A stretch of 64,000 nt of DNA. Origin: an uncultured Chloroflexia bacterium (GTDB taxonomy: Bacteria; Chloroflexota; Limnocylindria; Limnocylindrales; CSP1-4). The stretch lies in assembly GCA_963721765.1 (NCBI GenBank), contig CAVRJP010000002.1, positions 112,474-176,473 of the forward strand. Direction: 5' to 3'. The notes under the pieces are model-generated. The model was not told the origin of the DNA. It searched no databases and saw nothing but the letters and a program-made list of their open reading frames with translations. Below, in pieces: positions 1 through 64,000 of this stretch (its first letter is position 1; every line of letters begins with the position of its first letter). Made by a program: the position numbers and the translations under genes.

Positions 1-12
1 GACGAGCGATTC

Positions 13-963
13 GTGACCGCGGCGGCCGATCGGCGCATCGAGCTGGCTGACGGCTGGATCGTCGCCGAGGAACCGGTCGACCCGACCGACATCACGAAGC
101 CGAGACAACGCGGCTCCAGCCGCCGAGGCCGGGGCGCCCACGCGCGCGCGATCGCAAACGTCGACCCGATCCCGGACCCGCCGTGGGACCCGGAAGTGAC
201 GGCCGCGCTCCTCACGCCCGAGATCGGCGAGGCGCAGCGCGAGAGCCTGCTCGGCCGCACGAACCCGCTGGTCAAGCTCGGCATCGCGCTCCTGTGGCTG
301 GTCGGCCTCGGGCTGACGCTCGACGTCCGGCCACCGCTGATCCTCGCGCTCGTGGCGCTCGTCGCGGGCCTGCAACTCGGGGCAATCGAGCCCGGCGTGC
401 TTGCACGGCGCCTCGCGCCACTGACCTTCGCGGCGCTCGGGATCGCGACCACGAACCTCCTGTTCTCCGGCCACAACCCGGATCCGGCCGCGACCGAGCT
501 CCTGCGGGTCGGGCCGTTGCGCCTCACGGTCGAGGCGGTCGAGGCCGCCGCGGGAATCGGGGCGAGGGTCTTCTCGATCGTCAGCGTCGGCGCGGTCTTC
601 GCGCTCACCACCGAGGCGACGCGGATCGTCGATTCCCTCGTCCAGCTTGCCCACGTCTCGCCGCGGTTCGCGTACGGCGCGCTCGCGGCGTACCAGGCCG
701 TGCCTCGCCTCGCCGCCGACTTCGCGACGCTCCGAAGCGCGCGCCGCCTGCGCGGCCTGCGGGAGTGGCACCCCAGCCTGCTCGTCGGCCTGCTCGTCCG
801 GGCAATCCGCCACGCCGACCAGCTCGCCATCGCGATGGACGCTCGCGGCTTCGGAAGCGGCCCGCGATCCGACTACCGCCCGATTCGCTGGGCGCTCCTC
901 GACGTCGTCGTCCTGGCGGCGGCCATCGCGATCCTGGTCGCCGCGCTCCTCGCGTCGAGCTAG
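13..963 (+). CDS. ECF-transporter transmembrane (T) component, CbiQ/EcfT family; may continue upstream of the window
   Basis: ORF 13..963. The C-terminal ~230 aa are multi-pass hydrophobic and carry CbiQ/EcfT-like cytoplasmic Arg loops (RSARRLRGL, AMDARGFG). The frame is open back to nt 1, and the first residues (RIELADGWIVAEEP) resemble the tail of an ABC ATPase, so the true start may be off-window. Confidence 0.65.
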   Translation: MTAAADRRIELADGWIVAEEPVDPTDITKPRQRGSSRRGRGAHARAIANVDPIPDPPWDPEVTAALLTPEIGEAQRESLLGRTNPLVKLGIALLWLVGLGLTLDVRPPLILALVALVAGLQLGAIEPGVLARRLAPLTFAALGIATTNLLFSGHNPDPAATELLRVGPLRLTVEAVEAAAGIGARVFSIVSVGAVFALTTEATRIVDSLVQLAHVSPRFAYGALAAYQAVPRLAADFATLRSARRLRGLREWHPSLLVGLLVRAIRHADQLAIAMDARGFGSGPRSDYRPIRWALLDVVVLAAAIAILVAALLASS

Positions 964-1640
964 GAGGCCGCGCGCAGCACCTCGGCCAGCTCGATCAGGC
1001 TCTCGACCACGAGCGCAGCACCCGCCTCGCGCAACGCCTCCGCGCCCACCGCCGAACCGGCGGTCACGCCCGCGCCGGGCATCTCGGCCGCCCGTGCGGC
1101 TCGCACGTCCCAGATCGAGTCGCCCACCGCCCAGCACCGACCCGGAGGCAGCGAGAGGTTCTCGGCCGCGAGCAGCAACAGGTCCGGCGCCGGCTTGGCC
1201 CGTTCGACGCGCGAGCCGTCGACGATCCGGGGCTCATGCTCCAGGGCGAGGGACGCAACCGACCGCCGCACCTGCTCGGCGCGGCTCGACGTGGCGATCA
1301 GCCACGGCATGCCGCGCTCGTCGAGCTCCGCGAGGAGCTCGCGCGCGCCCGGCAGCGGCCTCGGCGACGTGTTCCGGCGATCGAACGCCGCGCCGGCGTC
1401 GCGGTCGATCGTCTCGGCATCGTCGTCGGTCATCCGACCGCCGGCCTCCTCCGCCACCGTTCGCGCGAGCCGCTTGCCGTCCATCCCGATCATCGGCCCG
1501 ACCTGCTCCCGCGTGACCGCGAAGCCTGCCGCGACGAGTACCTCGACCCAACCGTCGATCCGCGCGTCGACCGTGTCCACGAGCGTCCCGTCGAGATCGA
1601 AGATCAGCCCGTCGGGGCGCGGCAGGTCGGGCTCGATCAC
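960..1640 (-). CDS. HAD-superfamily hydrolase (phosphoglycolate phosphatase / beta-PGM-like)
   Basis: GTG start at 1640 inside the long ORF 960..2279. HAD motif I is FDLDGTLVD near the N-terminus and motif IV is GDSIWD. The stop overlaps the EcfT-like stop tail-to-tail (CTAG at 960-963). Confidence 0.8.
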   Translation of the reverse strand: MIEPDLPRPDGLIFDLDGTLVDTVDARIDGWVEVLVAAGFAVTREQVGPMIGMDGKRLARTVAEEAGGRMTDDDAETIDRDAGAAFDRRNTSPRPLPGARELLAELDERGMPWLIATSSRAEQVRRSVASLALEHEPRIVDGSRVERAKPAPDLLLLAAENLSLPPGRCWAVGDSIWDVRAARAAEMPGAGVTAGSAVGAEALREAGAALVVESLIELAEVLRAAS

Positions 1641-1851
1641 GTGGCCTCCAGTAGCATCGTCCGATGTCCTTCCAAGCCTATCTGGACAAGGTCCAGGAGA
1701 GGACCGGAGCGGCTTCGGGCTGGCCCGAAACGACGCGGTGCGCGAGAATGGCGTCCACACCCTGCGATTCGCGCGCCACGACGGCGCCCTGCGTTCGAAA
1801 TCCGGCGACGGCCGGCTCGAGACCCTGGAGGAGACCCCGGTGACCGACGTG

Positions 1852-3291
1852 ATGGAGCGAGTCAAGACGTACCGCCAGCACATCGGCGGTGCATCGGTCG
1901 AGAGCGCGAGCGGCGAGACGCTCGAGGTCGAGAATCCCGCAAACGGCCAGGTCATCGCCAACGTTCCGGCGAGCGGCGCGGAGGACGTCGATCGGGCGGT
2001 CGACGCGGCGGCAGACGCCTTCGAGTCCTGGAAGAAGACCACGCCGCAGGACCGTTCGCTGCTCCTGCTCAAGATCGCGGACTCCCTCGAGGCGCGGGCG
2101 GACGAGCTCGGCCGTCTCGAGAGCCAGAACGCGGGCAAGCCGGTGGGCGCGGCGATCGACGAGATGACTGTGTGCGTCGACCTGTTCCGGTTCTTCGCCG
2201 GCGCGGCGCGCGTCCCCGAAGGGACAGCGACCACCGAGTACCTCGCCGGCCACACCTCGATGATCCGCCGCGACCCCATCGGCGTGGTCGCCTCGATCGC
2301 ACCGTGGAACTACCCGCTGTACATGGCGACGTGGAAGCTCGCGCCCGCGCTCGCCGCGGGCAACACCGTCGTGCTCAAGCCGTCGATCCGGACGCCGCTC
2401 ACGGCGCTCGCTTTTGCGGACACGCTCGCGGAGCACCTGCCGCCGGGCGTCGTGAACGTGCTCTCGGGCTCGGGCAACGCCATCGGCGACCACCTCGTCG
2501 GCCACCCCAAGGTCCGGATGGTCGCGATCACCGGCGACACGGCGACCGGCAAGCGGGTCGCGAAGATCGCCGCGGAGACGGTCAAGCGGCTCCACCTGGA
2601 GCTTGGCGGCAAGGCGCCCGTGATCATCTTCGACGACGCCGATCTCGATCTCGCGGCCGAGACGCTGAAGGCCGCCGGCTACTGGAATGCCGGCCAGGAC
2701 TGCACCGCGGCGACCCGCGTCCTCGCCGGCTCAGCCGTCTACGACGGCTTCCTCGACAAGCTCGCCGAGCAGGTCCGGTCCATCAAGTGGGGCGATCCCG
2801 CGGAGGCGGACGACATCGACATGGGCTCGCTCATCGCCAAGGCCCAGGCCGACAAGGTCGAGGGCATGGTCGATCGGGCGCGTGGCTCGGCGGACGTCGT
2901 CGTGGGCGGCAACCGGCCGGATCGGCCGGGCGCGTACTACGAGCCGACGATCATCGCCGGCGCCGACCAGAAGTCGGAGATCATCCAGGACGAGGTCTTC
3001 GGGCCTGTCGTCACGGTCCAGCGCTTCAGCGACGAGGCACAGGCCATCGCCTGGGCGAACGACACCCCCTACGGGCTCGCTTCCTCGCTGTTCACCTCGG
3101 ACATCGGGCGGGCGATGCGCGTCGCCAAGGCGCTCGAGTTCGGCCACGTCTGGATCAACGAGCACTTCACCCTGGCCTCGGAGACGCCCCATGGCGGCGT
3201 CAAGCAATCGGGCTGGGGCAAGGACGGCTCCAAGTACGCGCTCGAGGACTACACCTTCGTCAAGCACGTGATGATCAACACCGGGACCTGA
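1852..3291 (+). CDS. NAD(P)-dependent aldehyde dehydrogenase (aminobutyraldehyde/betaine-aldehyde dehydrogenase-like)
   Basis: In-frame ATG at 1852 within ORF 1195..3291. ALDH signatures are present: LELGGKAP, catalytic Cys in GQDCTAATR, and EVFGPVV. The part of the ORF upstream of 1852 is Arg/Ser-rich junk antisense to the HAD gene. Confidence 0.9.
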   Translation: MERVKTYRQHIGGASVESASGETLEVENPANGQVIANVPASGAEDVDRAVDAAADAFESWKKTTPQDRSLLLLKIADSLEARADELGRLESQNAGKPVGAAIDEMTVCVDLFRFFAGAARVPEGTATTEYLAGHTSMIRRDPIGVVASIAPWNYPLYMATWKLAPALAAGNTVVLKPSIRTPLTALAFADTLAEHLPPGVVNVLSGSGNAIGDHLVGHPKVRMVAITGDTATGKRVAKIAAETVKRLHLELGGKAPVIIFDDADLDLAAETLKAAGYWNAGQDCTAATRVLAGSAVYDGFLDKLAEQVRSIKWGDPAEADDIDMGSLIAKAQADKVEGMVDRARGSADVVVGGNRPDRPGAYYEPTIIAGADQKSEIIQDEVFGPVVTVQRFSDEAQAIAWANDTPYGLASSLFTSDIGRAMRVAKALEFGHVWINEHFTLASETPHGGVKQSGWGKDGSKYALEDYTFVKHVMINTGT

Positions 3292-3303
3292 CCCAGGAAT
3301 ATC

Positions 3304-3331
3304 GGGGCGGGCCGGTGGGGGTCGGCCCCGC
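3304..3331 (+). terminator. GC-rich hairpin just after the aldehyde dehydrogenase stop (candidate terminator)
   Basis: GGGCCG (3309-3314) pairs with CGGCCC (3323-3328) across an 8-nt loop, with further flanking G:C pairs. It is followed by gaaattgatgtt, so there is no strong U-tract. Confidence 0.3.
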
Positions 3332-3652
3332 GAAATTGATGTTCACTGCTGCACAACTCGCCATGTTCGCGTGGGCGCCGAGTCACGGGTTTCCTTCGCC
3401 TGGCAGTTCCCGCCTACAAGGTCCCTCTCGCGAGCTTGCATGACGTCGTATCGCTCGCAGAATTGTCCCGAGCGTGAACGGGAATGATTGCGCCGTCGTT
3501 GAAGGCCTTGACGAGCGCCGTATCGCCCGCAGAACTACACGCGAGCGTGGTCCTCGAACAGCGACGGCTCGGCGGCGGTCTTCTTCTCCTGGCTCCTGCT
3601 TACGACAGTTCTGTGGGCGATACCGAAAGGGATAGCGGCTGGGTGTGCCTGC

Positions 3653-4606
3653 TCACGCCCCAGGTGTGGTCTCGAGCGCCACACGAACCTCCCTGAGGCG
3701 TGACATGGTCTCGAGGTCGAACGGGTTGCGGAAGATCCAGATGACCTCGTCGATGCCGAGGTCCGCGAACCGGCGCACATAGTCGGCGACCAGGTCGGGT
3801 GGGCCGCCCGCGCCGAGCGTGCGGGGCGTGCCGTCCGAGCCGACGCGGCCGCGGATCCCGTGCCGCTCCTCGATCTCGGTCCAGACGTCGCGCGCCGCCA
3901 ATTCGGAGGCGCGAATCACCACTTCCATGTACACCGTCTTCGCGATCGACTCGAACGGCCGGCCGACCTCGGCGCAGCGCTCGCGCAGGATCGCCAACGA
4001 CTCGGCGACGCGATCGGGTGCGGCGTAGGCATTCCAGAGATCCGCGTGGCGGGCGACGGTGCGGAGCGTCTTCTCGCGGCCCGAGCCGCCGATCATGATC
4101 GGGAGGCGCGCCTGGAGCGGACGAGGCTCGCACACCGCGTCGACGAACTGGTAGAACCGGCCAGCGTGGCTCACGCGCTCGCCGGCGAGCAGCCGTTCGA
4201 TCAGGCCGACGGATTCCTCGAGCCGGTCGAGGCGCTCGCCGAAGCCCGACCCGAAATCGAGCCCGAACGCCTCGTGCTCGCGCCCGAACCACCCGCCGCC
4301 GATGCCGAGGATGAACCGGCCGCCCGATACGTGGTCGAGCGTCGTCGCGAGCTTGGACGTCAGGCCCGGGTTGCGGAACGTGTTCGCCGCCACGAGCAGC
4401 CCGAGTCGCGCCGTCGACGTCAGGGGCGCGAGGGCGGCGAGGCTCGCCCAGCCCTCCAGCTTCGCGTCGTGCCAGTCACCCTCGTCGGCGAGGAGGTGGT
4501 CGTCGAACCACAGGCTGTCGAAGCCAGCCTGCTCGGCGGCCAGGGCAGCGTCCCGGAGTGCCGGCCAGCCGGTTCGCTGGATCCAGTAGGCAGCGCCGAA
4601 TCTCAC
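3653..4606 (-). CDS. LLM-class (luciferase-like) flavin/F420-dependent oxidoreductase
   Basis: ORF 3653..4606 with a GTG start. The N-terminus (FGAAYW..AEQAGFDSLWFDDHL) and the LGIGGGW and IMIGGSG motifs are typical of luciferase-like monooxygenase family proteins. Confidence 0.85.
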   Translation of the reverse strand: MRFGAAYWIQRTGWPALRDAALAAEQAGFDSLWFDDHLLADEGDWHDAKLEGWASLAALAPLTSTARLGLLVAANTFRNPGLTSKLATTLDHVSGGRFILGIGGGWFGREHEAFGLDFGSGFGERLDRLEESVGLIERLLAGERVSHAGRFYQFVDAVCEPRPLQARLPIMIGGSGREKTLRTVARHADLWNAYAAPDRVAESLAILRERCAEVGRPFESIAKTVYMEVVIRASELAARDVWTEIEERHGIRGRVGSDGTPRTLGAGGPPDLVADYVRRFADLGIDEVIWIFRNPFDLETMSRLREVRVALETTPGA

Positions 4607-4623
4607 GGCCGTATCGTACGAAT

Positions 4624-5523
4624 GTGAGGGTCCATGCGATTCAGTCGGCGGTCCTCGATTGGTACGAGGCGAACGGCCGCGACCTCGCGTTCCGCCGGAC
4701 CACCGACCCGTGGGCGATCCTCGTCTCCGAAGTCATCGCTCAGCAGACCCAGGCGGCTCGTGCCGCGGAGGCCTGGACGCGGTTCATGGCCCAGTTCCCG
4801 ACGCCGGCCGACCTTGCGGGCGCGTCGCCCGCCACGGTCATTCGAGCCTGGCGCGGGCTCGGCTACAACCGCCGCGCCGTGGCGCTCCGTAGCGCCGCAA
4901 TCAGGATCGTCGAGGACCATGGTGGACGAGTGCCGGACGACCTCGACGCGCTTCAGGCCTTACCTGGCATCGGTCCGTACACCGCTCGAGCCGTGCTCAC
5001 CTTTGCGTTCGATCGCCCGGTCGCCCCGCTCGACACGAACATCCGGCGCGTGCTCGATCGCGCCCTCGGCCCGAATCCAACCGCGCCGCGCGCCCTCCAA
5101 TCGGCCGCTGATGGCTTCGTGCCGTCGCGCGCTTCGGCCGCCTGGTCGCATGCGCTCATGGACATCGGCGCGACGTTGTGCGGTCCTCGCGAGATCCGCT
5201 GCGACGCCTGCCCGATCCAGCGCTGGTGTCGAACCGCGAGCGGCGAATCGATGTCGGCCCGAGGCGCCCGCGGCGCCCGCGGCGACCAATGTGTCGGGTC
5301 CGCCCGCCGATCGAGCCCACCGTTCGCGTCGACGACGCGATGGCTGCGCGGCCGGATCCTCGATCGCCTTCGGGACGCGCCGGATGGAGCGTGGGTCCCG
5401 TTCGAGGAGCCGCTGGGCGAGCATGCCCTTGACGCAATCGTGGTCGAGATCGCGCGTATGGCTCAAGACGGGCTCCTGGAGCCCGACCCGGGGCACGTGG
5501 CCAGCGCTCGATTGATGAGCTGA
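4624..5523 (+). CDS. mutY: HhH-GPD adenine DNA glycosylase (MutY-like)
   Basis: GTG at 4624 in ORF 4558..5523. Motifs: WAILVSEVIAQQTQ, a helix-hairpin-helix LPGIGPYTARAV, and an Fe-S cluster loop C-x6-C-x2-C-x5-C (CGPREIRCDACPIQRWC). It is divergent from the LLM gene, with only 17 nt between the two start codons. Confidence 0.8.
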   Translation: MRVHAIQSAVLDWYEANGRDLAFRRTTDPWAILVSEVIAQQTQAARAAEAWTRFMAQFPTPADLAGASPATVIRAWRGLGYNRRAVALRSAAIRIVEDHGGRVPDDLDALQALPGIGPYTARAVLTFAFDRPVAPLDTNIRRVLDRALGPNPTAPRALQSAADGFVPSRASAAWSHALMDIGATLCGPREIRCDACPIQRWCRTASGESMSARGARGARGDQCVGSARRSSPPFASTTRWLRGRILDRLRDAPDGAWVPFEEPLGEHALDAIVVEIARMAQDGLLEPDPGHVASARLMS

Positions 5524-5529
5524 CGGGCG

Positions 5530-5938
5530 TCAGGCGGGCTCTCGAGACCGTGCCGGCAGCGGGCATTCCGCAGGCAGCCCGAGCAGGCGCCCGATCCGGC
5601 GGCGATGCGAGGCGACCTCGCGGTAGAGCGGTTCGAGCAGAGCGTGGCCGAGCGGTTGATCGAGCAGCGAGACCAGGAGGCACCAGCGGGCCACGAGCCT
5701 GCCGGCCGCAAGCACGGCGCGGGCTCCCGTGAGGATGGCCCCATCCGAGCGGACGAAGTGGATGCTCGCGCCGAGCGCGCGGCCCCTGACCTGCGCCGCG
5801 ATCGTGGCATCTCGCTCGACATGCTGCAGCGCAAGGAGGCCGAGCCGGCGGGCAGGAACGCGCGCCTCGAGCCATGACGCCGATGCGACGCAGAATTCCG
5901 CAGTCGGCGTCATAAAGGAGTGTTCCCGATCTGTCCAT
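5530..5938 (-). pseudogene. DCC-family (DUF393) thiol-disulfide oxidoreductase, interrupted by a +1 frameshift inside the CxxC motif
   Basis: The N-terminus MDRSGTLLYDADCG is read in the frame of ORF 5156..5977. The rest (FCVASASWLEARVP...LLEPLYREVASHRRRIG) is read in the frame of ORF 5530..5949. The switch is at GAATTC 5893-5898. Removing one A or T gives YDADCG(F/I)CVASASW, the DCC CxxC motif. Span length is 3n+1. Confidence 0.75.
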
Positions 5939-5954
5939 GGGGCGCTCAATGCAG

Positions 5955-5980
5955 AACATGTTACTGATCAGTATCATGTT
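5955..5980. promoter_or_regulatory. 26-nt near-perfect AT-rich palindrome (candidate operator) in a divergent promoter region
   Basis: AACATGtTACTGATCAGTAtCATGTT has only the two symmetric lower-case positions mismatched. It lies 17 nt upstream of the DCC-like start (5938) and about 200 nt upstream of the ferritin-like gene (6184). Confidence 0.45.
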
Positions 5981-6183
5981 AATCGTCGCCTCGGGACGTC
6001 GTCAAACGGTGCAGCGCCCGATGGCCGTCATCCCGCACGGAACTGCAGTTTGGCTGCAAGGACGTACGAGGCGGATGGAGGCGCTGGGGCATGTCTCCGC
6101 CCGTATGGTCGGCGTGTCGTCTCCGGGAACCCCGAAATCCAACTGGTCGGACCGGGTACGCCTGCCTGAAAGCGAGGAGAACC

Positions 6184-6777
6184 ATGAACGACGCCCAGGT
6201 CAAGGAGCTGCTCTACCAGTCGCTCGAGGTCGAGATCGGCGGCCAGAGCGTGTACGAGAAGGCCATCAGCTGCGCCGCCAACCCGGAGCTCAAGGAGGAG
6301 TGGCAGAAGTACCTCGACGAGACGCGGACGCACGAGGAGATCCTTCGGTCGGTCTTCGGACGGATCGGCCTCGATCCCGAGCAGGAGACGCCCGGTCGCG
6401 AGGTCGTTCGGTTCAAGGCCAGGTCGCTCGTCAAGTCCATGGACATGGCGCTCGCCGAGGGCGGTCGCGCTGCGGCCCAGCTCGTCGCTGCCGAGTGCGT
6501 GGTCGAGGCGGAAACGAAGGACCACCAGGACTGGGAGCTCATCGGCCGCGTCGCCGAGAAGTCGACGGGCGAGATGAAGAAGGCCCTCCAGGAGGCCCAC
6601 GAGCAGGTCGAGGAGCAGGAGGACCAGCACCTCTACCACACGATGGGCTGGGCTCGCGAGCTCTGGATCGAGTCGCTCGGCATGCCGGCGGTCCTGCCGC
6701 CGCCCGAGGAGGAGAAGAAGGTGGTGACCGCGATCGGTGCCGCCCGCGCCGAGCAGTCGCGCGAGGACATGCTCTAG
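6184..6777 (+). CDS. Ferritin-like / four-helix-bundle domain protein (hypothetical)
   Basis: ATG at 6184 is preceded by GAGGAG (6174-6179). The protein is acidic and helical with repeated E..H pairs (ETRTHEE, EAETKDHQDWE, EEQEDQHLYH) suggesting a di-metal ferritin-like fold. The family assignment is tentative. Confidence 0.6.
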   Translation: MNDAQVKELLYQSLEVEIGGQSVYEKAISCAANPELKEEWQKYLDETRTHEEILRSVFGRIGLDPEQETPGREVVRFKARSLVKSMDMALAEGGRAAAQLVAAECVVEAETKDHQDWELIGRVAEKSTGEMKKALQEAHEQVEEQEDQHLYHTMGWARELWIESLGMPAVLPPPEEEKKVVTAIGAARAEQSREDML

Positions 6778-6883
6778 CCGGAGCCGTTATCCGCGGCCGC
6801 CTACTCGCTGTCCTACGACGGCGTGCGATGTCGGTAAGCACCGCGAAGGCCGAGGAAGGAGGTCCCTCCGCTACGCTTCGAGC

Positions 6884-7693
6884 GTGAGCACGTCCACGCT
6901 GCCGCCCGCGACGGATGTTGCGTTTCTGCTGCCCGGGGATGACCCCGAGGTGATCGGGCTTGACCTGCGCGGGCTGCGCCGGCGATGGGCCCAGGCGGCT
7001 TCGCGAGCCCCGATCGGGGCGTCGGCGATGACCGGCGCGGACCTGCGCGCCCAGAAGCTCGGCGTGCCCGGCCAGCGCCTGATGGAGCACGCGGGCGTGG
7101 CTGTGGCCGCGGCCGTGCGGGCCATCGCGGACGCGACGGACCGGTGGCGAAAGGGTCCGATCCTCCTCCTGTGCGGCCCGGGCAACAACGGCGGCGACGG
7201 GTTCGTCGCCGCACGTCACCTCGCTCGTGCCGGGGCGGACATCATCGCCGTGCTCGTCTCGTCGCGCGCGCAGCCGTCGACCGCCGATGCGGCCCGGAAC
7301 TGGAACCGCCTCGATCGAGCCGAGCGAGTTCGCCGCATCCACGCCTCGAGCGCGCTCGAGCTGCGGGTCCTCGGCAAGGACGTCGATCGAGCGTCGATCG
7401 TGGTCGACGCCCTCCTCGGCACCGGCGTCGAGGGCGAGCTGCGCGACCCGATCCGATCGGCCGTCGAGCTCATCCTTCGAGCACGTGCGGCGAAGGTTCC
7501 GATCGTCGCCGTCGATACGCCGACCGCGGTCGACCTGACGTCGGGCGACCCGAGCCAACCCGTCGTGCGCGCGGATCTCACCGTGACGTTCCATCGACCC
7601 AAGACCGGCCTGCTCACGAGGCGCGGCGCGGCGCTCGCGGGCAAGGTGCTCGTGGCCCCGATCGGCATCCCGCCCGAGGCCGACCGTGGCTGA
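6884..7693 (+). CDS. NAD(P)H-hydrate epimerase (YjeF N-terminal domain / NnrE)
   Basis: Signature LLCGPGNNGGDGFVAARHL plus DALLGTG. The start is uncertain: GTG 6884 lies downstream of GAGGAAGGAGG, while ATG 7028 would give a more typical N-terminus (MTGADLRAQKLGVPGQRLMEHAG). Confidence 0.75.
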   Translation: MSTSTLPPATDVAFLLPGDDPEVIGLDLRGLRRRWAQAASRAPIGASAMTGADLRAQKLGVPGQRLMEHAGVAVAAAVRAIADATDRWRKGPILLLCGPGNNGGDGFVAARHLARAGADIIAVLVSSRAQPSTADAARNWNRLDRAERVRRIHASSALELRVLGKDVDRASIVVDALLGTGVEGELRDPIRSAVELILRARAAKVPIVAVDTPTAVDLTSGDPSQPVVRADLTVTFHRPKTGLLTRRGAALAGKVLVAPIGIPPEADRG

Positions 7694-7916
7694 CGTGCCA
7701 GGGAGCGGCGATCGCCGGTCGATCGGCTGGCGCGAGGTAGCAATCGTCGGCGCGGTCGCCGTCGGAGGCGTGCTGGGAGCGGCGATTCTCACTTCCGTGC
7801 TGCCGGCAGATGTCCAGCGCGTCATCTTCCATACGCCCGTGCTGATCGGCGTCCTGGTCCTGGGCACCGGGCTCGTGCTCTGGCGGATCGCCGCTCGCAA
7901 GCCGCCCGAGCTCTGA
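7686..7916 (+). CDS. Small two-helix membrane protein (hypothetical)
   Basis: 76-aa ORF with two hydrophobic segments (VAIVGAVAVGGVLGAAILTSVL and VLIGVLVLGTGLVLW). It overlaps the upstream stop by 8 nt and ends 2 nt before glpD. Confidence 0.45.
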   Translation: MADVPGSGDRRSIGWREVAIVGAVAVGGVLGAAILTSVLPADVQRVIFHTPVLIGVLVLGTGLVLWRIAARKPPEL

Positions 7917-7918
7917 CC

Positions 7919-9610
7919 GTGGCCGCCGAGGGGGAGCTCGCGCCCGACCCGGCGTGGCGCCGCGCGGCGCTGCAGGCGCTTGCCGACGAGAAGTTCGACG
8001 TCCTCGTCGTCGGCGGCGGGATCGTCGGGGTCGGGGCCTTGCTGGATGCGACGAGCCGCGGGCTTCGGGCGGCCCTCGTCGAGCAGCGGGACATTGCGTC
8101 CGGGACTTCGGGCAGGTCGTCCCGGCTCATCCACGGCGGGCTCCGCTACCTGGAGCAGCTCCACTTCGGCCTCGTCCACGAGGCGCTCGCCGAGCGGGCC
8201 CGGCTGCTGCGACTCGCGCCCCACCTCGTGCGCCTGGAGCCGTTTCTCTTCCCGATCTACGGCATCCCGCTCGTCCACCAGGCGTTCTACGGCAGCGGCA
8301 TCTTCCTGTACGACCTGCTCGGCGCGCGGCGGGATGGTGGATTCTCGCGGCACCTCCGGCCGTCGAGCGCGCTCGACTACGCGCCCGACCTGCGGCGCAA
8401 GGGCCTGACCGGCGCGATCCTCTATCACGACGGGGTCGAGGACGATGCGCGACTGGCGCTGGCCGTCCTCCGGACGGCGATCGCGGGGGGCGCCGTCGCG
8501 GCGACCCGCGTCTTCGCCGAGAAGCCGCTGCTCGACGGCGAGCGGCTGATCGGGGCGTCCGTTCGCGACCTCGTGACGCAGACCGATTTCGAGATCCGCG
8601 CCGAGCGGGTCATCGATGCAACGGGCGTGTGGGCGGCCGACACGGAGGCGAGATTCGCCGCGCTCGAGGGCGCCGAACAATTCGTCCCGAGCCGCGGCTC
8701 GCACATCATCATCCGGCGCGATCGGCTACCCGTGGAGGGCGGGCTCACGCTGCGCACGAGGGGGCGCGTCGTGTTCATCATCCCGTGGCCGGGCCACTGG
8801 ATCATCGGCACGACCGACCACCCCGACTCACGCCCACCCGAGCGCGTCGCGGCGCCGATGCAGGACATCGACGAGCTCCTCGAGACGGTGAATCGGCGGA
8901 TCGACATCGGCCTGACGCGGGGCGACATCGTCGGCACGTACGCCGGGATGCGGCCGCTCGTCGGCGACCCGGGTGGGTCGACGGTCAAGGCGTCGCGCGA
9001 GCATCGGGTCGCTGCGGACGCGAGCGGCCTCGTCCGCATCTCCGGCGGCAAGTACACGACCTACCGGGTGATGGCGAAGGACGTCGTCGACGCGTCGCTC
9101 GGCCGGACCGAGGCACGGAAGCGCCGGTCGCGAACGGCGAACCTGCCGCTCGTCGGCGCCGCCCCGCAGTCGGAGCTCGACCAGGTCGCGGGCAGCCTCG
9201 AGCGGCCACTTCGGGATGCGGCCGCGGCCCGTGGCCAGACGCGGGTGACCTGGCCCGCCCGCGTCGCGCGCCGGCTCGCCGATCGGTTCGGGCGCGAGGC
9301 GACCGAGGTGATGCGCCTCGCGCGGGAGCTGGACCTCGCGATCCCGCTGGGCGAGCGCGTCGACCACCTCCAGGCCGAGGTCGCGTGGGCGGCGCGGCAC
9401 GAGCTCGCGCTCTCGCTCGATGACGTCCTCGCGCGCCGCATGCGCCTCGCGCAGGAGCTGCCCGATCGCGGTGCGGGGATCGCGCCTCGAGTCGCCGCGG
9501 TGCTCGGAGCGGAGCTCGGCTGGGACGAAACGCGCCAGGCCGCCGAGGTGGAGCTTTATCTCGACACGGCGCGGCGCGAGTACGGCCTGCCATGGGCGAC
9601 GAACGGCTGA
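7919..9610 (+). CDS. glpD: FAD-dependent glycerol-3-phosphate dehydrogenase
   Basis: FAD-binding fold [14 protein letters not shown] and GlpD-type motif [19 protein letters not shown]. 563 aa, immediately upstream of glpK. Confidence 0.9.
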
Positions 9611-11139
9611 TCCTCGCCCTCGACCAGGGCACGACGTCGTCGCGCGCGATCGTCTTCGGGCGCGACGGTCGACCCGTCGCGAGCGCCCAGCAGGCCTTCG
9701 AGCAGCTGTTCCCGTCGCCGGGGCACGTCACCCACGATCCCGAGACGATCTGGCGAAGCCAGCTCGAGGTCGCGCAGCGCGTCGTCCAGGAGGTCGGCGG
9801 TGCGGATCGGATTGCCGCGATCGGGATCACGAATCAGCGCGAGACCACGATCGTCTGGGACCGCTCGACCGGCGAGCCCATCGCCGATGCCATCGTCTGG
9901 CAGAGCCGGATCACGGCCCCTGCCTGCGAGCGCCTCAGGATGGCCGGGCACGAGGCCATGTTCCGGGAGCGCACGGGCCTGCCCCTCGACGCGTACTTCA
10001 GCGGGCCGAAGATCGCGCATCTCCTCGATCTCGTGCCGGGCGCTCGCTCCCGTGCCGAACGGGGCGACCTCGCCTTCGGCACCGTGGACACGTTCCTGCT
10101 CTGGCGCCTGACGGGCGGCGCCGCAGGCGCGGGCGCGGTCCACGCGACCGACGTCTCGAACGCCAGCCGGACCCTCCTGTTCGACATCCACCGCCTCGCT
10201 TGGGACGACGAGCTGCTGGAGATCGTCGGCGTGCCCGCGGGCCTGCTGCCCGAGGTCCGCCCAACCTCGGGTGACTTTGCACAAAGCCATCCGGACGTCT
10301 TCGGCCGGCCGATCCCGATCGCTGCCCTCGCGGGGGATCAGCAAGCGGCGACGTTCGGCCAGGCGTGCTTCCAGCCCGGCGAGGCCAAGAACACGTACGG
10401 GACCGGAGCGTTCCTGCTGCTCAACACCGGCGCCTCGCCGACCGCGTCCGCGCACGGTCTCCTCTCGACGGTCGGCTGGCAGCTCGCGCCTTCGGCTCCC
10501 GCTACCTACGCGCTCGAAGGCTCCGTGTTCTCGGCCGGATCCGCCGTCCAATGGCTCCGCGATGGTCTTCGAGCGATCGCCGCGGCGCCCGACGTCGAAG
10601 CGCTCGCCGCGTCGGTCGACGACACCGGCGGCGTCTACCTCGTGCCCGCGTTCACCGGGCTCGGGGCACCGTACTGGGATCCCGACGCGCGCGGCACGAT
10701 CGTGGGCATCACCCGCGGCACCGGGCTCGCCGAGCTCGCCCGCGCGACCCTCGAATCGATCGCGTTCCAGGTCGCCGACGTCCTCGAGGCCATGGCCGCG
10801 GATTCCGGCGAGCAGATCCGAGCGCTGCGGGTCGACGGCGGGGCAGCGGCGAACGACCTGCTCCTCCAGCTGCAGGCGGACCTGCTCGGCGTGCCAGTCG
10901 AGCGTCCGGTCGTCGCCGAGACGACGGCGCTCGGCGCGGCGTACCTCGCCGGGCTCGCCGTCGGGTACTGGTCAGGGCTCGACGACGTGGCGTCGAACTG
11001 GGCGCTCCATCGCCGGTTCGAGCCCTCGATGTCCGACGACCGACGCCGTTCGATGCAGCGCGGCTGGCATCGGGCCGTGGAACGCTCGAGGGGTTGGATC
11101 GAAGGTGGTCAGGTGGCGAGCACGGCCGGCCGCGCCTGA
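9592..11139 (+). CDS. glpK: Glycerol kinase
   Basis: FGGY kinase motifs [28 protein letters not shown] and GDQQAA. It overlaps glpD by 19 nt. Confidence 0.92.
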
Positions 11140-11248
11140 CCGCGAACATCTGCTCGACCATGCATGCCGATACGTGTACAGTCGTCGTCCGCCCGGTCGC
11201 TCCGTGATCGTCGTCCACACTCGCGAGCCTTCCCCCCGCGAGGCCCAC

Positions 11249-13159
11249 ATGCGCTCCTCACCCGCATTCCGACAACGGCGCGTCGCACGTCGATGGTTCG
11301 GGCTGGTCGTTGCCCTCGCCCTTGTCGGGAATGTCGTCGGGATCGCCGACGCAGCTGACGGCGGCCAGACCCCCGCCCAGGCCGAACGCCTTCGGCCTGG
11401 CACTGGCGAATGCGCCGGCTTTCTGGAGTCTATCGACGAGGTCCAGGGCGAGACCTACTGCACGCACGGGCCGGACAGCCTGACCCCGGCCGACGCCTTG
11501 CGTGGAGCGTCCCCAGCATCGGTCGTGGCCGCCGCTGCGGCAGTCGGCGACCTGCCGGGTATCCCGTGCTACTCGTCTGGCTCGGTGGTCAAGGTCTTCT
11601 ACCTCTATCAGAAAGGCACGTTGAACCGGTTCGCTCAGCGACTCCCGTACATCCGCGAGATCGTGGCCATCGCCGATGCGATCTACCAGGAGTCGGCGGC
11701 GCAGAAGAGCGCGATCCGCCATGTCCGCTGGAAGATGGGGCCCGGCTGCAAGCTTGCCGTGGTTCCTGTCGCCATCAAGATGAGCGTCTCGCTTGGTAAA
11801 GCAGAGTCGACGCTCCGCAGTCGCGGTCTGCTGGGCTCGACCGAGAATGGCATCGCATTCCGCGAGACGGGCTCCTCCTGCTATGGGCTCGGCGAGCTGC
11901 GCCGCGATGACCGCCCAAGCACCCGTCGCAACCTCAACAACAGGGGCGGCATGTTCTCCTGGATGCAGCTCGGACCGTGTCTGGCCCTGGATGCCGGCAG
12001 CCTTCGCATGGGCGAGATGGCCGCCCACGAGATCGCTCACACGCTCGGCGCTGTGCAATGGACCTCGCCGAACTCCTCGCGTCACGGCCACTGCGAGGAT
12101 GCTTACGACGTCATGTGCTACAAGGACGCCCCGAGCACACGCATTCGGATCGTGTGTTCCGAGATGCGGCCGCTGTTGCTCGATTGCGGCAAGAACGACT
12201 ACTTCAACCCGCGCCCGGCCGCTGGGTCGTACATCGCGAAGCACTGGAACATCGCCCGAAGCAAGTTCCTGGCGACGGCGGCGCCTGCCGCGTGGGACCG
12301 CCTCGCCCGACCCACGGTCGCGATCACGTCCCCGCCGAATGGATCGACGATCGCCGGCGACCTCACGATCAAGGCATCCGCGGCCGCACCGGCCGACGCG
12401 ATTCTGCAGGCGGTCGCGTTCTTCGTGAACGAAGACCAGGTGGAAGTGGACAGCACGAAGCCCTACGAGGCGACGATCTCGACCATCGGGCAGTTTGCGA
12501 ATGGCACGATCCTGGAGCTGACCGCCGCTGCGGTCGACACCTACGACCGCGTTGCCTTCTCCAGTCCGCTGTCCGTCACCGTGAACAACCCGGCGACGAC
12601 GCTGGCGATCACCACGCCTGCCCAGGGGGCAACCGTGAGCGGGACGATTCCCGTCAGCGCGCAGGTCACGGCAGCGCCGGGCACAGTCATCGAATTCGTC
12701 GAATTCCTGGCCGATGGCGAGTCGTTCGGCGGCACCTCGACCGCGCCCTATTCCGCGGACTACGACACGATGTTCGCCCTCGACGGAGCGACGATCGAGC
12801 TCGTGGCGGTGGCATACGACAACTTTGGCCGGTCGTTCCCGTCCGCGGCAGTCTCGGTCCACATCAGCAACCCGCAGCCGACGATCGCGATCACCTCGCC
12901 ATGGGACGACGCCGTCGTCGATGGTCCGTTCACGATCCAGGCCAATCCCCTGGCGCCGGGCTCGACCATCCTGCAGGTCTCGTTCTACGCGGATGGCTCG
13001 TGGATCGATTCGGCGTCGAGCAGCCCCTGGTCCGCGAGTGTCGATCCAGGCCAGCTCGGCTACGCGGCCGGTGACCCGATTGTCCTGACCGCGTGGCTCG
13101 AGGACAGCCTCGGTCGATTTGCAGAATCCCTGCCTGTCACGGTCACGTATCAGCCCTGA
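11249..13159 (+). CDS. Secreted zinc metalloprotease with three C-terminal Ig-like repeats
   Basis: ATG at 11249 in ORF 10271..13159. A signal peptide (RRWFGLVVALALVGNVVGIADA) is followed by HEIAHTLG (HExxHxxG) and a Cys/His-rich stretch. From about 12310 there are three ~95-aa repeats, each starting (P)T(V/L/I)AIT(S/T)P. Confidence 0.75.
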   Translation: MRSSPAFRQRRVARRWFGLVVALALVGNVVGIADAADGGQTPAQAERLRPGTGECAGFLESIDEVQGETYCTHGPDSLTPADALRGASPASVVAAAAAVGDLPGIPCYSSGSVVKVFYLYQKGTLNRFAQRLPYIREIVAIADAIYQESAAQKSAIRHVRWKMGPGCKLAVVPVAIKMSVSLGKAESTLRSRGLLGSTENGIAFRETGSSCYGLGELRRDDRPSTRRNLNNRGGMFSWMQLGPCLALDAGSLRMGEMAAHEIAHTLGAVQWTSPNSSRHGHCEDAYDVMCYKDAPSTRIRIVCSEMRPLLLDCGKNDYFNPRPAAGSYIAKHWNIARSKFLATAAPAAWDRLARPTVAITSPPNGSTIAGDLTIKASAAAPADAILQAVAFFVNEDQVEVDSTKPYEATISTIGQFANGTILELTAAAVDTYDRVAFSSPLSVTVNNPATTLAITTPAQGATVSGTIPVSAQVTAAPGTVIEFVEFLADGESFGGTSTAPYSADYDTMFALDGATIELVAVAYDNFGRSFPSAAVSVHISNPQPTIAITSPWDDAVVDGPFTIQANPLAPGSTILQVSFYADGSWIDSASSSPWSASVDPGQLGYAAGDPIVLTAWLEDSLGRFAESLPVTVTYQP

Positions 13160-13341
13160 TCGAGGCCCTGCCGAATCGAGGGGCTAGCCAAGGTTCTGAG
13201 AGTGGTTTATGCTCCGGCCGCCCAATGTCACGACACGGTCGTGACGGCAAATATTCGACGACCACCTCGAACCGGACTCCTCTCACGGCTGACGCGAGAC
13301 CCGAGCGGGGATCGCGGGCGGTCGAACCGAGAGGAGTTCTT

Positions 13342-13728
13342 TTGTACAGCGACAAGACACTGACCTGCGCGGACTGTGGCCAGCAGTTCGTTTTCACGGC
13401 ATCCGAGCAGGACTTTTACGCACAGCGTGGCTTCACCGAGCCACGCCGCTGCCCGACTGACCGAGCCGCCCGCAAGGCCGCCCGACAGTCGAGTGGCGCC
13501 GGCTACTCGTCGGGCTACGGCGATGCCGGCAGCTACGGCGGCAGCGGTGGCTACAGCTCCGGTGGTGGCTACAGCTCCGGTGGCGGCGGTGGTGGATACG
13601 ACCGCGGCCCCCGTGAGATGTTCAGCGCCACCTGCTCCAACTGCGGCAACGAGGCCAAGGTCCCGTTCCGCCCGACGAGCGGCAAGCCCGTCTACTGCTC
13701 CGACTGCTTCCGCACGATGCGGGGCTAG
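13342..13728 (+). CDS. CxxC-x17-CxxC zinc-ribbon protein with a Gly/Ser/Tyr low-complexity linker
   Basis: TTG at 13342 lies 5 nt after GAGGAG (13331-13336). Two CxxC-x17-CxxC modules (CADCGQQF..RRCPTDRA and CSNCGNEA..VYCSDCF) are separated by GYSSGYGDAGSYGGSGGYSSGGGYSSGGGGGGY. Confidence 0.8.
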   Translation: MYSDKTLTCADCGQQFVFTASEQDFYAQRGFTEPRRCPTDRAARKAARQSSGAGYSSGYGDAGSYGGSGGYSSGGGYSSGGGGGGYDRGPREMFSATCSNCGNEAKVPFRPTSGKPVYCSDCFRTMRG

Positions 13729-13767
13729 GCGACACACCCCCAGAAACTCTCAGCACTCCTCTCGGCA

Positions 13768-13790
13768 CGCGGACCGCACGAAGGTCCGCG
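13768..13790. terminator. Hairpin between convergent genes (candidate terminator)
   Basis: CGCGGACC (13768-13775) pairs with GGTCCGCG (13783-13790) across a 7-nt loop. It lies between the zinc-ribbon gene stop (13728) and the minus-strand stop at 13850. Confidence 0.35.
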
Positions 13791-13849
13791 GAACCAGAGC
13801 CAGTAAACCCAGGACCCGGGTCGTCAGCCGATCCGGGTTCTTCGATTCT

Positions 13850-14954
13850 TCAGGCCTTGACCAGCGCGAGCGCCTGGTCGAGGTCGCGCCAGAGATCCTC
13901 GACGTGCTCGAGGCCGACGCTCAATCGGATCAGCGTCTCCGGCGTGCCGGCGTCGCGCTCGGAGGCGTACCGCGCGCGCCGCTCCATCGACGACTCGACG
14001 GCGCCGAGGCTCGTCGCATGGACGATCAGCCGGCACCCCAGGCAGACGGCTTCCGCGTCCTCGCCGGAACCTTTCGTTTCGAACGAGATCATCGTCCCGG
14101 ACCCGGGATAGCGAACACGGCTGACGCGCGGGTGATCGGCCAGCCTCGCGACCAGCTCGCGGGCCGTTGCCGCGGCGCGTGCGTAGCGAGCCGGTAGCGT
14201 CCGCAGCCCGCGGAGGGCGAGGAAGGCCTCCAGGACGCCGGGGATCGCCCCTGTGTCGTGCCGACGCTTGACGAGCCGCTGGTGGAAGGTGGGATCGGCC
14301 GCGACGACGGCGCCGAGCACGAGGTCGGAGTGGCCGCCGATCAGCTTCGTGCCGGAGTGGAGGACGAGGTCGGCGCCGAGCGTGAGTGGCGTCTGTCCGA
14401 ATGGGGTCGCGAACGTGTTGTCGACGACGACCATCGCGTCGGCCTGTTTCGCGAGCGCGATCACGGCGGGGAGATCAACCACGTCGAGCATCGGGTTGGT
14501 CGGCGACTCCATCCAGACCAGCGCGGCGCCCGCGATCGTCCCGGCGAGCCCGTCGACGGTCAGCGCGGCGTGCGTCTCGAGCTCGATCTGGCCGCGTCGG
14601 ACGCGCTCCCGGAGCAGCCCGGTGACGCCGAAGTACGGGTGCGCCCTGGGCGATCACTCGAGCGCCGATCGGCAGCTCGTCGAGGATGGCCACGGTGGCT
14701 GCGAGGCCGGAGGCGAACGTGACGCAGTGGCCGTGCTCGAGCTCCCCCAGCGCCATCTCGAGCGCCTCCCAACCCGGGTTCCCATCGCGCCCGTACTCGA
14801 TCCCGCCGCCCTGGTGGAACGTGGACGCGGGCACGATCGGCGCGTTCAGGGGGTTTCCCGGTGCGCGGGCCGGCCGCCCGGCGACGACCGCGATCGTCTC
14901 GGGATGCAGTGATTGGTCGCCCGCGATTGGCTCCTTCGCCGTAGGGGATGTCAC
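13850..14954 (-). pseudogene. PLP-dependent cystathionine gamma-synthase/beta-lyase family (MetB-like), interrupted by a +1 frameshift
   Basis: The N-terminal part (GTG 14954; ...YGRDGNPGWEALEMALGELEHGHCVTFASGLAATVAILDELPIGARVIA) is in the frame of ORF 14475..15080. The continuation (RAHPYFGVTGLLRE...WMESPTNPMLDVVDL...HSGTKLIGGHSD) is in the frame of ORF 13850..14512. The switch is in CCCTGGG at 14644-14650. Span length is 3n+1. The start overlaps the plsY stop (GTGA). Confidence 0.8.
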
Positions 14955-15607
14955 GTGCGCCCCTGGGTGCGGCCTCCGCCGAGGAGTCCCAGGTCGAACT
15001 TGCGCTCCTTGCCGTGGAGCAGGCGGTCGATGTTGTCGGCGTGGGCGAGCCAGATCAGGATCGGCCCGACGAACGCCCACACGAGATAGGCCGGTTGCAC
15101 CCAGCCCGATGCGACCGCCCAGATGAGGAGCGTCGCGGGGAACATCGCCGCCGACCCGAGCAGCGAGCCGAGGGACACATAGCGCGTCGCGAGGATCGCG
15201 ATGAAGAACACCGGCGCGGCGAGGACCACGGCCAGCGGTTGGATCACGAGCATCGTGCCGACGCCCGTGCCGACGCCACGCCCGCCGGAGAAGCCAAGGA
15301 AGATCGAGCGGACGGAGCCGGCGACAGCAGCGGCGGCGACGATCACCTCGGCGAGCAAATCACCGTTGGTGAGGACGCGAGCCAGGAACACCGGCAGCGC
15401 GCCCTTGGCGAGATCGCCGGCGACGACGAGCGCCGCCCACTTCCGGCCGAGCGCGCGCAACGCGTTGGTTCCGCCAGTCCGACCCGAGCCGATCGTGCGC
15501 GGATCCGGCCCGCCGCTCAGCCGCGCGACGATGACGCCGACCGGGATCGAGCCCGCAAGGTACGCGACGACGACGAGGAACGCTCGAAGCAGCAGCGCCT
15601 GGTCCAC
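14951..15607 (-). CDS. plsY: Glycerol-3-phosphate acyltransferase PlsY
   Basis: 218-aa polytopic membrane protein with PlsY motifs GSIPVG, GSGRTGGTNALR and FSGGRGVGT. Confidence 0.88.
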   Translation of the reverse strand: MDQALLLRAFLVVVAYLAGSIPVGVIVARLSGGPDPRTIGSGRTGGTNALRALGRKWAALVVAGDLAKGALPVFLARVLTNGDLLAEVIVAAAAVAGSVRSIFLGFSGGRGVGTGVGTMLVIQPLAVVLAAPVFFIAILATRYVSLGSLLGSAAMFPATLLIWAVASGWVQPAYLVWAFVGPILIWLAHADNIDRLLHGKERKFDLGLLGGGRTQGRT

Positions 15608-15729
15608 GCATACCTCCCGACCACGGACGGGACGGGCACCGATGCGGGCGAGGATAGCATCGGTCGACGGCGTCCCGGCCCCTGCAGCGACGGTCGGTTG
15701 TGGCCGTCGCGCCGTATCCTCGGCGGGAC

Positions 15730-18700
15730 ATGTCCCTGATCGCGTGCCTCGCCTGCGGGACCCAGAACGATGCCGACCGGAGATTCTGCGTCGAGTGCGG
15801 CAATCGGCTTTCGAGCGGCTGCGCGGTGTGCGGCACGGTCAACCCGCCGGACGCGAAGTTCTGCGGGCAGTGCGGCAACAACCTTGCCGCGCCGGGCGGC
15901 CTTGCCGCGCCGGGTGAACGCGGAGCGCCGGGCGGCCTCGGTCTGCCGGGCGGCGTCGGTGCGCCGGCCCCGGTCGTCCCGGCGGCTCTCGCGGCCCCGA
16001 TCGCGGAACGCCGGCTCGTGTCCGTCGTGTTCGTCGACCTCGTCGGCTTCACGACGGCGTCGGAAGGCAGGGACGCCGAGGACACTCGCGACCTGCTGAC
16101 ACGCTACTACGACAGTGCGCGCGAGATCGTGAGCCGCTACGGCGGCACGATCGAGAAGTTCATCGGCGACGCCGTGATGGCCGTGTGGGGGACGCCGTCC
16201 GCCCACGAGGACGATGCGGAGCGGGCGGTCCGGGCGGCGCTCGAGCTCGTCAACGCCGTGCCCCGCATCGAGGGCGCGGGGCCGCTCCTCCAGGCTCGCG
16301 CGGGCGTGCTGACCGGCGAGGCTGCCGTGTCGATCGGCCTGGTCGGGCAGGGGATGATCGCCGGGGACCTCGTCAACACCGCGTCGCGGCTCCAGTCCGC
16401 GGCGAGGCCCGGGACGGTGCTCGTCGGCGAGGCGACCTACCGCGCCGCGTCGCGCGCCATCGCGTTCGAGCACGTCGGCGAAAAGGAGCTGAAGGGCAAG
16501 GAGCACACCGTCGAGGTCTGGGAGGCGGTGGGCGTCGTGGCCCGGCGTGGTGGCGAGGGCCGGTCCGCGATGCTCGAGCCGCCGTTCGTCGGCCGGGACG
16601 ACGAGCTCCAGCTGCTGAAGGACCTCTTCCACGCGACCGCTCGCGAGGGCAAGCCCCGCCTCGTGACCCTCGCGGGAGTCGCGGGCATCGGCAAGAGCCG
16701 GGTGCTGTGGGAGTTCGAGAAGTACCTCGACGGCGTCGTGGAGAACGTCTTCTGGCACGCGGGGCGGTCCCCGTCCTACGGCGAGGGCATCAGCTACTGG
16801 GCATTGGCGGAGATGGTCCGTGGTCGCGCCGGCATCGCCAAATCCGATGACCAGGCGACCGCGCGGGAGCGGGTCCGGGAGACGGTCGGCGGGTTCGTCG
16901 CCGACGAGGCGGAGCGGCGCTGGATCGAGCCCCGCCTCCTCGGCCTGCTCGGACTCGAGCCGCTGCCGGGTGAGAGCCGCGAGGAGCTCTTCGCCGCGTG
17001 GCGTACGTTCTTCGAGCGGATCGCCGACCAGTCACCGGTGATCCTCGGCTTCTGGGACCTTCAGTGGGCCGATCAGGGCATGCTCGACTTCGTCGAGCAC
17101 CTCCTCGCGTGGGCCCGCTCGTCGCCGATCCTGGTGTTCGCCGAGGCCCGCCCGGAGCTCTTCGATCGACGGCCCGATTGGGGTCGGGCGCAGCGCAGCG
17201 CCACGCTCATGCACCTCGGACCCCTGGCGGAGACGGACATGCGGGGGCTGCTGGCCGGCCTCGTGCCGGACCTCCCGCCGGAGCCCATGCGGCGGATCGT
17301 CGATCGCGCCGAGGGCGTGCCCCTGTATGCGGTCGAGACGTTGCGGATGCTGCTCGATCGAGGCGTCATCGAGGCCCGGGGCAGCCACTTCACGCTCAAC
17401 GGCGAGCTGCCCGAGCTCGTCGTTCCCGAAACGCTGCACGCGCTCATCGCCGCGCGCCTCGATTCGCTCCCGCCGGAGGAGCGAGGCCTCCTCGCGGACG
17501 GCTCGGTGCTCGGCCTCAGCTTCACCCTGCCGGCGCTGGTCGCCGTGGCGCATCTCCCGCCGGACACCGTCAACGACCTCGTGGACGCGCTGATCCGACG
17601 CGAGCTGCTGATCCACGACGTCGACCCGCGCTCGTCCGAGCGAGGCCAGCACCGCTTCCTCCAGGGCGTCGTCCGCGAGATCGCCTACCAGTCGCTCGCG
17701 AAGAAGAGCCGCCAGGCGAAGCACCTCGCCGCCGCGCGCCACTTCGAATCACTCGCCGAGGAGGACCTCGCCGTCGTACGGGCGTCGCACTACCTCGCCG
17801 CGTTCCAGGCAACGTCCCCCGGCCCGGAGGCGGATGCCCTCGCCGCCCAGGCGCGTGTCGCGCTCCGGGCGGCCGCGGATCGGGCCAGCGCGCTGCATGA
17901 CCTCGTCGGGGCGCTCGCGTCCCTGGAACAGGCGCTGCTCGTGACGCCGGATCCGGTGGAGCGGGCGTCGCTGCACGAGCGCGCGCTGGTCGTCGGCGGC
18001 GACGCTGCCGAGTTCGGGCGTGCCCTCGACCATGGCGAGCAGGCGGTCTCGCTGTACCAGGAGCGCGGCGATCGGCTGGGCGTCGTCCGGACGCGGGCCA
18101 GGCAGGCAACGGTCCATCACATGGAGCATCACGACCAGCTCGCCATCACGATGCTCAGAGAGCTCATCGCCGACGCCGCCGACCTCGGCCCGACGCCCGA
18201 GATCGCTCTCGCCCAGACCGAGCTCGCCCGGGCGCTGATGCTCTCGGGCTCGAGCGTGGAGGCCGTCGCGTGGTGCGACCGCGTGCTGGCACATCCTGAC
18301 GTCGCCGCGCCCGACGTGCTCCTCGAGGCGCTGATCACCAAGGGCACGGCCCTGCAGAATGACGGTCGGGTGGTGGAGGCCGAGGCGCTCCTCCGCGGCG
18401 CGATCGCGATCGCCGACGCGGGCACCAACCTCGCGGCCGGGCTGCGGGCTCGGAACAACCTCCGCGTCCTGGTCCAATGGACGGACCTGCGCCAGGCGCT
18501 CGCGCTGAGCCACGAGGTCCGTGACATCGCGCTCAAGTTCGGGGTGCGCTCGTGGGTGCTCCATGGGATCGCGTCGTCGATGGACGTGACCTACCGGCTC
18601 GGAGATTGGGAGCCCTTCGACGAGGCGACGAAGGCCGAGATCGCCAACGGCGGCGAGTTCTACGATGGCTGGTTCGAGCTCGAGTCGCACCGCCGGCAGA

Positions 18701-19365
18701 CGTACCTCGGCGACCCGCGCGCGGAGGAGCGCGAGTTCGACCTCGCCCTCACCCGGCCGGTGATCGCGAACAGCGCGCAGGCGACGACCTGGAACCTCGC
18801 GGCGAAAGCCGACGCGCTCATCGCCCAGGGCAGGTTCGACGAAGCGTTCGACGAGGCCGAGAGGGGTCGCGCCGCGTCCGCCGAGAACGAGCTCGGCCTG
18901 CTCGCGGGCCTCTTTGCCGCGGCCGGCGCGGGCGACCCGGAGCGAATCGGGAAGATCCGCGAGCTGATCGTCGCGTTCGGAGGCGAACGAGTTCCCGCCG
19001 GGCGGGGCTACATCGCCGCTGCGGACAGCCTCGTCGCGGCGCTGGGCGGCCGCTGGACCGAGGCCCGTTCCCACCTGCTCGCCGCGCGCCAGCTGCTCGA
19101 GGAGGTCGGGGAGGGCCTCGCGCTCGGCCGGTTCCACCTGGCGATCGGCCATCTCGCCGAGAATCGCTTCGCGGAGGCGGACGAATCCCTGGCGAGGGCG
19201 ACGGCCTGGTTCGCCGAGCTCGGTGCCGCCGGTTACGTCGATGCGTACCGTGCGGCCGCCGCGCGCCCGGTCGCCGGCATCCGCGCCGCGCCCGAACCCG
19301 TGCCCGGCCTCGTGCCGGACGTTGCGGTGGCGGAGCCGGTCGAATCGGTGCGCACGGCCGGGTAG
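15730..19365 (+). CDS. Multidomain signalling protein: double zinc ribbon, class III adenylate/guanylate cyclase domain, AAA ATPase and TPR-like repeats
   Basis: ATG at 15730. Two CxxC..CxxC ribbons (CLACGTQ..CVECG and CAVCGTV..CGQCG) are followed by a PGG-rich linker, a cyclase homology domain (VSVVFVDLVGFT..KFIGDAVMAVWG), a Walker A motif GVAGIGKS, and a long helical repeat C-terminus. Confidence 0.85.
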   Translation: MSLIACLACGTQNDADRRFCVECGNRLSSGCAVCGTVNPPDAKFCGQCGNNLAAPGGLAAPGERGAPGGLGLPGGVGAPAPVVPAALAAPIAERRLVSVVFVDLVGFTTASEGRDAEDTRDLLTRYYDSAREIVSRYGGTIEKFIGDAVMAVWGTPSAHEDDAERAVRAALELVNAVPRIEGAGPLLQARAGVLTGEAAVSIGLVGQGMIAGDLVNTASRLQSAARPGTVLVGEATYRAASRAIAFEHVGEKELKGKEHTVEVWEAVGVVARRGGEGRSAMLEPPFVGRDDELQLLKDLFHATAREGKPRLVTLAGVAGIGKSRVLWEFEKYLDGVVENVFWHAGRSPSYGEGISYWALAEMVRGRAGIAKSDDQATARERVRETVGGFVADEAERRWIEPRLLGLLGLEPLPGESREELFAAWRTFFERIADQSPVILGFWDLQWADQGMLDFVEHLLAWARSSPILVFAEARPELFDRRPDWGRAQRSATLMHLGPLAETDMRGLLAGLVPDLPPEPMRRIVDRAEGVPLYAVETLRMLLDRGVIEARGSHFTLNGELPELVVPETLHALIAARLDSLPPEERGLLADGSVLGLSFTLPALVAVAHLPPDTVNDLVDALIRRELLIHDVDPRSSERGQHRFLQGVVREIAYQSLAKKSRQAKHLAAARHFESLAEEDLAVVRASHYLAAFQATSPGPEADALAAQARVALRAAADRASALHDLVGALASLEQALLVTPDPVERASLHERALVVGGDAAEFGRALDHGEQAVSLYQERGDRLGVVRTRARQATVHHMEHHDQLAITMLRELIADAADLGPTPEIALAQTELARALMLSGSSVEAVAWCDRVLAHPDVAAPDVLLEALITKGTALQNDGRVVEAEALLRGAIAIADAGTNLAAGLRARNNLRVLVQWTDLRQALALSHEVRDIALKFGVRSWVLHGIASSMDVTYRLGDWEPFDEATKAEIANGGEFYDGWFELESHRRQTYLGDPRAEEREFDLALTRPVIANSAQATTWNLAAKADALIAQGRFDEAFDEAERGRAASAENELGLLAGLFAAAGAGDPERIGKIRELIVAFGGERVPAGRGYIAAADSLVAALGGRWTEARSHLLAARQLLEEVGEGLALGRFHLAIGHLAENRFAEADESLARATAWFAELGAAGYVDAYRAAAARPVAGIRAAPEPVPGLVPDVAVAEPVESVRTAG

Positions 19366-19384
19366 CGCTCTACCATCCGGATCG

Positions 19385-20821
19385 ATGGCCGTCGGCTCTT
19401 CCAACGACTTCGATCTCGTCGTCCTCGGCGCCGGCACAGGCGGCTATTCGGCGGCCTTCCGAGCAGCGCAGCTCGGCCTGAAGGTCGCCCTCGTCGATCA
19501 GGCGAAGATCGGCGGCACCTGCCTCCACATCGGCTGCATTCCGACCAAGGCCCTTCTCGAGTCCGCGGCGTTCGCCGAGAAGGTCCGGCACGCGAAGGAA
19601 TACGGTGTCGGGGTCGACGATCCCGTCATCGACTACGTCCGAATGGCCGAGCGGCGCGACCAGGTCGTGAAACGGCTCTGGACCGGCCTCAAGAGCCTCG
19701 TCGACAAGAACAAGGTCACTTGGATCCAGGGTCGTGGGCGGTTGGATGGCGCGACGACCGTGCGGGTCGCGATGGCTGCCGACGGCGACAACCCCGGCGG
19801 TGAGCGCGTCCTCAAGGGCACCGACGTGATCCTCGCCACCGGCTCCCGCGTGAAGTCGCTGCCCGGTCTCGAGCCGGACGGCAAGCGGATCATCACCTCC
19901 GACGACGTCCTGACCACCAACACGCTGCCGAAGGACGTGATCGTGGTCGGGGCAGGAGCGGTCGGAGTCGAGTTCGCCTCGATGTACCAGGACCTCGGCG
20001 TGAAGACGACGCTGCTCGAATACCTGCCCGGGCTCGTGCCGCTCGAGGATCGCGAGGTCAGCCAGGCGCTGGAGCGGTCGTTCACGCGCCGCGGCATGAC
20101 GGTCATGACGTCCGCTCGATTCGACGCGAAGGCCGTCAAGGTCACGAAGACCGGCGTCTCGATGCTGGTCGGGCCCGAGGGCAAGGAACCCGCCGAGCTC
20201 AAGGCCGAGCAGCTGCTCGTCGCCACGGGTCGGGCGCCGAACGTCGAGGACGTCGGGCTCGAGACGACGCGAGCCGAGCTCGACCGCGGGTTCGTCAAGG
20301 TGGACCTGAAGACGATGCGGACGCGGGAACCGCACCTGTACGCGATCGGCGACGCGATCGGCGGGCTGATGCTCGCGCACACTGCCGGTCACGAGGGCAT
20401 CCTGGCCGCCCACACCATCGCGGGCGACAAGGACACGCACCCGATCGACTACGTCGAGCAGCCCCGCGCGACCTATTGCCGGCCCGAGATCGCGTCCGTC
20501 GGGCTCACGGAGCAGCAGGCGCAGGAGCAGGGGCTGCCGTTCAAGGTCGGCAAGGTCCCGTTCCAGGCGATCGCCAAGGCGATCATCGGCGGCGACTACG
20601 AGGGCTTCGCCAAGGTCATCGGCAACACTGAGACGGGCGACACGATCGGCGTGCACATCATCGGGCCGCACGCGACGGATCTCATCGCCGAGGCGTCGCT
20701 CGCGTTCACGCTCGAGGCCACGCCATGGGAGATCGGCGCGACGACCCACCCGCACCCGACGCTCAGCGAGATCGTCGGCGAGGCGGCGCTCGCCGTCGAT
20801 GCCCGCTCCATCAACTTCTGA
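19385..20821 (+). CDS. lpdA: Dihydrolipoyl dehydrogenase (E3)
   Basis: ATG at 19385. FAD fold DLVVLGAGTGGY, redox-active disulfide GGTCLHIGCIPTK, and C-terminal HPHPTLSE motif. Confidence 0.92.
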   Translation: MAVGSSNDFDLVVLGAGTGGYSAAFRAAQLGLKVALVDQAKIGGTCLHIGCIPTKALLESAAFAEKVRHAKEYGVGVDDPVIDYVRMAERRDQVVKRLWTGLKSLVDKNKVTWIQGRGRLDGATTVRVAMAADGDNPGGERVLKGTDVILATGSRVKSLPGLEPDGKRIITSDDVLTTNTLPKDVIVVGAGAVGVEFASMYQDLGVKTTLLEYLPGLVPLEDREVSQALERSFTRRGMTVMTSARFDAKAVKVTKTGVSMLVGPEGKEPAELKAEQLLVATGRAPNVEDVGLETTRAELDRGFVKVDLKTMRTREPHLYAIGDAIGGLMLAHTAGHEGILAAHTIAGDKDTHPIDYVEQPRATYCRPEIASVGLTEQQAQEQGLPFKVGKVPFQAIAKAIIGGDYEGFAKVIGNTETGDTIGVHIIGPHATDLIAEASLAFTLEATPWEIGATTHPHPTLSEIVGEAALAVDARSINF

Positions 20822-20956
20822 TGGCGGATGCGCTGATCCGGCCCCGGCGCGGCGTTGGTCGCTGCGCGCGCCCGCTTACGCACGTTCAAGTGCGCGCGCG
20901 GGCGTGCTCGCGACCGCCTTGCGCCGCGACCGGCTGAGCGCATCCAGGATGGCTTG

Positions 20957-22102
20957 ATGGCGGCGACGAAGCCGAAGGCGGGCCCGAAGGCATCGTCGAA
21001 GCGCGTGGAGGGCGAGTCGGACCTCGCCGCATCGGTCGGGCTCACCGACGACGACCTCATCGGCATGTACCGGGTGATCGCGACGGCGCGCGCGGTCGAC
21101 GAGCGCATGTGGATCCTCAATCGCGCCGGCCGCATCCCGTTCGTGATCAGCGGGCAGGGCCACGAGGGCGCGCAGGCGGCGATTGCCTGGCCGCTCGAGC
21201 GCAAGAAGGACTGGATCGCGCCGTTCTACCGCTCGATCGCCACGTGCCTGGCCTTCGGGATGCGAGCCCAGGACATCCTGACCGCGCAGTACGCGAAAGC
21301 GATCGACCTGTCCTCGGGTGGGCGGCAGATGCCCGGCCACTACGGCAACGTGGCGAACAATCTCGTCTCGCTGTCCTCGCCGGTCGCGACCCAGATGCTC
21401 CACGCGGTCGGGATCGCGCTCGCCGCGAAGATCCGCAAGACCGGTCAGGTCGCGATGACGTCGATGGGCGAGGGTTCGTCCAACCAGGGGGACGTCCACG
21501 AAGGCCTCAACTTCGCCGCGATCCACAAGCTGCCGTTCATCCTCTGCGTCGAGAACAACGGCTACGCGATCAGCGTGCCGGTGTCGCGCCAGCTCGCCGT
21601 CCCGGACGTGGCGGCTCGCGCGTCGGGCTACGGCATTCCGGGCGTGATCGTCAACGGCGCGGACGTGCTGGAGTGCTATCGAGCGGCGAAAGAGGCCGTT
21701 GACCGGGCTCGGCGCGGCGACGGGCCCACGCTGATCGAGGCGAAGGTCATCCGCCTCACCGCCCACTCGTCGGACGACCAGCAGACGAAGTACCGCTCTG
21801 CCGAGGAGCTGGCGGGCCTCACGGAGGAGGACCCGCTGCCGCGCTTCCGTGGCGAGCTTCGGGACGCCGGCGTGCTGACGGAGGATGGGGAAGCGCGAAT
21901 CGTCGCGGAGGTGAAGGCCGAGATCGACGAGGCCACGGACTACGCGGAGAACGCCGACGACCCGACCCCCGACACCGCGATGCGATGGGTCTTCGCCGAG
22001 GACTGGCCGGGCGAGTCGCCGCCGCCGTGGGGCTTCGGCGGCGGGCACGGCATGGAGGGCCACGAAGGGGACAAGTCGGCGGCCGAGGACGCGGTCGACT
22101 GA
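20957..22102 (+). CDS. 2-oxoacid (pyruvate/branched-chain) dehydrogenase E1 component, alpha subunit
   Basis: ATG at 20957. TPP-binding region GEGSSNQGDVHEGLNFAA...NNGYAIS. Substrate specificity cannot be called from sequence alone. Confidence 0.88.
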   Translation: MAATKPKAGPKASSKRVEGESDLAASVGLTDDDLIGMYRVIATARAVDERMWILNRAGRIPFVISGQGHEGAQAAIAWPLERKKDWIAPFYRSIATCLAFGMRAQDILTAQYAKAIDLSSGGRQMPGHYGNVANNLVSLSSPVATQMLHAVGIALAAKIRKTGQVAMTSMGEGSSNQGDVHEGLNFAAIHKLPFILCVENNGYAISVPVSRQLAVPDVAARASGYGIPGVIVNGADVLECYRAAKEAVDRARRGDGPTLIEAKVIRLTAHSSDDQQTKYRSAEELAGLTEEDPLPRFRGELRDAGVLTEDGEARIVAEVKAEIDEATDYAENADDPTPDTAMRWVFAEDWPGESPPPWGFGGGHGMEGHEGDKSAAEDAVD

Positions 22103-22136
22103 TGCTCGCCGTGGCGCCTCCCGGCGCGGTTCGCCG

Positions 22137-23120
22137 ATGGCCCTGAAGACATTCATCGAGGCGATTCGCGAGACGCTCGCCTCCGAGATGCGCCGCGACG
22201 ATTCCGTGATCCTCCTCGGCGAGGACGTCGGGTTGAAGGGCGGCGTGTTCCTGGCCACCGACGGCCTGTTCGGCGAGTTCGGCGCGGACCGCGTGATCGA
22301 CACGCCCCTCTCGGAGTCCCTGATCATCGGGGCGTCAATCGGCGCGGCGATGAACGGTCTTCGCCCGATCGCCGAGATCCAGTTCGCGGACTTCATCTTC
22401 CCGGCGTTCAACCAGCTCGTGTCCGAGGCGGCGCGGATGCGCTACCGCTCGAACAACGGGTTCGGCGTCCCGATGACCGTTCGTGCCCCGTACGGCGGCG
22501 GGGTCCACGGCGCGCTCTACCACTCGCAATCGGTCGAGGCGTACTTCTCCCACGTGCCCGGCCTGAAGGTCGTGATCCCATCGACCCCGTACGACGCCGC
22601 GGGCCTGCTCCGATCGTCGATCCGCGACGACGACCCGGTGCTGTTCTTCGAGCACAAGAAGATGTATCGCTCCGTCCGGGGCGACGTGCCCGCGAACGAA
22701 TACGTCGTGCCCCTGGGCAAGGCCGCGATCACCCATACCGGCACCCAGATGACGGTCATCGCCTACGGTCTCATGGCCCACTACGCGCTCGAGGCGGCCG
22801 ACGTCGTGGCGGAAGAGGGGATCAGCGTCGAGGTCGTCGACCTGCGCACGCTCCGCCCCCTCGACAAGGAGACCGTGCTGTCGTCAGTGAAGAAGACGGG
22901 CAAGTGCCTCGTCGTCTACGAGGACAATCGCTTCCTCGGTTACGGCGCGGAGATCTGCTCGATCGTCGCCGAGGAGGCCTTCGATTACCTCGACGGCCCC
23001 GTCTCGCGCATCGCCGGCCCGGACGTCCCCGGCGTCCCCTACAACCACGTCCTCGAGGACTGGTTCATGGTCAACCCCGAGAAGATCGCCAACGGCATCC
23101 GCAAGCTCGCCGCCTATTAG
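22137..23120 (+). CDS. 2-oxoacid dehydrogenase E1 component, beta subunit
   Basis: Typical E1-beta N-terminus (MALKTFIEAIRETL..LLGEDVG..GGVF) and the motif DTPLSE. Confidence 0.9.
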   Translation: MALKTFIEAIRETLASEMRRDDSVILLGEDVGLKGGVFLATDGLFGEFGADRVIDTPLSESLIIGASIGAAMNGLRPIAEIQFADFIFPAFNQLVSEAARMRYRSNNGFGVPMTVRAPYGGGVHGALYHSQSVEAYFSHVPGLKVVIPSTPYDAAGLLRSSIRDDDPVLFFEHKKMYRSVRGDVPANEYVVPLGKAAITHTGTQMTVIAYGLMAHYALEAADVVAEEGISVEVVDLRTLRPLDKETVLSSVKKTGKCLVVYEDNRFLGYGAEICSIVAEEAFDYLDGPVSRIAGPDVPGVPYNHVLEDWFMVNPEKIANGIRKLAAY

Positions 23121-23311
23121 CCGCTGACTCGCGACTGGCGGGCGTTGCCGGCGCTGCGCCTCCAGTCCGGGCCTCCGGAAGCCCTGCCGGCGCTGCATCG
23201 CCGCTCCGCGTCGCCTAGCAATCCGCCTGCTGTTATCCGGACGCTCCGGCTCTTCTCGTGTCAGCTACGAAACACCGTCGTGGTAGCCACCTTCACCACG
23301 AAATCGCGGTG

Positions 23312-23478
23312 CACCTACGAAGGACGCTCGTGCTATCCACCTCTCGCTGGGCGAAATGGCCCCACGGCCAGCCAACCTGAACGTCGGGCGCGACGCCGGC
23401 ACGGGCGCGGAGGCGGTCTACGTGACAATCGTTGGATACAACGAGCCTCATTGCTAGGTGATCGGCGGGTAAGCGACA
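23312..23478. repeat. Copy 1 of a ~150-170-nt intergenic repeat with 17-nt imperfect terminal inverted repeats
   Basis: GACGCTCGTGCTATCCA (23323-23339) and TGGATACAACGAGCCTC (23433-23449) are 14/17 complementary and lie 94 nt apart. The element is homologous to 29787..29937, where the arms are also offset by 94 nt. Confidence 0.65.
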
Positions 23479-23495
23479 GCGGCGATGATCACCGA

Positions 23496-24230
23496 ATGCC
23501 TGATACCGGAACCGGCGCTCGCTTCCGAGCCATCCGTCATCGCCGTGGCTGGAGACAAGCCGACCTCGCCGAACGGGCAGGCGTCTCACAGGGCGTGATC
23601 TCGCTGATCGAGCGGGGCCGAATTCGAGGACGTCACGATCCGAAAGCTGCGCCGGATCGCGCGCGAGCTTGATTCCGAGTTCACCACGCAGCTTCGGTGG
23701 CGGGGAGGCGACCTCGATCGGCTCGTGGATGAGGCGCACGCGACCATCGTGGGCCGAGTCGTCGCGATGCTTCGTAGCGACGGCTGGGACGTGCGGCTGG
23801 AGGTGTCCTATTCGATCTACGGCGAGCGCGGCTCGATCGACGTCCTTGCATGGCATCCGCAGGGGCGGTTGCTGCTCGTCGTCGAGGTGAAGAGCGACCT
23901 AGTCGTGGTCGAGGAGACACTCCGCAAGCACGACGAGAAGGTGCGACTGGCACCAAGGATCGCCGGCGATCAGTTCGGATGGCGGCCAACGAGCGTCGGC
24001 CGACTCCTGGTTCTGCCGTCGGTTTCGACGCAGCGCCGTCGCGTCGAACGCCATGCGACGGTGCTGGACGCCGCATACCCGCTGCGCGGCTTGAGCCTTC
24101 GTCGGTGGCTGGGCCGGCCGACGGACGCTGTGTCGGGGCTCCTGTTCATCGACGTCGAGGGCAGGTCATCATCTGGCCGCGAGGCGATCAGTCGCAGGCG
24201 GATCAGGCCGCCACACATCGAGGCGGCTGA
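23496..24230 (+). pseudogene. XRE-family HTH fused to a YraN/PD-(D/E)xK nuclease-like domain; frameshifted, 3' end unresolved
   Basis: ATG 23496 gives MPDTGTGARFRAIRHRRGWRQADLAERAGVSQGVISLIERGR. At GAATTC 23620-23625 the sense continues in the +1 frame (FEDVTIRKLRRIARELD...GERGSIDVLAWHPQGRLLLVVEVKSD, a D...ExK nuclease-fold motif). That frame has no stop until 24762 and would run through the next gene, so the real end is unknown. 24230 is the next stop in the adjacent frame. Confidence 0.5.
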
Positions 24231-24253
24231 CGCCGAGACCTACAATCGGGGCC

Positions 24254-24706
24254 GTGAGCGAGACGGCAAATCCCGCCTTCGACGCGGCATTCGCGCGCCT
24301 GAAAGGCATCCTCGAGCCATACGGCCGGAGGATGCACATTTCCAGCGAAGGCCCGGATGGCTATGGCGTCGACATGGCGCCGGAAGCCGAGCGCAATCCG
24401 ACGACCTGGTTCGGCGCGGTGCGTCGGGGGAAGGCGTACGTCTCGTTCTACCTGATGCCGATCTACGTCGACCCCGCGATGCTCGACGATGCCTCTCCCG
24501 AGCTCAAGAAGCGGATGCAGGGCAAGTCGTGCTTCAACTTCAGGGCTGTCGACGAGAAGCTCTTCGAGGAGCTCGAGGACCTCACTCGACGAGGCTACGA
24601 GCAGACGGCCGGCGATCCGGCGTGGGGCGTCTCGCAGCGCGAGAAGCACGACATGGCCTACCGCAAGGCGATGTCCGACCGCCGGCTCGCGCGCACGAAG
24701 TCGTAG
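24254..24706 (+). CDS. Hypothetical protein, DUF1801/YdhG-like (tentative)
   Basis: 150-aa ORF with coding-like composition. The pattern KAYVSFYLMP...GKSCFNFRAVDEKLFEELEDL resembles the YdhG-like fold. It is paralogous to the next gene. Confidence 0.55.
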   Translation: MSETANPAFDAAFARLKGILEPYGRRMHISSEGPDGYGVDMAPEAERNPTTWFGAVRRGKAYVSFYLMPIYVDPAMLDDASPELKKRMQGKSCFNFRAVDEKLFEELEDLTRRGYEQTAGDPAWGVSQREKHDMAYRKAMSDRRLARTKS

Positions 24707-24713
24707 TCGGGCG

Positions 24714-25079
24714 GTGGCGGATCTCAACAAGGTCGAGGCAGAGCTCCGCGCGATCCTCGTGACCTATGAGGACGTGCTCGAAGCGGCCGAGATCTACGGC
24801 ATGGAAGTGCTCCGTCGACCCGGCGGCAAAGCGCACGACTGGTTCGCGGGGGTCCAGCAGGTCAACGGCACGGTCAAGCTCAATCTCCTGCCGATGCACA
24901 CCTACCCCCAGATCATGGACGGCGTGTCGCAGGAGCTCCAACGCCACCGCACCGGCGCATCAGTCATGAAGTTCGCCGAGTACGTCGAACCGCTGTTCGA
25001 AGAGCTCGAAACCCTCGTGAGCCGCGCGTTCGATGCCTACATGGGAAAGCCTGCGGCACCCTCGTCATCGAGCGCGTGA
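24714..25079 (+). CDS. Hypothetical protein, DUF1801/YdhG-like paralogue (tentative)
   Basis: GTG at 24714 in ORF 24489..25079. The stretch TVKLNLLPMHTYPQIM...GASVMKFAEYVEPLFEELETL parallels the preceding gene. Confidence 0.5.
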   Translation: MADLNKVEAELRAILVTYEDVLEAAEIYGMEVLRRPGGKAHDWFAGVQQVNGTVKLNLLPMHTYPQIMDGVSQELQRHRTGASVMKFAEYVEPLFEELETLVSRAFDAYMGKPAAPSSSSA

Positions 25080-25648
25080 CCTCGCGCGCCGCGAGTGACC
25101 GATCCCTGACGGACAGGCAGGAAGGGACGCTCGTTCGGCTGCGTGACGTGACGCTCGCGGAAGCCGACCTGTACGACCGCCTGCAGGGGGTCGAGAAGGC
25201 GGACGGCGGGTTCAACGACTTCGGCGTTCCGTACGCGCCGGTCGACCGCGAGGTCCTCGCCAACGGGCCGCTTCGGAACGAGCGCAACGGGGTCATGTTC
25301 ATTGAGCGTGTCGATGACGGCGAGGTCGTCGGTTCCGTGGGCTGGCGCAGGGTGACCTATGGGCCGAACGACGAGTCGGCCGCCTGGATGTTCGGGATCG
25401 ACATCGTCGCCGACGCGCGCGGGCGCGGCTATGGCACGGAGGCGCAGCGACTCATCGCCGACTACCTGTTTCGCACGACACCCGTCAACCGCGTCGAGGC
25501 CTCGACCGATGTCGAGAACGTGGCCGAACGACGCTCCCTGGAGAAGGCCGGCTACACGCCCGAGGGCGTCAACAGGGGGGCGCAGTATCGGGCCGGCGCA
25601 TACCACGACCTCATCCTGTACGCGAAGCTCCGCGACGATCCGCGCTGA
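25076..25648 (+). CDS. GNAT-family N-acetyltransferase (RimJ/RimL-like)
   Basis: Acetyl-CoA-binding motif ARGRGYGTEA followed by NRVEASTDVENVAERRSLEKAGY. The start overlaps the upstream stop (GTGA). Confidence 0.8.
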   Translation: MTSRAASDRSLTDRQEGTLVRLRDVTLAEADLYDRLQGVEKADGGFNDFGVPYAPVDREVLANGPLRNERNGVMFIERVDDGEVVGSVGWRRVTYGPNDESAAWMFGIDIVADARGRGYGTEAQRLIADYLFRTTPVNRVEASTDVENVAERRSLEKAGYTPEGVNRGAQYRAGAYHDLILYAKLRDDPR

Positions 25649-25753
25649 TGCGTCACACGAGCGCCATGCCCACGACGGCGATATGGGCGAAACTAGGCCG
25701 AAGCATCGGCGCAGCAGCCTGCGAGGACTCGACCGTCAAAGGAGCCTGATCCA

Positions 25754-27303
25754 GTGGCCAAGGTGACGATGCCGCAGCTCGGCGAGAGCGTGGCCGAGGG
25801 GACGATCGGCAAGTGGCTGAAGAAGCCCGGCGATCACGTGGCCAAGTACGAGCCGCTCCTCGAGGTCATCACCGACAAGGTCAACGCCGAGGTGCCGTCG
25901 CCGTTCGAGGGCGTCCTGAAGGAGATCCTCGTCGAGGAAGGCGCGACGGTCCCGAACAACGCCGAGATCGCGGTGATCGAAGAAGCGGGCGCCGCGGCTG
26001 AGTGCCTCGACGAACGGCTCGGGCGCTCCCGCCGCGAAGGCCGATGCGCCAAGTGCGGCATCGAAACAAGCCGAAGCGCCGCCCGTCGAGGACCCTGCGC
26101 CAGAACCCTCCACGGAGGCGAAAGCCGAGTCGACGAACGCCGCGGCCGACGTCGGCGATGGCCAGCAAGCGCGCCCGCGCACGGCCGCGCCCGACCACAG
26201 CAGCGCCTGCCAACGGGCCCGCGGGCTCCGACGAGCGTGCCACCCAGGACATGCCAGGCAGCGCGGATGCCCGGATGACCCCGGCGGTCCGGCGCCTCCT
26301 TCGCGAGCACGGCCTCACGGCGGCCATGATCGTGGGGACCGGCGGAGGCGGACGGATCACCCGCGAGGACGTGACCGACTTCGTGGAGAGCCAGCGAACC
26401 GGCAAGGCCGTTGGAAGGCAGGACGCGTCGCACGGGGCCCGCAACGACGCCCGCGGGAGCGGGCCAGCCGCCGCTGCCCCGGTCGGGCCGGGCAGGGGAG
26501 GAGAGCCGGCAACCGCGGCGCCCGCGCCGCGCGCGCCTGCCAGCGCCTCCGCGCCCGCCACGCAGGCGAGTTCGTCGATCGCGTTCCCCGAGGGCGCCGA
26601 CGAGGTCCTCGTCCCCATGACCCAGATGCGCAAGGGCATCGCCGCGCAGATGACCCGCGCCCTCCAGGTACCTCACGCGTACGTGCAGATGGAGGTCGAC
26701 GTCTCGAACCTCGTCAAGCTGCGAGAGCGCGAGAAGAAGGGCTACCAGGCCCGCGAGGGCATCTCGCTGAGCTTCGTGCCGTTCGTCGTCAAGGCGTCGG
26801 CCGAGGCGCTCAAGCGCAACCCGACGTTCAACGCCCACTGGACCGAGAACGGGCTGCTCGCCAAGCGGCGGATCAACATCGGCATCGCCGTGGCGGTCGA
26901 TGACGGCCTGATCGTTCCGGTGATCCGCGACGTCGACAACCTGTCGATCAGCGGTCTGAACAAGTCGATCGCCGAGGTCTCCGAACGGGCGCGCGCAGGC
27001 AAGTTCAAGGTCGATGACTTCGGTGGCGGCACGTTCACGGTCGACAACACCGGCTGGCTCGGCACGAACATGGTCATGCCGATCATCAACGTGCCCGAGG
27101 TCGGGATCGTGACCATGGACCGGATCACGAAGCGGCCGGTGGTCGTCGAGACGCCCGACGGCGACGTGATCGGCATCCGATCGATCATGAACATGGTCCT
27201 CGGGGTCGACCACCGGGCGAACGACGGCGCCGGTGGGGCCGCCCTGCTGCGTGACATCAAGAGCTGGCTCGAGGCGGTCGGGCCGGACACGGCGATCTAC
27301 TGA
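25754..27303 (+). pseudogene. Dihydrolipoamide acyltransferase (E2), read in three frames (two +1 shifts in the linker)
   Basis: The lipoyl domain (MAKVTMPQLGESVAEGTI..EVITDKVNAEVPSP) is in the frame of ORF 25754..26278. An Ala/Pro/Glu linker (ASTNGSGAPAAKADAPSAASKQAEAPPVEDPAPEPSTEAKAE) is in the third frame from about 26000. The E3-binding domain (MTPAVRRLLREHGL) and catalytic domain (DHRANDGA) are in the frame of ORF 26002..27303. Span length is 3n+2. Confidence 0.8.
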
Positions 27304-28646
27304 GCGAGCCGGCGAAGCCGAGGCGCCGACCGGCGGGGGCCGCGAAGCCGCTGCCGCAATCGAAGGCGGCCCCGGAGTCGCCGAGGGTTCCGGCGATCAC
27401 GAAGCGCTCCCCCGGAGCCGGGTCCAACGGGGCCCCTGAGTCGACGGCACCGATCCCGACGCCGGCTTCGACGCCAAAGCCCGCGGCGAAGCCGAAGGCC
27501 GCAGCGAAGCCGAAGCCCGCAGCGAAGCCGAAGCCCGCGGTCGGCCCAGCCAAGCCGCTCGCGGCCGAGGCGTCGAAGCCGCGACGCAAACCCCGCTATC
27601 CCGCCACGCCCGCCAAAGCCGTAGCGCGCGCGAAGGGCGTCCGGATCGAGAACGCCGGCGGGCCGGGCCGAATCTGGATCTCGGGCGCCACCGGGTTCGT
27701 CGGCATGGCGGTGGTACGCGTGCTGCGGACGCGCGGCGACGAAGTGATCGCGCCGGTTCGGGACCGCCGGCGCGCGATGGAGCTGCTCGACATGGGCGTC
27801 ATCGTGCTCGAGGACGACCTCACGGACGTCAACCAAATCGCCGAGTCGATGCGCGATGTGGATGGCGTGATTCACGCCGCCGGCAGCTATCGAGTGGGCA
27901 TGTCGCGGGCCGAGCGCGGCGCGATGTGGGACGCGAACATCGGGACAGCCACCCGCGCGCTCGACGCCGCCGAGGCGGCCAATGTCCCGCGAATTGTTTA
28001 CGTCTCCACCGTGGGAATCTTCGGCAACACTCACGGGCAGGTCGTCGACGAGACCTATCGACGCAACATCCGCGACGGATTCGTGAGCTGGTACGACGAG
28101 ACGAAGTTCGGCGCTCATGAGGTCGTGCTGCAGCGTTCTCGCGCCGGAGCGCCGATCGTCGCGGTGCTCCCAAGCCAGGTGTATGGTCCTGGCGACCACT
28201 CGACCGTCGGTGAACAGCTCGCCCTCGCGCATTCCGGCAAGCTGCCTTACCGCGCGCTCGAGGACGTTGGGCTTGGGTTCGTGCACGTCGATGACCTTGC
28301 CGTCGGGATCGTCGCGGCCTTCGATCGCGGAACGGTGCCCGGCATATACATCCTGACGGGCCCGCGCCACCGCCTCGGAGAGGCGCTCGCGGTCGCCGCT
28401 CGACTCGGAGGAAAGGGACTGCCGCGACTCGCGCTCCCGAACAGCCTGCTTCGGCTGCTTGTGCCCGTCGGCCGGCTGATCGGTCAGCCGAACCTGCGGG
28501 AGATCGTCAGCGCGTCGGCAGGTATCACGTACTGGGCGTCCAACGAGCGCGCGAGGGAAGAGCTCGACTTCCGGCCCCGCGAGCTCGAGGACGGCCTCCG
28601 CGACACGTTCGAGGCGCTCGCCGACCGCGCTTACACTCGATCCTGA
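27300..28646 (+). CDS. NAD-dependent epimerase/dehydratase (SDR) with an in-frame Lys/Pro/Ala-rich N-terminal extension; start codon unresolved
   Basis: The ORF track starts at ATG 27705, but the Rossmann motif ([12 protein letters not shown], 27672-27704) lies upstream in the same frame. That frame stays open back to a stop at 27252-27254 with no ATG, GTG or TTG. CTG at 27300 overlaps the E2 stop (CTGA). The SDR catalytic YDETK motif is present downstream. Confidence 0.55.
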
Positions 28647-29701
28647 TGCAACGCGAGCTCCCGATCTTCGAGCCAGCCTCCGGCGCGGGCCATCACCCGC
28701 CCGCGGAGCCGATCACGATCGCGATGGGCGGCGGCGCGTTCGGGGCCGCGGCCGACGGATCGATGGCGCTGCGCCGCCACCCGGAGTGGATCAAGGCAAA
28801 GCTGCCGTCGGGCGAGAACTACCACGACCTCAAGCGGTTGCTCCGCGGCCTGAACCTCAACACGGTCTGCGAGGAGGCCCATTGCCCGAACATCGGGGAG
28901 TGCTGGGATCAGCGCACCGCCACGATCATGATCCTCGGCGACACATGCACCCGCGCGTGCGGCTTCTGCAACGTGAAGACTGGTCGACCGACCTGGTTCG
29001 ACGACGACGAGCCCCGCCGCGTCGCCGAGGCGATCGGCCAGCTTGGGCTGGAGCATGTCGTCGTAACGTCCGTCGCGCGCGACGACCTGCCGGATGGCGG
29101 CGCCCACGTCTTCGCCGACACGATCCGGCTCCTACGGGAGCGCGTGCCGGGCATGGGCGTCGAGGTGCTCATCCCCGATTTCAACGGTGAAGAGGCGCCG
29201 CTGCGCGACGTCATGGCCGCTCGGCCGGACATCCTGAACCACAACCTCGAGACGGTTCGAAGGCTCCAGAAGCCTGTCCGCAAGCGCGCGCGCTGGGATC
29301 GTTCGCTGGGTGTCCTGTCGCGGGCCAAGGAGTACGCCGCCGAGACGCCGTACGCGGTGCACACCAAGAGCTCGCTGATGGTGGGCTTGGGCGAGACCCG
29401 AGACGAGCTGCGAGAAGCGTTCGATGCGCTCCGCGAGGTCGATACCGACATCCTCACGATCGGTCAGTACCTGCGGCCATCGCTCAACCACCTCGCGGTC
29501 GAGCGCTACTACCACCCCGACGAGTTCGCCGAGATGAAGGCCGAGGCGGTCGGGCTCGGCTTCAAGCACGTCGAATCGGGCCCGCTCGTCCGATCCAGCT
29601 ACCACGCCCGCGATCAAGTGCCCGGCGCCGAGCTCAAGGCCATGCGCCGCCGGCAGGCGACCATCGATGCCGAGGGCAGGATCGTCCCGCTCGCCGGCTG
29701 A
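28646..29701 (+). CDS. lipA: Lipoyl synthase
   Basis: Auxiliary cluster motif [12 protein letters not shown] and radical SAM motif CTRACGFC. The ATG overlaps the SDR stop (TGATG). Confidence 0.92.
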
Positions 29702-29786
29702 GGTCTGGCTCCCGTCGTCAGGCGGTGCGTGTCGATCAACTACGAGCCTATTTGCTGGTAAGCGTCACCCGGCCTGGAATCGATGT

Positions 29787-29937
29787 CACCCACGAACGAC
29801 GCTCGTGCTATCCAGCTTCCGCGCACCTTTGGCCGCATTCCCGGCCCGAGTCGAGCATGGGACCCGGGCGGACGGGGCTGAAAATCGAGCTGCGGCCTGA
29901 CAATCCGTGGATACCACGAGTGTGGTTGCTGGTTGAC
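29787..29937. repeat. Copy 2 of the ~150-170-nt intergenic repeat with 17-nt imperfect terminal inverted repeats
   Basis: GACGCTCGTGCTATCCA (29798-29814) and TGGATACCACGAGTGTG (29908-29924) are offset by 94 nt, exactly as in copy 1. An extra half-site-like copy (CTACGAGCCTATTTGCTGGTAAGCG) lies at about 29739-29765. Confidence 0.65.
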
Positions 29938-30030
29938 GCGCGGAGCGTGGAGCATCCAGCAGCTCCTCGATCGCACGATCGGGGTTTGCGGGACTCCGTC
30001 CACCCGTGTGGTCTCCAAGCGGGTTGTCTC

Positions 30031-30050
30031 AATAGAACGGATGTTCTATT
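30031..30050. promoter_or_regulatory. SOS (LexA) box-like palindrome GAAC-N4-GTTC
   Basis: AATAGAACggatGTTCTATT has perfect 8+8 inverted repeats, is AT-rich, and ends 8 nt upstream of the radical SAM ATG (30059). It matches the Gram-positive/actinobacterial LexA core GAAC-N4-GTTC. Confidence 0.55.
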
Positions 30051-30058
30051 CTTGCCGC

Positions 30059-31102
30059 ATGCGACCGGAGTATCGAGAGGAGCCCTGCCGGTCGGCGCTG
30101 AACCGGGTCAAGGGAATGATGTTCGGGTGGTCGCTGAACCCATACATGGGCTGCGCCCACCAGTGCACGTTCTGCTACGTCCGGGCCTTCGAGAAGCGCG
30201 CGGATCGGCCGTCGGATGACCGATATGGGGCGTCAATTCGGGTGAAGACGAACGTCGTCGAGGTACTTCGGCGCGAGCTGGCACGGCGATCCTGGAAGGG
30301 CGAGGTCGTCGCCATCGGTGCGGCGACCGATCCATACCAGCCAGCCGAGGGTCGATATCGGTTGACCCGGGGCTGCATCGGCGAACTCGCCGAAGCCCGC
30401 AACCCGTTCGCGATCATCACCCGCGGCCCGATGATCGTTCGTGACGTCGACCTCCTGGTCGAGGCGACGCGCTGGGCGAAGGTGTCCGTCACCTTCTCCG
30501 TGCCGACACTGGATCCCGAGATCTGGCGGACGACAGAGCCGAACACGCCGCCGCCTGCGCAGCGATTGGGCGCACTGCGCGTCCTTCGCGACGCCGGGAT
30601 CGAAGCTGGCGTCGGCATGGCCCCGATCCTGCCCGGCCTTTCGGACAATCCCGAGCTGATGGCGGATGTCGTGAAGGCCGCGCGGGACGCCGGTGCGACG
30701 TCGATCTGGACGAATGTGCTCTACCTGCGCCCGGGAACTCGCGAGCACTTCATGAACAGCCTCGCCCGCGATTGGCCCGAGCTCGTGCCGCGCTACGAGC
30801 GCATGTACGCGGGTCGAGCGTACCTGCCGAAGGACCAGGTCGAGCCGGTTCGACGCGAGGTCGCAGAGCTGCGTGATCGGTTCGCCATCAGCGATCCCGA
30901 ACCCGTTGCTCGGTTGGTGGGGACGGTCGCACGATCGAGACCGGTTCGTCGGACGCCGCCGCCTCGCCGCTCGACCACCGATCGAGCAAGGTCGATCGTC
31001 CGTCCCGTCCAGCTCGCGTTGGAGGGCCTCGAGCTCAATCCGGCCGGTAAATCAGGCGCGGTGCGGAACCTGGAGCGAGCCTCGACCGTCCGGGCGGCGT
31101 GA
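30059..31102 (+). CDS. Radical SAM protein, Rv2578c / SplB-like (DNA-repair photolyase COG1533-type)
   Basis: CxxxCxxC motif in MGCAHQCTFCY close to the N-terminus. Conserved ATDPYQP and ITRGP blocks. An alternative ATG at 30041 lies inside the palindrome. Confidence 0.8.
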   Translation: MRPEYREEPCRSALNRVKGMMFGWSLNPYMGCAHQCTFCYVRAFEKRADRPSDDRYGASIRVKTNVVEVLRRELARRSWKGEVVAIGAATDPYQPAEGRYRLTRGCIGELAEARNPFAIITRGPMIVRDVDLLVEATRWAKVSVTFSVPTLDPEIWRTTEPNTPPPAQRLGALRVLRDAGIEAGVGMAPILPGLSDNPELMADVVKAARDAGATSIWTNVLYLRPGTREHFMNSLARDWPELVPRYERMYAGRAYLPKDQVEPVRREVAELRDRFAISDPEPVARLVGTVARSRPVRRTPPPRRSTTDRARSIVRPVQLALEGLELNPAGKSGAVRNLERASTVRAA

Positions 31103-31816
31103 CCAGCGCACAACTGAGTTCGGCGCGGCCAATTCGTCGCGCGTCACGAACGCTCCTGTCGCTCGTCGCGATCGCGGTGCTCTGGGGCTGCGCGACCGCT
31201 CCATCGCCGACCCAACCTGCGGCCACGTCGCCGGCAGCCTCGCCTGGACCGACATCGGCAGGCGCAACGACGCCTCCTTCTGGGTCACCAAGCGCCGTCC
31301 CAGGCGACGCCGTCCTCGGAAGGCCGTCCGGCGGTCGCCTGCATCGATGTCGACGAAGCCGATTGTCGGAGCTACACGGACAGCATCGTTGCCGCCGTCA
31401 TTCAGGCCCGCGGCGCCCCGTTCGCGCTCCAGATCAGGCCGGAATCGGCCGTCGCGGACTTCGTGGACGGCGGCGAGCCGCTGCGGATCACCCTCACCGG
31501 TCCGAACGATCCACCGATCCCGGATGGCGGCTCATCGTGGCTTGGACCATACGAGCCGAGCTCGCCGCGGGTGCTCGGTCCCGGACCGTTCCCGTTCGAG
31601 GTCGGGCACTGCGGGCTCTTCTGGCAGGTCGACTTCGATGGATCGTTCTGGGTGCCGTTCGGGCCGTTCGCCGGCGAGGCGCCCGCCGTCCTCGGATCGG
31701 AGAGCGGCCAGATCCGGCTGCTTGGACCGAACCTCGCCGAGTACGCGGGCGCCGACGGATTTATCGCCAACCTCGTGCGGTTTCCAGGTCCGAAGCACAC
31801 CTTCGGGTGCCGTTGA
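31099..31816 (+). pseudogene. Lipoprotein of unknown family (paralogue 1), interrupted by a +1 frameshift
   Basis: The signal peptide and lipobox (LVAIAVLWGC) and a Pro/Ser/Thr linker are in the frame of ORF 31099. From about 31327-31333 the sense continues in the frame of ORF 31463..31816 (AVACIDVDEADC...GPGPFPFEVGHCGLFWQVDFDGSFW), colinear with the intact paralogue downstream. Span length is 3n+1. Confidence 0.7.
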
Positions 31817-32472
31817 GACCCCGGCTCGCGCTGTTCATGGTCCTCGGCGTCGCTCTCGCCGCATGCTCGCCGACCACGTCGCCGGCGCCGAGCGCGCCGA
31901 CGGTGACGGATGAAGCAGTCCTGCAGGGCCTCGTCCTTGGTTGCATCAGCATCGAGGAGGGCGAGTGCCTGCTCGTGGCGGAGCATGCCGCCGCCGCACT
32001 TCCCGCCGCTCGAGGCCCGGCATTCTCCATCCAGGTTCAGCTCTTCGGGTGCGCGAATGCCGCGCCCTGCCCGCGCACGCTCGCGGCTCGTGAGGGACGG
32101 GCAACGGTCGAGTACGCGGGCGGCGGCGACCCGATCCCGCTGTCTGTCGCCGGGCCGCCGCAGAGCCCCAACGTCCAGCTTGGCGAGGGGACGTGGAGCG
32201 AGCCGGTGCAGGCGTCATCGCCACGGGTCGGCGGAATCGGACCGTTCCCGTTCGAGCTCGGGCACTGCGGGTTGAGCCACGTCGTGGACTTCGACGGCTC
32301 GTTCTGGTTGCCGCTCGGCCAGGTCGATGGCGACGCGTCCGGCATGATCAATGCGGAGCGCGGCCAGATGCTCCTCCTCGGCCCGAACGTCGCCCAGTTC
32401 CAGGGCGAGTCCGGCTTCATCGCCCAGCTCGCCCGCTTCCCCGGCGCCAAGCGCTTCTGGCTCTGCGACTGA
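31813..32472 (+). CDS. Lipoprotein of unknown family (paralogue 2)
   Basis: TTG at 31813 overlaps the upstream stop and gives MRPRLALFMVLGVALAAC (lipobox). It shares GPFPFE(V/L)GHCGL, VDFDGSFW, LLGPN and (R)FPG(P/A)K blocks with paralogue 1. Confidence 0.7.
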   Translation: MRPRLALFMVLGVALAACSPTTSPAPSAPTVTDEAVLQGLVLGCISIEEGECLLVAEHAAAALPAARGPAFSIQVQLFGCANAAPCPRTLAAREGRATVEYAGGGDPIPLSVAGPPQSPNVQLGEGTWSEPVQASSPRVGGIGPFPFELGHCGLSHVVDFDGSFWLPLGQVDGDASGMINAERGQMLLLGPNVAQFQGESGFIAQLARFPGAKRFWLCD

Positions 32473-32503
32473 CGGGACCTAGGTCCGGTATTCTCGGGAG
32501 CAG

Positions 32504-33559
32504 ATGGCACGCACGCTCCCACGAACGACGCCGCTCGCCGAGTTGCATTGCCATCTGGGCGCGGCGGTGACGCCGGCGATCATGTGGGGGATCGCCCACG
32601 CCCAGGGCATCAAGCTCCCGACGAAGGACTACTGGGAGTTTCGCGACCTGATCACGGTCGGGCCGAAGGGCTCCAAGAGCTTTGACGGCTACCTTCAGCT
32701 CTTCCACTGGACGGAGCTGATCCAGAGCTCGCCGTTCGCGGTGGAGCGGTCGGTGTACGAGGTCATCGGCGGCGCGTACCGCAAGAACAACATCACGACC
32801 ATGGAGCTCCGCTTCAACCCCATGAAGCGGAACCGGGGCGGCGAGCAGGACCTCGACCACATCATCGCGGCGGCCGTGCGAGGCATGGACAAGGCGACGC
32901 TCGAGTATCCCGTCAAGCCCGGGCTGATCTTCTGCCTGGACCGGGCGTTTCCCTTCGAGCTCAATGAGATCATCGCCGAGAAGGCCGTCGCGTGGCGGGA
33001 TCGCGGCGTCGTCGGGATCGACATCGCCGGCCCGGAGTCGGCCACGTTCCGCGTCGCGGACTATCGCAAGCTCGTCCGCCGCGTTCGTCAATTCGGCCTC
33101 GGGATCACGGTCCACTCCGGCGAGTCGGGGCCGGTGGAGGAAGTCGCGCGAGTCATCGAGCTGCTGGAGCCGGACCGCATCGGGCACGGCGTGAAGGCCG
33201 CCTACGACCCCCGGGCGATGGCGATGCTCAGCGAGCGCGGCATCGTCCTGGAGATCTGCCCGACGTCGAACCTCAACACGCGCGTCGTCTCGGGCTGGGA
33301 CGAGGTTCGCTGGATCCTCGACACGTTCCGGCGGAACGGCGTGCGCTTCACGATCAGCACCGACGGCCCGGAGATGCTCCAGACGTACATCCGCGACGAG
33401 CTGGCGACATTGGGCCGTCTCGGCATCCTGTCGGTCGAGGAGCAGCAGCAGGCGATGGCGACCGCGATGGCCGCCTCGTTCGTCCCAAACGTCTCGGACG
33501 TCCCCCTAACGCAACGCCGGCCCGCCACCCGCGAGGTCGTCGAGCGCGAAGAGGCCTGA
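32504..33559 (+). CDS. add: Adenosine/adenine deaminase family protein
   Basis: Metal-binding HCHLG near the N-terminus, VHSGES, and TISTDGP near the C-terminus. 351 aa. Confidence 0.85.
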   Translation: MARTLPRTTPLAELHCHLGAAVTPAIMWGIAHAQGIKLPTKDYWEFRDLITVGPKGSKSFDGYLQLFHWTELIQSSPFAVERSVYEVIGGAYRKNNITTMELRFNPMKRNRGGEQDLDHIIAAAVRGMDKATLEYPVKPGLIFCLDRAFPFELNEIIAEKAVAWRDRGVVGIDIAGPESATFRVADYRKLVRRVRQFGLGITVHSGESGPVEEVARVIELLEPDRIGHGVKAAYDPRAMAMLSERGIVLEICPTSNLNTRVVSGWDEVRWILDTFRRNGVRFTISTDGPEMLQTYIRDELATLGRLGILSVEEQQQAMATAMAASFVPNVSDVPLTQRRPATREVVEREEA

Positions 33560-33590
33560 TCGAACGGTGCACCACATCTCTCAAATGAAA

Positions 33591-33613
33591 ACCGCAGGCG
33601 ATGAGCCTGCGGT
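33591..33613. terminator. Perfect 9-bp hairpin between convergent genes
   Basis: ACCGCAGGC (33591-33599) pairs with GCCTGCGGT (33605-33613) across a 5-nt loop, preceded by an A-run and followed by cttgatc. It lies between the add stop (33559) and the minus-strand stop at 33727. Confidence 0.5.
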
Positions 33614-33726
33614 CTTGATCATGGATATCCCTGAATGTCCTGATCCCTGAGACTACTCCAACACCATCTGAACGTTCGCCCCATGCCGTCGGCTGTACGG
33701 ACCGACGTCTTCAGATTGAGGAGGCA

Positions 33727-35370
33727 TCATCCGCCGGGCTCGTGATACAGCTCGAACGAGCCCTTTTCCGTAGTAGGTATGCCCGACACGGCGCCAACCT
33801 TGTCCCATTCCCTTGTCGCATACAGACTGCCGTACTCCATCTCCCAGTCCTCAAGGGCCCAATTCGGTTCGAGCTCTTCAACATGAGAATTGTAGTAGGC
33901 CAGGCTCCAAATCGCGCCAGGCCCGGGGCCAACCTCATCATTCAACCCACAACAATAGTGGTTGGTAACGGTCCCCCGTTCACCCGAAGGGCCCACTGCA
34001 TAAGAAAGCCTCAAGTCCGCGATTCTTGCGTCCGGGTAGTCGCCGTCAACGAGCGGGCCCAGCTCAATGACGGGCAGAATCGTGAGGACTACGATGGTCC
34101 CCCCACCGGGGGTCATCTCGATGCTGGTGTCTTCGAGGTTCTCAGTGACCTCGATACTCGTGTTGATGTATTCACCGTTGCCGCCAATGAAGCCTGTGCC
34201 CGGGTTGTAGCGCAGGATGACCTCCGCTTCCACAGAGGATTCAAAGATGGCAAGCCCTGCATAGTCGGCAGTTGCCGTAGATTCAAGTACCAGTTTGAAC
34301 GTTATGCACTTGATGGTCAGATCGCGGGCCTCAGCCAGCGTTCCCGCGCTGTAAAGCGAACTTTGCGCAACGATGCCGTCGTAGAGTACCCACAGGTCTA
34401 CCCAGGCATGCTGTTCAACGCATTGTTCAAACGCCTCAATGACGCAAACCCGAGCGACCGTATCGTATAAACCCGGATATTGATTTGGCTCATCGCCGGT
34501 CCTGTAGCCCAACAACTGACTTTGGCGGTCATGGCCCAGCACGGTCTCAATCGCCAGCCTGCCAGCCTCACAACTTTCTCCTGCGCCCGCCACGCGCGGC
34601 TGGACCACCTGCTCTTCGTACTCCCTGAATGCCCGCTCGTATTCTCTGATTTGTTCGGGATCTTCACCCTGACTTGCGCCCTGGAGTTGACGTTCACGTT
34701 CAAGCCACAAACTCTCAGCGATCGCACTGCTGAGTCGCCGTCCTGCATCACCACCCAGGTGCCCAGCATCTGTGCCATTCGAGGCGCCATATCCGCTGAA
34801 ATGCAGCACATTGATCTTGATCTCGCTTGAATCAACCACCGGCATAGCCAGGATCACATCTTCGCCCATGGCGAGATAGTCGAAGAAGATCTGTTGATCG
34901 ACCGGGAGTTCTTCGGCTGGGGTGATGGTCAAGATCGCATAGTTCTGCAGGAACAATCCGTTCGGGCTCAACTGAACCGCGTAGGTTTGGTTGCCACCGA
35001 AGGGCATCCCCGAAATGCTTGTAACTGGGCTTAACCCAATCGTGGTGTCGACGAGCAGGGCATCCGCTGGGACGTCCAGCGTATAGACGCTGCCATCCGC
35101 GCCGGTGGCGGTGATGCTGCCGCCTTCTACTGGGATGAGCGCTTCGACCGTTTTGCCGGCTTCCAGTGCGACGGTTACGTTGACGGGCTCTCCGGCTTCG
35201 AATACCCAGCTCAGATCTCCCAGGTCAGTACTCTGCGCAGCAGTTGAGGCAGCAGTTGGAACCGTCGAAGCGGCTGGGTCACTTGTCTGGGGGGTGGCGG
35301 TTGCACTACCGCAGCTGGCAATTGATGAAGCCAGCGCAATCAGAAGGATCGCCTTGACATATCTCTTCAC
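33727..35370 (-). CDS. Large orphan lipoprotein encoded on a low-GC island
   Basis: 547-aa ORF with a GTG start. Signal peptide and lipobox are MKRYVKAILLIALASSIASC. I recognise no family motif. Single-line G+C counts within the gene are 45-52%, against about 75% in flanking genes. Confidence 0.75.
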   Translation of the reverse strand: MKRYVKAILLIALASSIASCGSATATPQTSDPAASTVPTAASTAAQSTDLGDLSWVFEAGEPVNVTVALEAGKTVEALIPVEGGSITATGADGSVYTLDVPADALLVDTTIGLSPVTSISGMPFGGNQTYAVQLSPNGLFLQNYAILTITPAEELPVDQQIFFDYLAMGEDVILAMPVVDSSEIKINVLHFSGYGASNGTDAGHLGGDAGRRLSSAIAESLWLERERQLQGASQGEDPEQIREYERAFREYEEQVVQPRVAGAGESCEAGRLAIETVLGHDRQSQLLGYRTGDEPNQYPGLYDTVARVCVIEAFEQCVEQHAWVDLWVLYDGIVAQSSLYSAGTLAEARDLTIKCITFKLVLESTATADYAGLAIFESSVEAEVILRYNPGTGFIGGNGEYINTSIEVTENLEDTSIEMTPGGGTIVVLTILPVIELGPLVDGDYPDARIADLRLSYAVGPSGERGTVTNHYCCGLNDEVGPGPGAIWSLAYYNSHVEELEPNWALEDWEMEYGSLYATREWDKVGAVSGIPTTEKGSFELYHEPGG

Positions 35371-35408
35371 ACCAACGCTCGTGGATCATTTGTGTTCATC
35401 GAACGGAT

Positions 35409-35430
35409 CTCCAATCTTTCACGATTGGAG
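35409..35430 (-). terminator. Hairpin downstream of the regulator gene
   Basis: CTCCAATC (35409-35416) pairs with GATTGGAG (35423-35430) across a 6-nt loop. It lies about 15 nt after the minus-strand stop at 35445. There is no clear U-tract. Confidence 0.35.
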
Positions 35431-35444
35431 GACCATACACCCGA

Positions 35445-36167
35445 TCAGTCGGCTGTCGATCCGACCCGGTACGTGCAACACCGATCGCCCGATGCGATAT
35501 GCGACTCGCGCACGACCCCGGATCCGAGGAGCTCCTGGAAGAGGGCGAGCTCGGCCTCGCACGGTGCCTGCGTGCGGCGGGCGATCTTGTCGATCGCGCA
35601 GTTGTGCTCGCGGAGTCGGAGCGATCCGTCGTCGTCGACCAACGCCTCGGCGAGGTAGCCCGCCTCGTCTTGCAGGCCCGCGAGGACGCGCACCCGATCC
35701 TCGAGGGACGCATCCTCCGGTAGGCGCTCGGCCATCCGGCGGCGGGCCCGGTCACCGATCTGGATCCGCCGGGCTGCGAACACCTGCTCGACGAGGTCGT
35801 CGCCACCGACCGCCTCGATCGCCTTGACCAGCCCCGAGGCGAAGCCCCCGTAGTCGGTCGGGAAGAGGCCCTGCGCGTCCGGTGTGACGTCGTACACGTG
35901 TCGGGGCCGGCCGACGCCGTGCTTCTCGGCGGCATGGCTGACGAGCGCGGCGGCCTCGAGCGCGTGGAGCTGCTGCAGGATGCCCGTCCGGCTGGCGCCG
36001 AGCGCGGCGGCGAGGGAATTGGGGGAGCTCGGCCCGGATTGCCGGAGGTGGATCAGGATCGCCCGGCGCAGGGACGACGGGGAAGTCCCGTTGCCGTTCC
36101 GTCGCTCGTCGAGGGGCGGAGTGGAGCCGCCGCCGGTTTCGAGACCGGCCATCGCTGGCTCGGACAT
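35445..36167 (-). CDS. Winged-helix transcriptional regulator (ArsR-like N-terminus, COG2345-type)
   Basis: wHTH segment RRAILIHLRQSGPSSPNSLAAALGASRTGILQQLHALEAAALV plus a ~150-aa C-terminal domain with conserved Cys residues. It is divergent from the acyl-CoA dehydrogenase gene. Confidence 0.7.
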   Translation of the reverse strand: MSEPAMAGLETGGGSTPPLDERRNGNGTSPSSLRRAILIHLRQSGPSSPNSLAAALGASRTGILQQLHALEAAALVSHAAEKHGVGRPRHVYDVTPDAQGLFPTDYGGFASGLVKAIEAVGGDDLVEQVFAARRIQIGDRARRRMAERLPEDASLEDRVRVLAGLQDEAGYLAEALVDDDGSLRLREHNCAIDKIARRTQAPCEAELALFQELLGSGVVRESHIASGDRCCTYRVGSTAD

Positions 36168-36262
36168 GCGGGCGACGCTAGCAGAAATCCATCGCGCCGA
36201 CGCCGCCGGCCGGCCATCGGCGACAAGGTCCGCGAGAGACCCCGACTGGTACGCTCGGGCCG

Positions 36263-37451
<1,189 letters not shown>

Positions 37452-37490
37452 GCGGTTCGATCCGTTCGGTCGGCCCGACGGCGGGGTCGA

Positions 37491-38246
37491 TCAGTCGACC
37501 GCGACGAGGCGAACGTTCAGCCGGAGTCGGCCGTCCTTCCCGACGCACGTCTGGAGGGTCATGCTCGGGACAGGCTGGTCGGCGATCGCCCAGTGCGAAT
37601 CGACCGGATCGACCACGCGCCACTCGGTCACCCGATAGCGGGTGAGCTTGCCGTTGCCGTTCGCGTAGATCGCGACCATCCCGACCCGCAGCCGGTCCCG
37701 AACGTACGCCCGGTGGAGCGGCGCCATCACGCTCGAGGCGTGACCCATGATGTAGGTGTTGTTCACGCCCGCGCAGCCCCAGCGGTACATGTAATGGTCC
37801 GGCGGGCGCTGCCGTGAGCATTCGAACAGGTGGACGCGGTTGCTGATCCCGAGCGAGGGGATCCAGAACCGGTTCTCGCCTGCGTAAATCGGCGGCGAAT
37901 CAGACCTGGCAGGCTTCGAGGCCTTGTCCCGCTTCGCGGTCTTGTCAGGCTTCTCGGCCTTGGACTTCTGTGCCTTAGGTGCCTTCGCGGGCTCCGGCTT
38001 CTCCCGCGGGCCGACGACTAGCTCCGGCGCGCGCTCCTGGTGGTGGATGACGAAGCTGACGCCCGGAGGCGTCGCCTCGACCGAGCTGTCCGCGAAGGCA
38101 AGCGGAGCGGCGGCGATCCGTGCCGCCGAGGCATCGCGTCGGTCGAAGCCGGCCGATCCGTCGACCCATCCGGTGGTGATCGCGAGTGCGAAGAGGAGGA
38201 CGGCCGCGCGCGGGAACGAGCGGCGGGGCGCGGCTGATGCGTGCAT
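37491..38246 (-). CDS. Class F-type sortase family protein
   Basis: N-terminal signal/anchor, a Lys/Pro-rich linker, a catalytic His in IMGHASS, and the sortase TLxTC motif (MTLQTC). Confidence 0.75.
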   Translation of the reverse strand: MHASAAPRRSFPRAAVLLFALAITTGWVDGSAGFDRRDASAARIAAAPLAFADSSVEATPPGVSFVIHHQERAPELVVGPREKPEPAKAPKAQKSKAEKPDKTAKRDKASKPARSDSPPIYAGENRFWIPSLGISNRVHLFECSRQRPPDHYMYRWGCAGVNNTYIMGHASSVMAPLHRAYVRDRLRVGMVAIYANGNGKLTRYRVTEWRVVDPVDSHWAIADQPVPSMTLQTCVGKDGRLRLNVRLVAVD

Positions 38247-38400
38247 GCACCAGAGCCTCCACCAGGAACCGCCGCCCGACCGCTACCCGCTGGTCCCGGA
38301 TGGGCATGGCGCAGAGTTCCCGTCCCGGGTACCGGTCCGAGCGTGGGACCGGGACGTTCGTACGCCCATCCCTTCGCCGCCTCGGCGGCGAGGCGCGCCG

Positions 38401-39123
38401 TCAGTCGACGGCGATGAGACGAACGAGGAGGCGGTACCGCCAGCCCTTCCCGACGCAGGTCTGGATGGTCATGCTCTGGACGGGCTGATCGGCGATCGCC
38501 CACGATGCGTCCGCGGGGTCGACCACCCGCCACTCGCTGACGCGATACCGCGTCACGTCACCGTTCGAGTTCGCGTACGCCGCGAGCATGCCCACGCGAA
38601 GCTTGCCGCGGACGTAGGCATCGTGGAGCGGCTTCATCACGCTGTCGGCGTGGCCCATGACATACACGTTGTTGGTTCCGGCGCAGCCCCAGCGATAGAT
38701 GCGGTCGCCCGGCGCCCGTTGTCGAGAGCAGGCGAACGGGCGCACCTTTCGATTGATGTCGAGCGACGGCATCCAGAACCGGTTCCTACCCGAGAACACC
38801 GGTTGCGCCGCCGCGATCTCCGAGCGCTCCGGTTCGGTCGCGGTGTTGACGTCGACGAGCCCCGGCGAAACGGGCGGGGCGGGGGTACCTGCCTCGAGCT
38901 CCTGGCGAGCAACGACTGCGCTGGATCCCGTCGAACCGGAGTCCGAGCTTGCCGGGCCGGCCGCTGACTCGAGAGCGCTCGCGCCGGCCGCCGGCGCGTT
39001 GGGGACGCGACCCTGTGCGGCGGCGACGCCCGTCCAGCCAGTCGTGATCGCGAGCACGAGCAGCAGGAGCGGCGCTCGGATGGCGCTGGGGAGCGAGCGG
39101 GCAGGCATGGTCGATGCACCCAT
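38401..39123 (-). CDS. Class F-type sortase family protein (tandem paralogue)
   Basis: Same architecture as the neighbouring sortase: VMGHADS and MTIQTC. The C-terminal ~140 aa are colinear with it. Confidence 0.75.
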   Translation of the reverse strand: MGASTMPARSLPSAIRAPLLLLVLAITTGWTGVAAAQGRVPNAPAAGASALESAAGPASSDSGSTGSSAVVARQELEAGTPAPPVSPGLVDVNTATEPERSEIAAAQPVFSGRNRFWMPSLDINRKVRPFACSRQRAPGDRIYRWGCAGTNNVYVMGHADSVMKPLHDAYVRGKLRVGMLAAYANSNGDVTRYRVSEWRVVDPADASWAIADQPVQSMTIQTCVGKGWRYRLLVRLIAVD

Positions 39124-39267
39124 GCGCAGGAGTTGCCGCCACGAATCGGGATCCGACCGCTACCCCCGCGTCCCGGCTCGGTCTTCGCAGGTTACCCGTT
39201 TGCCGCTGGCCTGACGGGCCGAACCTGCACTGTCACCGAGTGCGAGATCCGACGGCGTCGAGGGGTA

Positions 39268-39711
39268 TCAGCCGCCGTTGCCGGCCGACTCCTGGAGCGC
39301 CTCGCGGATCGCGCCCTTGAAGCCGGGCGGCCACGGGCCCTGCCCGGCGAGCACGTACGGTGAGATGCTGAGCAGCTCGAACGTCGCCGTGTCCGTCGCC
39401 CACGCCTCGACGCACACCTCCACGTCGCGCTCCCGCCGCTCGAAGGCCTCGCGGTTCCTGAAGATGTAGATCCGCAGCGGGACGGGCGTGCTCTGGTCGA
39501 GCCCGGCGGCGTCGAACCGGATCGCTGTCGCGCTGAGGGTCGGGTCGTCGCAGCCCGGGTCGCCTGCCGTCCAGCTCTCGACGTCCACCCCGACCCGGCC
39601 GAGCTGGCCCGCGATCTCTGGAAACGGCGCCGGATTCGCAGTCGGCGGTGTGACCAGCACCCCCTGGCAGCCGCCGAGCACGAGGGCCGCGAGCACGAGT
39701 GCCGCGAGCAC
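39268..39711 (-). CDS. Small lipoprotein (hypothetical)
   Basis: N-terminus LAALVLAALVLGGC (lipobox), encoded by a threefold 15-nt tandem repeat. No family recognised. Confidence 0.5.
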   Translation of the reverse strand: MLAALVLAALVLGGCQGVLVTPPTANPAPFPEIAGQLGRVGVDVESWTAGDPGCDDPTLSATAIRFDAAGLDQSTPVPLRIYIFRNREAFERRERDVEVCVEAWATDTATFELLSISPYVLAGQGPWPPGFKGAIREALQESAGNGG

Positions 39712-39770
39712 GGGTGCCGCGAGCAGCGGGTGAGCCGTGGCGGCTCAACGCCTCGCCACGGACACACCGG

Positions 39771-41807
39771 TCATCGTTGGGAACCCGCGAGCCGCGCCCG
39801 GGCGAGCGCCTCGAACGGCGCGAGGGACCCGGGATCGGCGAGGGCATCGGCGGACGCTGCCGCTTCCGGCCGCGCTCCGAGCAGGATCCGCTTGACCGGC
39901 ACCTCGAGCTTCTTGCCGGACAGCGTTCGAGGGATGGATGGCACGGCGGCGATCGAGTCGGGCGCGTGGCGCGGCGAGAGCTGCTCGCGCAGCGACGCAG
40001 CGATCCTCAGGCGCAGGGCGTCGTTGAGCTCGACCCCGTCGCGCGTCACCACGAACAGCAGCAGCTCACCCGCCGAGCCGCCGGCATCCTCGAGGTGCAC
40101 CACGAGGCTGTCGACGACCTCGGGCAGGGTCTCGACGATGCCGTAGAACTCCGCGGTGCCAATCCGCACCCCGCCGCGGTTCAGCGTCGCGTCGCTCCGC
40201 CCGCTGACGATGCACGAGCCGCGCTCGGTGATCGTCAGCCAGTCGCCATGCCGCCAGATCCCCGGATAGGTCGAGAAGTACGCCTCGCGCAGCCGCGATC
40301 CATCGGCATCGCCCCACAGGCCGACCGGCATCGACGGCATCGGCACGGTGATCACGAGCTCACCCTCGCGCCCCACGACGGATCGGCCCGCGTCGTCGAA
40401 GGCCTCGACCTTTGCGCCGAGCAGCCGGCAGCTGATCTCGCCCGACCACACCGGCACGAGCGGCGACTGGCCAACGATGCCGGCGCAAACGTCCGTCCCG
40501 CCGCTCAGCGACCCGAGCTGGACCGTTTCGGACACGGCCTCGTACACCCACTCGAACCCCGCCGCCGGCAAGGGCGAGCCCGTCGACCCGAGTCCGCGCA
40601 GGGCGCCCAGGTCGTTCGTCCGACCCGGCGTCAGGCCCGCCTTGCGGCAGGCCATGAGGTACGGCGCGCTGGTGCCGAGATACGTCATCCGCGTCTCCGC
40701 GGCCAACTCCCACAGGCCGCCGAGGGTCGGGTGGGCCGGATTCCCGTCGAACGTGACGACGGCGCTGCCGACGAGGAGGCCGGACACGAGGTAGTTCCAC
40801 ATCATCCAGCCGGTCGTGGTGAACCAGCAGAACCGATCGGTCGGCCCGAGGTCCGTATGCAGGCCGAGCGACTTGAAGTGCTCGAGCAGGATGCCGCCGT
40901 GGCCGTGGACGATCGGCTTCGGCAGGCCCGTCGTGCCCGACGAGAAGAGGATGTACAGCGGGTGGTCGAACGGGACGGCCTCGAACGCGAGCGGCGCGGT
41001 CTCGGCGAGCAGGTCGTCCCAGCCGATCGAGGAGGGGACCGCGGTGGCCGACTCGGGAACGAGGTACGGCAGGACGACGGTGGCCTCGACCGACGGCAGC
41101 GCCGCTCGGATCTCGGCGAGCTCGGCCCGGCGGTCGATCGACTTGTCGCCGTAGCGGTAGCCGTCGATCGACAGCAGGACCCGCGGCTCGATCTGCCCGA
41201 AGCGGTCGATGACTGCTCGAACCCCGAACTCGGGCGCGCACGAGGACCAGATGGCGCCGAGGCTCGCGGTCGCGAGGAACGCGACGATCGTCTCGGGCAC
41301 GTTCGGGAGGAACGCGGCGACGCGATCACCGCGGCCGACGCCGAGGCCGAGCAGGCCCGCCCGGCAGCGCGCCACCTGGTCGCGCAGCTCTGCGGCCGTG
41401 AGTGTCGTCGGGCCGCGCGTCTGCGACCGACCGATGACGACGACGTCGTCCGGCCCTCGGCCCGGCATTCGCAGCGCGTGCTCGGCGTAGCTCAGGGTCG
41501 CGCCTGGAAACCACCTCGCGCCGGGCATCCGGGCGTCGACGAGATCGGCCGATGGCTGGTCGTGGGCGATGACCTCGAACGAGTCCCAGATCGATCGCCA
41601 GAACGCCCCAGGCTCGTCGACGGACCAGTGCCACGCTGCGTCGTACGACTCGAAGCGCAGGCCGTGCCGTCGCTCCACCTCGTCGAGGAACCGGCCCATG
41701 CGCGTCGTAGCGCGGGCGTCGGCGGGCGGCGACCAGAGGACGTCGGGGACGGCGGGGCCCGCGGCGGCGCTCACCTCCGTGCTCGTCACGCGAGCACGGT
41801 AGCGCAA
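39771..41807 (-). CDS. Acetoacetate-CoA ligase (acetoacetyl-CoA synthetase)
   Basis: 678-aa AMP-forming ligase with FSSGTTGLPKPI. The N-terminal W.P....T.M..F region and overall length are typical of acetoacetyl-CoA synthetases. The start is TTG 41807 or GTG 41789. Confidence 0.85.
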   Translation of the reverse strand: MRYRARVTSTEVSAAAGPAVPDVLWSPPADARATTRMGRFLDEVERRHGLRFESYDAAWHWSVDEPGAFWRSIWDSFEVIAHDQPSADLVDARMPGARWFPGATLSYAEHALRMPGRGPDDVVVIGRSQTRGPTTLTAAELRDQVARCRAGLLGLGVGRGDRVAAFLPNVPETIVAFLATASLGAIWSSCAPEFGVRAVIDRFGQIEPRVLLSIDGYRYGDKSIDRRAELAEIRAALPSVEATVVLPYLVPESATAVPSSIGWDDLLAETAPLAFEAVPFDHPLYILFSSGTTGLPKPIVHGHGGILLEHFKSLGLHTDLGPTDRFCWFTTTGWMMWNYLVSGLLVGSAVVTFDGNPAHPTLGGLWELAAETRMTYLGTSAPYLMACRKAGLTPGRTNDLGALRGLGSTGSPLPAAGFEWVYEAVSETVQLGSLSGGTDVCAGIVGQSPLVPVWSGEISCRLLGAKVEAFDDAGRSVVGREGELVITVPMPSMPVGLWGDADGSRLREAYFSTYPGIWRHGDWLTITERGSCIVSGRSDATLNRGGVRIGTAEFYGIVETLPEVVDSLVVHLEDAGGSAGELLLFVVTRDGVELNDALRLRIAASLREQLSPRHAPDSIAAVPSIPRTLSGKKLEVPVKRILLGARPEAAASADALADPGSLAPFEALARARLAGSQR

Positions 41808-41858
41808 GCGTGCGTCTGTCCCGGCACCGGGCTCAAGCGCCGCAACGGCGCTCAGACG

Positions 41859-42158
41859 TCAGGCGGGGACGCCGGGCCAGCGCTCGTAGAGGACCGCGAC
41901 CGCGACCTTCGTCAAGTAGCCACTGCCGTCGTTGCCGAACGCCGTGCCCGCGTGACGAAGCGGGAAGCTCGACATCGACAGCATCCGCAGCCCCGACGAG
42001 GCACGCGCCCGCGCGTCGGCCGCGATCCAGCCCATGAGGTTGGCGGGTTCGACCTCCGTGCCGAGATCCGGCGGCTGGTAGACCACGAGCACATGGTCGG
42101 GTCCCGCTGCGTACTCGGTCTGCGCGATCTCGTAGCCCGATTCGTCGACGCCAGCCAC
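41859..42158 (-). CDS. Hypothetical 99-aa protein, last gene of the MoxR/VWA operon
   Basis: GTG at 42158 lies 2 nt after GAGGAGGGG. The composition is coding-like (VAGVDESGYEIAQTEYAAGPDHVLVVYQPPDLG...). No family recognised. Confidence 0.5.
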   Translation of the reverse strand: MAGVDESGYEIAQTEYAAGPDHVLVVYQPPDLGTEVEPANLMGWIAADARARASSGLRMLSMSSFPLRHAGTAFGNDGSGYLTKVAVAVLYERWPGVPA

Positions 42159-42174
42159 GACCCCTCCTCGCCGA

Positions 42175-45096
42175 TCAGCCGCCGCGCGCTCGCCTCTTTG
42201 CCTCGCGCAGCCGCGCCAGCGTATCCATCGGCTCGGCCTCGGTCGAGGCCGTCGGGCCCGCAGGGGCGCGCGTCGCAACTCCTGGCGTGCCGGCGGGTGA
42301 GCGAATCTCGGAGACCTCGGCCGCGGCCACCGTCGACGGTCCGGCGACGGGCTCGTCGGCGCGACGGAGCAGCGCCGCGCGCGCTGACGCGCCACCCGCT
42401 CGCTCCCGTGACGCGAGCATCCCTTCCGCCGCTGCAGTGCGAGGCGCCGCCGCTCTCCGGAGCCGCCAGCGTCGTCCGACCCAGCCCCGAGCGTCGACCA
42501 GCTCGCGCCGCCCGATGGAAACTCGGCGCAGCGCGATGTCGAGCGGCCACAGGAGCAGCGCCAGGATGAGCAGCCAGGGCCACAGCTCCGTGAACGAGGA
42601 CGTCGTGCGCAGGTCGTGGCGCCACGGATCGAGAGGAAGCACGACCTCGCGGCCACCCGTCGCCGAGCGCAGTGCCGCGAGGAACGGCGTGTTCACGCCC
42701 AGGAGCCGGTACTCGGCCGCGACCGGCTCGACGAGGCCCACCGTTCGGCCGAGCGCCGGCGCGCCGGGTCGCGTCTGGTTGATCCGGACGGCATACGCGC
42801 CCGAGTCGATCTCGCCGAGGTCCGACTCGTAGACGCCCGGCGCCACCTGGTCCAGGAGCACCTCGCGCGGCGTCAGGTCGGGCCCGACGATGACCGCCAT
42901 CGTGCGGTAGAAGTCACGCGGCGAGCCGTCGCTCTCGACGCTCTCGACGTGGAGTCGTGTCTTGCCGCCGAGCGTCTCGAACGCCGCCTCGATGCCGCCG
43001 GTCTCCTCGCCCGGGAACGTCCAGCCGACGAGCTGGCTGAAGAACCGGTTGAAGCCAGTCCAGCCGACCCAGTTCTTGGCCCACCGACCCGTCGAGTCGG
43101 ACGTCCAGGCCACCGACCGGCCGAGCCCGTACTGCCACTGGGCAAGAAGTGGGTCGTCGCGCGCCGAGACCAGCACGAGCTGGGCCGCGGACTTGATCGT
43201 CGTGCCGTTGTAGCCCAGGAGCTTCGGCAGCCCATCCTCGAGGCCACGCAGGATCGGCGACGAGCTGGTCTGGATCGGGAAGAACTCCTCCTCGATGATC
43301 TGCTGGCCGGCGACCTGCTGGGTCTCCTTGAGGAAGATGTCCGGGATCGAGGCGACGTTGTTGGCCGCGTAGAACCGGCCGCCGCCCTGCTTCGCGAGCG
43401 CCTCGAGGAACGGGTTGGAGCCGCCGCCGGCGCCGACGGTCGAAAGCGTGATCCCGGCGGCCTTCATGCGGTCGATGATCGCGTCGTACTGGCCGGAGCT
43501 CGACCAGCCGTCGGTCAGCAGGATCACGTGGCGACGCTGCGCGGTGGCCTTCTCGAGCGACCCGACCGCCTGCTCGAGGCCCACGAAGATGTTCGTCTGG
43601 CCGAGCGGCTGGATGCCCGAGATCTGGCTGCCGACGTCGCCGACGTTGCCCAGCGGCTTCGTCTGGATCACCCAATGGGCGGACTCGTTGAACGCCACCA
43701 CCCCGAACTCGTCGCGCGCCGTGAGAGCCGCGGCGGCGCGCAGGATCGCCTCCTTGCCGATATCCACCTTGCGCACGCCGGACATCTGGCCGCCGCCGCC
43801 ACCGCCGTCGAACGTGTTGCAGTGGCAGGCGTCCATCGAGCCCGACTTGTCGATGACGATCACGAGCGCGATGTCCGGCTCGCGCTGTCGGTTGCGCACG
43901 CCCATGTCGACCGGGAGGGTCTCCTCCATCGGCGTCTTCGTGTACCCGCCCGCGCCGTAGGCACGTGGGCCGCCGACCATCACGAGCCCTCGGCCGAGGT
44001 CGCGAACGTAGACCTGGAGCGCGGCGAGCTGGCGATCGTTGAAGCGCAGTCGCGGCACGTCGACGACGACGACGCTGTCGTACGTCGCGAGCCCGGCGAA
44101 GTCGGTCGGGAGCGCCTCGGGGATGATCGAGTCGACGTCGTGGCCCTCCGCGGTCAGGGAGGCGACGAGCTCGGCCGCGACCTTCTCGTCGCCGGCGAGC
44201 ACGAGGATCCGCGGCTCGCCCTTGACGATCGTGTTCGAGTCGGCCCGGTCGTTCTGGCTGAACGTGTCGCCGGCGGCCTCGACGACGGCACGGAACGTGT
44301 GGAATCCCGCCTCCGTCGGCTTGACCCGGAAGACGACGCGGTTCGCGCCCGCCTTGAGCTCCACGCGCTCGGTCGCGACCAGGGCGCCGTCGGCGAAGAG
44401 GCGAACGGTGGCCGCCTGGGCGATGCTCGAGCTGATCTCGGCGATCGCCTCGATCTCTTCGCCAAGACGGGCGGTCGACGGCGTGGTGAGGCGGTCGACG
44501 AGCACCTCCTCGCGGTCCACGAGGCCGATGACGCGCGTCTCGACCTGGATGCCGCGGGCCGCCGCGAGCGCGGCTTCGCGCTGGCCGCGACCCGTCGTGT
44601 CGTTGCCGTCGGAGATGAGGACGATCCGCTTCTGGGCCGCGTCGGGGAAGAGCGCGGCCGCGAGGCGCAGGGCGCCGCCGATGTCCGTGGCGGCCTTCAC
44701 CGGCGTGCTGCGCAGGCTGTCGATCGCCCGGAGCTCCTCCGGCAGCCGCTCGACGAGCGCGTCCTTGCCGAACGCCACGATTCCGGCCTGGTCGTCCTCG
44801 GGCATCACCTCGAGGGTCTCGCGCAGGAACGCGAGCGCGTCCTCGCGTCCGGCCGCGCCGACGCTGTCCGAGAGGTCGACGACGAACACGGTGGCGAGGC
44901 GATCGACCGGGAGCACGAGCTGGAAGCCGGCAAGCGCGAGGACGAGCGCGGACAGCAGCACCGAGCGCAGGGCGACCGCTGCGCGGCGCCGGCGCGCGCC
45001 GATCCGCCGGCGCGCGGCGAGATGGGGCACGAACGTGAGGATCAATGCCGGGATGAGGAGGACGAGCCAGATCGGGGCGTCGAACCGGATGCCCAT
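42175..45096 (-). CDS. Membrane-anchored protein with two VWA domains and a GATase1-like domain (BatB-like)
   Basis: ATG at 45096. N-terminal TM helices. MIDAS motifs VDLSDSV and IDKSGSM. A central LVLAGDE...VMVGGP amidotransferase-like segment and a C-terminal TM helix (LWPWLLILALLLWPL). Confidence 0.8.
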   Translation of the reverse strand: MGIRFDAPIWLVLLIPALILTFVPHLAARRRIGARRRRAAVALRSVLLSALVLALAGFQLVLPVDRLATVFVVDLSDSVGAAGREDALAFLRETLEVMPEDDQAGIVAFGKDALVERLPEELRAIDSLRSTPVKAATDIGGALRLAAALFPDAAQKRIVLISDGNDTTGRGQREAALAAARGIQVETRVIGLVDREEVLVDRLTTPSTARLGEEIEAIAEISSSIAQAATVRLFADGALVATERVELKAGANRVVFRVKPTEAGFHTFRAVVEAAGDTFSQNDRADSNTIVKGEPRILVLAGDEKVAAELVASLTAEGHDVDSIIPEALPTDFAGLATYDSVVVVDVPRLRFNDRQLAALQVYVRDLGRGLVMVGGPRAYGAGGYTKTPMEETLPVDMGVRNRQREPDIALVIVIDKSGSMDACHCNTFDGGGGGGQMSGVRKVDIGKEAILRAAAALTARDEFGVVAFNESAHWVIQTKPLGNVGDVGSQISGIQPLGQTNIFVGLEQAVGSLEKATAQRRHVILLTDGWSSSGQYDAIIDRMKAAGITLSTVGAGGGSNPFLEALAKQGGGRFYAANNVASIPDIFLKETQQVAGQQIIEEEFFPIQTSSSPILRGLEDGLPKLLGYNGTTIKSAAQLVLVSARDDPLLAQWQYGLGRSVAWTSDSTGRWAKNWVGWTGFNRFFSQLVGWTFPGEETGGIEAAFETLGGKTRLHVESVESDGSPRDFYRTMAVIVGPDLTPREVLLDQVAPGVYESDLGEIDSGAYAVRINQTRPGAPALGRTVGLVEPVAAEYRLLGVNTPFLAALRSATGGREVVLPLDPWRHDLRTTSSFTELWPWLLILALLLWPLDIALRRVSIGRRELVDARGWVGRRWRLRRAAAPRTAAAEGMLASRERAGGASARAALLRRADEPVAGPSTVAAAEVSEIRSPAGTPGVATRAPAGPTASTEAEPMDTLARLREAKRRARGG

Positions 45097-47340
45097 CAGC
45101 GATTCCGCCCGGGCTTGGCGGTGCCGCTCGCTGCCGCGGCCGCGCGCGCGGCGGCCTCGGTCGCCGCGGAAGCCGTCGTGACGCCCGTCGCGGGCGGTGA
45201 CCTGCGGATTCCGCGCCAGAGTCGCGTGACCGCGTCGCGGTGGTAGACGAGCCACTCGGCGAGAAGGACGAGGAGCACGATGAGCACGATCGCGACCCAC
45301 AGCTCGTCACGCGCGGCAGGCCGCTCAGCCACGGTGCCCGCGCCGGGTACGCCCGAGGCGCCGGGCTCGAGCGTGGGAGCGGGGGTCGCGACGGCCGATG
45401 CCCCCGGGCTTGCACCTGCGCTGGCTGCTCGCCGCGCGCCCGAGTCCCTCGATCGAGGACGGCGAGCCGGGCGCGATATCGCTCTCGCCCGGGTCGAACA
45501 GGTCCACGGCGAATTGCACGGGAGCGTTGGGGTCCACGGGCGGCGCGGTCGGGATGGGGCTGGCGGTCGCACCCGGCGCGAGCGTCGAAGGCGGAGAGGA
45601 GGCGCCAGGCGAAGGCGTCGCGATGGGCGCCGGGGTTGCTCCGGACGGACCTGCCGTCGGCGCGGGGTAGATCGCCACGGCGGTGTAGATGCCGAGGAGG
45701 TCGGTCTGGCTGAACGCGACGGACGCCGCGCCCGCCGTCGCCGGAGCGAGATCGACCGTCCCACCGTCCGGCCGGGTCACGATCATCGACGTGGCGCCCG
45801 GCGGGACCGGGATCGTCACCGGGTCGCCCGGCGCGAGGGCCTCGGCTGGTGCAGCCGAGCCGCCGAGGAGCTCGCCGGTGAGGTTGGCCATGAGCAGCGG
45901 GAACGCCACCTGGAGGGGCAGATCCGAGTTGCGTGGCAGGAAGGCGAGCACGCCCGCGCGCTGGCCTTCCAGCTCGCCGACGTAGAGCAGCGGTGATCCG
46001 GAAGGGCCCGGGATGACGGCTCGCGCCCACGCCGGCAGGACGAGCTTCGACGCTTTCCCGACATGCACGCTGGACAAGTCGACGAACTTGAGGATCGGCT
46101 CGTCCGGCGAGATCGTCGCGATGCCCGGGTCGGTCAGCGTTCCGACCACCTCGCCCAGATCGCTCGATTTCGTCGGCGCGATCGAGAGGATCGCGGTGCG
46201 CGGCAGCGTCGCGGGCAGGAAGCCCTCGAAGATGATCAGGTCGAACAGCTCCGGATGCGTGTCCGGCCCGTATTTCGCGGGCGTGATTCCGTACAGCTCC
46301 GTGTTGGGCAGGTACGAGAGGGCGGTCTCGAGGTACGGGTCCCCCTCGCCGACCAGCAGGATCCGGCGCAGCCGGTCGGGCGGCACGACCGCCCAGGCCC
46401 GGTCGTCGAGGGTGAGCGCATCGGGGTTCCCCGATCCCTGGGAACCGGTCAGGTGGACGAGCCGGACCTCGATGACCGAGGCGTTCCGGGGGACGTCATC
46501 GATGAGCACCTCGGTCCGCGTCTGCGGCTCGAGGTTCGGCAGGTCCTTCGCCTCGATCATGATGCCGTCGGCGAAGAGCTGGAGCGTGCGTCCGGCACTC
46601 TCGATGTCGAGGTTCGCGACGCTGATGAAGACGGACCTCGTCACACCGGACGACGCCGGTCGCACGGCGAGCGCGACGATCGCCTGGTTCTTCCGTTCGC
46701 GACCAACCTGGAGGACGCTGACCTTGTGGTCGAGGCGGTTCACGGGCTTGATCGCGAGGGCAGCATCGGTCGCGACGAGGATCTCCGCGTCACCCGCCCG
46801 GGCAGCCAGCGCGTCAGCGAGGTTCAAGGCGTCGCCAAGGTCGCCGGTCGATGGCGAGACGGTGATGCCCTCGATCGCGGCGCGGACGCGGCCGAGGTCG
46901 TTCGTGCCGTTGACGACCACGCGCGCGGTATTGCCCGCCGCGATGACGCTCACCGTGCCGCCGGCAGGCAGGTCGCGGAGCTTCTCGAGGACCTTGGCCT
47001 TGGCCTCGGTGAGCCGGTCCGGCGGGATGTCCGAGGCGCCCATGCTGGCCGACGTGTCGATGACGATGACCACGTCGCCCGCGAGTCCCGCCGGGCGCTC
47101 GAGGAACGGCCGCGCAGCGAGGATCGCCAGGAGCAGGACGAGCAGCAGCTGGAGCAGGAGCAACAGGCTTCGCCGCAGCTTCTGCCACGGCGCGTTGGCC
47201 TCGATGTCCGTGAGCAGCTTCTGCCACAGCAGGGTCGAGGGCACGACCTGCTCGTCGCGCCGGAGCTTGAGCAGGTACATCGCCACGACGACCGGGATGA
47301 ACAGCAGCCCGAGCAGCGCGAGCGGGGAGAGGAAGCTCAC
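45096..47340 (-). pseudogene. BatA-like protein (aerotolerance-regulator N-terminal TM domain plus VWA), interrupted by a +1 frameshift near the 3' end
   Basis: MSFLSPLALLGLLFIPVVVAMYLLKLRR and MIDAS VIDTSASM are in the frame of ORF 45325..47340. The expected C-terminal anchor (RDELWVAIVLIVLLVLLAEWLVYHRD) is in the frame of ORF 45096..45764. The switch is at about 45400-45450. Span length is 3n+1. The stop overlaps the next ATG (TGATG). Confidence 0.75.
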
Positions 47341-47349
47341 GTCCGCGGC

Positions 47350-48315
47350 CTAGCCCAGGACCCTGCGGCGTCGCAGTTCTGCGAACACGAGGTCGGCGAG
47401 CGGTAGGTCGGTCGAGATCGGGACGTACGTGGCGCCGCGCTTGGAGGCCAGGTCGGCGAAGCTCTCCTGCCACGTGGCGAGACGCGCCTTGTAATCGTCG
47501 AGCGTCGCCAGGTCGATCGTCACGTCGAGCCCGTCGCGCGTCTCGATGTCGACGAGCCGAACGTCGCCCTCCATGGACGGATCAAGCTCCTCCGGCGAGA
47601 GGACGTGGATGACGATCAGCTCCGAGCCCGTCGCGGCGAGCTCGCGGATGACCTTGTCCGCCGCGGGATCCAGGAGGTCCGAGAGGAGCACGATCACGCC
47701 CCGGCCGCTGAGCTGGGCGCCGGCGTGACGGGCCGAGGCGAGCAGGTCCGTCGGGCCGTCCGCCGGGGCGATGGCCGACAGCGCGGCGAGCAGCCGGAAC
47801 ACGCGCCCGGAGCCGCGCAGGGCGACCTGCCGCCGGCCCGCCCGCGCGGCGAGCGCCGTGACCGCCACCCGGTCCTCGGACGCGAGCCCGATGTAGCCGA
47901 GCGCCGCCGCGGCCCGCTTGGCGAACAGGAGCTTTGCCGGCGCGCCGGCGGCCATCGACGCAGACGCGTCGAGGAGGAAGTGGATCGTGACGTCCTCCTC
48001 CTCGACGTAGAGCTTGACGAACAGCTTTTCGAGACGCGCCAGGACGTTCCAGTCGAGCTGCCGGAGGTCGTCGCCGAGGGAGTAGTCGCGGAAGTCGGCG
48101 AACTCGACGGATTGGCCGCGCTTGACCGATCGACGGCCGCCCTTCAAGCCGCCACGGACCGGCCGCTTCATGATCAGGAGCAGCCGCTCAAGCTGACGAA
48201 GGAATCCCTCGTCGAATACCGTCGGGTCGATGTCGGACGGCAGGAACGCTGGTCGCGTCCCGGTCGCGGCGGCGGCGCGCTCGTCCCCGAGCGGCACGCG
48301 CTCTTCGGCGGTCAC
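47350..48315 (-). CDS. DUF58 domain protein
   Basis: Signature FADFRDYSLGDDLRQLDW and a degenerate VWA-like body. It occupies the canonical position downstream of MoxR. Confidence 0.85.
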   Translation of the reverse strand: MTAEERVPLGDERAAAATGTRPAFLPSDIDPTVFDEGFLRQLERLLLIMKRPVRGGLKGGRRSVKRGQSVEFADFRDYSLGDDLRQLDWNVLARLEKLFVKLYVEEEDVTIHFLLDASASMAAGAPAKLLFAKRAAAALGYIGLASEDRVAVTALAARAGRRQVALRGSGRVFRLLAALSAIAPADGPTDLLASARHAGAQLSGRGVIVLLSDLLDPAADKVIRELAATGSELIVIHVLSPEELDPSMEGDVRLVDIETRDGLDVTIDLATLDDYKARLATWQESFADLASKRGATYVPISTDLPLADLVFAELRRRRVLG

Positions 48316-48330
48316 TGGCGTGGCCGCGCG

Positions 48331-49398
48331 CTACTCGACGCTGGGCGGCGGTACGGCGTCCAGGATCGAGCGGACGATCGCCTCGGGCGTGATGCCCTCG
48401 GCCTCTCCCTCGAAGTTCAGGATGACGCGGTGCCGCAGCGCGGGCAGGCAAACCGCGCGAATGTCGTCGATGGACACGTTGAACCTGCCGTCGAGCAGGG
48501 CGTAGATCTTGCCGGCCGTCACGAGCGCCTGCGCGCCGCGGGGCGACCCGCCGTAGCGGACGTACTCGCGCACCAGCTGCGGGGCGCGCGGCTGGTCCGG
48601 ATGGCTCGCCGCGAGCAGCCCGACGGCGAAGGCGGTGACGTGCGGCGCGATCGGGACGGCGCGGGCCAGCCGCTGCATCTCGACGATCTCGGCCGCGTTG
48701 GCGATCTTGCCGGCGGTGGGTGCCTCGGCGCCCGTGGTCCGCTCCATGATCGCGATGAGGTCCTCCTCGGACGGGAAGGGGACCATGACCTTGAAGATGA
48801 ACCGATCGAGCTGCGCCTCGGGGAGGGGATAGGTGCCCTCCATCTCGAGGGGGTTCTGCGTCGCGAGGACGAAGAACGGCGGGTCGAGCTTGTACCGATT
48901 CCGGGCCACCGTGACCTGGTGCTCCTGCATCGCCTCGAGCAGGCTCGACTGGGTCTTCGGCGTGGCCCGGTTGATCTCGTCGGCGAGGATGAGGTTCGCG
49001 AAGATTGGCCCGGACTGGAACTTGAAGACGCGTTGTCCGCCTTCCTCGACCAGGATGTTCGTGCCGGTGATGTCGGCGGGCATCAGGTCCGGCGTGAACT
49101 GGACGCGGCTGAATGTGCAGTCGATCACATCCGCGATCGTCCGGACGAGCATCGTCTTGCCCAGACCGGGCACGCCCTCGAGGAGGACGTGGCTGTTGGC
49201 GAGCAGTCCGGTGAGCGTCTGTCGAACCAGCTCGCGCTGGCCGACGATGACCTTTCCGACCTCGCGCTCGATGGCCGCGGCTCGCTCCGCGAACGCCTCG
49301 GGAGCGAGATGCGGTACGGCCACGCCGCCAGTGGCCGCCTCGGCCACCGCGTTGGTCGTCGATTCCATGGCTGCCTCCGTCGACCGTGACTCGGTCAC
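48331..49398 (-). CDS. MoxR-family AAA+ ATPase
   Basis: Walker A GVPGLGKT, Walker B LILADEINRATP, and QSSLLEAMQE. Confidence 0.9.
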   Translation of the reverse strand: MTESRSTEAAMESTTNAVAEAATGGVAVPHLAPEAFAERAAAIEREVGKVIVGQRELVRQTLTGLLANSHVLLEGVPGLGKTMLVRTIADVIDCTFSRVQFTPDLMPADITGTNILVEEGGQRVFKFQSGPIFANLILADEINRATPKTQSSLLEAMQEHQVTVARNRYKLDPPFFVLATQNPLEMEGTYPLPEAQLDRFIFKVMVPFPSEEDLIAIMERTTGAEAPTAGKIANAAEIVEMQRLARAVPIAPHVTAFAVGLLAASHPDQPRAPQLVREYVRYGGSPRGAQALVTAGKIYALLDGRFNVSIDDIRAVCLPALRHRVILNFEGEAEGITPEAIVRSILDAVPPPSVE

Positions 49399-51446
49399 TG
49401 GTTCGGGTCGAGCGAGCTGAAGTAGTCGCGCACGAAGTCGCGCACGGACAGCGGCAGGTAGCCGCGATCGAGCGTCGTCAGTGCGAACTGCTGGAAGTCG
49501 GCGTAGACCTGCTGGTAGCCGACGTACGAACCCGGGTCCACGCCGGCGCCCTGCTGGTTGCCCTGCGTGACCTGCCCGTTGCCGCCGTTGCCGGAGATGT
49601 ACGACGGGTCACCCGGGCGACCGAGCCGGTCGAACGGCGCGAAGATGTTGCCGAGGTCGCCCCCGAGCTCTGACGGTCGATTCGGGTTCACCGGACCGCC
49701 GAGGTTCGCGTTGCCGCCGACGCCGGAACCGAGGTAGCTGGCGTTCGAGCCGCCGCCACCGATCGAGCCCTGACCCTGGCCCTGGCCCTGCCCCTGGCCC
49801 TGACCTTGACCCTGGCCCTGGCCTTGACCCTGGCCCTGGCCTTGCCCCTGGCCCTGGCCCTGGCCCTGGCCCTGGCCCTGGCCCTGGCCCTGGCCCTGGC
49901 CTTGGCCCTGGCCCTGACCCTGACCTTGACCTTGACCCTGACCCTGACCTTGACCTTGCCCCTGGCCCTGCTGACCCTGACCTTGCTGACCCTGACCCTG
50001 CTGCCCTTGCCCCTGCTGACCCTGGCCTTGCTGACCCTGACCCTGCTGCCCTTGCCCCTGCTGCCCCTGGCCTTGCTGGCCCTGCTGGCCGGCATTCGCG
50101 AGGTTCCGGCGGGCGTCCTGGAGCTGGTTTGCCGCGGAGGTGAGATCGCGGTTCGTAGCGACTCGGTCCGAAGCGTCACCAAGCGCGTCGGCGAGCCGAT
50201 CGAGGGCAGCCTGCGCGTTGGCCGCGTCGCCCTGGGCGAGGCTCTGGGCCGCATCGCGGAGCGCCTGGCTGGCAGCACCGCCGGCCTGGCTCGCTGCGCC
50301 CTCGAGCTCCGTGAGCCGGCGAGCCAGCTCCTTCTGCTCCTCGGGCGTCAGCTTGTCCACGTCCTTCGCCGCGTCCTTGAGATCGTCCGACGCCTTCTTC
50401 GGGTCGCCGTCAGGGTTGGCGTTCGCATTGCCCGTCGCGGCGCGCGAGAGGCCGCGGCTCAGGGCTGAGAGGGCGGCGGCGCGCTGCTCGTTCGCGGGGT
50501 CGAGCTGCGATCGCAGCGCGGCCTCGATCGATCCGAGCTTGGCGAGGTTGGCATTGAGCTCACCCGGGTTCTGGCGCAGCTGCTTCGCGAGCTCCCGCAG
50601 CTCCCTGGCGAGAAGGGTGCGGGGATCGTCGGTCGTGGCGCCCTTGTCCTCGAGCTCCTCGGCGACCCGATCGAGACGGTCGGCCTGGGCCTTCGCCTCC
50701 TCGCGGACGTCGCGGGCCTGGGCGATCAGGATGTCCTGCGGGTTCGGAAGCAACACGACAGGCGCGAGCACGAGCATCGCGACCAGGGCGACGGCGGCGG
50801 GCCGGCGCGAGAAGCGCGGCTTGAACAGGTTCGATCGTGTCGTTCTGAGCGCGGTCAGCGTGTCCCGACGCTGCCGACGGACGAAGTCGCGCCGCTCGGC
50901 CTCGGGATCGAGGGCGTTGGTCGCATCGGCGTCCGAGGGAGCCTCGGCGGCCGGAGCCGCACCCGCGGTGTCGGGGAACGCGATCGCGAGCGCGAGCGCG
51001 CTGGCAGCTCGATCGCCGAGCCCGCCCTCTCGGTCGACGGCGATCGCCGTCTCCCCGAGGGATGGCCGGGACCCGACGGCGAGGACGAGGAGCACGAAAC
51101 CCGCGAGCACCGGGATCGCCGCCGCGATGGTGGGCGCGATCTCGAGCGGGAACAGCCGGGCGAGCGTCCACAGGACGAGCTCGGCGATGACCGCGCCCGC
51201 GAGGACCAGCCACGTGCGCCGGACGATCCGGCGGAACCACAGCCGGCGGCCATGCGGCAGGAGGAGCCGACGCACGGCAGTGAGGTCCGGGTCGAGCTGA
51301 CCCGAGAGCACGCGTCGCGGATCCATCGGGACGAACTGGTCGGACTGCGTCATCCCGTCCTCGGTCGCGCCCCGCCGCCAGCGCGGCACCAGCCGACGGA
51401 GGCTCGGGAATCGGGATCGTCGAGTCGCGGGTTGCTGCGTGGCCAT
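49395..51446 (-). CDS. Membrane-anchored coiled-coil protein with a long Gln-Gly repeat (hypothetical)
   Basis: 683-aa ORF. Basic N-terminus, three TM segments, a ~250-aa Ala/Glu/Arg-rich helical region, then about 107 residues of (QG)n/(QGQGQQ)n and a Gly/Asn-rich tail. It overlaps the neighbours by 1 nt and 4 nt. Confidence 0.75.
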   Translation of the reverse strand: MATQQPATRRSRFPSLRRLVPRWRRGATEDGMTQSDQFVPMDPRRVLSGQLDPDLTAVRRLLLPHGRRLWFRRIVRRTWLVLAGAVIAELVLWTLARLFPLEIAPTIAAAIPVLAGFVLLVLAVGSRPSLGETAIAVDREGGLGDRAASALALAIAFPDTAGAAPAAEAPSDADATNALDPEAERRDFVRRQRRDTLTALRTTRSNLFKPRFSRRPAAVALVAMLVLAPVVLLPNPQDILIAQARDVREEAKAQADRLDRVAEELEDKGATTDDPRTLLARELRELAKQLRQNPGELNANLAKLGSIEAALRSQLDPANEQRAAALSALSRGLSRAATGNANANPDGDPKKASDDLKDAAKDVDKLTPEEQKELARRLTELEGAASQAGGAASQALRDAAQSLAQGDAANAQAALDRLADALGDASDRVATNRDLTSAANQLQDARRNLANAGQQGQQGQGQQGQGQQGQGQQGQGQQGQGQQGQGQQGQGQQGQGQGQGQGQGQGQGQGQGQGQGQGQGQGQGQGQGQGQGQGQGQGQGQGQGQGQGQGQGQGQGQGQGSIGGGGSNASYLGSGVGGNANLGGPVNPNRPSELGGDLGNIFAPFDRLGRPGDPSYISGNGGNGQVTQGNQQGAGVDPGSYVGYQQVYADFQQFALTTLDRGYLPLSVRDFVRDYFSSLDPNQ
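49768..50090 (-). repeat. In-frame hexanucleotide microsatellite (CCYTGR)n, about 54 units, encoding the Gln-Gly repeat
   Basis: Uninterrupted run of CCCTGG/CCTTGA/CCCTGA/CCTTGC units on the plus strand (CAG/CAA GGN on the coding strand). Confidence 0.9.
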
Positions 51447-52645
51447 CAGGCGCTCCTCCTCCGGATGAGACGGCGCACGGGACCCGGCAGGCTGGGACGC
51501 CAGCGACGCGTTGGGGTGACGAACTGGACCGAGGCGAGGGTCATGACGGCGGCAAGGACCAGGAAGCTCACGGCGCTCTTGGGCCAGAACCGATCCCGCC
51601 AGGGATCCGCCACGGCCGCCTGGATCACGTCGGGCTGATTCGGGTCAACGCCGCCGCCCTGGATGATGACCGGGCCACCGACACCGATGGGCACGCGGAG
51701 GACGCCGCCATCCTTGATCCCGCCGCCGAAGTCGACGGCCGGCTCCGGGATCCCGATGCCGGGCATCGGAGCAGGCACGGGGCGGATGGGGAAGTCAGGA
51801 TTGACGAGCTGGAGCGAGGATCCGACGACGCCGGACATCACCCCGCATGCGGTGCCGAAGCCGCCGTCCTCCGTGCCGCAAGCGACGTCAGCCTGGGCAA
51901 CGAACGGGTTGAAGTACAGGAGCGCCTCGGCCGGCTGCTTGCGCAGGCCGTTGGAGCCGATCTCGGCGGTGTCGTTCAGGTAGACCCAGAAGAACCACGA
52001 CCCGACGAGCATGCCCAGTGTCACGACGAACGTCAGGCCGGTCGCCGCGCCCGTTCGACGGGTGAGCGTTGAGAAGAAGATCCCGACGGAGCCGAGACCG
52101 ATGGCCGTCGCGAAGAGGACGACGTATCCCCTGAGCATGTCGTCGGGGGCGACGCCGCCGAAGAGGAACACGAGGGCGGTCACCGGGATCGAGGCCAGGA
52201 TCAGCACGAACACCCAGGCGAGCGCGCTGAACAGCTTGCCGACGATGATCGCGAGTGACGAGATCGGCGTGACCGCGAGGAGGTCGAGGGTCTGGTGCTC
52301 TCGCTCGCTGCTGATCGCGCCCGCGGTCGCGGCCGGCGCCAGCACGGCGACCATCAGCGTCTGCAGCAGCAACAGGCCGATGAAGATGTCGCGCCCGATT
52401 GCCGCGGAGGCGTAGGTTGCCTGGCCCCCGAACGACCCCAGGCTCGAGATCCGCTCCTCGCTGAGCTGGAGGAGCATCCACGAGAAGAGGCTCAGGAGCA
52501 GGACGTGGATCGTGATGATCGTGAACGCCCGCCGGCCGCGCATCCGGCCGCGAAGCTCCTTCACGATGATCGCGCTGATCCCGGAGCTGAGGCGAATGGC
52601 GGGGAGCCGGCCCCGGAGGGTCAGCCGGCTCGCGATCGTGCTCAT
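51446..52645 (-). CDS. ABC-2-type transporter permease
   Basis: 399-aa protein with six or more hydrophobic helices and the ABC-2 motif ISSEREHQTLDLL. Its start overlaps the ATPase stop by 4 nt. Confidence 0.75.
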   Translation of the reverse strand: MSTIASRLTLRGRLPAIRLSSGISAIIVKELRGRMRGRRAFTIITIHVLLLSLFSWMLLQLSEERISSLGSFGGQATYASAAIGRDIFIGLLLLQTLMVAVLAPAATAGAISSEREHQTLDLLAVTPISSLAIIVGKLFSALAWVFVLILASIPVTALVFLFGGVAPDDMLRGYVVLFATAIGLGSVGIFFSTLTRRTGAATGLTFVVTLGMLVGSWFFWVYLNDTAEIGSNGLRKQPAEALLYFNPFVAQADVACGTEDGGFGTACGVMSGVVGSSLQLVNPDFPIRPVPAPMPGIGIPEPAVDFGGGIKDGGVLRVPIGVGGPVIIQGGGVDPNQPDVIQAAVADPWRDRFWPKSAVSFLVLAAVMTLASVQFVTPTRRWRPSLPGPVRRLIRRRSA

Positions 52646-53610
52646 GCCTGGACGCTCCCGTCTCCGGCGAGATCGCGCTCCGTGACCTGGAGGAACAGCT
52701 CCTGGAGATCCGTGGCCGCGGGCGAGTAGCTCGCGACGCGGATCCTGGCGCGGACCGCCGCGGCGAGGAGCTCCGCAGCCCCCGTCTCGTCACCGCCGAA
52801 TCCGATCGTGATCTCGCCGGCATTCTCGACCTCGGCCGAGGCGACGTCGGGGCGGCCCTCGAACCATGCCAAGGCGGCCTGGACGGTCTCCTGATCGCCG
52901 AGGACGCGCACGCGCAGGACCTCGCCGATCCGCAGACGCTGGCCGATCTCGGCGATCGTGCCCGAGGCGAGCACGCGCCCCCGGTCGACGATCGCCACGG
53001 AGGTGCACAGCTCCTCGAGCTCGGGGAGGATGTGGCTGCTGATCAGGATCGTCTTGCCCAGGTTGCGCAGCTCCCGGAGCAGCTCCCGCAGCTCGACCCG
53101 AGCGCGAGGGTCCAGGCCCGAGGCGGGCTCGTCGAGGAGCAGGACCTGCGGATCGTGCACGAGCGCGTGCGCGAGGCATAGCCGCTGCTGCATGCCGCGC
53201 GACAGGCTGAGGACGTACGCATCTCGCTTCGCGGCGAGGTCGACGAGCTCGAGCAGGTCGCCGATCATCCGCCGTCGCTGTGCGGGGCCGAGCCCATAGC
53301 ACCGACCGAAGAAGTCCAGGTACTCCCAGACTTTCATGTCGTCGTAGACCCCAAAGGCGTCGGGCATGTAGCCGAGGACGCGACGAACGGCCTGCGGGTT
53401 CCGACGAATCGAAACGCCCGCGATCTCGGCATCGCCAGAGGTCGGTTCGAGGAGCGTCGCGAGCATCCGCAGCATCGTGGTCTTGCCCGCGCCGTTAGGG
53501 CCCACGAGCCCGAAGATCTCGCCCTGCTCGACCGACAAGTCGACGCTCGCGACTGCGAGCGTGCCGTTGTATCGCTTGACCAGGCCGCGGGCTTCGACGA
53601 TGGCGCTCAT
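52642..53610 (-). CDS. ABC transporter ATP-binding protein
   Basis: ATG at 53610 within ORF 52642..55119. Walker A GPNGAGKTT, signature LSRGMQQR, Walker B LLLDEPASGLD. Confidence 0.9.
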   Translation of the reverse strand: MSAIVEARGLVKRYNGTLAVASVDLSVEQGEIFGLVGPNGAGKTTMLRMLATLLEPTSGDAEIAGVSIRRNPQAVRRVLGYMPDAFGVYDDMKVWEYLDFFGRCYGLGPAQRRRMIGDLLELVDLAAKRDAYVLSLSRGMQQRLCLAHALVHDPQVLLLDEPASGLDPRARVELRELLRELRNLGKTILISSHILPELEELCTSVAIVDRGRVLASGTIAEIGQRLRIGEVLRVRVLGDQETVQAALAWFEGRPDVASAEVENAGEITIGFGGDETGAAELLAAAVRARIRVASYSPAATDLQELFLQVTERDLAGDGSVQA

Positions 53611-56081
53611 TCGACCGTTCCGTCGAGGACGAGCTGGAAGCCGAAGCCGACGCTCGACTCGGGATTGTCGTTGATGAACCGCACGAGCAGCTGGCCCGTG
53701 CCCGGGTCGACATACCGGGTCGGGTCGGTCAGGGAGTAGCCGACATCGCCGTCGAGCCGGGGCAGTCTCGCCCACGCCCCGGCAACGAGGTCGAACACCT
53801 CCAGCTCGGGCAGGAAGTCGTCGCGCCTCGGCTGGCAGCCATCGGGCTCGGAGTTGAGGACGTCGATGCACGGCGTCGGGATCTCCGCGAGCGGCTCGAT
53901 CGGCTTGCCGCCCAGCGGGACCTGGTTCCCGCCCGTCCCGAGCGCGAGGCGGATCCCGGAGATCGTGAACTGCCCCTGATACGGGATCGGGCGGTATGCG
54001 AGGGTCGCCGTGCCCGTGCCCATGTTCAGGAAGAGCCGGTCCTTCGAGAAGAACTGGGCATCGGCGTCGATGACCGTCGACTTCAGGAGGTCGCCCGAGA
54101 AGGTGGTCTTGCCCTCGATCCCGATGCCGATCGGCACGTAGTACAGGATGTTGCCGTTGCGTCGCGGGGCGATCGTGCCGACCCGGAGGTCCAGCAGCTC
54201 GCTCCGTGCGAAGGCGAGGATTACGGCCTGGTCGGCGGGCAGCCCGCCGCTCGTCATGCCCGTCGGATCGAAGGCGAGCTGGTTGACCATCGCGTACCGC
54301 GTCGATCGGCGGACGCCGGCCTCGGACGTCGAGTCGAACGATGAGCCCACGACCTGCTCCGCGAGGGATGCACCGAACGGGTTGTCGCGGATCGGCAGCC
54401 GCACGTTGACCTTCTCGCCCGCGCCGACGTCGCCGAGCACGACGACCGACGTTCCGAGCACGACGGCGACGTTCTCGAGGGCGGCCTCGGAGGCGTTCTC
54501 GAACGACCCTGTGAGCACGCCATCCTTCAGCGTGAGCGCCGAGCGCATCCGGGGCCCGTTCACGGGCAGCTCCGCCCGGACGACCCGCAGCGAGCCCGTC
54601 CCGACCGAGAGGTTCCGGACCGCGGACGGCTGCGCCGAGCCCGTGCCCTGGACGATGTCCAGTGTTCCCGAGCCGAGACCGAACGACTCGGCGTTGATCG
54701 GGGGCGCGAGCAACGCGCCCTGCGGGAGCTCGACCCGGTACGTGGAGCGCGTCGGCGAGAAGACGCCGAAGTAGACCTGGGCTGTCGCCTCGGTCGCGTC
54801 CGGTGCGCCACGGACGATGGCCACCTCGTTGACGACGACGTCGGTCCCGCGCAGGACCGCGCCGTAGCCGAACGACGCCGCGGCGAACGCGAGCACGAGC
54901 ACGGGCATCGTGATCCACGCCAGCTCGCGCCGGTCCAGGCGCTTGAGAACGAGGTAGTTGATCGGGCCGATGATCAGGATGTAGGCCGCGAGGATCACGA
55001 GGAGGCCGTTCGTCGGGGGCAGGGCCAGCATCGGGAGCTGGTAGACGGCCTGCACGAGCTGGCTGTCGTCGAGGATGATCGAGCCGTCCCCCGAACGCGC
55101 CGGCAGGGCGCCGCTCCACAGCGCGTCGACGCTCTTGCTCTCGCCGAGCCAGCGCGTGGTCGGATCAAAGCCGAAGATCGTGACCAGCCCGCTCCCGTAG
55201 GCGAGCTCGGCGGCGACGGTGCGATCGCCGGAGATCGCCAGCGGGCGACCCCGGCTCAGCTCGCCGGCCATCGCCGGCAGCTCGGTCGCGCCCTCGGGCA
55301 ACGGGCCGATGAGCGCCGTCAGGCTGCTCGGATCGAGGTCGACGGTCGCCGTCGGGCGGTAGGGCAGGATGTCGTCGGGGAACCCGGAGAGCGTGCCGAT
55401 CCCGGCGCTGCCGCCGGCAATGACCAGATGGCCGCCCGCCGCGAGCCAGCGCTTGAGCGCGTCCAGCTGCTCTGCCGACAGCTGGTTGCTGTCGACGTCC
55501 TGCCAGACCAGGCGATCGAGCACGCTCCAGCCCTCGGCTCGAACGGGCAGGTCCGCCAGCGCGAGCGTGATGACCGAGGGGGCCGCACCCATCGGGTTCG
55601 GCGGCAGGTTGATCTGGGAGACGAGCGCCTGGGGCCGCTCGGCGAGGACCCCGACGACGAGCTGCGTCGCATCGTGCATCAGGTAGGCGACCGTCACGCT
55701 GTCGATGACCTGGTCGTTCGCGAAGAGGTCAACCTTGACGGTCCGCCCGAAGGCCGGCGGCTGGGCGTGGAGGACGTACGTCTTGTGCGAGCCGGTCGGC
55801 AGGTCGACGGCCATCGCGAACCGGGCATTGGCCTGCTCGCCACCGTCCATCCGCAGCTCGCCCTGGATCGATGGGCCGTCGTTCTGGAGGTCGACCTCGA
55901 TCGCAGCCCACGAGCCACTACGGACGTGGCCCTGGAGCATGATCCGGGCATTGATCGTCAACTCGCCCGCACTGGACCCGGTGAGGGCGAGCGGCCCGAG
56001 CGAGAGCAGCGTGATGCCGAGCGCCACGGCCAGCCGCGCGGCAACGCGCGGGACCCGGAACCGATGCGCCGGCTGCGCCAC
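53607..56081 (-). CDS. Large membrane protein with a GATase1-like/GldG-like module (hypothetical), first gene of the operon
   Basis: GTG at 56081 lies 4 nt after AAGGGAGG. Signal peptide (RLAVALGITLLSLGPLALTG), a segment ALKRWLAAGGHLVIAGGSAG, and mid-protein TM helices (LLVILAAYILIIGPINYLVL, WITMPVLVLAFAAASFGYG). 824 aa. Confidence 0.65.
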   Translation of the reverse strand: MAQPAHRFRVPRVAARLAVALGITLLSLGPLALTGSSAGELTINARIMLQGHVRSGSWAAIEVDLQNDGPSIQGELRMDGGEQANARFAMAVDLPTGSHKTYVLHAQPPAFGRTVKVDLFANDQVIDSVTVAYLMHDATQLVVGVLAERPQALVSQINLPPNPMGAAPSVITLALADLPVRAEGWSVLDRLVWQDVDSNQLSAEQLDALKRWLAAGGHLVIAGGSAGIGTLSGFPDDILPYRPTATVDLDPSSLTALIGPLPEGATELPAMAGELSRGRPLAISGDRTVAAELAYGSGLVTIFGFDPTTRWLGESKSVDALWSGALPARSGDGSIILDDSQLVQAVYQLPMLALPPTNGLLVILAAYILIIGPINYLVLKRLDRRELAWITMPVLVLAFAAASFGYGAVLRGTDVVVNEVAIVRGAPDATEATAQVYFGVFSPTRSTYRVELPQGALLAPPINAESFGLGSGTLDIVQGTGSAQPSAVRNLSVGTGSLRVVRAELPVNGPRMRSALTLKDGVLTGSFENASEAALENVAVVLGTSVVVLGDVGAGEKVNVRLPIRDNPFGASLAEQVVGSSFDSTSEAGVRRSTRYAMVNQLAFDPTGMTSGGLPADQAVILAFARSELLDLRVGTIAPRRNGNILYYVPIGIGIEGKTTFSGDLLKSTVIDADAQFFSKDRLFLNMGTGTATLAYRPIPYQGQFTISGIRLALGTGGNQVPLGGKPIEPLAEIPTPCIDVLNSEPDGCQPRRDDFLPELEVFDLVAGAWARLPRLDGDVGYSLTDPTRYVDPGTGQLLVRFINDNPESSVGFGFQLVLDGTVE

Positions 56082-56261
56082 GCAACCTCCCTTGTATCGC
56101 TCGATCATTGCCCTACATGGCGGCCGCGCGGGCCCGAAAGCGCCGGCGGCCGACCCCAACGACGCCGCGGGTCGCCCGATAGTTGCGCGGAGCCCGCAGG
56201 TTGCGTCGACTTTTGTTGCCGGTTTGTTGCCCGGCCGGACGCCATCGTACGATTCCCACCC

Positions 56262-57602
56262 GTGCCGTCCATCCGTCCGTTCCGTGCGCTTCGCTACTCA
56301 CCGGAGCAGGCCCCCGACCTCTCGACGGTGGTCGCGCCGCCATATGACGTGATCTCGCCGGAGACGCGCCGGCTGCTCCTCGCGCGAGATCCGCGCAATA
56401 TCGTCGCGCTCGACCTGCCCGGAGACCGGCCGGGCGATCCGCCCGACGAGCGCTACCGTCGCGCCGCCCGGATCCTGTCGGCTTGGCGGAGCGACGGCAC
56501 GCTTCGGCGAGATTCCCGGCCCGCGCTCTATGCCTACGAGCAGACGTACCGCGTGCCGGGCACCGAGCGCACCGCCACCCGGCGCGGGGTGTTCGCCCGC
56601 GTCCGGCTGGAGCCCTTCGGGCCGGACTCGGGTGTTCGCGCGCACGAGCGCACGCTCGCGGGGCCGCGCGAGGACCGCTACCGGCTCCTGCGGGCGACGG
56701 GCGTGAACACGAGCCCCGTCGTCGGCATCGGCGAGGACGGCTCCGGCTTCGTCGCCGGCTGGTTGCGCGGCGTCACGGCCACGAAGCCGACGATCGAGCT
56801 CGTCGACGGCGATGGGGTTGAGCACCGGCTCTGGGTCGTCACCGTCGGCGAGGATCCGGAGCGCGATTCGGCCATCCAGGCGGTCTGCGACGCGCTCGGC
56901 GAGTCGCCCATCACGCTCGCCGATGGCCACCACCGCTATGAGACCGCGCTGCGCTACAGCCAGGAGCGCGAGCGTGGCCCCCAGGTCGAGGCCGAGCGCG
57001 CCTGGTCGGAGATCCTGATGCTCATCCTCGAGCCGCGTGAGGGCGCGCTGACGGTGCTGCCGACGCACCGGGTGCTCCTCGGGCTCGACGACGCGGGCGT
57101 GGATGGGACGCTCGCGCGACTCCCGGAGCTGTTCGACGTCGAGGCGGCCGCCGAGCAGGCGAAGGTGGTCGCGGCCTTCGACGGCTCGGGAGCGCCGCAC
57201 GGTGGCGAGGGGCGCTTCGGGCTGTGGACGGGTCGCGGCGGGGCGATCCTTCGAGCCCGGCGCGAGGCGTTCGAGCCGTTTCTGCCCCAGGGCGGCGCCG
57301 CGGTGCGGCGTCTTGACGTGACGCTCGCGTCCGTGGCGATCGAGCGCCTCGCGGGCATCGACCCTGCTGCCGTGGCGGAAGGGCGGATCGCGTTTACGAT
57401 GGACGCTCGCCAAGCCGTCACGTGGGTGGACGAGGGCCACGCGCCGAGCGGCGCAGGCACGGCCGCCGTCGCGCTGCTGCTGGACCCGACGCCCGCGTCC
57501 GAGATCGTCGCCGTGGCGGCCGACGGCGACGTCATGCCCCAGAAGAGCACGTACATCTATCCGAAGGCCCTGACCGGCCTCGTCATCAACCCGCTCGAAT
57601 AG
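56262..57602 (+). CDS. DUF1015 domain protein
   Basis: GTG at 56262 in ORF 55428..57602. Characteristic N-terminus IRPFRALRY, APPYDVIS and ADGHHRYETAL. Confidence 0.8.
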   Translation: MPSIRPFRALRYSPEQAPDLSTVVAPPYDVISPETRRLLLARDPRNIVALDLPGDRPGDPPDERYRRAARILSAWRSDGTLRRDSRPALYAYEQTYRVPGTERTATRRGVFARVRLEPFGPDSGVRAHERTLAGPREDRYRLLRATGVNTSPVVGIGEDGSGFVAGWLRGVTATKPTIELVDGDGVEHRLWVVTVGEDPERDSAIQAVCDALGESPITLADGHHRYETALRYSQERERGPQVEAERAWSEILMLILEPREGALTVLPTHRVLLGLDDAGVDGTLARLPELFDVEAAAEQAKVVAAFDGSGAPHGGEGRFGLWTGRGGAILRARREAFEPFLPQGGAAVRRLDVTLASVAIERLAGIDPAAVAEGRIAFTMDARQAVTWVDEGHAPSGAGTAAVALLLDPTPASEIVAVAADGDVMPQKSTYIYPKALTGLVINPLE

Positions 57603-57639
57603 CCCGCGCCTCGAGCACCAGGTCCAAACGGAGGCCCGA

Positions 57640-58500
57640 TTGTCCGCGAGCCCAGACGCCACGCTGCCGCCCCCGCCCAGCCGGCCGGTCCGCAAGGACG
57701 AGATCGAGCTGCATGATCGCGGCCTGTACATCGAGTCGTGGCTGCCCGAGCGCCGGTCGCGGCGGAAGCCGTTGCTCTTCGTCCACGGCGAGCTCGGCGG
57801 GTCCTGGGCGTGGGAGCGCTACCTCGGCTATTTCGCCGGCCGCGGGTGGGAGGGCCACGCGCTCAACCTGCGCAACCACCACTGGTCCCAGACCGCGGAC
57901 CCCGCGGAGCTGTCGTTCGAATCGTTCGTCGACGACGTCGGCGCGGCGATGGACCGGCTGGGCCCATCGGTCGTGGCGATCGGGCACGGGATGGGTGGCC
58001 TGCTCGTGCTCAAGGCGGCCGAGCGGCACCCGGCCGGCGGCCTCGTCCTGATCGCGTCGGAGCTGCCGGGCGACGTCCGCAACCCGACCGAGCCGCATCG
58101 CATCCGCGAGGTGCCGGAGCTGTTCGGGCCGTCGCTCCTCGGTTGGGCCACGCTGCCGGAGAAGCTCCAGCGCGACCATCGCGACCTGACCCTCGCCGAC
58201 GTGCTCCGGGTCCAGCACCTCATGGGCCAGAAGCCCCACGAATCCGGCCGAGCGCGACGGACGATGCTGCGCGGCGTGCGGGTCGACGCCTCGAAGCTCG
58301 AGGAGGTGCCTCGCCTCGTGATCGGCGGCGGCCTCGACCGCGTCATCTCGCTCGACGAGAGCGAGCGGCTGGCGAATTGGCTCGACGCCGAGTACGAGCC
58401 ATTCGGGGCGCATTCGCACTACGGCCTCATCCTGGGCGAGGACGGCTTCAGCCAGGTCGCGGACTCGATCCGGGGGTTCCTGGAGGCCCATCGACTCTGA
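57640..58500 (+). CDS. Alpha/beta-hydrolase fold protein with Gly in place of the nucleophile Ser
   Basis: LLFVHGELGGSWAW (oxyanion region). The nucleophile elbow reads IGHGMGG instead of GHSMGG (codon GGG at 57988-57990). Downstream Asp (GGGLDRV) and His (GAHSHYG) are present. Confidence 0.75.
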   Translation: MSASPDATLPPPPSRPVRKDEIELHDRGLYIESWLPERRSRRKPLLFVHGELGGSWAWERYLGYFAGRGWEGHALNLRNHHWSQTADPAELSFESFVDDVGAAMDRLGPSVVAIGHGMGGLLVLKAAERHPAGGLVLIASELPGDVRNPTEPHRIREVPELFGPSLLGWATLPEKLQRDHRDLTLADVLRVQHLMGQKPHESGRARRTMLRGVRVDASKLEEVPRLVIGGGLDRVISLDESERLANWLDAEYEPFGAHSHYGLILGEDGFSQVADSIRGFLEAHRL

Positions 58501-58580
58501 GTCCTCGGGCGCCGACGGCGGCCGTCGGCGCTGGGTTGGTAGAATGCCGGCCGACCCGGCGGAACTCGCCGGTCGTCCGT

Positions 58581-58657
58581 GCCGCATTCGTCTAGAGGCC
58601 CAGGACACCGCCCTCTCAAGGCGGAGATCATCGGTTCGAATCCGATATGCGGTACCA
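58581..58657 (+). tRNA. tRNA-Glu (anticodon CUC), CCA encoded
   Basis: Hand-folded cloverleaf. Acceptor GCCGCAT/ATGCGGT (G1:U72). D-arm GTCT..GGAC with the Glu-type loop AGAGGCCCA. Anticodon stem CCGCC/GGCGG with loop CTCTCAA. T-arm ATCGG TTCGAAT CCGAT. 3' end ACCA. Confidence 0.85.
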
Positions 58658-58745
58658 CCCAATCACCAGGCCGGCGGGCGCCGCCATTGATCACGTTTGT
58701 CGCCCACCGACGAGACCGGACACGAATGCCGAATGATGTTGTCGC

Positions 58746-59363
58746 ATGACTAGCGCACGATCGGTTTGGCCGGCCGGCACCGAGGTGGCCTATCGGGCAC
58801 GAGCAGGTCGGCCTGCCATCGTCGACGTCCCGGAGCTCTCCTACCTGATGATCGACGGCGAAGGTGATCCGGCTTCGGCGGCGGCGTATGTCGATGCGGT
58901 CGAGACGCTCTACGCGGTTGCATTCGCCGTGCGCTTCGACTTGAAGCGCCGCGCGGGTATCGATGCCAAGGTCATGCCGTTGGAAGGCATCTGGTGGTCG
59001 GATACGGCCGGCGACGTCTGGGCGTCGCGCGATGCGTGGCGCTGGACCATGCTGATCGCGGAGCCTGACGCGGTAACGGAACACGTGCTGGCTCGGGCGC
59101 TGTCCGTCGCGGCCCGCACGCGGCCACGCGCGCGCCTCCAGCGGCTGCGGCACGGCCGACTATCCGAGGGTCGCGTCGCGCAGGTGCTGCACATCGGTCC
59201 GTATGGCGAAGCAGAACGTCCGACGATCGAGCTCCTCCACGCGCATATTGCCGACCAGGGTCTCCGCGGGCGCGGCAAACACCACGAGATCTACCTGAAC
59301 GACGCGCGGCGGACTGATCCGTCACGCCTGCGAACGATCATCCGCCAGCCGGTCGCAGGCTAG
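58746..59363 (+). CDS. GyrI-like small-molecule-binding domain protein
   Basis: Pattern YLMIDGEGDP...MPLEGIWW...HIGPYGEAERPTIELLH...HHEIYLNDARRTDP is typical of GyrI-like/SOUL-type effector-binding domains. Confidence 0.7.
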   Translation: MTSARSVWPAGTEVAYRARAGRPAIVDVPELSYLMIDGEGDPASAAAYVDAVETLYAVAFAVRFDLKRRAGIDAKVMPLEGIWWSDTAGDVWASRDAWRWTMLIAEPDAVTEHVLARALSVAARTRPRARLQRLRHGRLSEGRVAQVLHIGPYGEAERPTIELLHAHIADQGLRGRGKHHEIYLNDARRTDPSRLRTIIRQPVAG

Positions 59364-59388
59364 CGCGGTCCCGCCACAGGATCCGGCC

Positions 59389-60937
59389 TCAGTAGATGCT
59401 GGGGAACCAGCGCCCGACGATGTTTCCGAGGTCCTTGCTGGTATGGGCATCGAGGGTTTCGAGCAGCGATCGCGTCGAGCCGATGCCGAAATCGATGGTC
59501 CGCCACGTAGTCACGGATGCCGTCCCAGAACGCGGCGGAGCCCATCGCTCGTCGGACGTCGCGGAGCGTGCGCGCGCCGTGGACGTAGATCTGGCCGAAG
59601 TAGCAGCTGCTGCTGTAGCGATAGATCGAGAGGTCCAGGCGCCGCTTCTTGCAACCGGTGCTCCGCCACGTGTCCGAGACGTGCTGGCCGAGGAACGTCG
59701 CAGCGGACTCGTCGGCGAATGGCTGCATGGCCCCGTCCGAGCCAACGATCCCATAGAACCACTGGTGCGCCGTCTCGTGGTAGACGTTCCAGCGCAGCTG
59801 GAACCCGGTCATCCCGGTCGGGATCCAGATCATGCCCGGACCTTCGAGCGCGTAGCCGCCCGCCGTCTGGGCGATCTTGAACGTGTCGTACGGGTAAGCG
59901 CCCGCGAGCGCGCTCATCTGCTTGAGCCCGTCCGCGGCCTGGTCGAGCACCTTCGCGGTGGGGAAGCTCGGTCGCACGTAGGCGAGCAGCCGCACGCCCC
60001 CGACCTGGCGCTCGCGGAGCGAGAAATGCGGGCTCGCGACGATCGTGAAGTCGCGGACGTTCTCGGCCTCGAACGTTTGCGTCAGCCCGTTCACCGCGGT
60101 GCGTCGACCGGGCGCGACGATCACGAGGCTGCGATCCGTCGTGATCCGGACCCGGATGAACGGGCTCAGGGCGCTGAAGAACGGGTCGCCGTGGTTCGGG
60201 CGGTCGAACGGCCTGTGCAGCCCGACCCAGGGGAGCAGGCGGTTGGCCTGGAGGATGCCGTCGGTGCGGGTGAACATCCAGCTCGAGCCGCCGAGGCTCG
60301 AACGGAAGGTGGCGCGGAACCGGACGCGGATGGTCGTGGACGCGCTTTCGGGCAGGACGCCGCCGAGGGGGACGACGATTGTCTGATCCTTGAGCTTCGC
60401 CGCGACGTCGCCGCCATCGACCTGCACGCGCAGGAGGCGGAGGTTGCCGAGCGGCCCGGCGATCGTGTTCAGCTCGACGCGATCGATCCCACCGCCGGAT
60501 TGGTTCTCGAGAGTCACCGTGGCATCGACCCGCACGCTCCGATCATTGAAGCCGAGGTCCAAGTCGACGTCGTAGGTCGCCTCGAGCCTGATGCTCGTGC
60601 GGTTGACGCTCCCGGGGACGATCGCTGACGGGCCCGACTGCGCGACCGCCGATGTTGGTTCCGGCTCGACGGCCGCCGTCGCAGCCAGCCCGACGGGCTG
60701 CGTGGCAGCCGGTTCCTTGCTGCCGATCGCCCCTGCGGCGGGATTGCCCTGGGCGGGATCGATGGCCGCCGGCGAGCGGCCAGGCACCATCGTGCTGATC
60801 GCCGAGGCGCCGCCGATGACCACGACGAGGAGCAGCGTGGTCAGGAGGATGGCCTGCCCGCGCCGGGCTCCTCCGCGAAGCGAACCCGAATCACGCAGGC
60901 TCCGATCGAGCTGCACGTGTCCATCTTGGACCCGCAT
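59389..60937 (-). pseudogene. M1-family zinc metallopeptidase, membrane-anchored, interrupted by a +1 frameshift near the 3' end
   Basis: ATG 60937. TM anchor (AILLTTLLLVVVIGGASAI). HETAH-x18-E zinc site in the frame of ORF 59360..61066 up to ..DYVADHRF. The C-terminus (GIGSTRSLLETLDAHTSKDLGNIVGRWFPSIY) is in the frame of ORF 59389..59754. The switch is at GAAATC 59488-59493. Span length is 3n+1. Confidence 0.8.
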
Positions 60938-61007
60938 GCCGAATCGGGCGAGCGAGACGATCGTTCCCGCCCTGCTGCAGTTTGGTTGCAGCCTGAGGGT
61001 CGATATA

Positions 61008-61055
61008 TGACAGGTTCTGTCACCTATGGCCCGTAGTCTATCGGCAAGCCGATAG
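61008..61055. promoter_or_regulatory. Two perfect palindromes in a divergent promoter region (candidate operators)
   Basis: TGACAGgttCTGTCA (61008-61022) and CTATCGGCaaGCCGATAG (61038-61055) lie between the M1 peptidase start (60937) and a small plus-strand ORF (61072). Confidence 0.4.
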
Positions 61056-61071
61056 CCGAGGTGCAAGAGCC

Positions 61072-61269
61072 ATGTTCTCGTACGAATTCGCCAGGTTGAT
61101 CGCAGACGAGCGGGAGCGCGAGGTCCAGGAGCTCATCAGGATCCAGCGCCTGCTGGACCTGCACGACATGTGGACCGAGCCGGCTTCCGCCGCGCCCGAC
61201 GAAGGCGAGCGCCGCTACGCGGAACCGTGGCGCGCGAGGGCCCCGCGAGCAAGCGCGACGACGCGCTGA
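61072..61269 (+). CDS. Small hypothetical protein (65 aa)
   Basis: The ATG is preceded by GAGGTG 9 nt upstream. The N-terminal 35 aa are helical and charged (MFSYEFARLIADEREREVQELIRIQRLLDL). The 3' third overlaps the convergent WYL regulator and looks non-coding, so the true end and the gene's reality are uncertain. Confidence 0.3.
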   Translation: MFSYEFARLIADEREREVQELIRIQRLLDLHDMWTEPASAAPDEGERRYAEPWRARAPRASATTR

Positions 61270-62183
61270 CGGACCTCCGGCGGGCTGATCACCTCGAGAT
61301 GCGACCCCATGCCCAGCAGGCGTGCGGGTGCGTCGCGCGGGTAGGTCATGCGGAGCCGTAGGCGCGTCCAGCCGTCGGGATCCGGATCGGAGAGGGGCTC
61401 GGCGCCCGCAACGGCGCTTTCGCCGACGTGGTCCGGCAGCTCGGCGAGATGGAGCGGGTCGACGCGGACGTCGACGGTGAGGCGCGGCACCTCGCGCTCA
61501 TAGGCGGCGCTCGACTCTGCCCAATACGACGGCAGGTCGAAGCTCGCCGGCCGCTCGAAGCGCTCCGTCGAGAGCGACGCCGCCTCGATCCGGGCGACGC
61601 GGTACGTTCGAATCTCGCCCTCGCGTCGCGCGACCAGGTACCACGTGCCGGCCTTCAGCACGAGGCCCAGCGGCTCGAGGACGCGCTCAACGACGAGATC
61701 CCCGCGGTCGTACTGCACCTGCGCGACGCGGCATTCCCAGACGGCCTCCGCGAGGGTTGCGAGATGGGGCACCGCCTCGTCCATCCGGAACCAGCCGGCG
61801 GCGTCGAGGTGGAATCGCTCGACGAGCCGCGAGGCCCGGGCGCGCAGCTCGGCCGGGAGCGCGGCAAGGACCTTGAGCCGCGCCGCCGTCATGACCGTCC
61901 CGAGCCCGAGCTCGGCCGCCGGCCCGGGGATGCCCGACAGGAAGATCGCCTCGGCCTCGTCGGCGGTCATGCCCGTCAGCCGCGTCCGATAGCCGTCGAC
62001 CAGCCGGACGCCGCCGTGCGGGCCCCGATCGGCGTAGATCGGGACGCCCGCCGCGGAGAGGGCGTCAATGTCGCGGAAGATGGTCCGCTCCGATACCTCC
62101 AGCTCGCGAGCCAGCTCGGCGGCGGTCATCAGGCCCCGGTTCTGGAGCAGGAGGATCAGGGTGACGAGCCGGGACGCACGCAT
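61215..62183 (-). CDS. YafY-family transcriptional regulator (HTH plus WYL plus WCX domains)
   Basis: N-terminal HTH (RLVTLILLLQNRGLMTAAELARELEVSERTIFRDIDAL) and a WYL block (GTWYLVARREGEIRTYRVARI). Confidence 0.85.
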   Translation of the reverse strand: MRASRLVTLILLLQNRGLMTAAELARELEVSERTIFRDIDALSAAGVPIYADRGPHGGVRLVDGYRTRLTGMTADEAEAIFLSGIPGPAAELGLGTVMTAARLKVLAALPAELRARASRLVERFHLDAAGWFRMDEAVPHLATLAEAVWECRVAQVQYDRGDLVVERVLEPLGLVLKAGTWYLVARREGEIRTYRVARIEAASLSTERFERPASFDLPSYWAESSAAYEREVPRLTVDVRVDPLHLAELPDHVGESAVAGAEPLSDPDPDGWTRLRLRMTYPRDAPARLLGMGSHLEVISPPEVRQRVVALARGALARHGSA

Positions 62184-62228
62184 CCAGTGGAGGATACGTC
62201 AATACCGGACAGCAGTTGTCAGGTATTC

Positions 62229-64000
62229 CTAGCCGTGCGCGAGGACGATCACCTTGTCGGCCGCGTCGAATGTCACCTGCGTGCTCTTGCGCGGGTTGAC
62301 ATGGACGCCGTACGCCTTCGTCGCGTCACCCGATTCCGAACGGATCCGGTAGCCCACCGCGACCTCGTCCAGCCGGCGCGCGGCCTCGACGAGCGTGGCC
62401 ACGCTCACGGGTCGCCCGACGGCAACGTAGTCGCTCGCCGGTCGCAGGTAAACCTCGGAGCCCTCGGCGTCGAACAGGTCGGAGAACACGGCGTTGAGCT
62501 GTTTGTTCTCGGCGACCTGGGTGATCAGGAGGCTGATGAGGCGATCCGACACGATGAAGTCGTCGGCGCGAGTCACCTCGGCCAGCGCCCGGTTGCGAAC
62601 ATCGGCCATCTCCGAGGTGATCGAGAATGGGTGGCCCACGATCGATGCGATGTCGCGCAGGTGGAGCAGCGTCACGAGCGTCCGCGCGTCGGCCCGCTGC
62701 GCGTCGTACCGGTCGATGGGGCTGACGACGAGGACGTGCTGGTAGCTCGCGACGTCGAGTGCGTCGAGCACCTCCCGGCTCGTCGAGGACTTCGGGACGA
62801 ACTGCAGGGTCTGGTTGGTGAGGCCGGCCCGCAGCGCATCGAGCGCGCCGGTTGCGACGGGATCGTCGGTCACGACCGTGATGCCGGAGCCCGGCGCGAC
62901 GTAGGCGTCGAGCTCGCGCGCGATCTGCAGCACCCGGTGGTTCCAGCCCAGGATCAGGGTCGTCTCGCGGGCGACCGGCGTGGGGACGCAGACGACGATG
63001 CCTTCCGGGTCGACGGTTGCCGGAGGATCGCTGATCCGGATGGCGTCGTCATCCGCGGCGATGAGGATCAGGCGATCGCCCGGTTCGATCACCGTGGCCG
63101 ACCCGGGATTGAGGTGCACGCCCCGGCTCTCGCTGGCGATGCCGATCAGGGTGGAATCCTCGAAAGCGAGCTGGGCGTCACCGAACGTCCGACCATCGAG
63201 GGCCGGCTGGTGGCTGAAGTAGATCTCGTCGCCATCGAAGTCCAGGAGCTCGCCGTACACGACCGACAGGCCCGCCTGTCGGGACGTCTGCGCGATGATC
63301 CGCGAGATCACGTCGCCGACGACGACGAGCTCCACCTCGTCCTTGCCGACCAGCTTCGTCGCCTCGAGGTTCCGAGGGTCGTGGATCTCCGCAACGACGT
63401 GGTACGGCTCGGGCCGGCGGTTCGGGTCGTTGGTGATCGCGAGGATCGTCTTGATGACCTCGATGTCCGGCTCCTCGACCTCGGGCGCGAGCACGATGAT
63501 CGAGCGGGAACGCTGGATGGCCGCGATGTCGATCTCGTCGAGGTCCACGGGGCTGCCAGATCGGCACACGATCTTGGTGCCCCGGGTGTCGCCGATCCTT
63601 GAGCGGATCTCGTCGTCCATCTGGATCTTGTCGCGGTCGGCGAGGACGACGACGTTGCCGCCACGCTGGCTGGCGTTGGCCCCGATCAGCTCCGACAGGA
63701 TCGTGAACACCTGCTGGTTCCAGCCGAGGATCACGGTGTGGCCGCTCTCGATCACCCGCGACCTGCCCTTGCGCAGCTCGGCGAGCCGGTCCTGGATGCC
63801 CGTGTTGATGATGCCGATCAGGGCACTGATCACGAAGATCCCGCCCAGGGTCACGGCGAGCATCGCCGCGAGGAACTCCGGCCTGCCGGCGTCGCCGCCC
63901 ATCGTCCCGGGGTCGAGCGTCCTGAGCAGGCCCATCCAGATCAGCTCGGGGAACGAGCGATTCTCGGGGCCGACGCCGGCCGCCGCCACCAACGTCGCGA
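62229..64000 (-). CDS. CASTOR/POLLUX-like ion channel with tandem RCK (TrkA-N-like) domains; 5' end outside the window
   Basis: The ORF is open to the window edge. It has a pore-proximal TM helix (LAAMLAVTLGGIFVISALIGIINTGI) followed by two HTVILGWN / TLILGWN Rossmann-like RCK modules. Confidence 0.75.
   Translation of the reverse strand, partial: ATLVAAAGVGPENRSFPELIWMGLLRTLDPGTMGGDAGRPEFLAAMLAVTLGGIFVISALIGIINTGIQDRLAELRKGRSRVIESGHTVILGWNQQVFTILSELIGANASQRGGNVVVLADRDKIQMDDEIRSRIGDTRGTKIVCRSGSPVDLDEIDIAAIQRSRSIIVLAPEVEEPDIEVIKTILAITNDPNRRPEPYHVVAEIHDPRNLEATKLVGKDEVELVVVGDVISRIIAQTSRQAGLSVVYGELLDFDGDEIYFSHQPALDGRTFGDAQLAFEDSTLIGIASESRGVHLNPGSATVIEPGDRLILIAADDDAIRISDPPATVDPEGIVVCVPTPVARETTLILGWNHRVLQIARELDAYVAPGSGITVVTDDPVATGALDALRAGLTNQTLQFVPKSSTSREVLDALDVASYQHVLVVSPIDRYDAQRADARTLVTLLHLRDIASIVGHPFSITSEMADVRNRALAEVTRADDFIVSDRLISLLITQVAENKQLNAVFSDLFDAEGSEVYLRPASDYVAVGRPVSVATLVEAARRLDEVAVGYRIRSESGDATKAYGVHVNPRKSTQVTFDAADKVIVLAHG

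Follow-up and report, generated by a model that had tools for sequence, protein, structure and literature searches.

Uniform single-base insertions in conserved genes of a Limnocylindrales metagenome-assembled genome are very probably consensus errors of nanopore-type assembly

In a window of 64,000 nucleotides, the whole stretch of DNA analysed here and part of a Candidatus Limnocylindrales metagenome-assembled genome (MAG), eight conserved genes are broken at nine junctions, and the removal of one base per junction restores colinearity with the respective protein family. We conclude that these breaks are very probably a technology-linked consensus insertion artefact, arising from a nanopore-type, unpolished long-read metagenome assembly, and not mutations in the organism. 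With equally high confidence, the broken frames are considered to represent no biological feature.

The shift is in the +1 direction at all nine junctions, an outcome with a two-sided probability of 0.004 under equal odds. Neither a −1 shift nor an internal stop was found among the approximately 53 genes of the window, as judged by two models, of GC3 and of codon usage, and by reference to relatives. Each broken gene carries one lesion per junction and no second lesion, and the density of insertions in the window is 14 per 100 kb. The original prediction had claimed that eight genes are each broken by an extra nucleotide, always in one direction, and Pfam matches, homologue alignments and DNA alignments all agree with this. 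Its estimate that about 15% of the genes are hit is borne out by our count (8 of approximately 53), and repeating the arithmetic on its coordinates gave the same start-to-stop spans, namely 3n+1, or 3n+2 in the case of the E2 gene. Colinearity of the repaired proteins with their homologues, which it had proposed as a check, held across the junctions for all eight genes.

For the genes encoding the DCC1-like, XRE, M1 and acyl-CoA dehydrogenase proteins, the surplus base itself is seen by DNA alignment. The DCC1-like thiol-disulfide oxidoreductase gene (5530..5938, minus strand) has its extra base in GAATTC at 5893-5898, and dropping an A or a T from this hexamer regains the D-C-G-x-C motif. The repaired protein gives a single Pfam match covering model positions 1-112 of 113 and matches its counterparts in loci L098 and L006; its N-terminal segment RSGTLLYDADCG is identical in L098, and the DNA of L006 is one base shorter at the junction. 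The gene for an XRE helix-turn-helix and nuclease-like protein (23496..24270, plus strand; the 3′ end is approximate, the frame being open to 24762 with the stop missing) likewise has its extra base in GAATTC, at 23620-23625. Comparison with ten relatives places the +1 shift at 23614-23647, the HTH_3 domain runs continuously through the repaired junction in Pfam, and the DNA of L053 is one base shorter there. In the M1-family metallopeptidase gene (59389..60937, minus strand), the frame is broken by an extra base within GAAATC (59488-59493; CGATTTCGG when read along the gene); the repaired C-terminus agrees with ten homologues to the last residue, and the DNA of L084 is again one base shorter at the junction. 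The acyl-CoA dehydrogenase gene (36263..37451, plus strand) has its extra base in TGGGAAGGGCGAC at 36693-36698, most simply explained as GG read as GGG. Acyl-CoA_dh_N is matched upstream of the break, while Acyl-CoA_dh_M (23-97) and the C domain are matched downstream; the repaired protein, at 395 aa, is as long as its homologues with 93% identity, and the alignment with them is gap-free at the junction.

For the other genes, each junction is placed within an interval. In the Cys/Met-metabolism PLP enzyme gene (MetB-like; 13850..14954, minus strand), one frame contains the N part of PF01053 (Cys_Met_Meta_PP; 1-97) and the +1 frame contains the C part (103-380). The break is placed in the interval 14635-14653 (CAGGGCGCACCCG) and is not narrowed to a single base; frame models switch at 14642/14643 and 14663/14664. 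In the lipoprotein gene (31099..31816, plus strand), the signal peptide and lipobox (LWGC) occupy one frame and the conserved Cys-rich domain the +1 frame, with the junction in a Ser/Pro linker at about 31285-31345. The first start codon of the downstream frame comes only at 31463, and the repaired protein aligns with homologues of 220-257 aa without interruption between the lipobox Cys and the C-terminal domain. The gene for a BatA/VWA membrane protein (45096..47340, minus strand) has its junction within about 45423-45442 (GGGCGCGCGGCGAGCAGCC): against the 750-aa orthologue in L001, SLGR is found upstream and, in the +1 frame, the transmembrane tail PAARDELWV, and the frame models switch at 45372-45394.

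The gene for the E2 acyltransferase of a 2-oxoacid dehydrogenase complex (25754..27303, plus strand) differs in having a net shift of +2 relative to relatives, with Biotin_lipoyl matched upstream in frame 0 and E3_binding and 2-oxoacid_dh matched downstream in frame +2. Given that only the middle frame yields an Arg-poor linker rich in Ala, Pro and Ser, with 2 Arg in 60 codons versus 16 and 20 in the other frames, and resembling the linkers of relatives, the gene probably carries two +1 shifts, one at approximately 25996-26003 and the other in the linker at roughly 26165-26215. A single −1 shift is less likely, because either of the other two frames would make the linker rich in Arg, which it is in none of the relatives.

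Several apparent frame switches in the window were rejected. Switches in the composition model at 9592-13159 and 52642-56159 each correspond to two genes (a complete FGGY kinase gene and a complete Big_7 protein gene in the former; genes for a DUF4350-like protein and an ABC ATPase in the latter), and the switch at 960-3291 to the complete divergent genes for HAD and ALDH proteins. An apparent +1 event at approximately 4600 is the boundary of divergent luciferase-like and HhH-GPD genes, and the unusual composition at 49770-50288 stems from a (GQ)n repeat within a 683-aa protein.

In decaying genomes, such as those of Mycobacterium leprae and recent symbionts, many conserved genes are frameshifted, and the decay is marked by mixed insertions, deletions and stops, by multiple lesions and by relaxed selection. 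The window resembles these genomes in the number of frameshifted conserved genes but lacks the mixed lesions, often several per gene, that pseudogenes are expected to show; only single-base +1 insertions are present. Selection is not relaxed downstream of the lesions either. The dN/dS of the acyl-CoA dehydrogenase gene is 0.09 upstream versus 0.10-0.11 downstream of the break, and that of the BatA gene is 0.25 versus 0.21, which shows that purifying selection is unchanged past the breaks in both genes. It is conceivable, nevertheless, that the insertions are real and very recent, with a mutator lineage or relaxed selection having turned E2, acyl-CoA dehydrogenase and others into fresh pseudogenes: the extra bases are present in the sequence as given, and brand-new mutations would also leave one lesion per gene and an unchanged dN/dS. 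This is regarded as very unlikely. All nine lesions are +1, with no deletion or stop among them, although bacterial mutation spectra lean toward deletions; central metabolism genes are hit beside intact partner subunits; and E2 would have been hit twice within about 200 bp.

The distribution of such events among related genomes also bears on this issue. Frameshifts were counted in 82 related loci, comprising 26 from Microflora Danica (MFD) MAGs and others that are mostly short-read. The MFD MAGs are nanopore-only and were assembled with Flye followed by one round of Medaka 1.8.0 (PMC12313526); an R10.4.1 Medaka model is named in the workflow test of the same paper. The 26 MFD loci contain 43 "+1" and two "−1" frameshifts in 528.6 kb, whereas the 713.6 kb of non-MFD loci, mostly short-read, are free of "+1" events and have a single "−1", which coincides with an N gap. 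In a control with planted indels, the census pipeline detected 34 of the 45 insertions and 41 of the 55 deletions, always with the right sign, which shows that it has no directional detection bias. DNA alignments reveal a single surplus base in one MFD locus against 14 relatives each, and since the positions of the events differ from MAG to MAG, the events are not inherited. Among the relatives, the +1-only pattern, at a density similar to that of the window, is confined to nanopore-only MAGs. The signature thus follows sequencing method and not phylogeny, which again speaks against fresh pseudogenes. Given that the +1-only damage occurs solely in nanopore-only assemblies of relatives, it almost certainly reflects sequencing error and not gene decay. 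The census suggests that this one-directional error mode is general in nanopore-only MAGs of this high-GC clade, at a rate of roughly one surplus base per 6-12 kb, and we infer that the contig of the window was itself produced by nanopore-type assembly. The proteins of the window trace to a single long contig of 187,838 bp deposited at NCBI and ENA, which is labelled in the same way as the 747-kb contig of P0048, a relative. The original prediction had favoured a systematic insertion bias of assembly or base-calling over pseudogenes; confinement to nanopore-only MAGs, unbiased detection, the lack of second lesions and unchanged selection all support that preference.

The window and the nanopore MAGs have in common a hot spot at which GAWTC is read as GAWWTC. 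The hexamers GAATTC, GAAATC or GATTTC are found at three of the nine window events and at 3 of 43 MFD events (L015, L027 and L048), where relatives have GAATC or GATTC; such hexamers are few (14 in the window and 78 in the MFD loci). The same contexts are therefore hit in independent assemblies of the nanopore type. Most of the GAWTC sites of the window (86) are read without frame disruption. A general motif near the insertions was sought among enriched 4-mers and 5-mers, which gave only weak signals (GGTC/GACC), not significant after multiple testing. Part of the hot spot may stem from base modification, for example from m6A at GANTC, a motif known to carry this mark and tied to errors in Brucella assemblies (PMC12392509). 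The methylation errors described for R10.4.1 assemblies (PMC12392509; Lohde et al. 2024 cited there) resemble the events reported here in recurring at a specific short motif but differ in being mostly substitutions. An N6_N4 methyltransferase that relatives encode at a distance of about 10 kb from their M1 orthologue was considered as a CcrM-like enzyme for GANTC and set aside, having only a weak partial Pfam match and no PDB match.

The hot spot also bears on a highly improbable variant, in which base-calling is not at fault and the errors come from assembly or polishing of a mixture of closely related strains, through indel-polymorphic or misaligned reads. Soil metagenomes contain many strains, the MFD MAGs were polished with a consensus model, and the final contig would look identical, but a strain mixture predicts neither a direction bias nor a sequence-specific hot spot such as GAWTC to GAWWTC. 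A strain mixture, too, would be an artefact, and telling it apart from the main explanation needs reads.

Programmed +1 ribosomal frameshifting is known from genes such as prfB, and the extra bases could in principle be functional through recoding of this kind or through transcriptional slippage. Every shift is indeed +1, as in prfB, and short runs (AA, TTT, GGG), where slippage could occur in principle, are present at several junctions. However, the orthologues read through each tested junction in frame, neither a conserved shift site nor a slippery motif common to the junctions was found, and the broken positions are not the same from one MAG to the next and do not occur in the mostly short-read loci, so that almost no credence is left for programmed recoding. 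Exceedingly improbable, too, is a reading in which the extra bases are genuine: soil Limnocylindrales would then carry many very recent +1 insertions, concentrated at contexts like GAWTC and either arising from a mutational process specific to the lineage or being tolerated via +1 recoding, and short-read assemblies would miss them for a technical reason.

Under the favoured explanation, a consensus insertion artefact, the base-caller and polisher would insert a base at certain contexts, namely short G or C runs and, recurrently, GAWTC, which would become GAWWTC. Where depth is modest, as in a metagenome bin, the error would persist in the consensus, and the surplus base would shift the frame by +1 and lead gene callers to output truncated or split proteins. 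Watson and Warr reportedly described in 2019 how indel consensus errors in nanopore-only genomes fragment gene calls. Published indel errors of nanopore-only genomes and MAGs (Sereika et al. 2022; PMC9262707) resemble the events in the window in being isolated single-base indels in otherwise intact genes, in truncating or splitting protein calls, and in that the insertions are absent from short-read assemblies of relatives; they are worse in low-coverage metagenome bins, and nanopore-only bins below about 40-fold depth retain frameshift-causing indels (PMC9262707). Methylation-linked errors, with GANTC among the sites, are described for R10.4.1 assemblies (PMC12392509). The classic description of nanopore errors is nevertheless one of deletions in long homopolymers, unlike the errors seen here, which are almost all insertions (43:2 in relatives and 9:0 in the window) and lie in runs of one to three bases. 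No report of a strict insertion-only bias for R10.4.1 with Medaka was found in the literature, and hence the direction bias rests on the census. Furthermore, the density in the window is approximately 10 times that published for isolates at 30-100-fold depth, so that the artefact fits such a density only if coverage was low.

The original prediction had also warned that automated annotation of this contig would be distorted, and the protein database already holds a mis-called M1 product with a garbage tail (P0171) as well as a lipoprotein fragment of 117 aa (P0291); both apparently derive from gene calls on this very sequence. About 15% of the contig's genes are mis-called, a consequence that is practical and without biological significance; correction is possible via frameshift-aware annotation or short-read polishing. 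The GAWTC hot spot might also serve as a footprint of a methylated motif. Inferences on metabolism, pseudogene load or decay drawn from this MAG, such as an apparently "inactive" E2, would be wrong.

Three-frame translation of each of the eight genes shows a protein whose N-terminal part is read in one frame and whose continuation is read in the +1 frame. In the DCC, Cys_Met_Meta_PP, XRE, E2 and acyl-CoA dehydrogenase genes, the Pfam models stay colinear from one side of the junction to the other. After removal of one base, the DCC1-like protein matches Pfam positions 1-112 of 113 in a single stretch, and directly before its break RSGTLLYDADCG is identical to the related locus L098. The MetB-like gene covers Cys_Met_Meta_PP positions 1-97 and then 103-380, and HTH_3 is continuous through the junction of the XRE gene. 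In DNA alignments with relatives, the window's DCC, XRE and M1 genes each have one surplus base. For the acyl-CoA dehydrogenase, Acyl-CoA_dh_N lies upstream of the break, and downstream of it follow the remainder of the middle domain and then the C domain; the repaired product has 395 aa, the exact length of 93%-identical homologues, to which it aligns without gaps at TTARWEG|DGG, and at the DNA level TGGGAAGGGCGAC is one base shorter in two relatives. The repaired tail of the M1 peptidase (…YVADHRF|GIGSTRSLLETL…WFPSIY) agrees with ten homologues through the last residue, while P0171, the database's own M1 product from the same contig, reads nonsense after DHRF. The BatA-like protein agrees with a 750-aa orthologue on both sides of ~45423-45442.

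Once repaired, the lipoprotein (31099-31816) aligns in one stretch to homologues of 220-257 aa, over a region that starts at the lipobox cysteine and reaches the C-terminal domain; its downstream frame lacks any start codon upstream of 31463. An 18-residue loop with two cysteines (consensus LYGCP…CP…L.AR), found in 7/7 aligned homologues, is missing from this protein, an in-frame difference separate from the frameshift. The XRE-nuclease frame (23496-24762) has no stop at ~24230-24270, where homologues of 250-290 aa end, and stays open to 24762, overlapping the following gene (24254-24706), which uses a different frame; the XRE-nuclease tail is not conserved, and a further lesion, either an indel or a lost stop, may be hidden at this 3′ end.

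The E2 gene was originally described as carrying two shifts. Biotin_lipoyl lies upstream, E3_binding and 2-oxoacid_dh lie downstream, and the net +2 required between them is borne out. Two separate +1 events are likely rather than proven, because a linker resembling those of relatives comes only from the middle frame, which has 2 Arg per 60 codons where the other two frames have 16 and 20.

The window is 70% G+C, its GC signal at third codon positions is very strong, and homologues assign it to Candidatus Limnocylindrales (Chloroflexota). Both a GC3 hidden-Markov segmentation and its codon-usage version place frame switches at the claimed junctions; the remaining switches were rejected as lesions, since they coincide with normal boundaries between genes or with a (GQ)n repeat. 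A tblastn search with the relatives' ORFs, covering most of the window, revealed neither a -1 event nor an internal stop. Hence the tally stands at nine +1 and zero -1 events among ~53 genes, and the uniform direction originally claimed holds. Seven of nine intact window proteins tested have exact copies in the public protein collection, all seven on one 187,838-bp contig.

Several other features stood out. The repeat, a run of ~60 Gly-Gln dipeptides encoded by (CAGGGC)n, belongs to a 683-aa membrane and coiled-coil protein (49395-51446, minus strand) without a Pfam hit; the run inverts the codon-position GC signal and mimics an opposite-strand gene, and the exact form of the product is absent from the protein collection, where its neighbours are present. 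A lower-GC island (33557-35504; ~0.63 versus 0.70) with weak codon bias, holding a minus-strand 547-aa ORF with only a faint Fn3-like match, has no equivalent at the syntenic locus L001 and may have been acquired. Two short minus-strand stretches with coding-like codon signal also lack a counterpart in L001, one (27257-27589) overlapping the E2 3′ end and the other (41859-42150) flanked by the start of the acetyl-CoA synthetase gene and the stop of the VWA gene. ARAGORN calls an 82-nt tRNA-Arg(GCG) at 27695-27776, overlapping the epimerase gene start, which is probably spurious since Rfam gives no support; for tRNA-Glu(CTC) at 58581-58657, the two agree.

An identical detector was applied to 82 related loci, a frameshift being counted when backed by at least three independent relatives. 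The 26 Microflora Danica (MFD) loci (528.6 kb) yielded 43 +1 and 2 -1 events; the remaining 713.6 kb, from loci that are mostly short-read, yielded zero +1 and one -1, the latter at a run of N. MFD genomes are built from nanopore reads alone, with Flye for assembly and a single Medaka 1.8.0 round for polishing, and the workflow test names an R10.4.1 Medaka model (PMC12313526). Event positions differ from one MFD genome to another, and in DNA alignments with 14 relatives each, the affected MFD locus has one surplus base. The gene with the best coverage is E3, located ~2 kb upstream of the E1-beta match, and it is broken in 7/26 nanopore loci; by our own arithmetic this is ~1 event per 6 kb, close to 1 per 7 kb in the window. 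When 100 indels were planted in short-read loci, 34/45 insertions and 41/55 deletions were recovered, always with the correct sign; thus, the direction bias is not an effect of the method. A related 31.7-kb metagenome contig, L002 (JGI 3300044699, Ga0418691_22644), is far more fragmented, with E1, E2, MoxR and other genes in many pieces and 509 gap columns in a 10-kb comparison with the window, and resembles a long-read contig that was poorly polished.

Three window junctions read GAATTC, GAATTC and GAAATC; repair converts them to GATTC or GAATC, and aligned relatives are one base shorter. The same change occurs in three related loci (L015, L027 and L048), whose relatives carry GAATC or GATTC. 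Given that such hexamers are rare (14 in the window, 78 in the nanopore loci), GAWTC is a strong hot spot. Of the 14 window hexamers, eight lie in frame inside intact genes. The remaining events fall at short G or C runs or outside any run, and a motif search around the insertions found no single motif accounting for all of them. Two relatives encode a putative 447-448 aa N6_N4 DNA methyltransferase (PF01555; L083 1-746 and L084 1-529) at a distance of ~10 kb from their M1 orthologue, a position corresponding to DNA past the window end; this enzyme could be relevant to the hot spot.

Published work names high G+C and methylation as recognised error sources (PMC11649196), and methylation-linked errors, GANTC included, are reported for R10.4.1 assemblies (PMC12392509). 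Nanopore-only bins below ~40-fold depth retain frameshift-causing indels (PMC9262707). For isolates assembled at 30-100-fold depth, the figure is ~0.6-2 indels per 100 kb; the window's density is ~10 times higher, consistent with a low-coverage bin. None of the literature we found states that the bias is strictly toward insertions; that claim rests on the 82-locus census.

Pseudogenisation was weighed by computing dN/dS against L001 and L002 upstream versus downstream of the break. Values are 0.09 versus 0.10-0.11 for the acyl-CoA dehydrogenase and 0.25 versus 0.21 for BatA. Being equal on both sides, they show that the downstream parts kept their normal constraint through essentially the whole period of divergence; either the breaks arose only just now or they are not real.

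Taken together, the one-directional pattern is real and far from chance. The original preference for a systematic insertion artefact gains support from the restriction of +1-rich loci to nanopore-only relatives, the unbiased control and the unchanged dN/dS past the breaks. On these sequence comparisons, the extra bases are very probably a technology-linked consensus artefact, and not a product of pseudogenisation or recoding in the organism.
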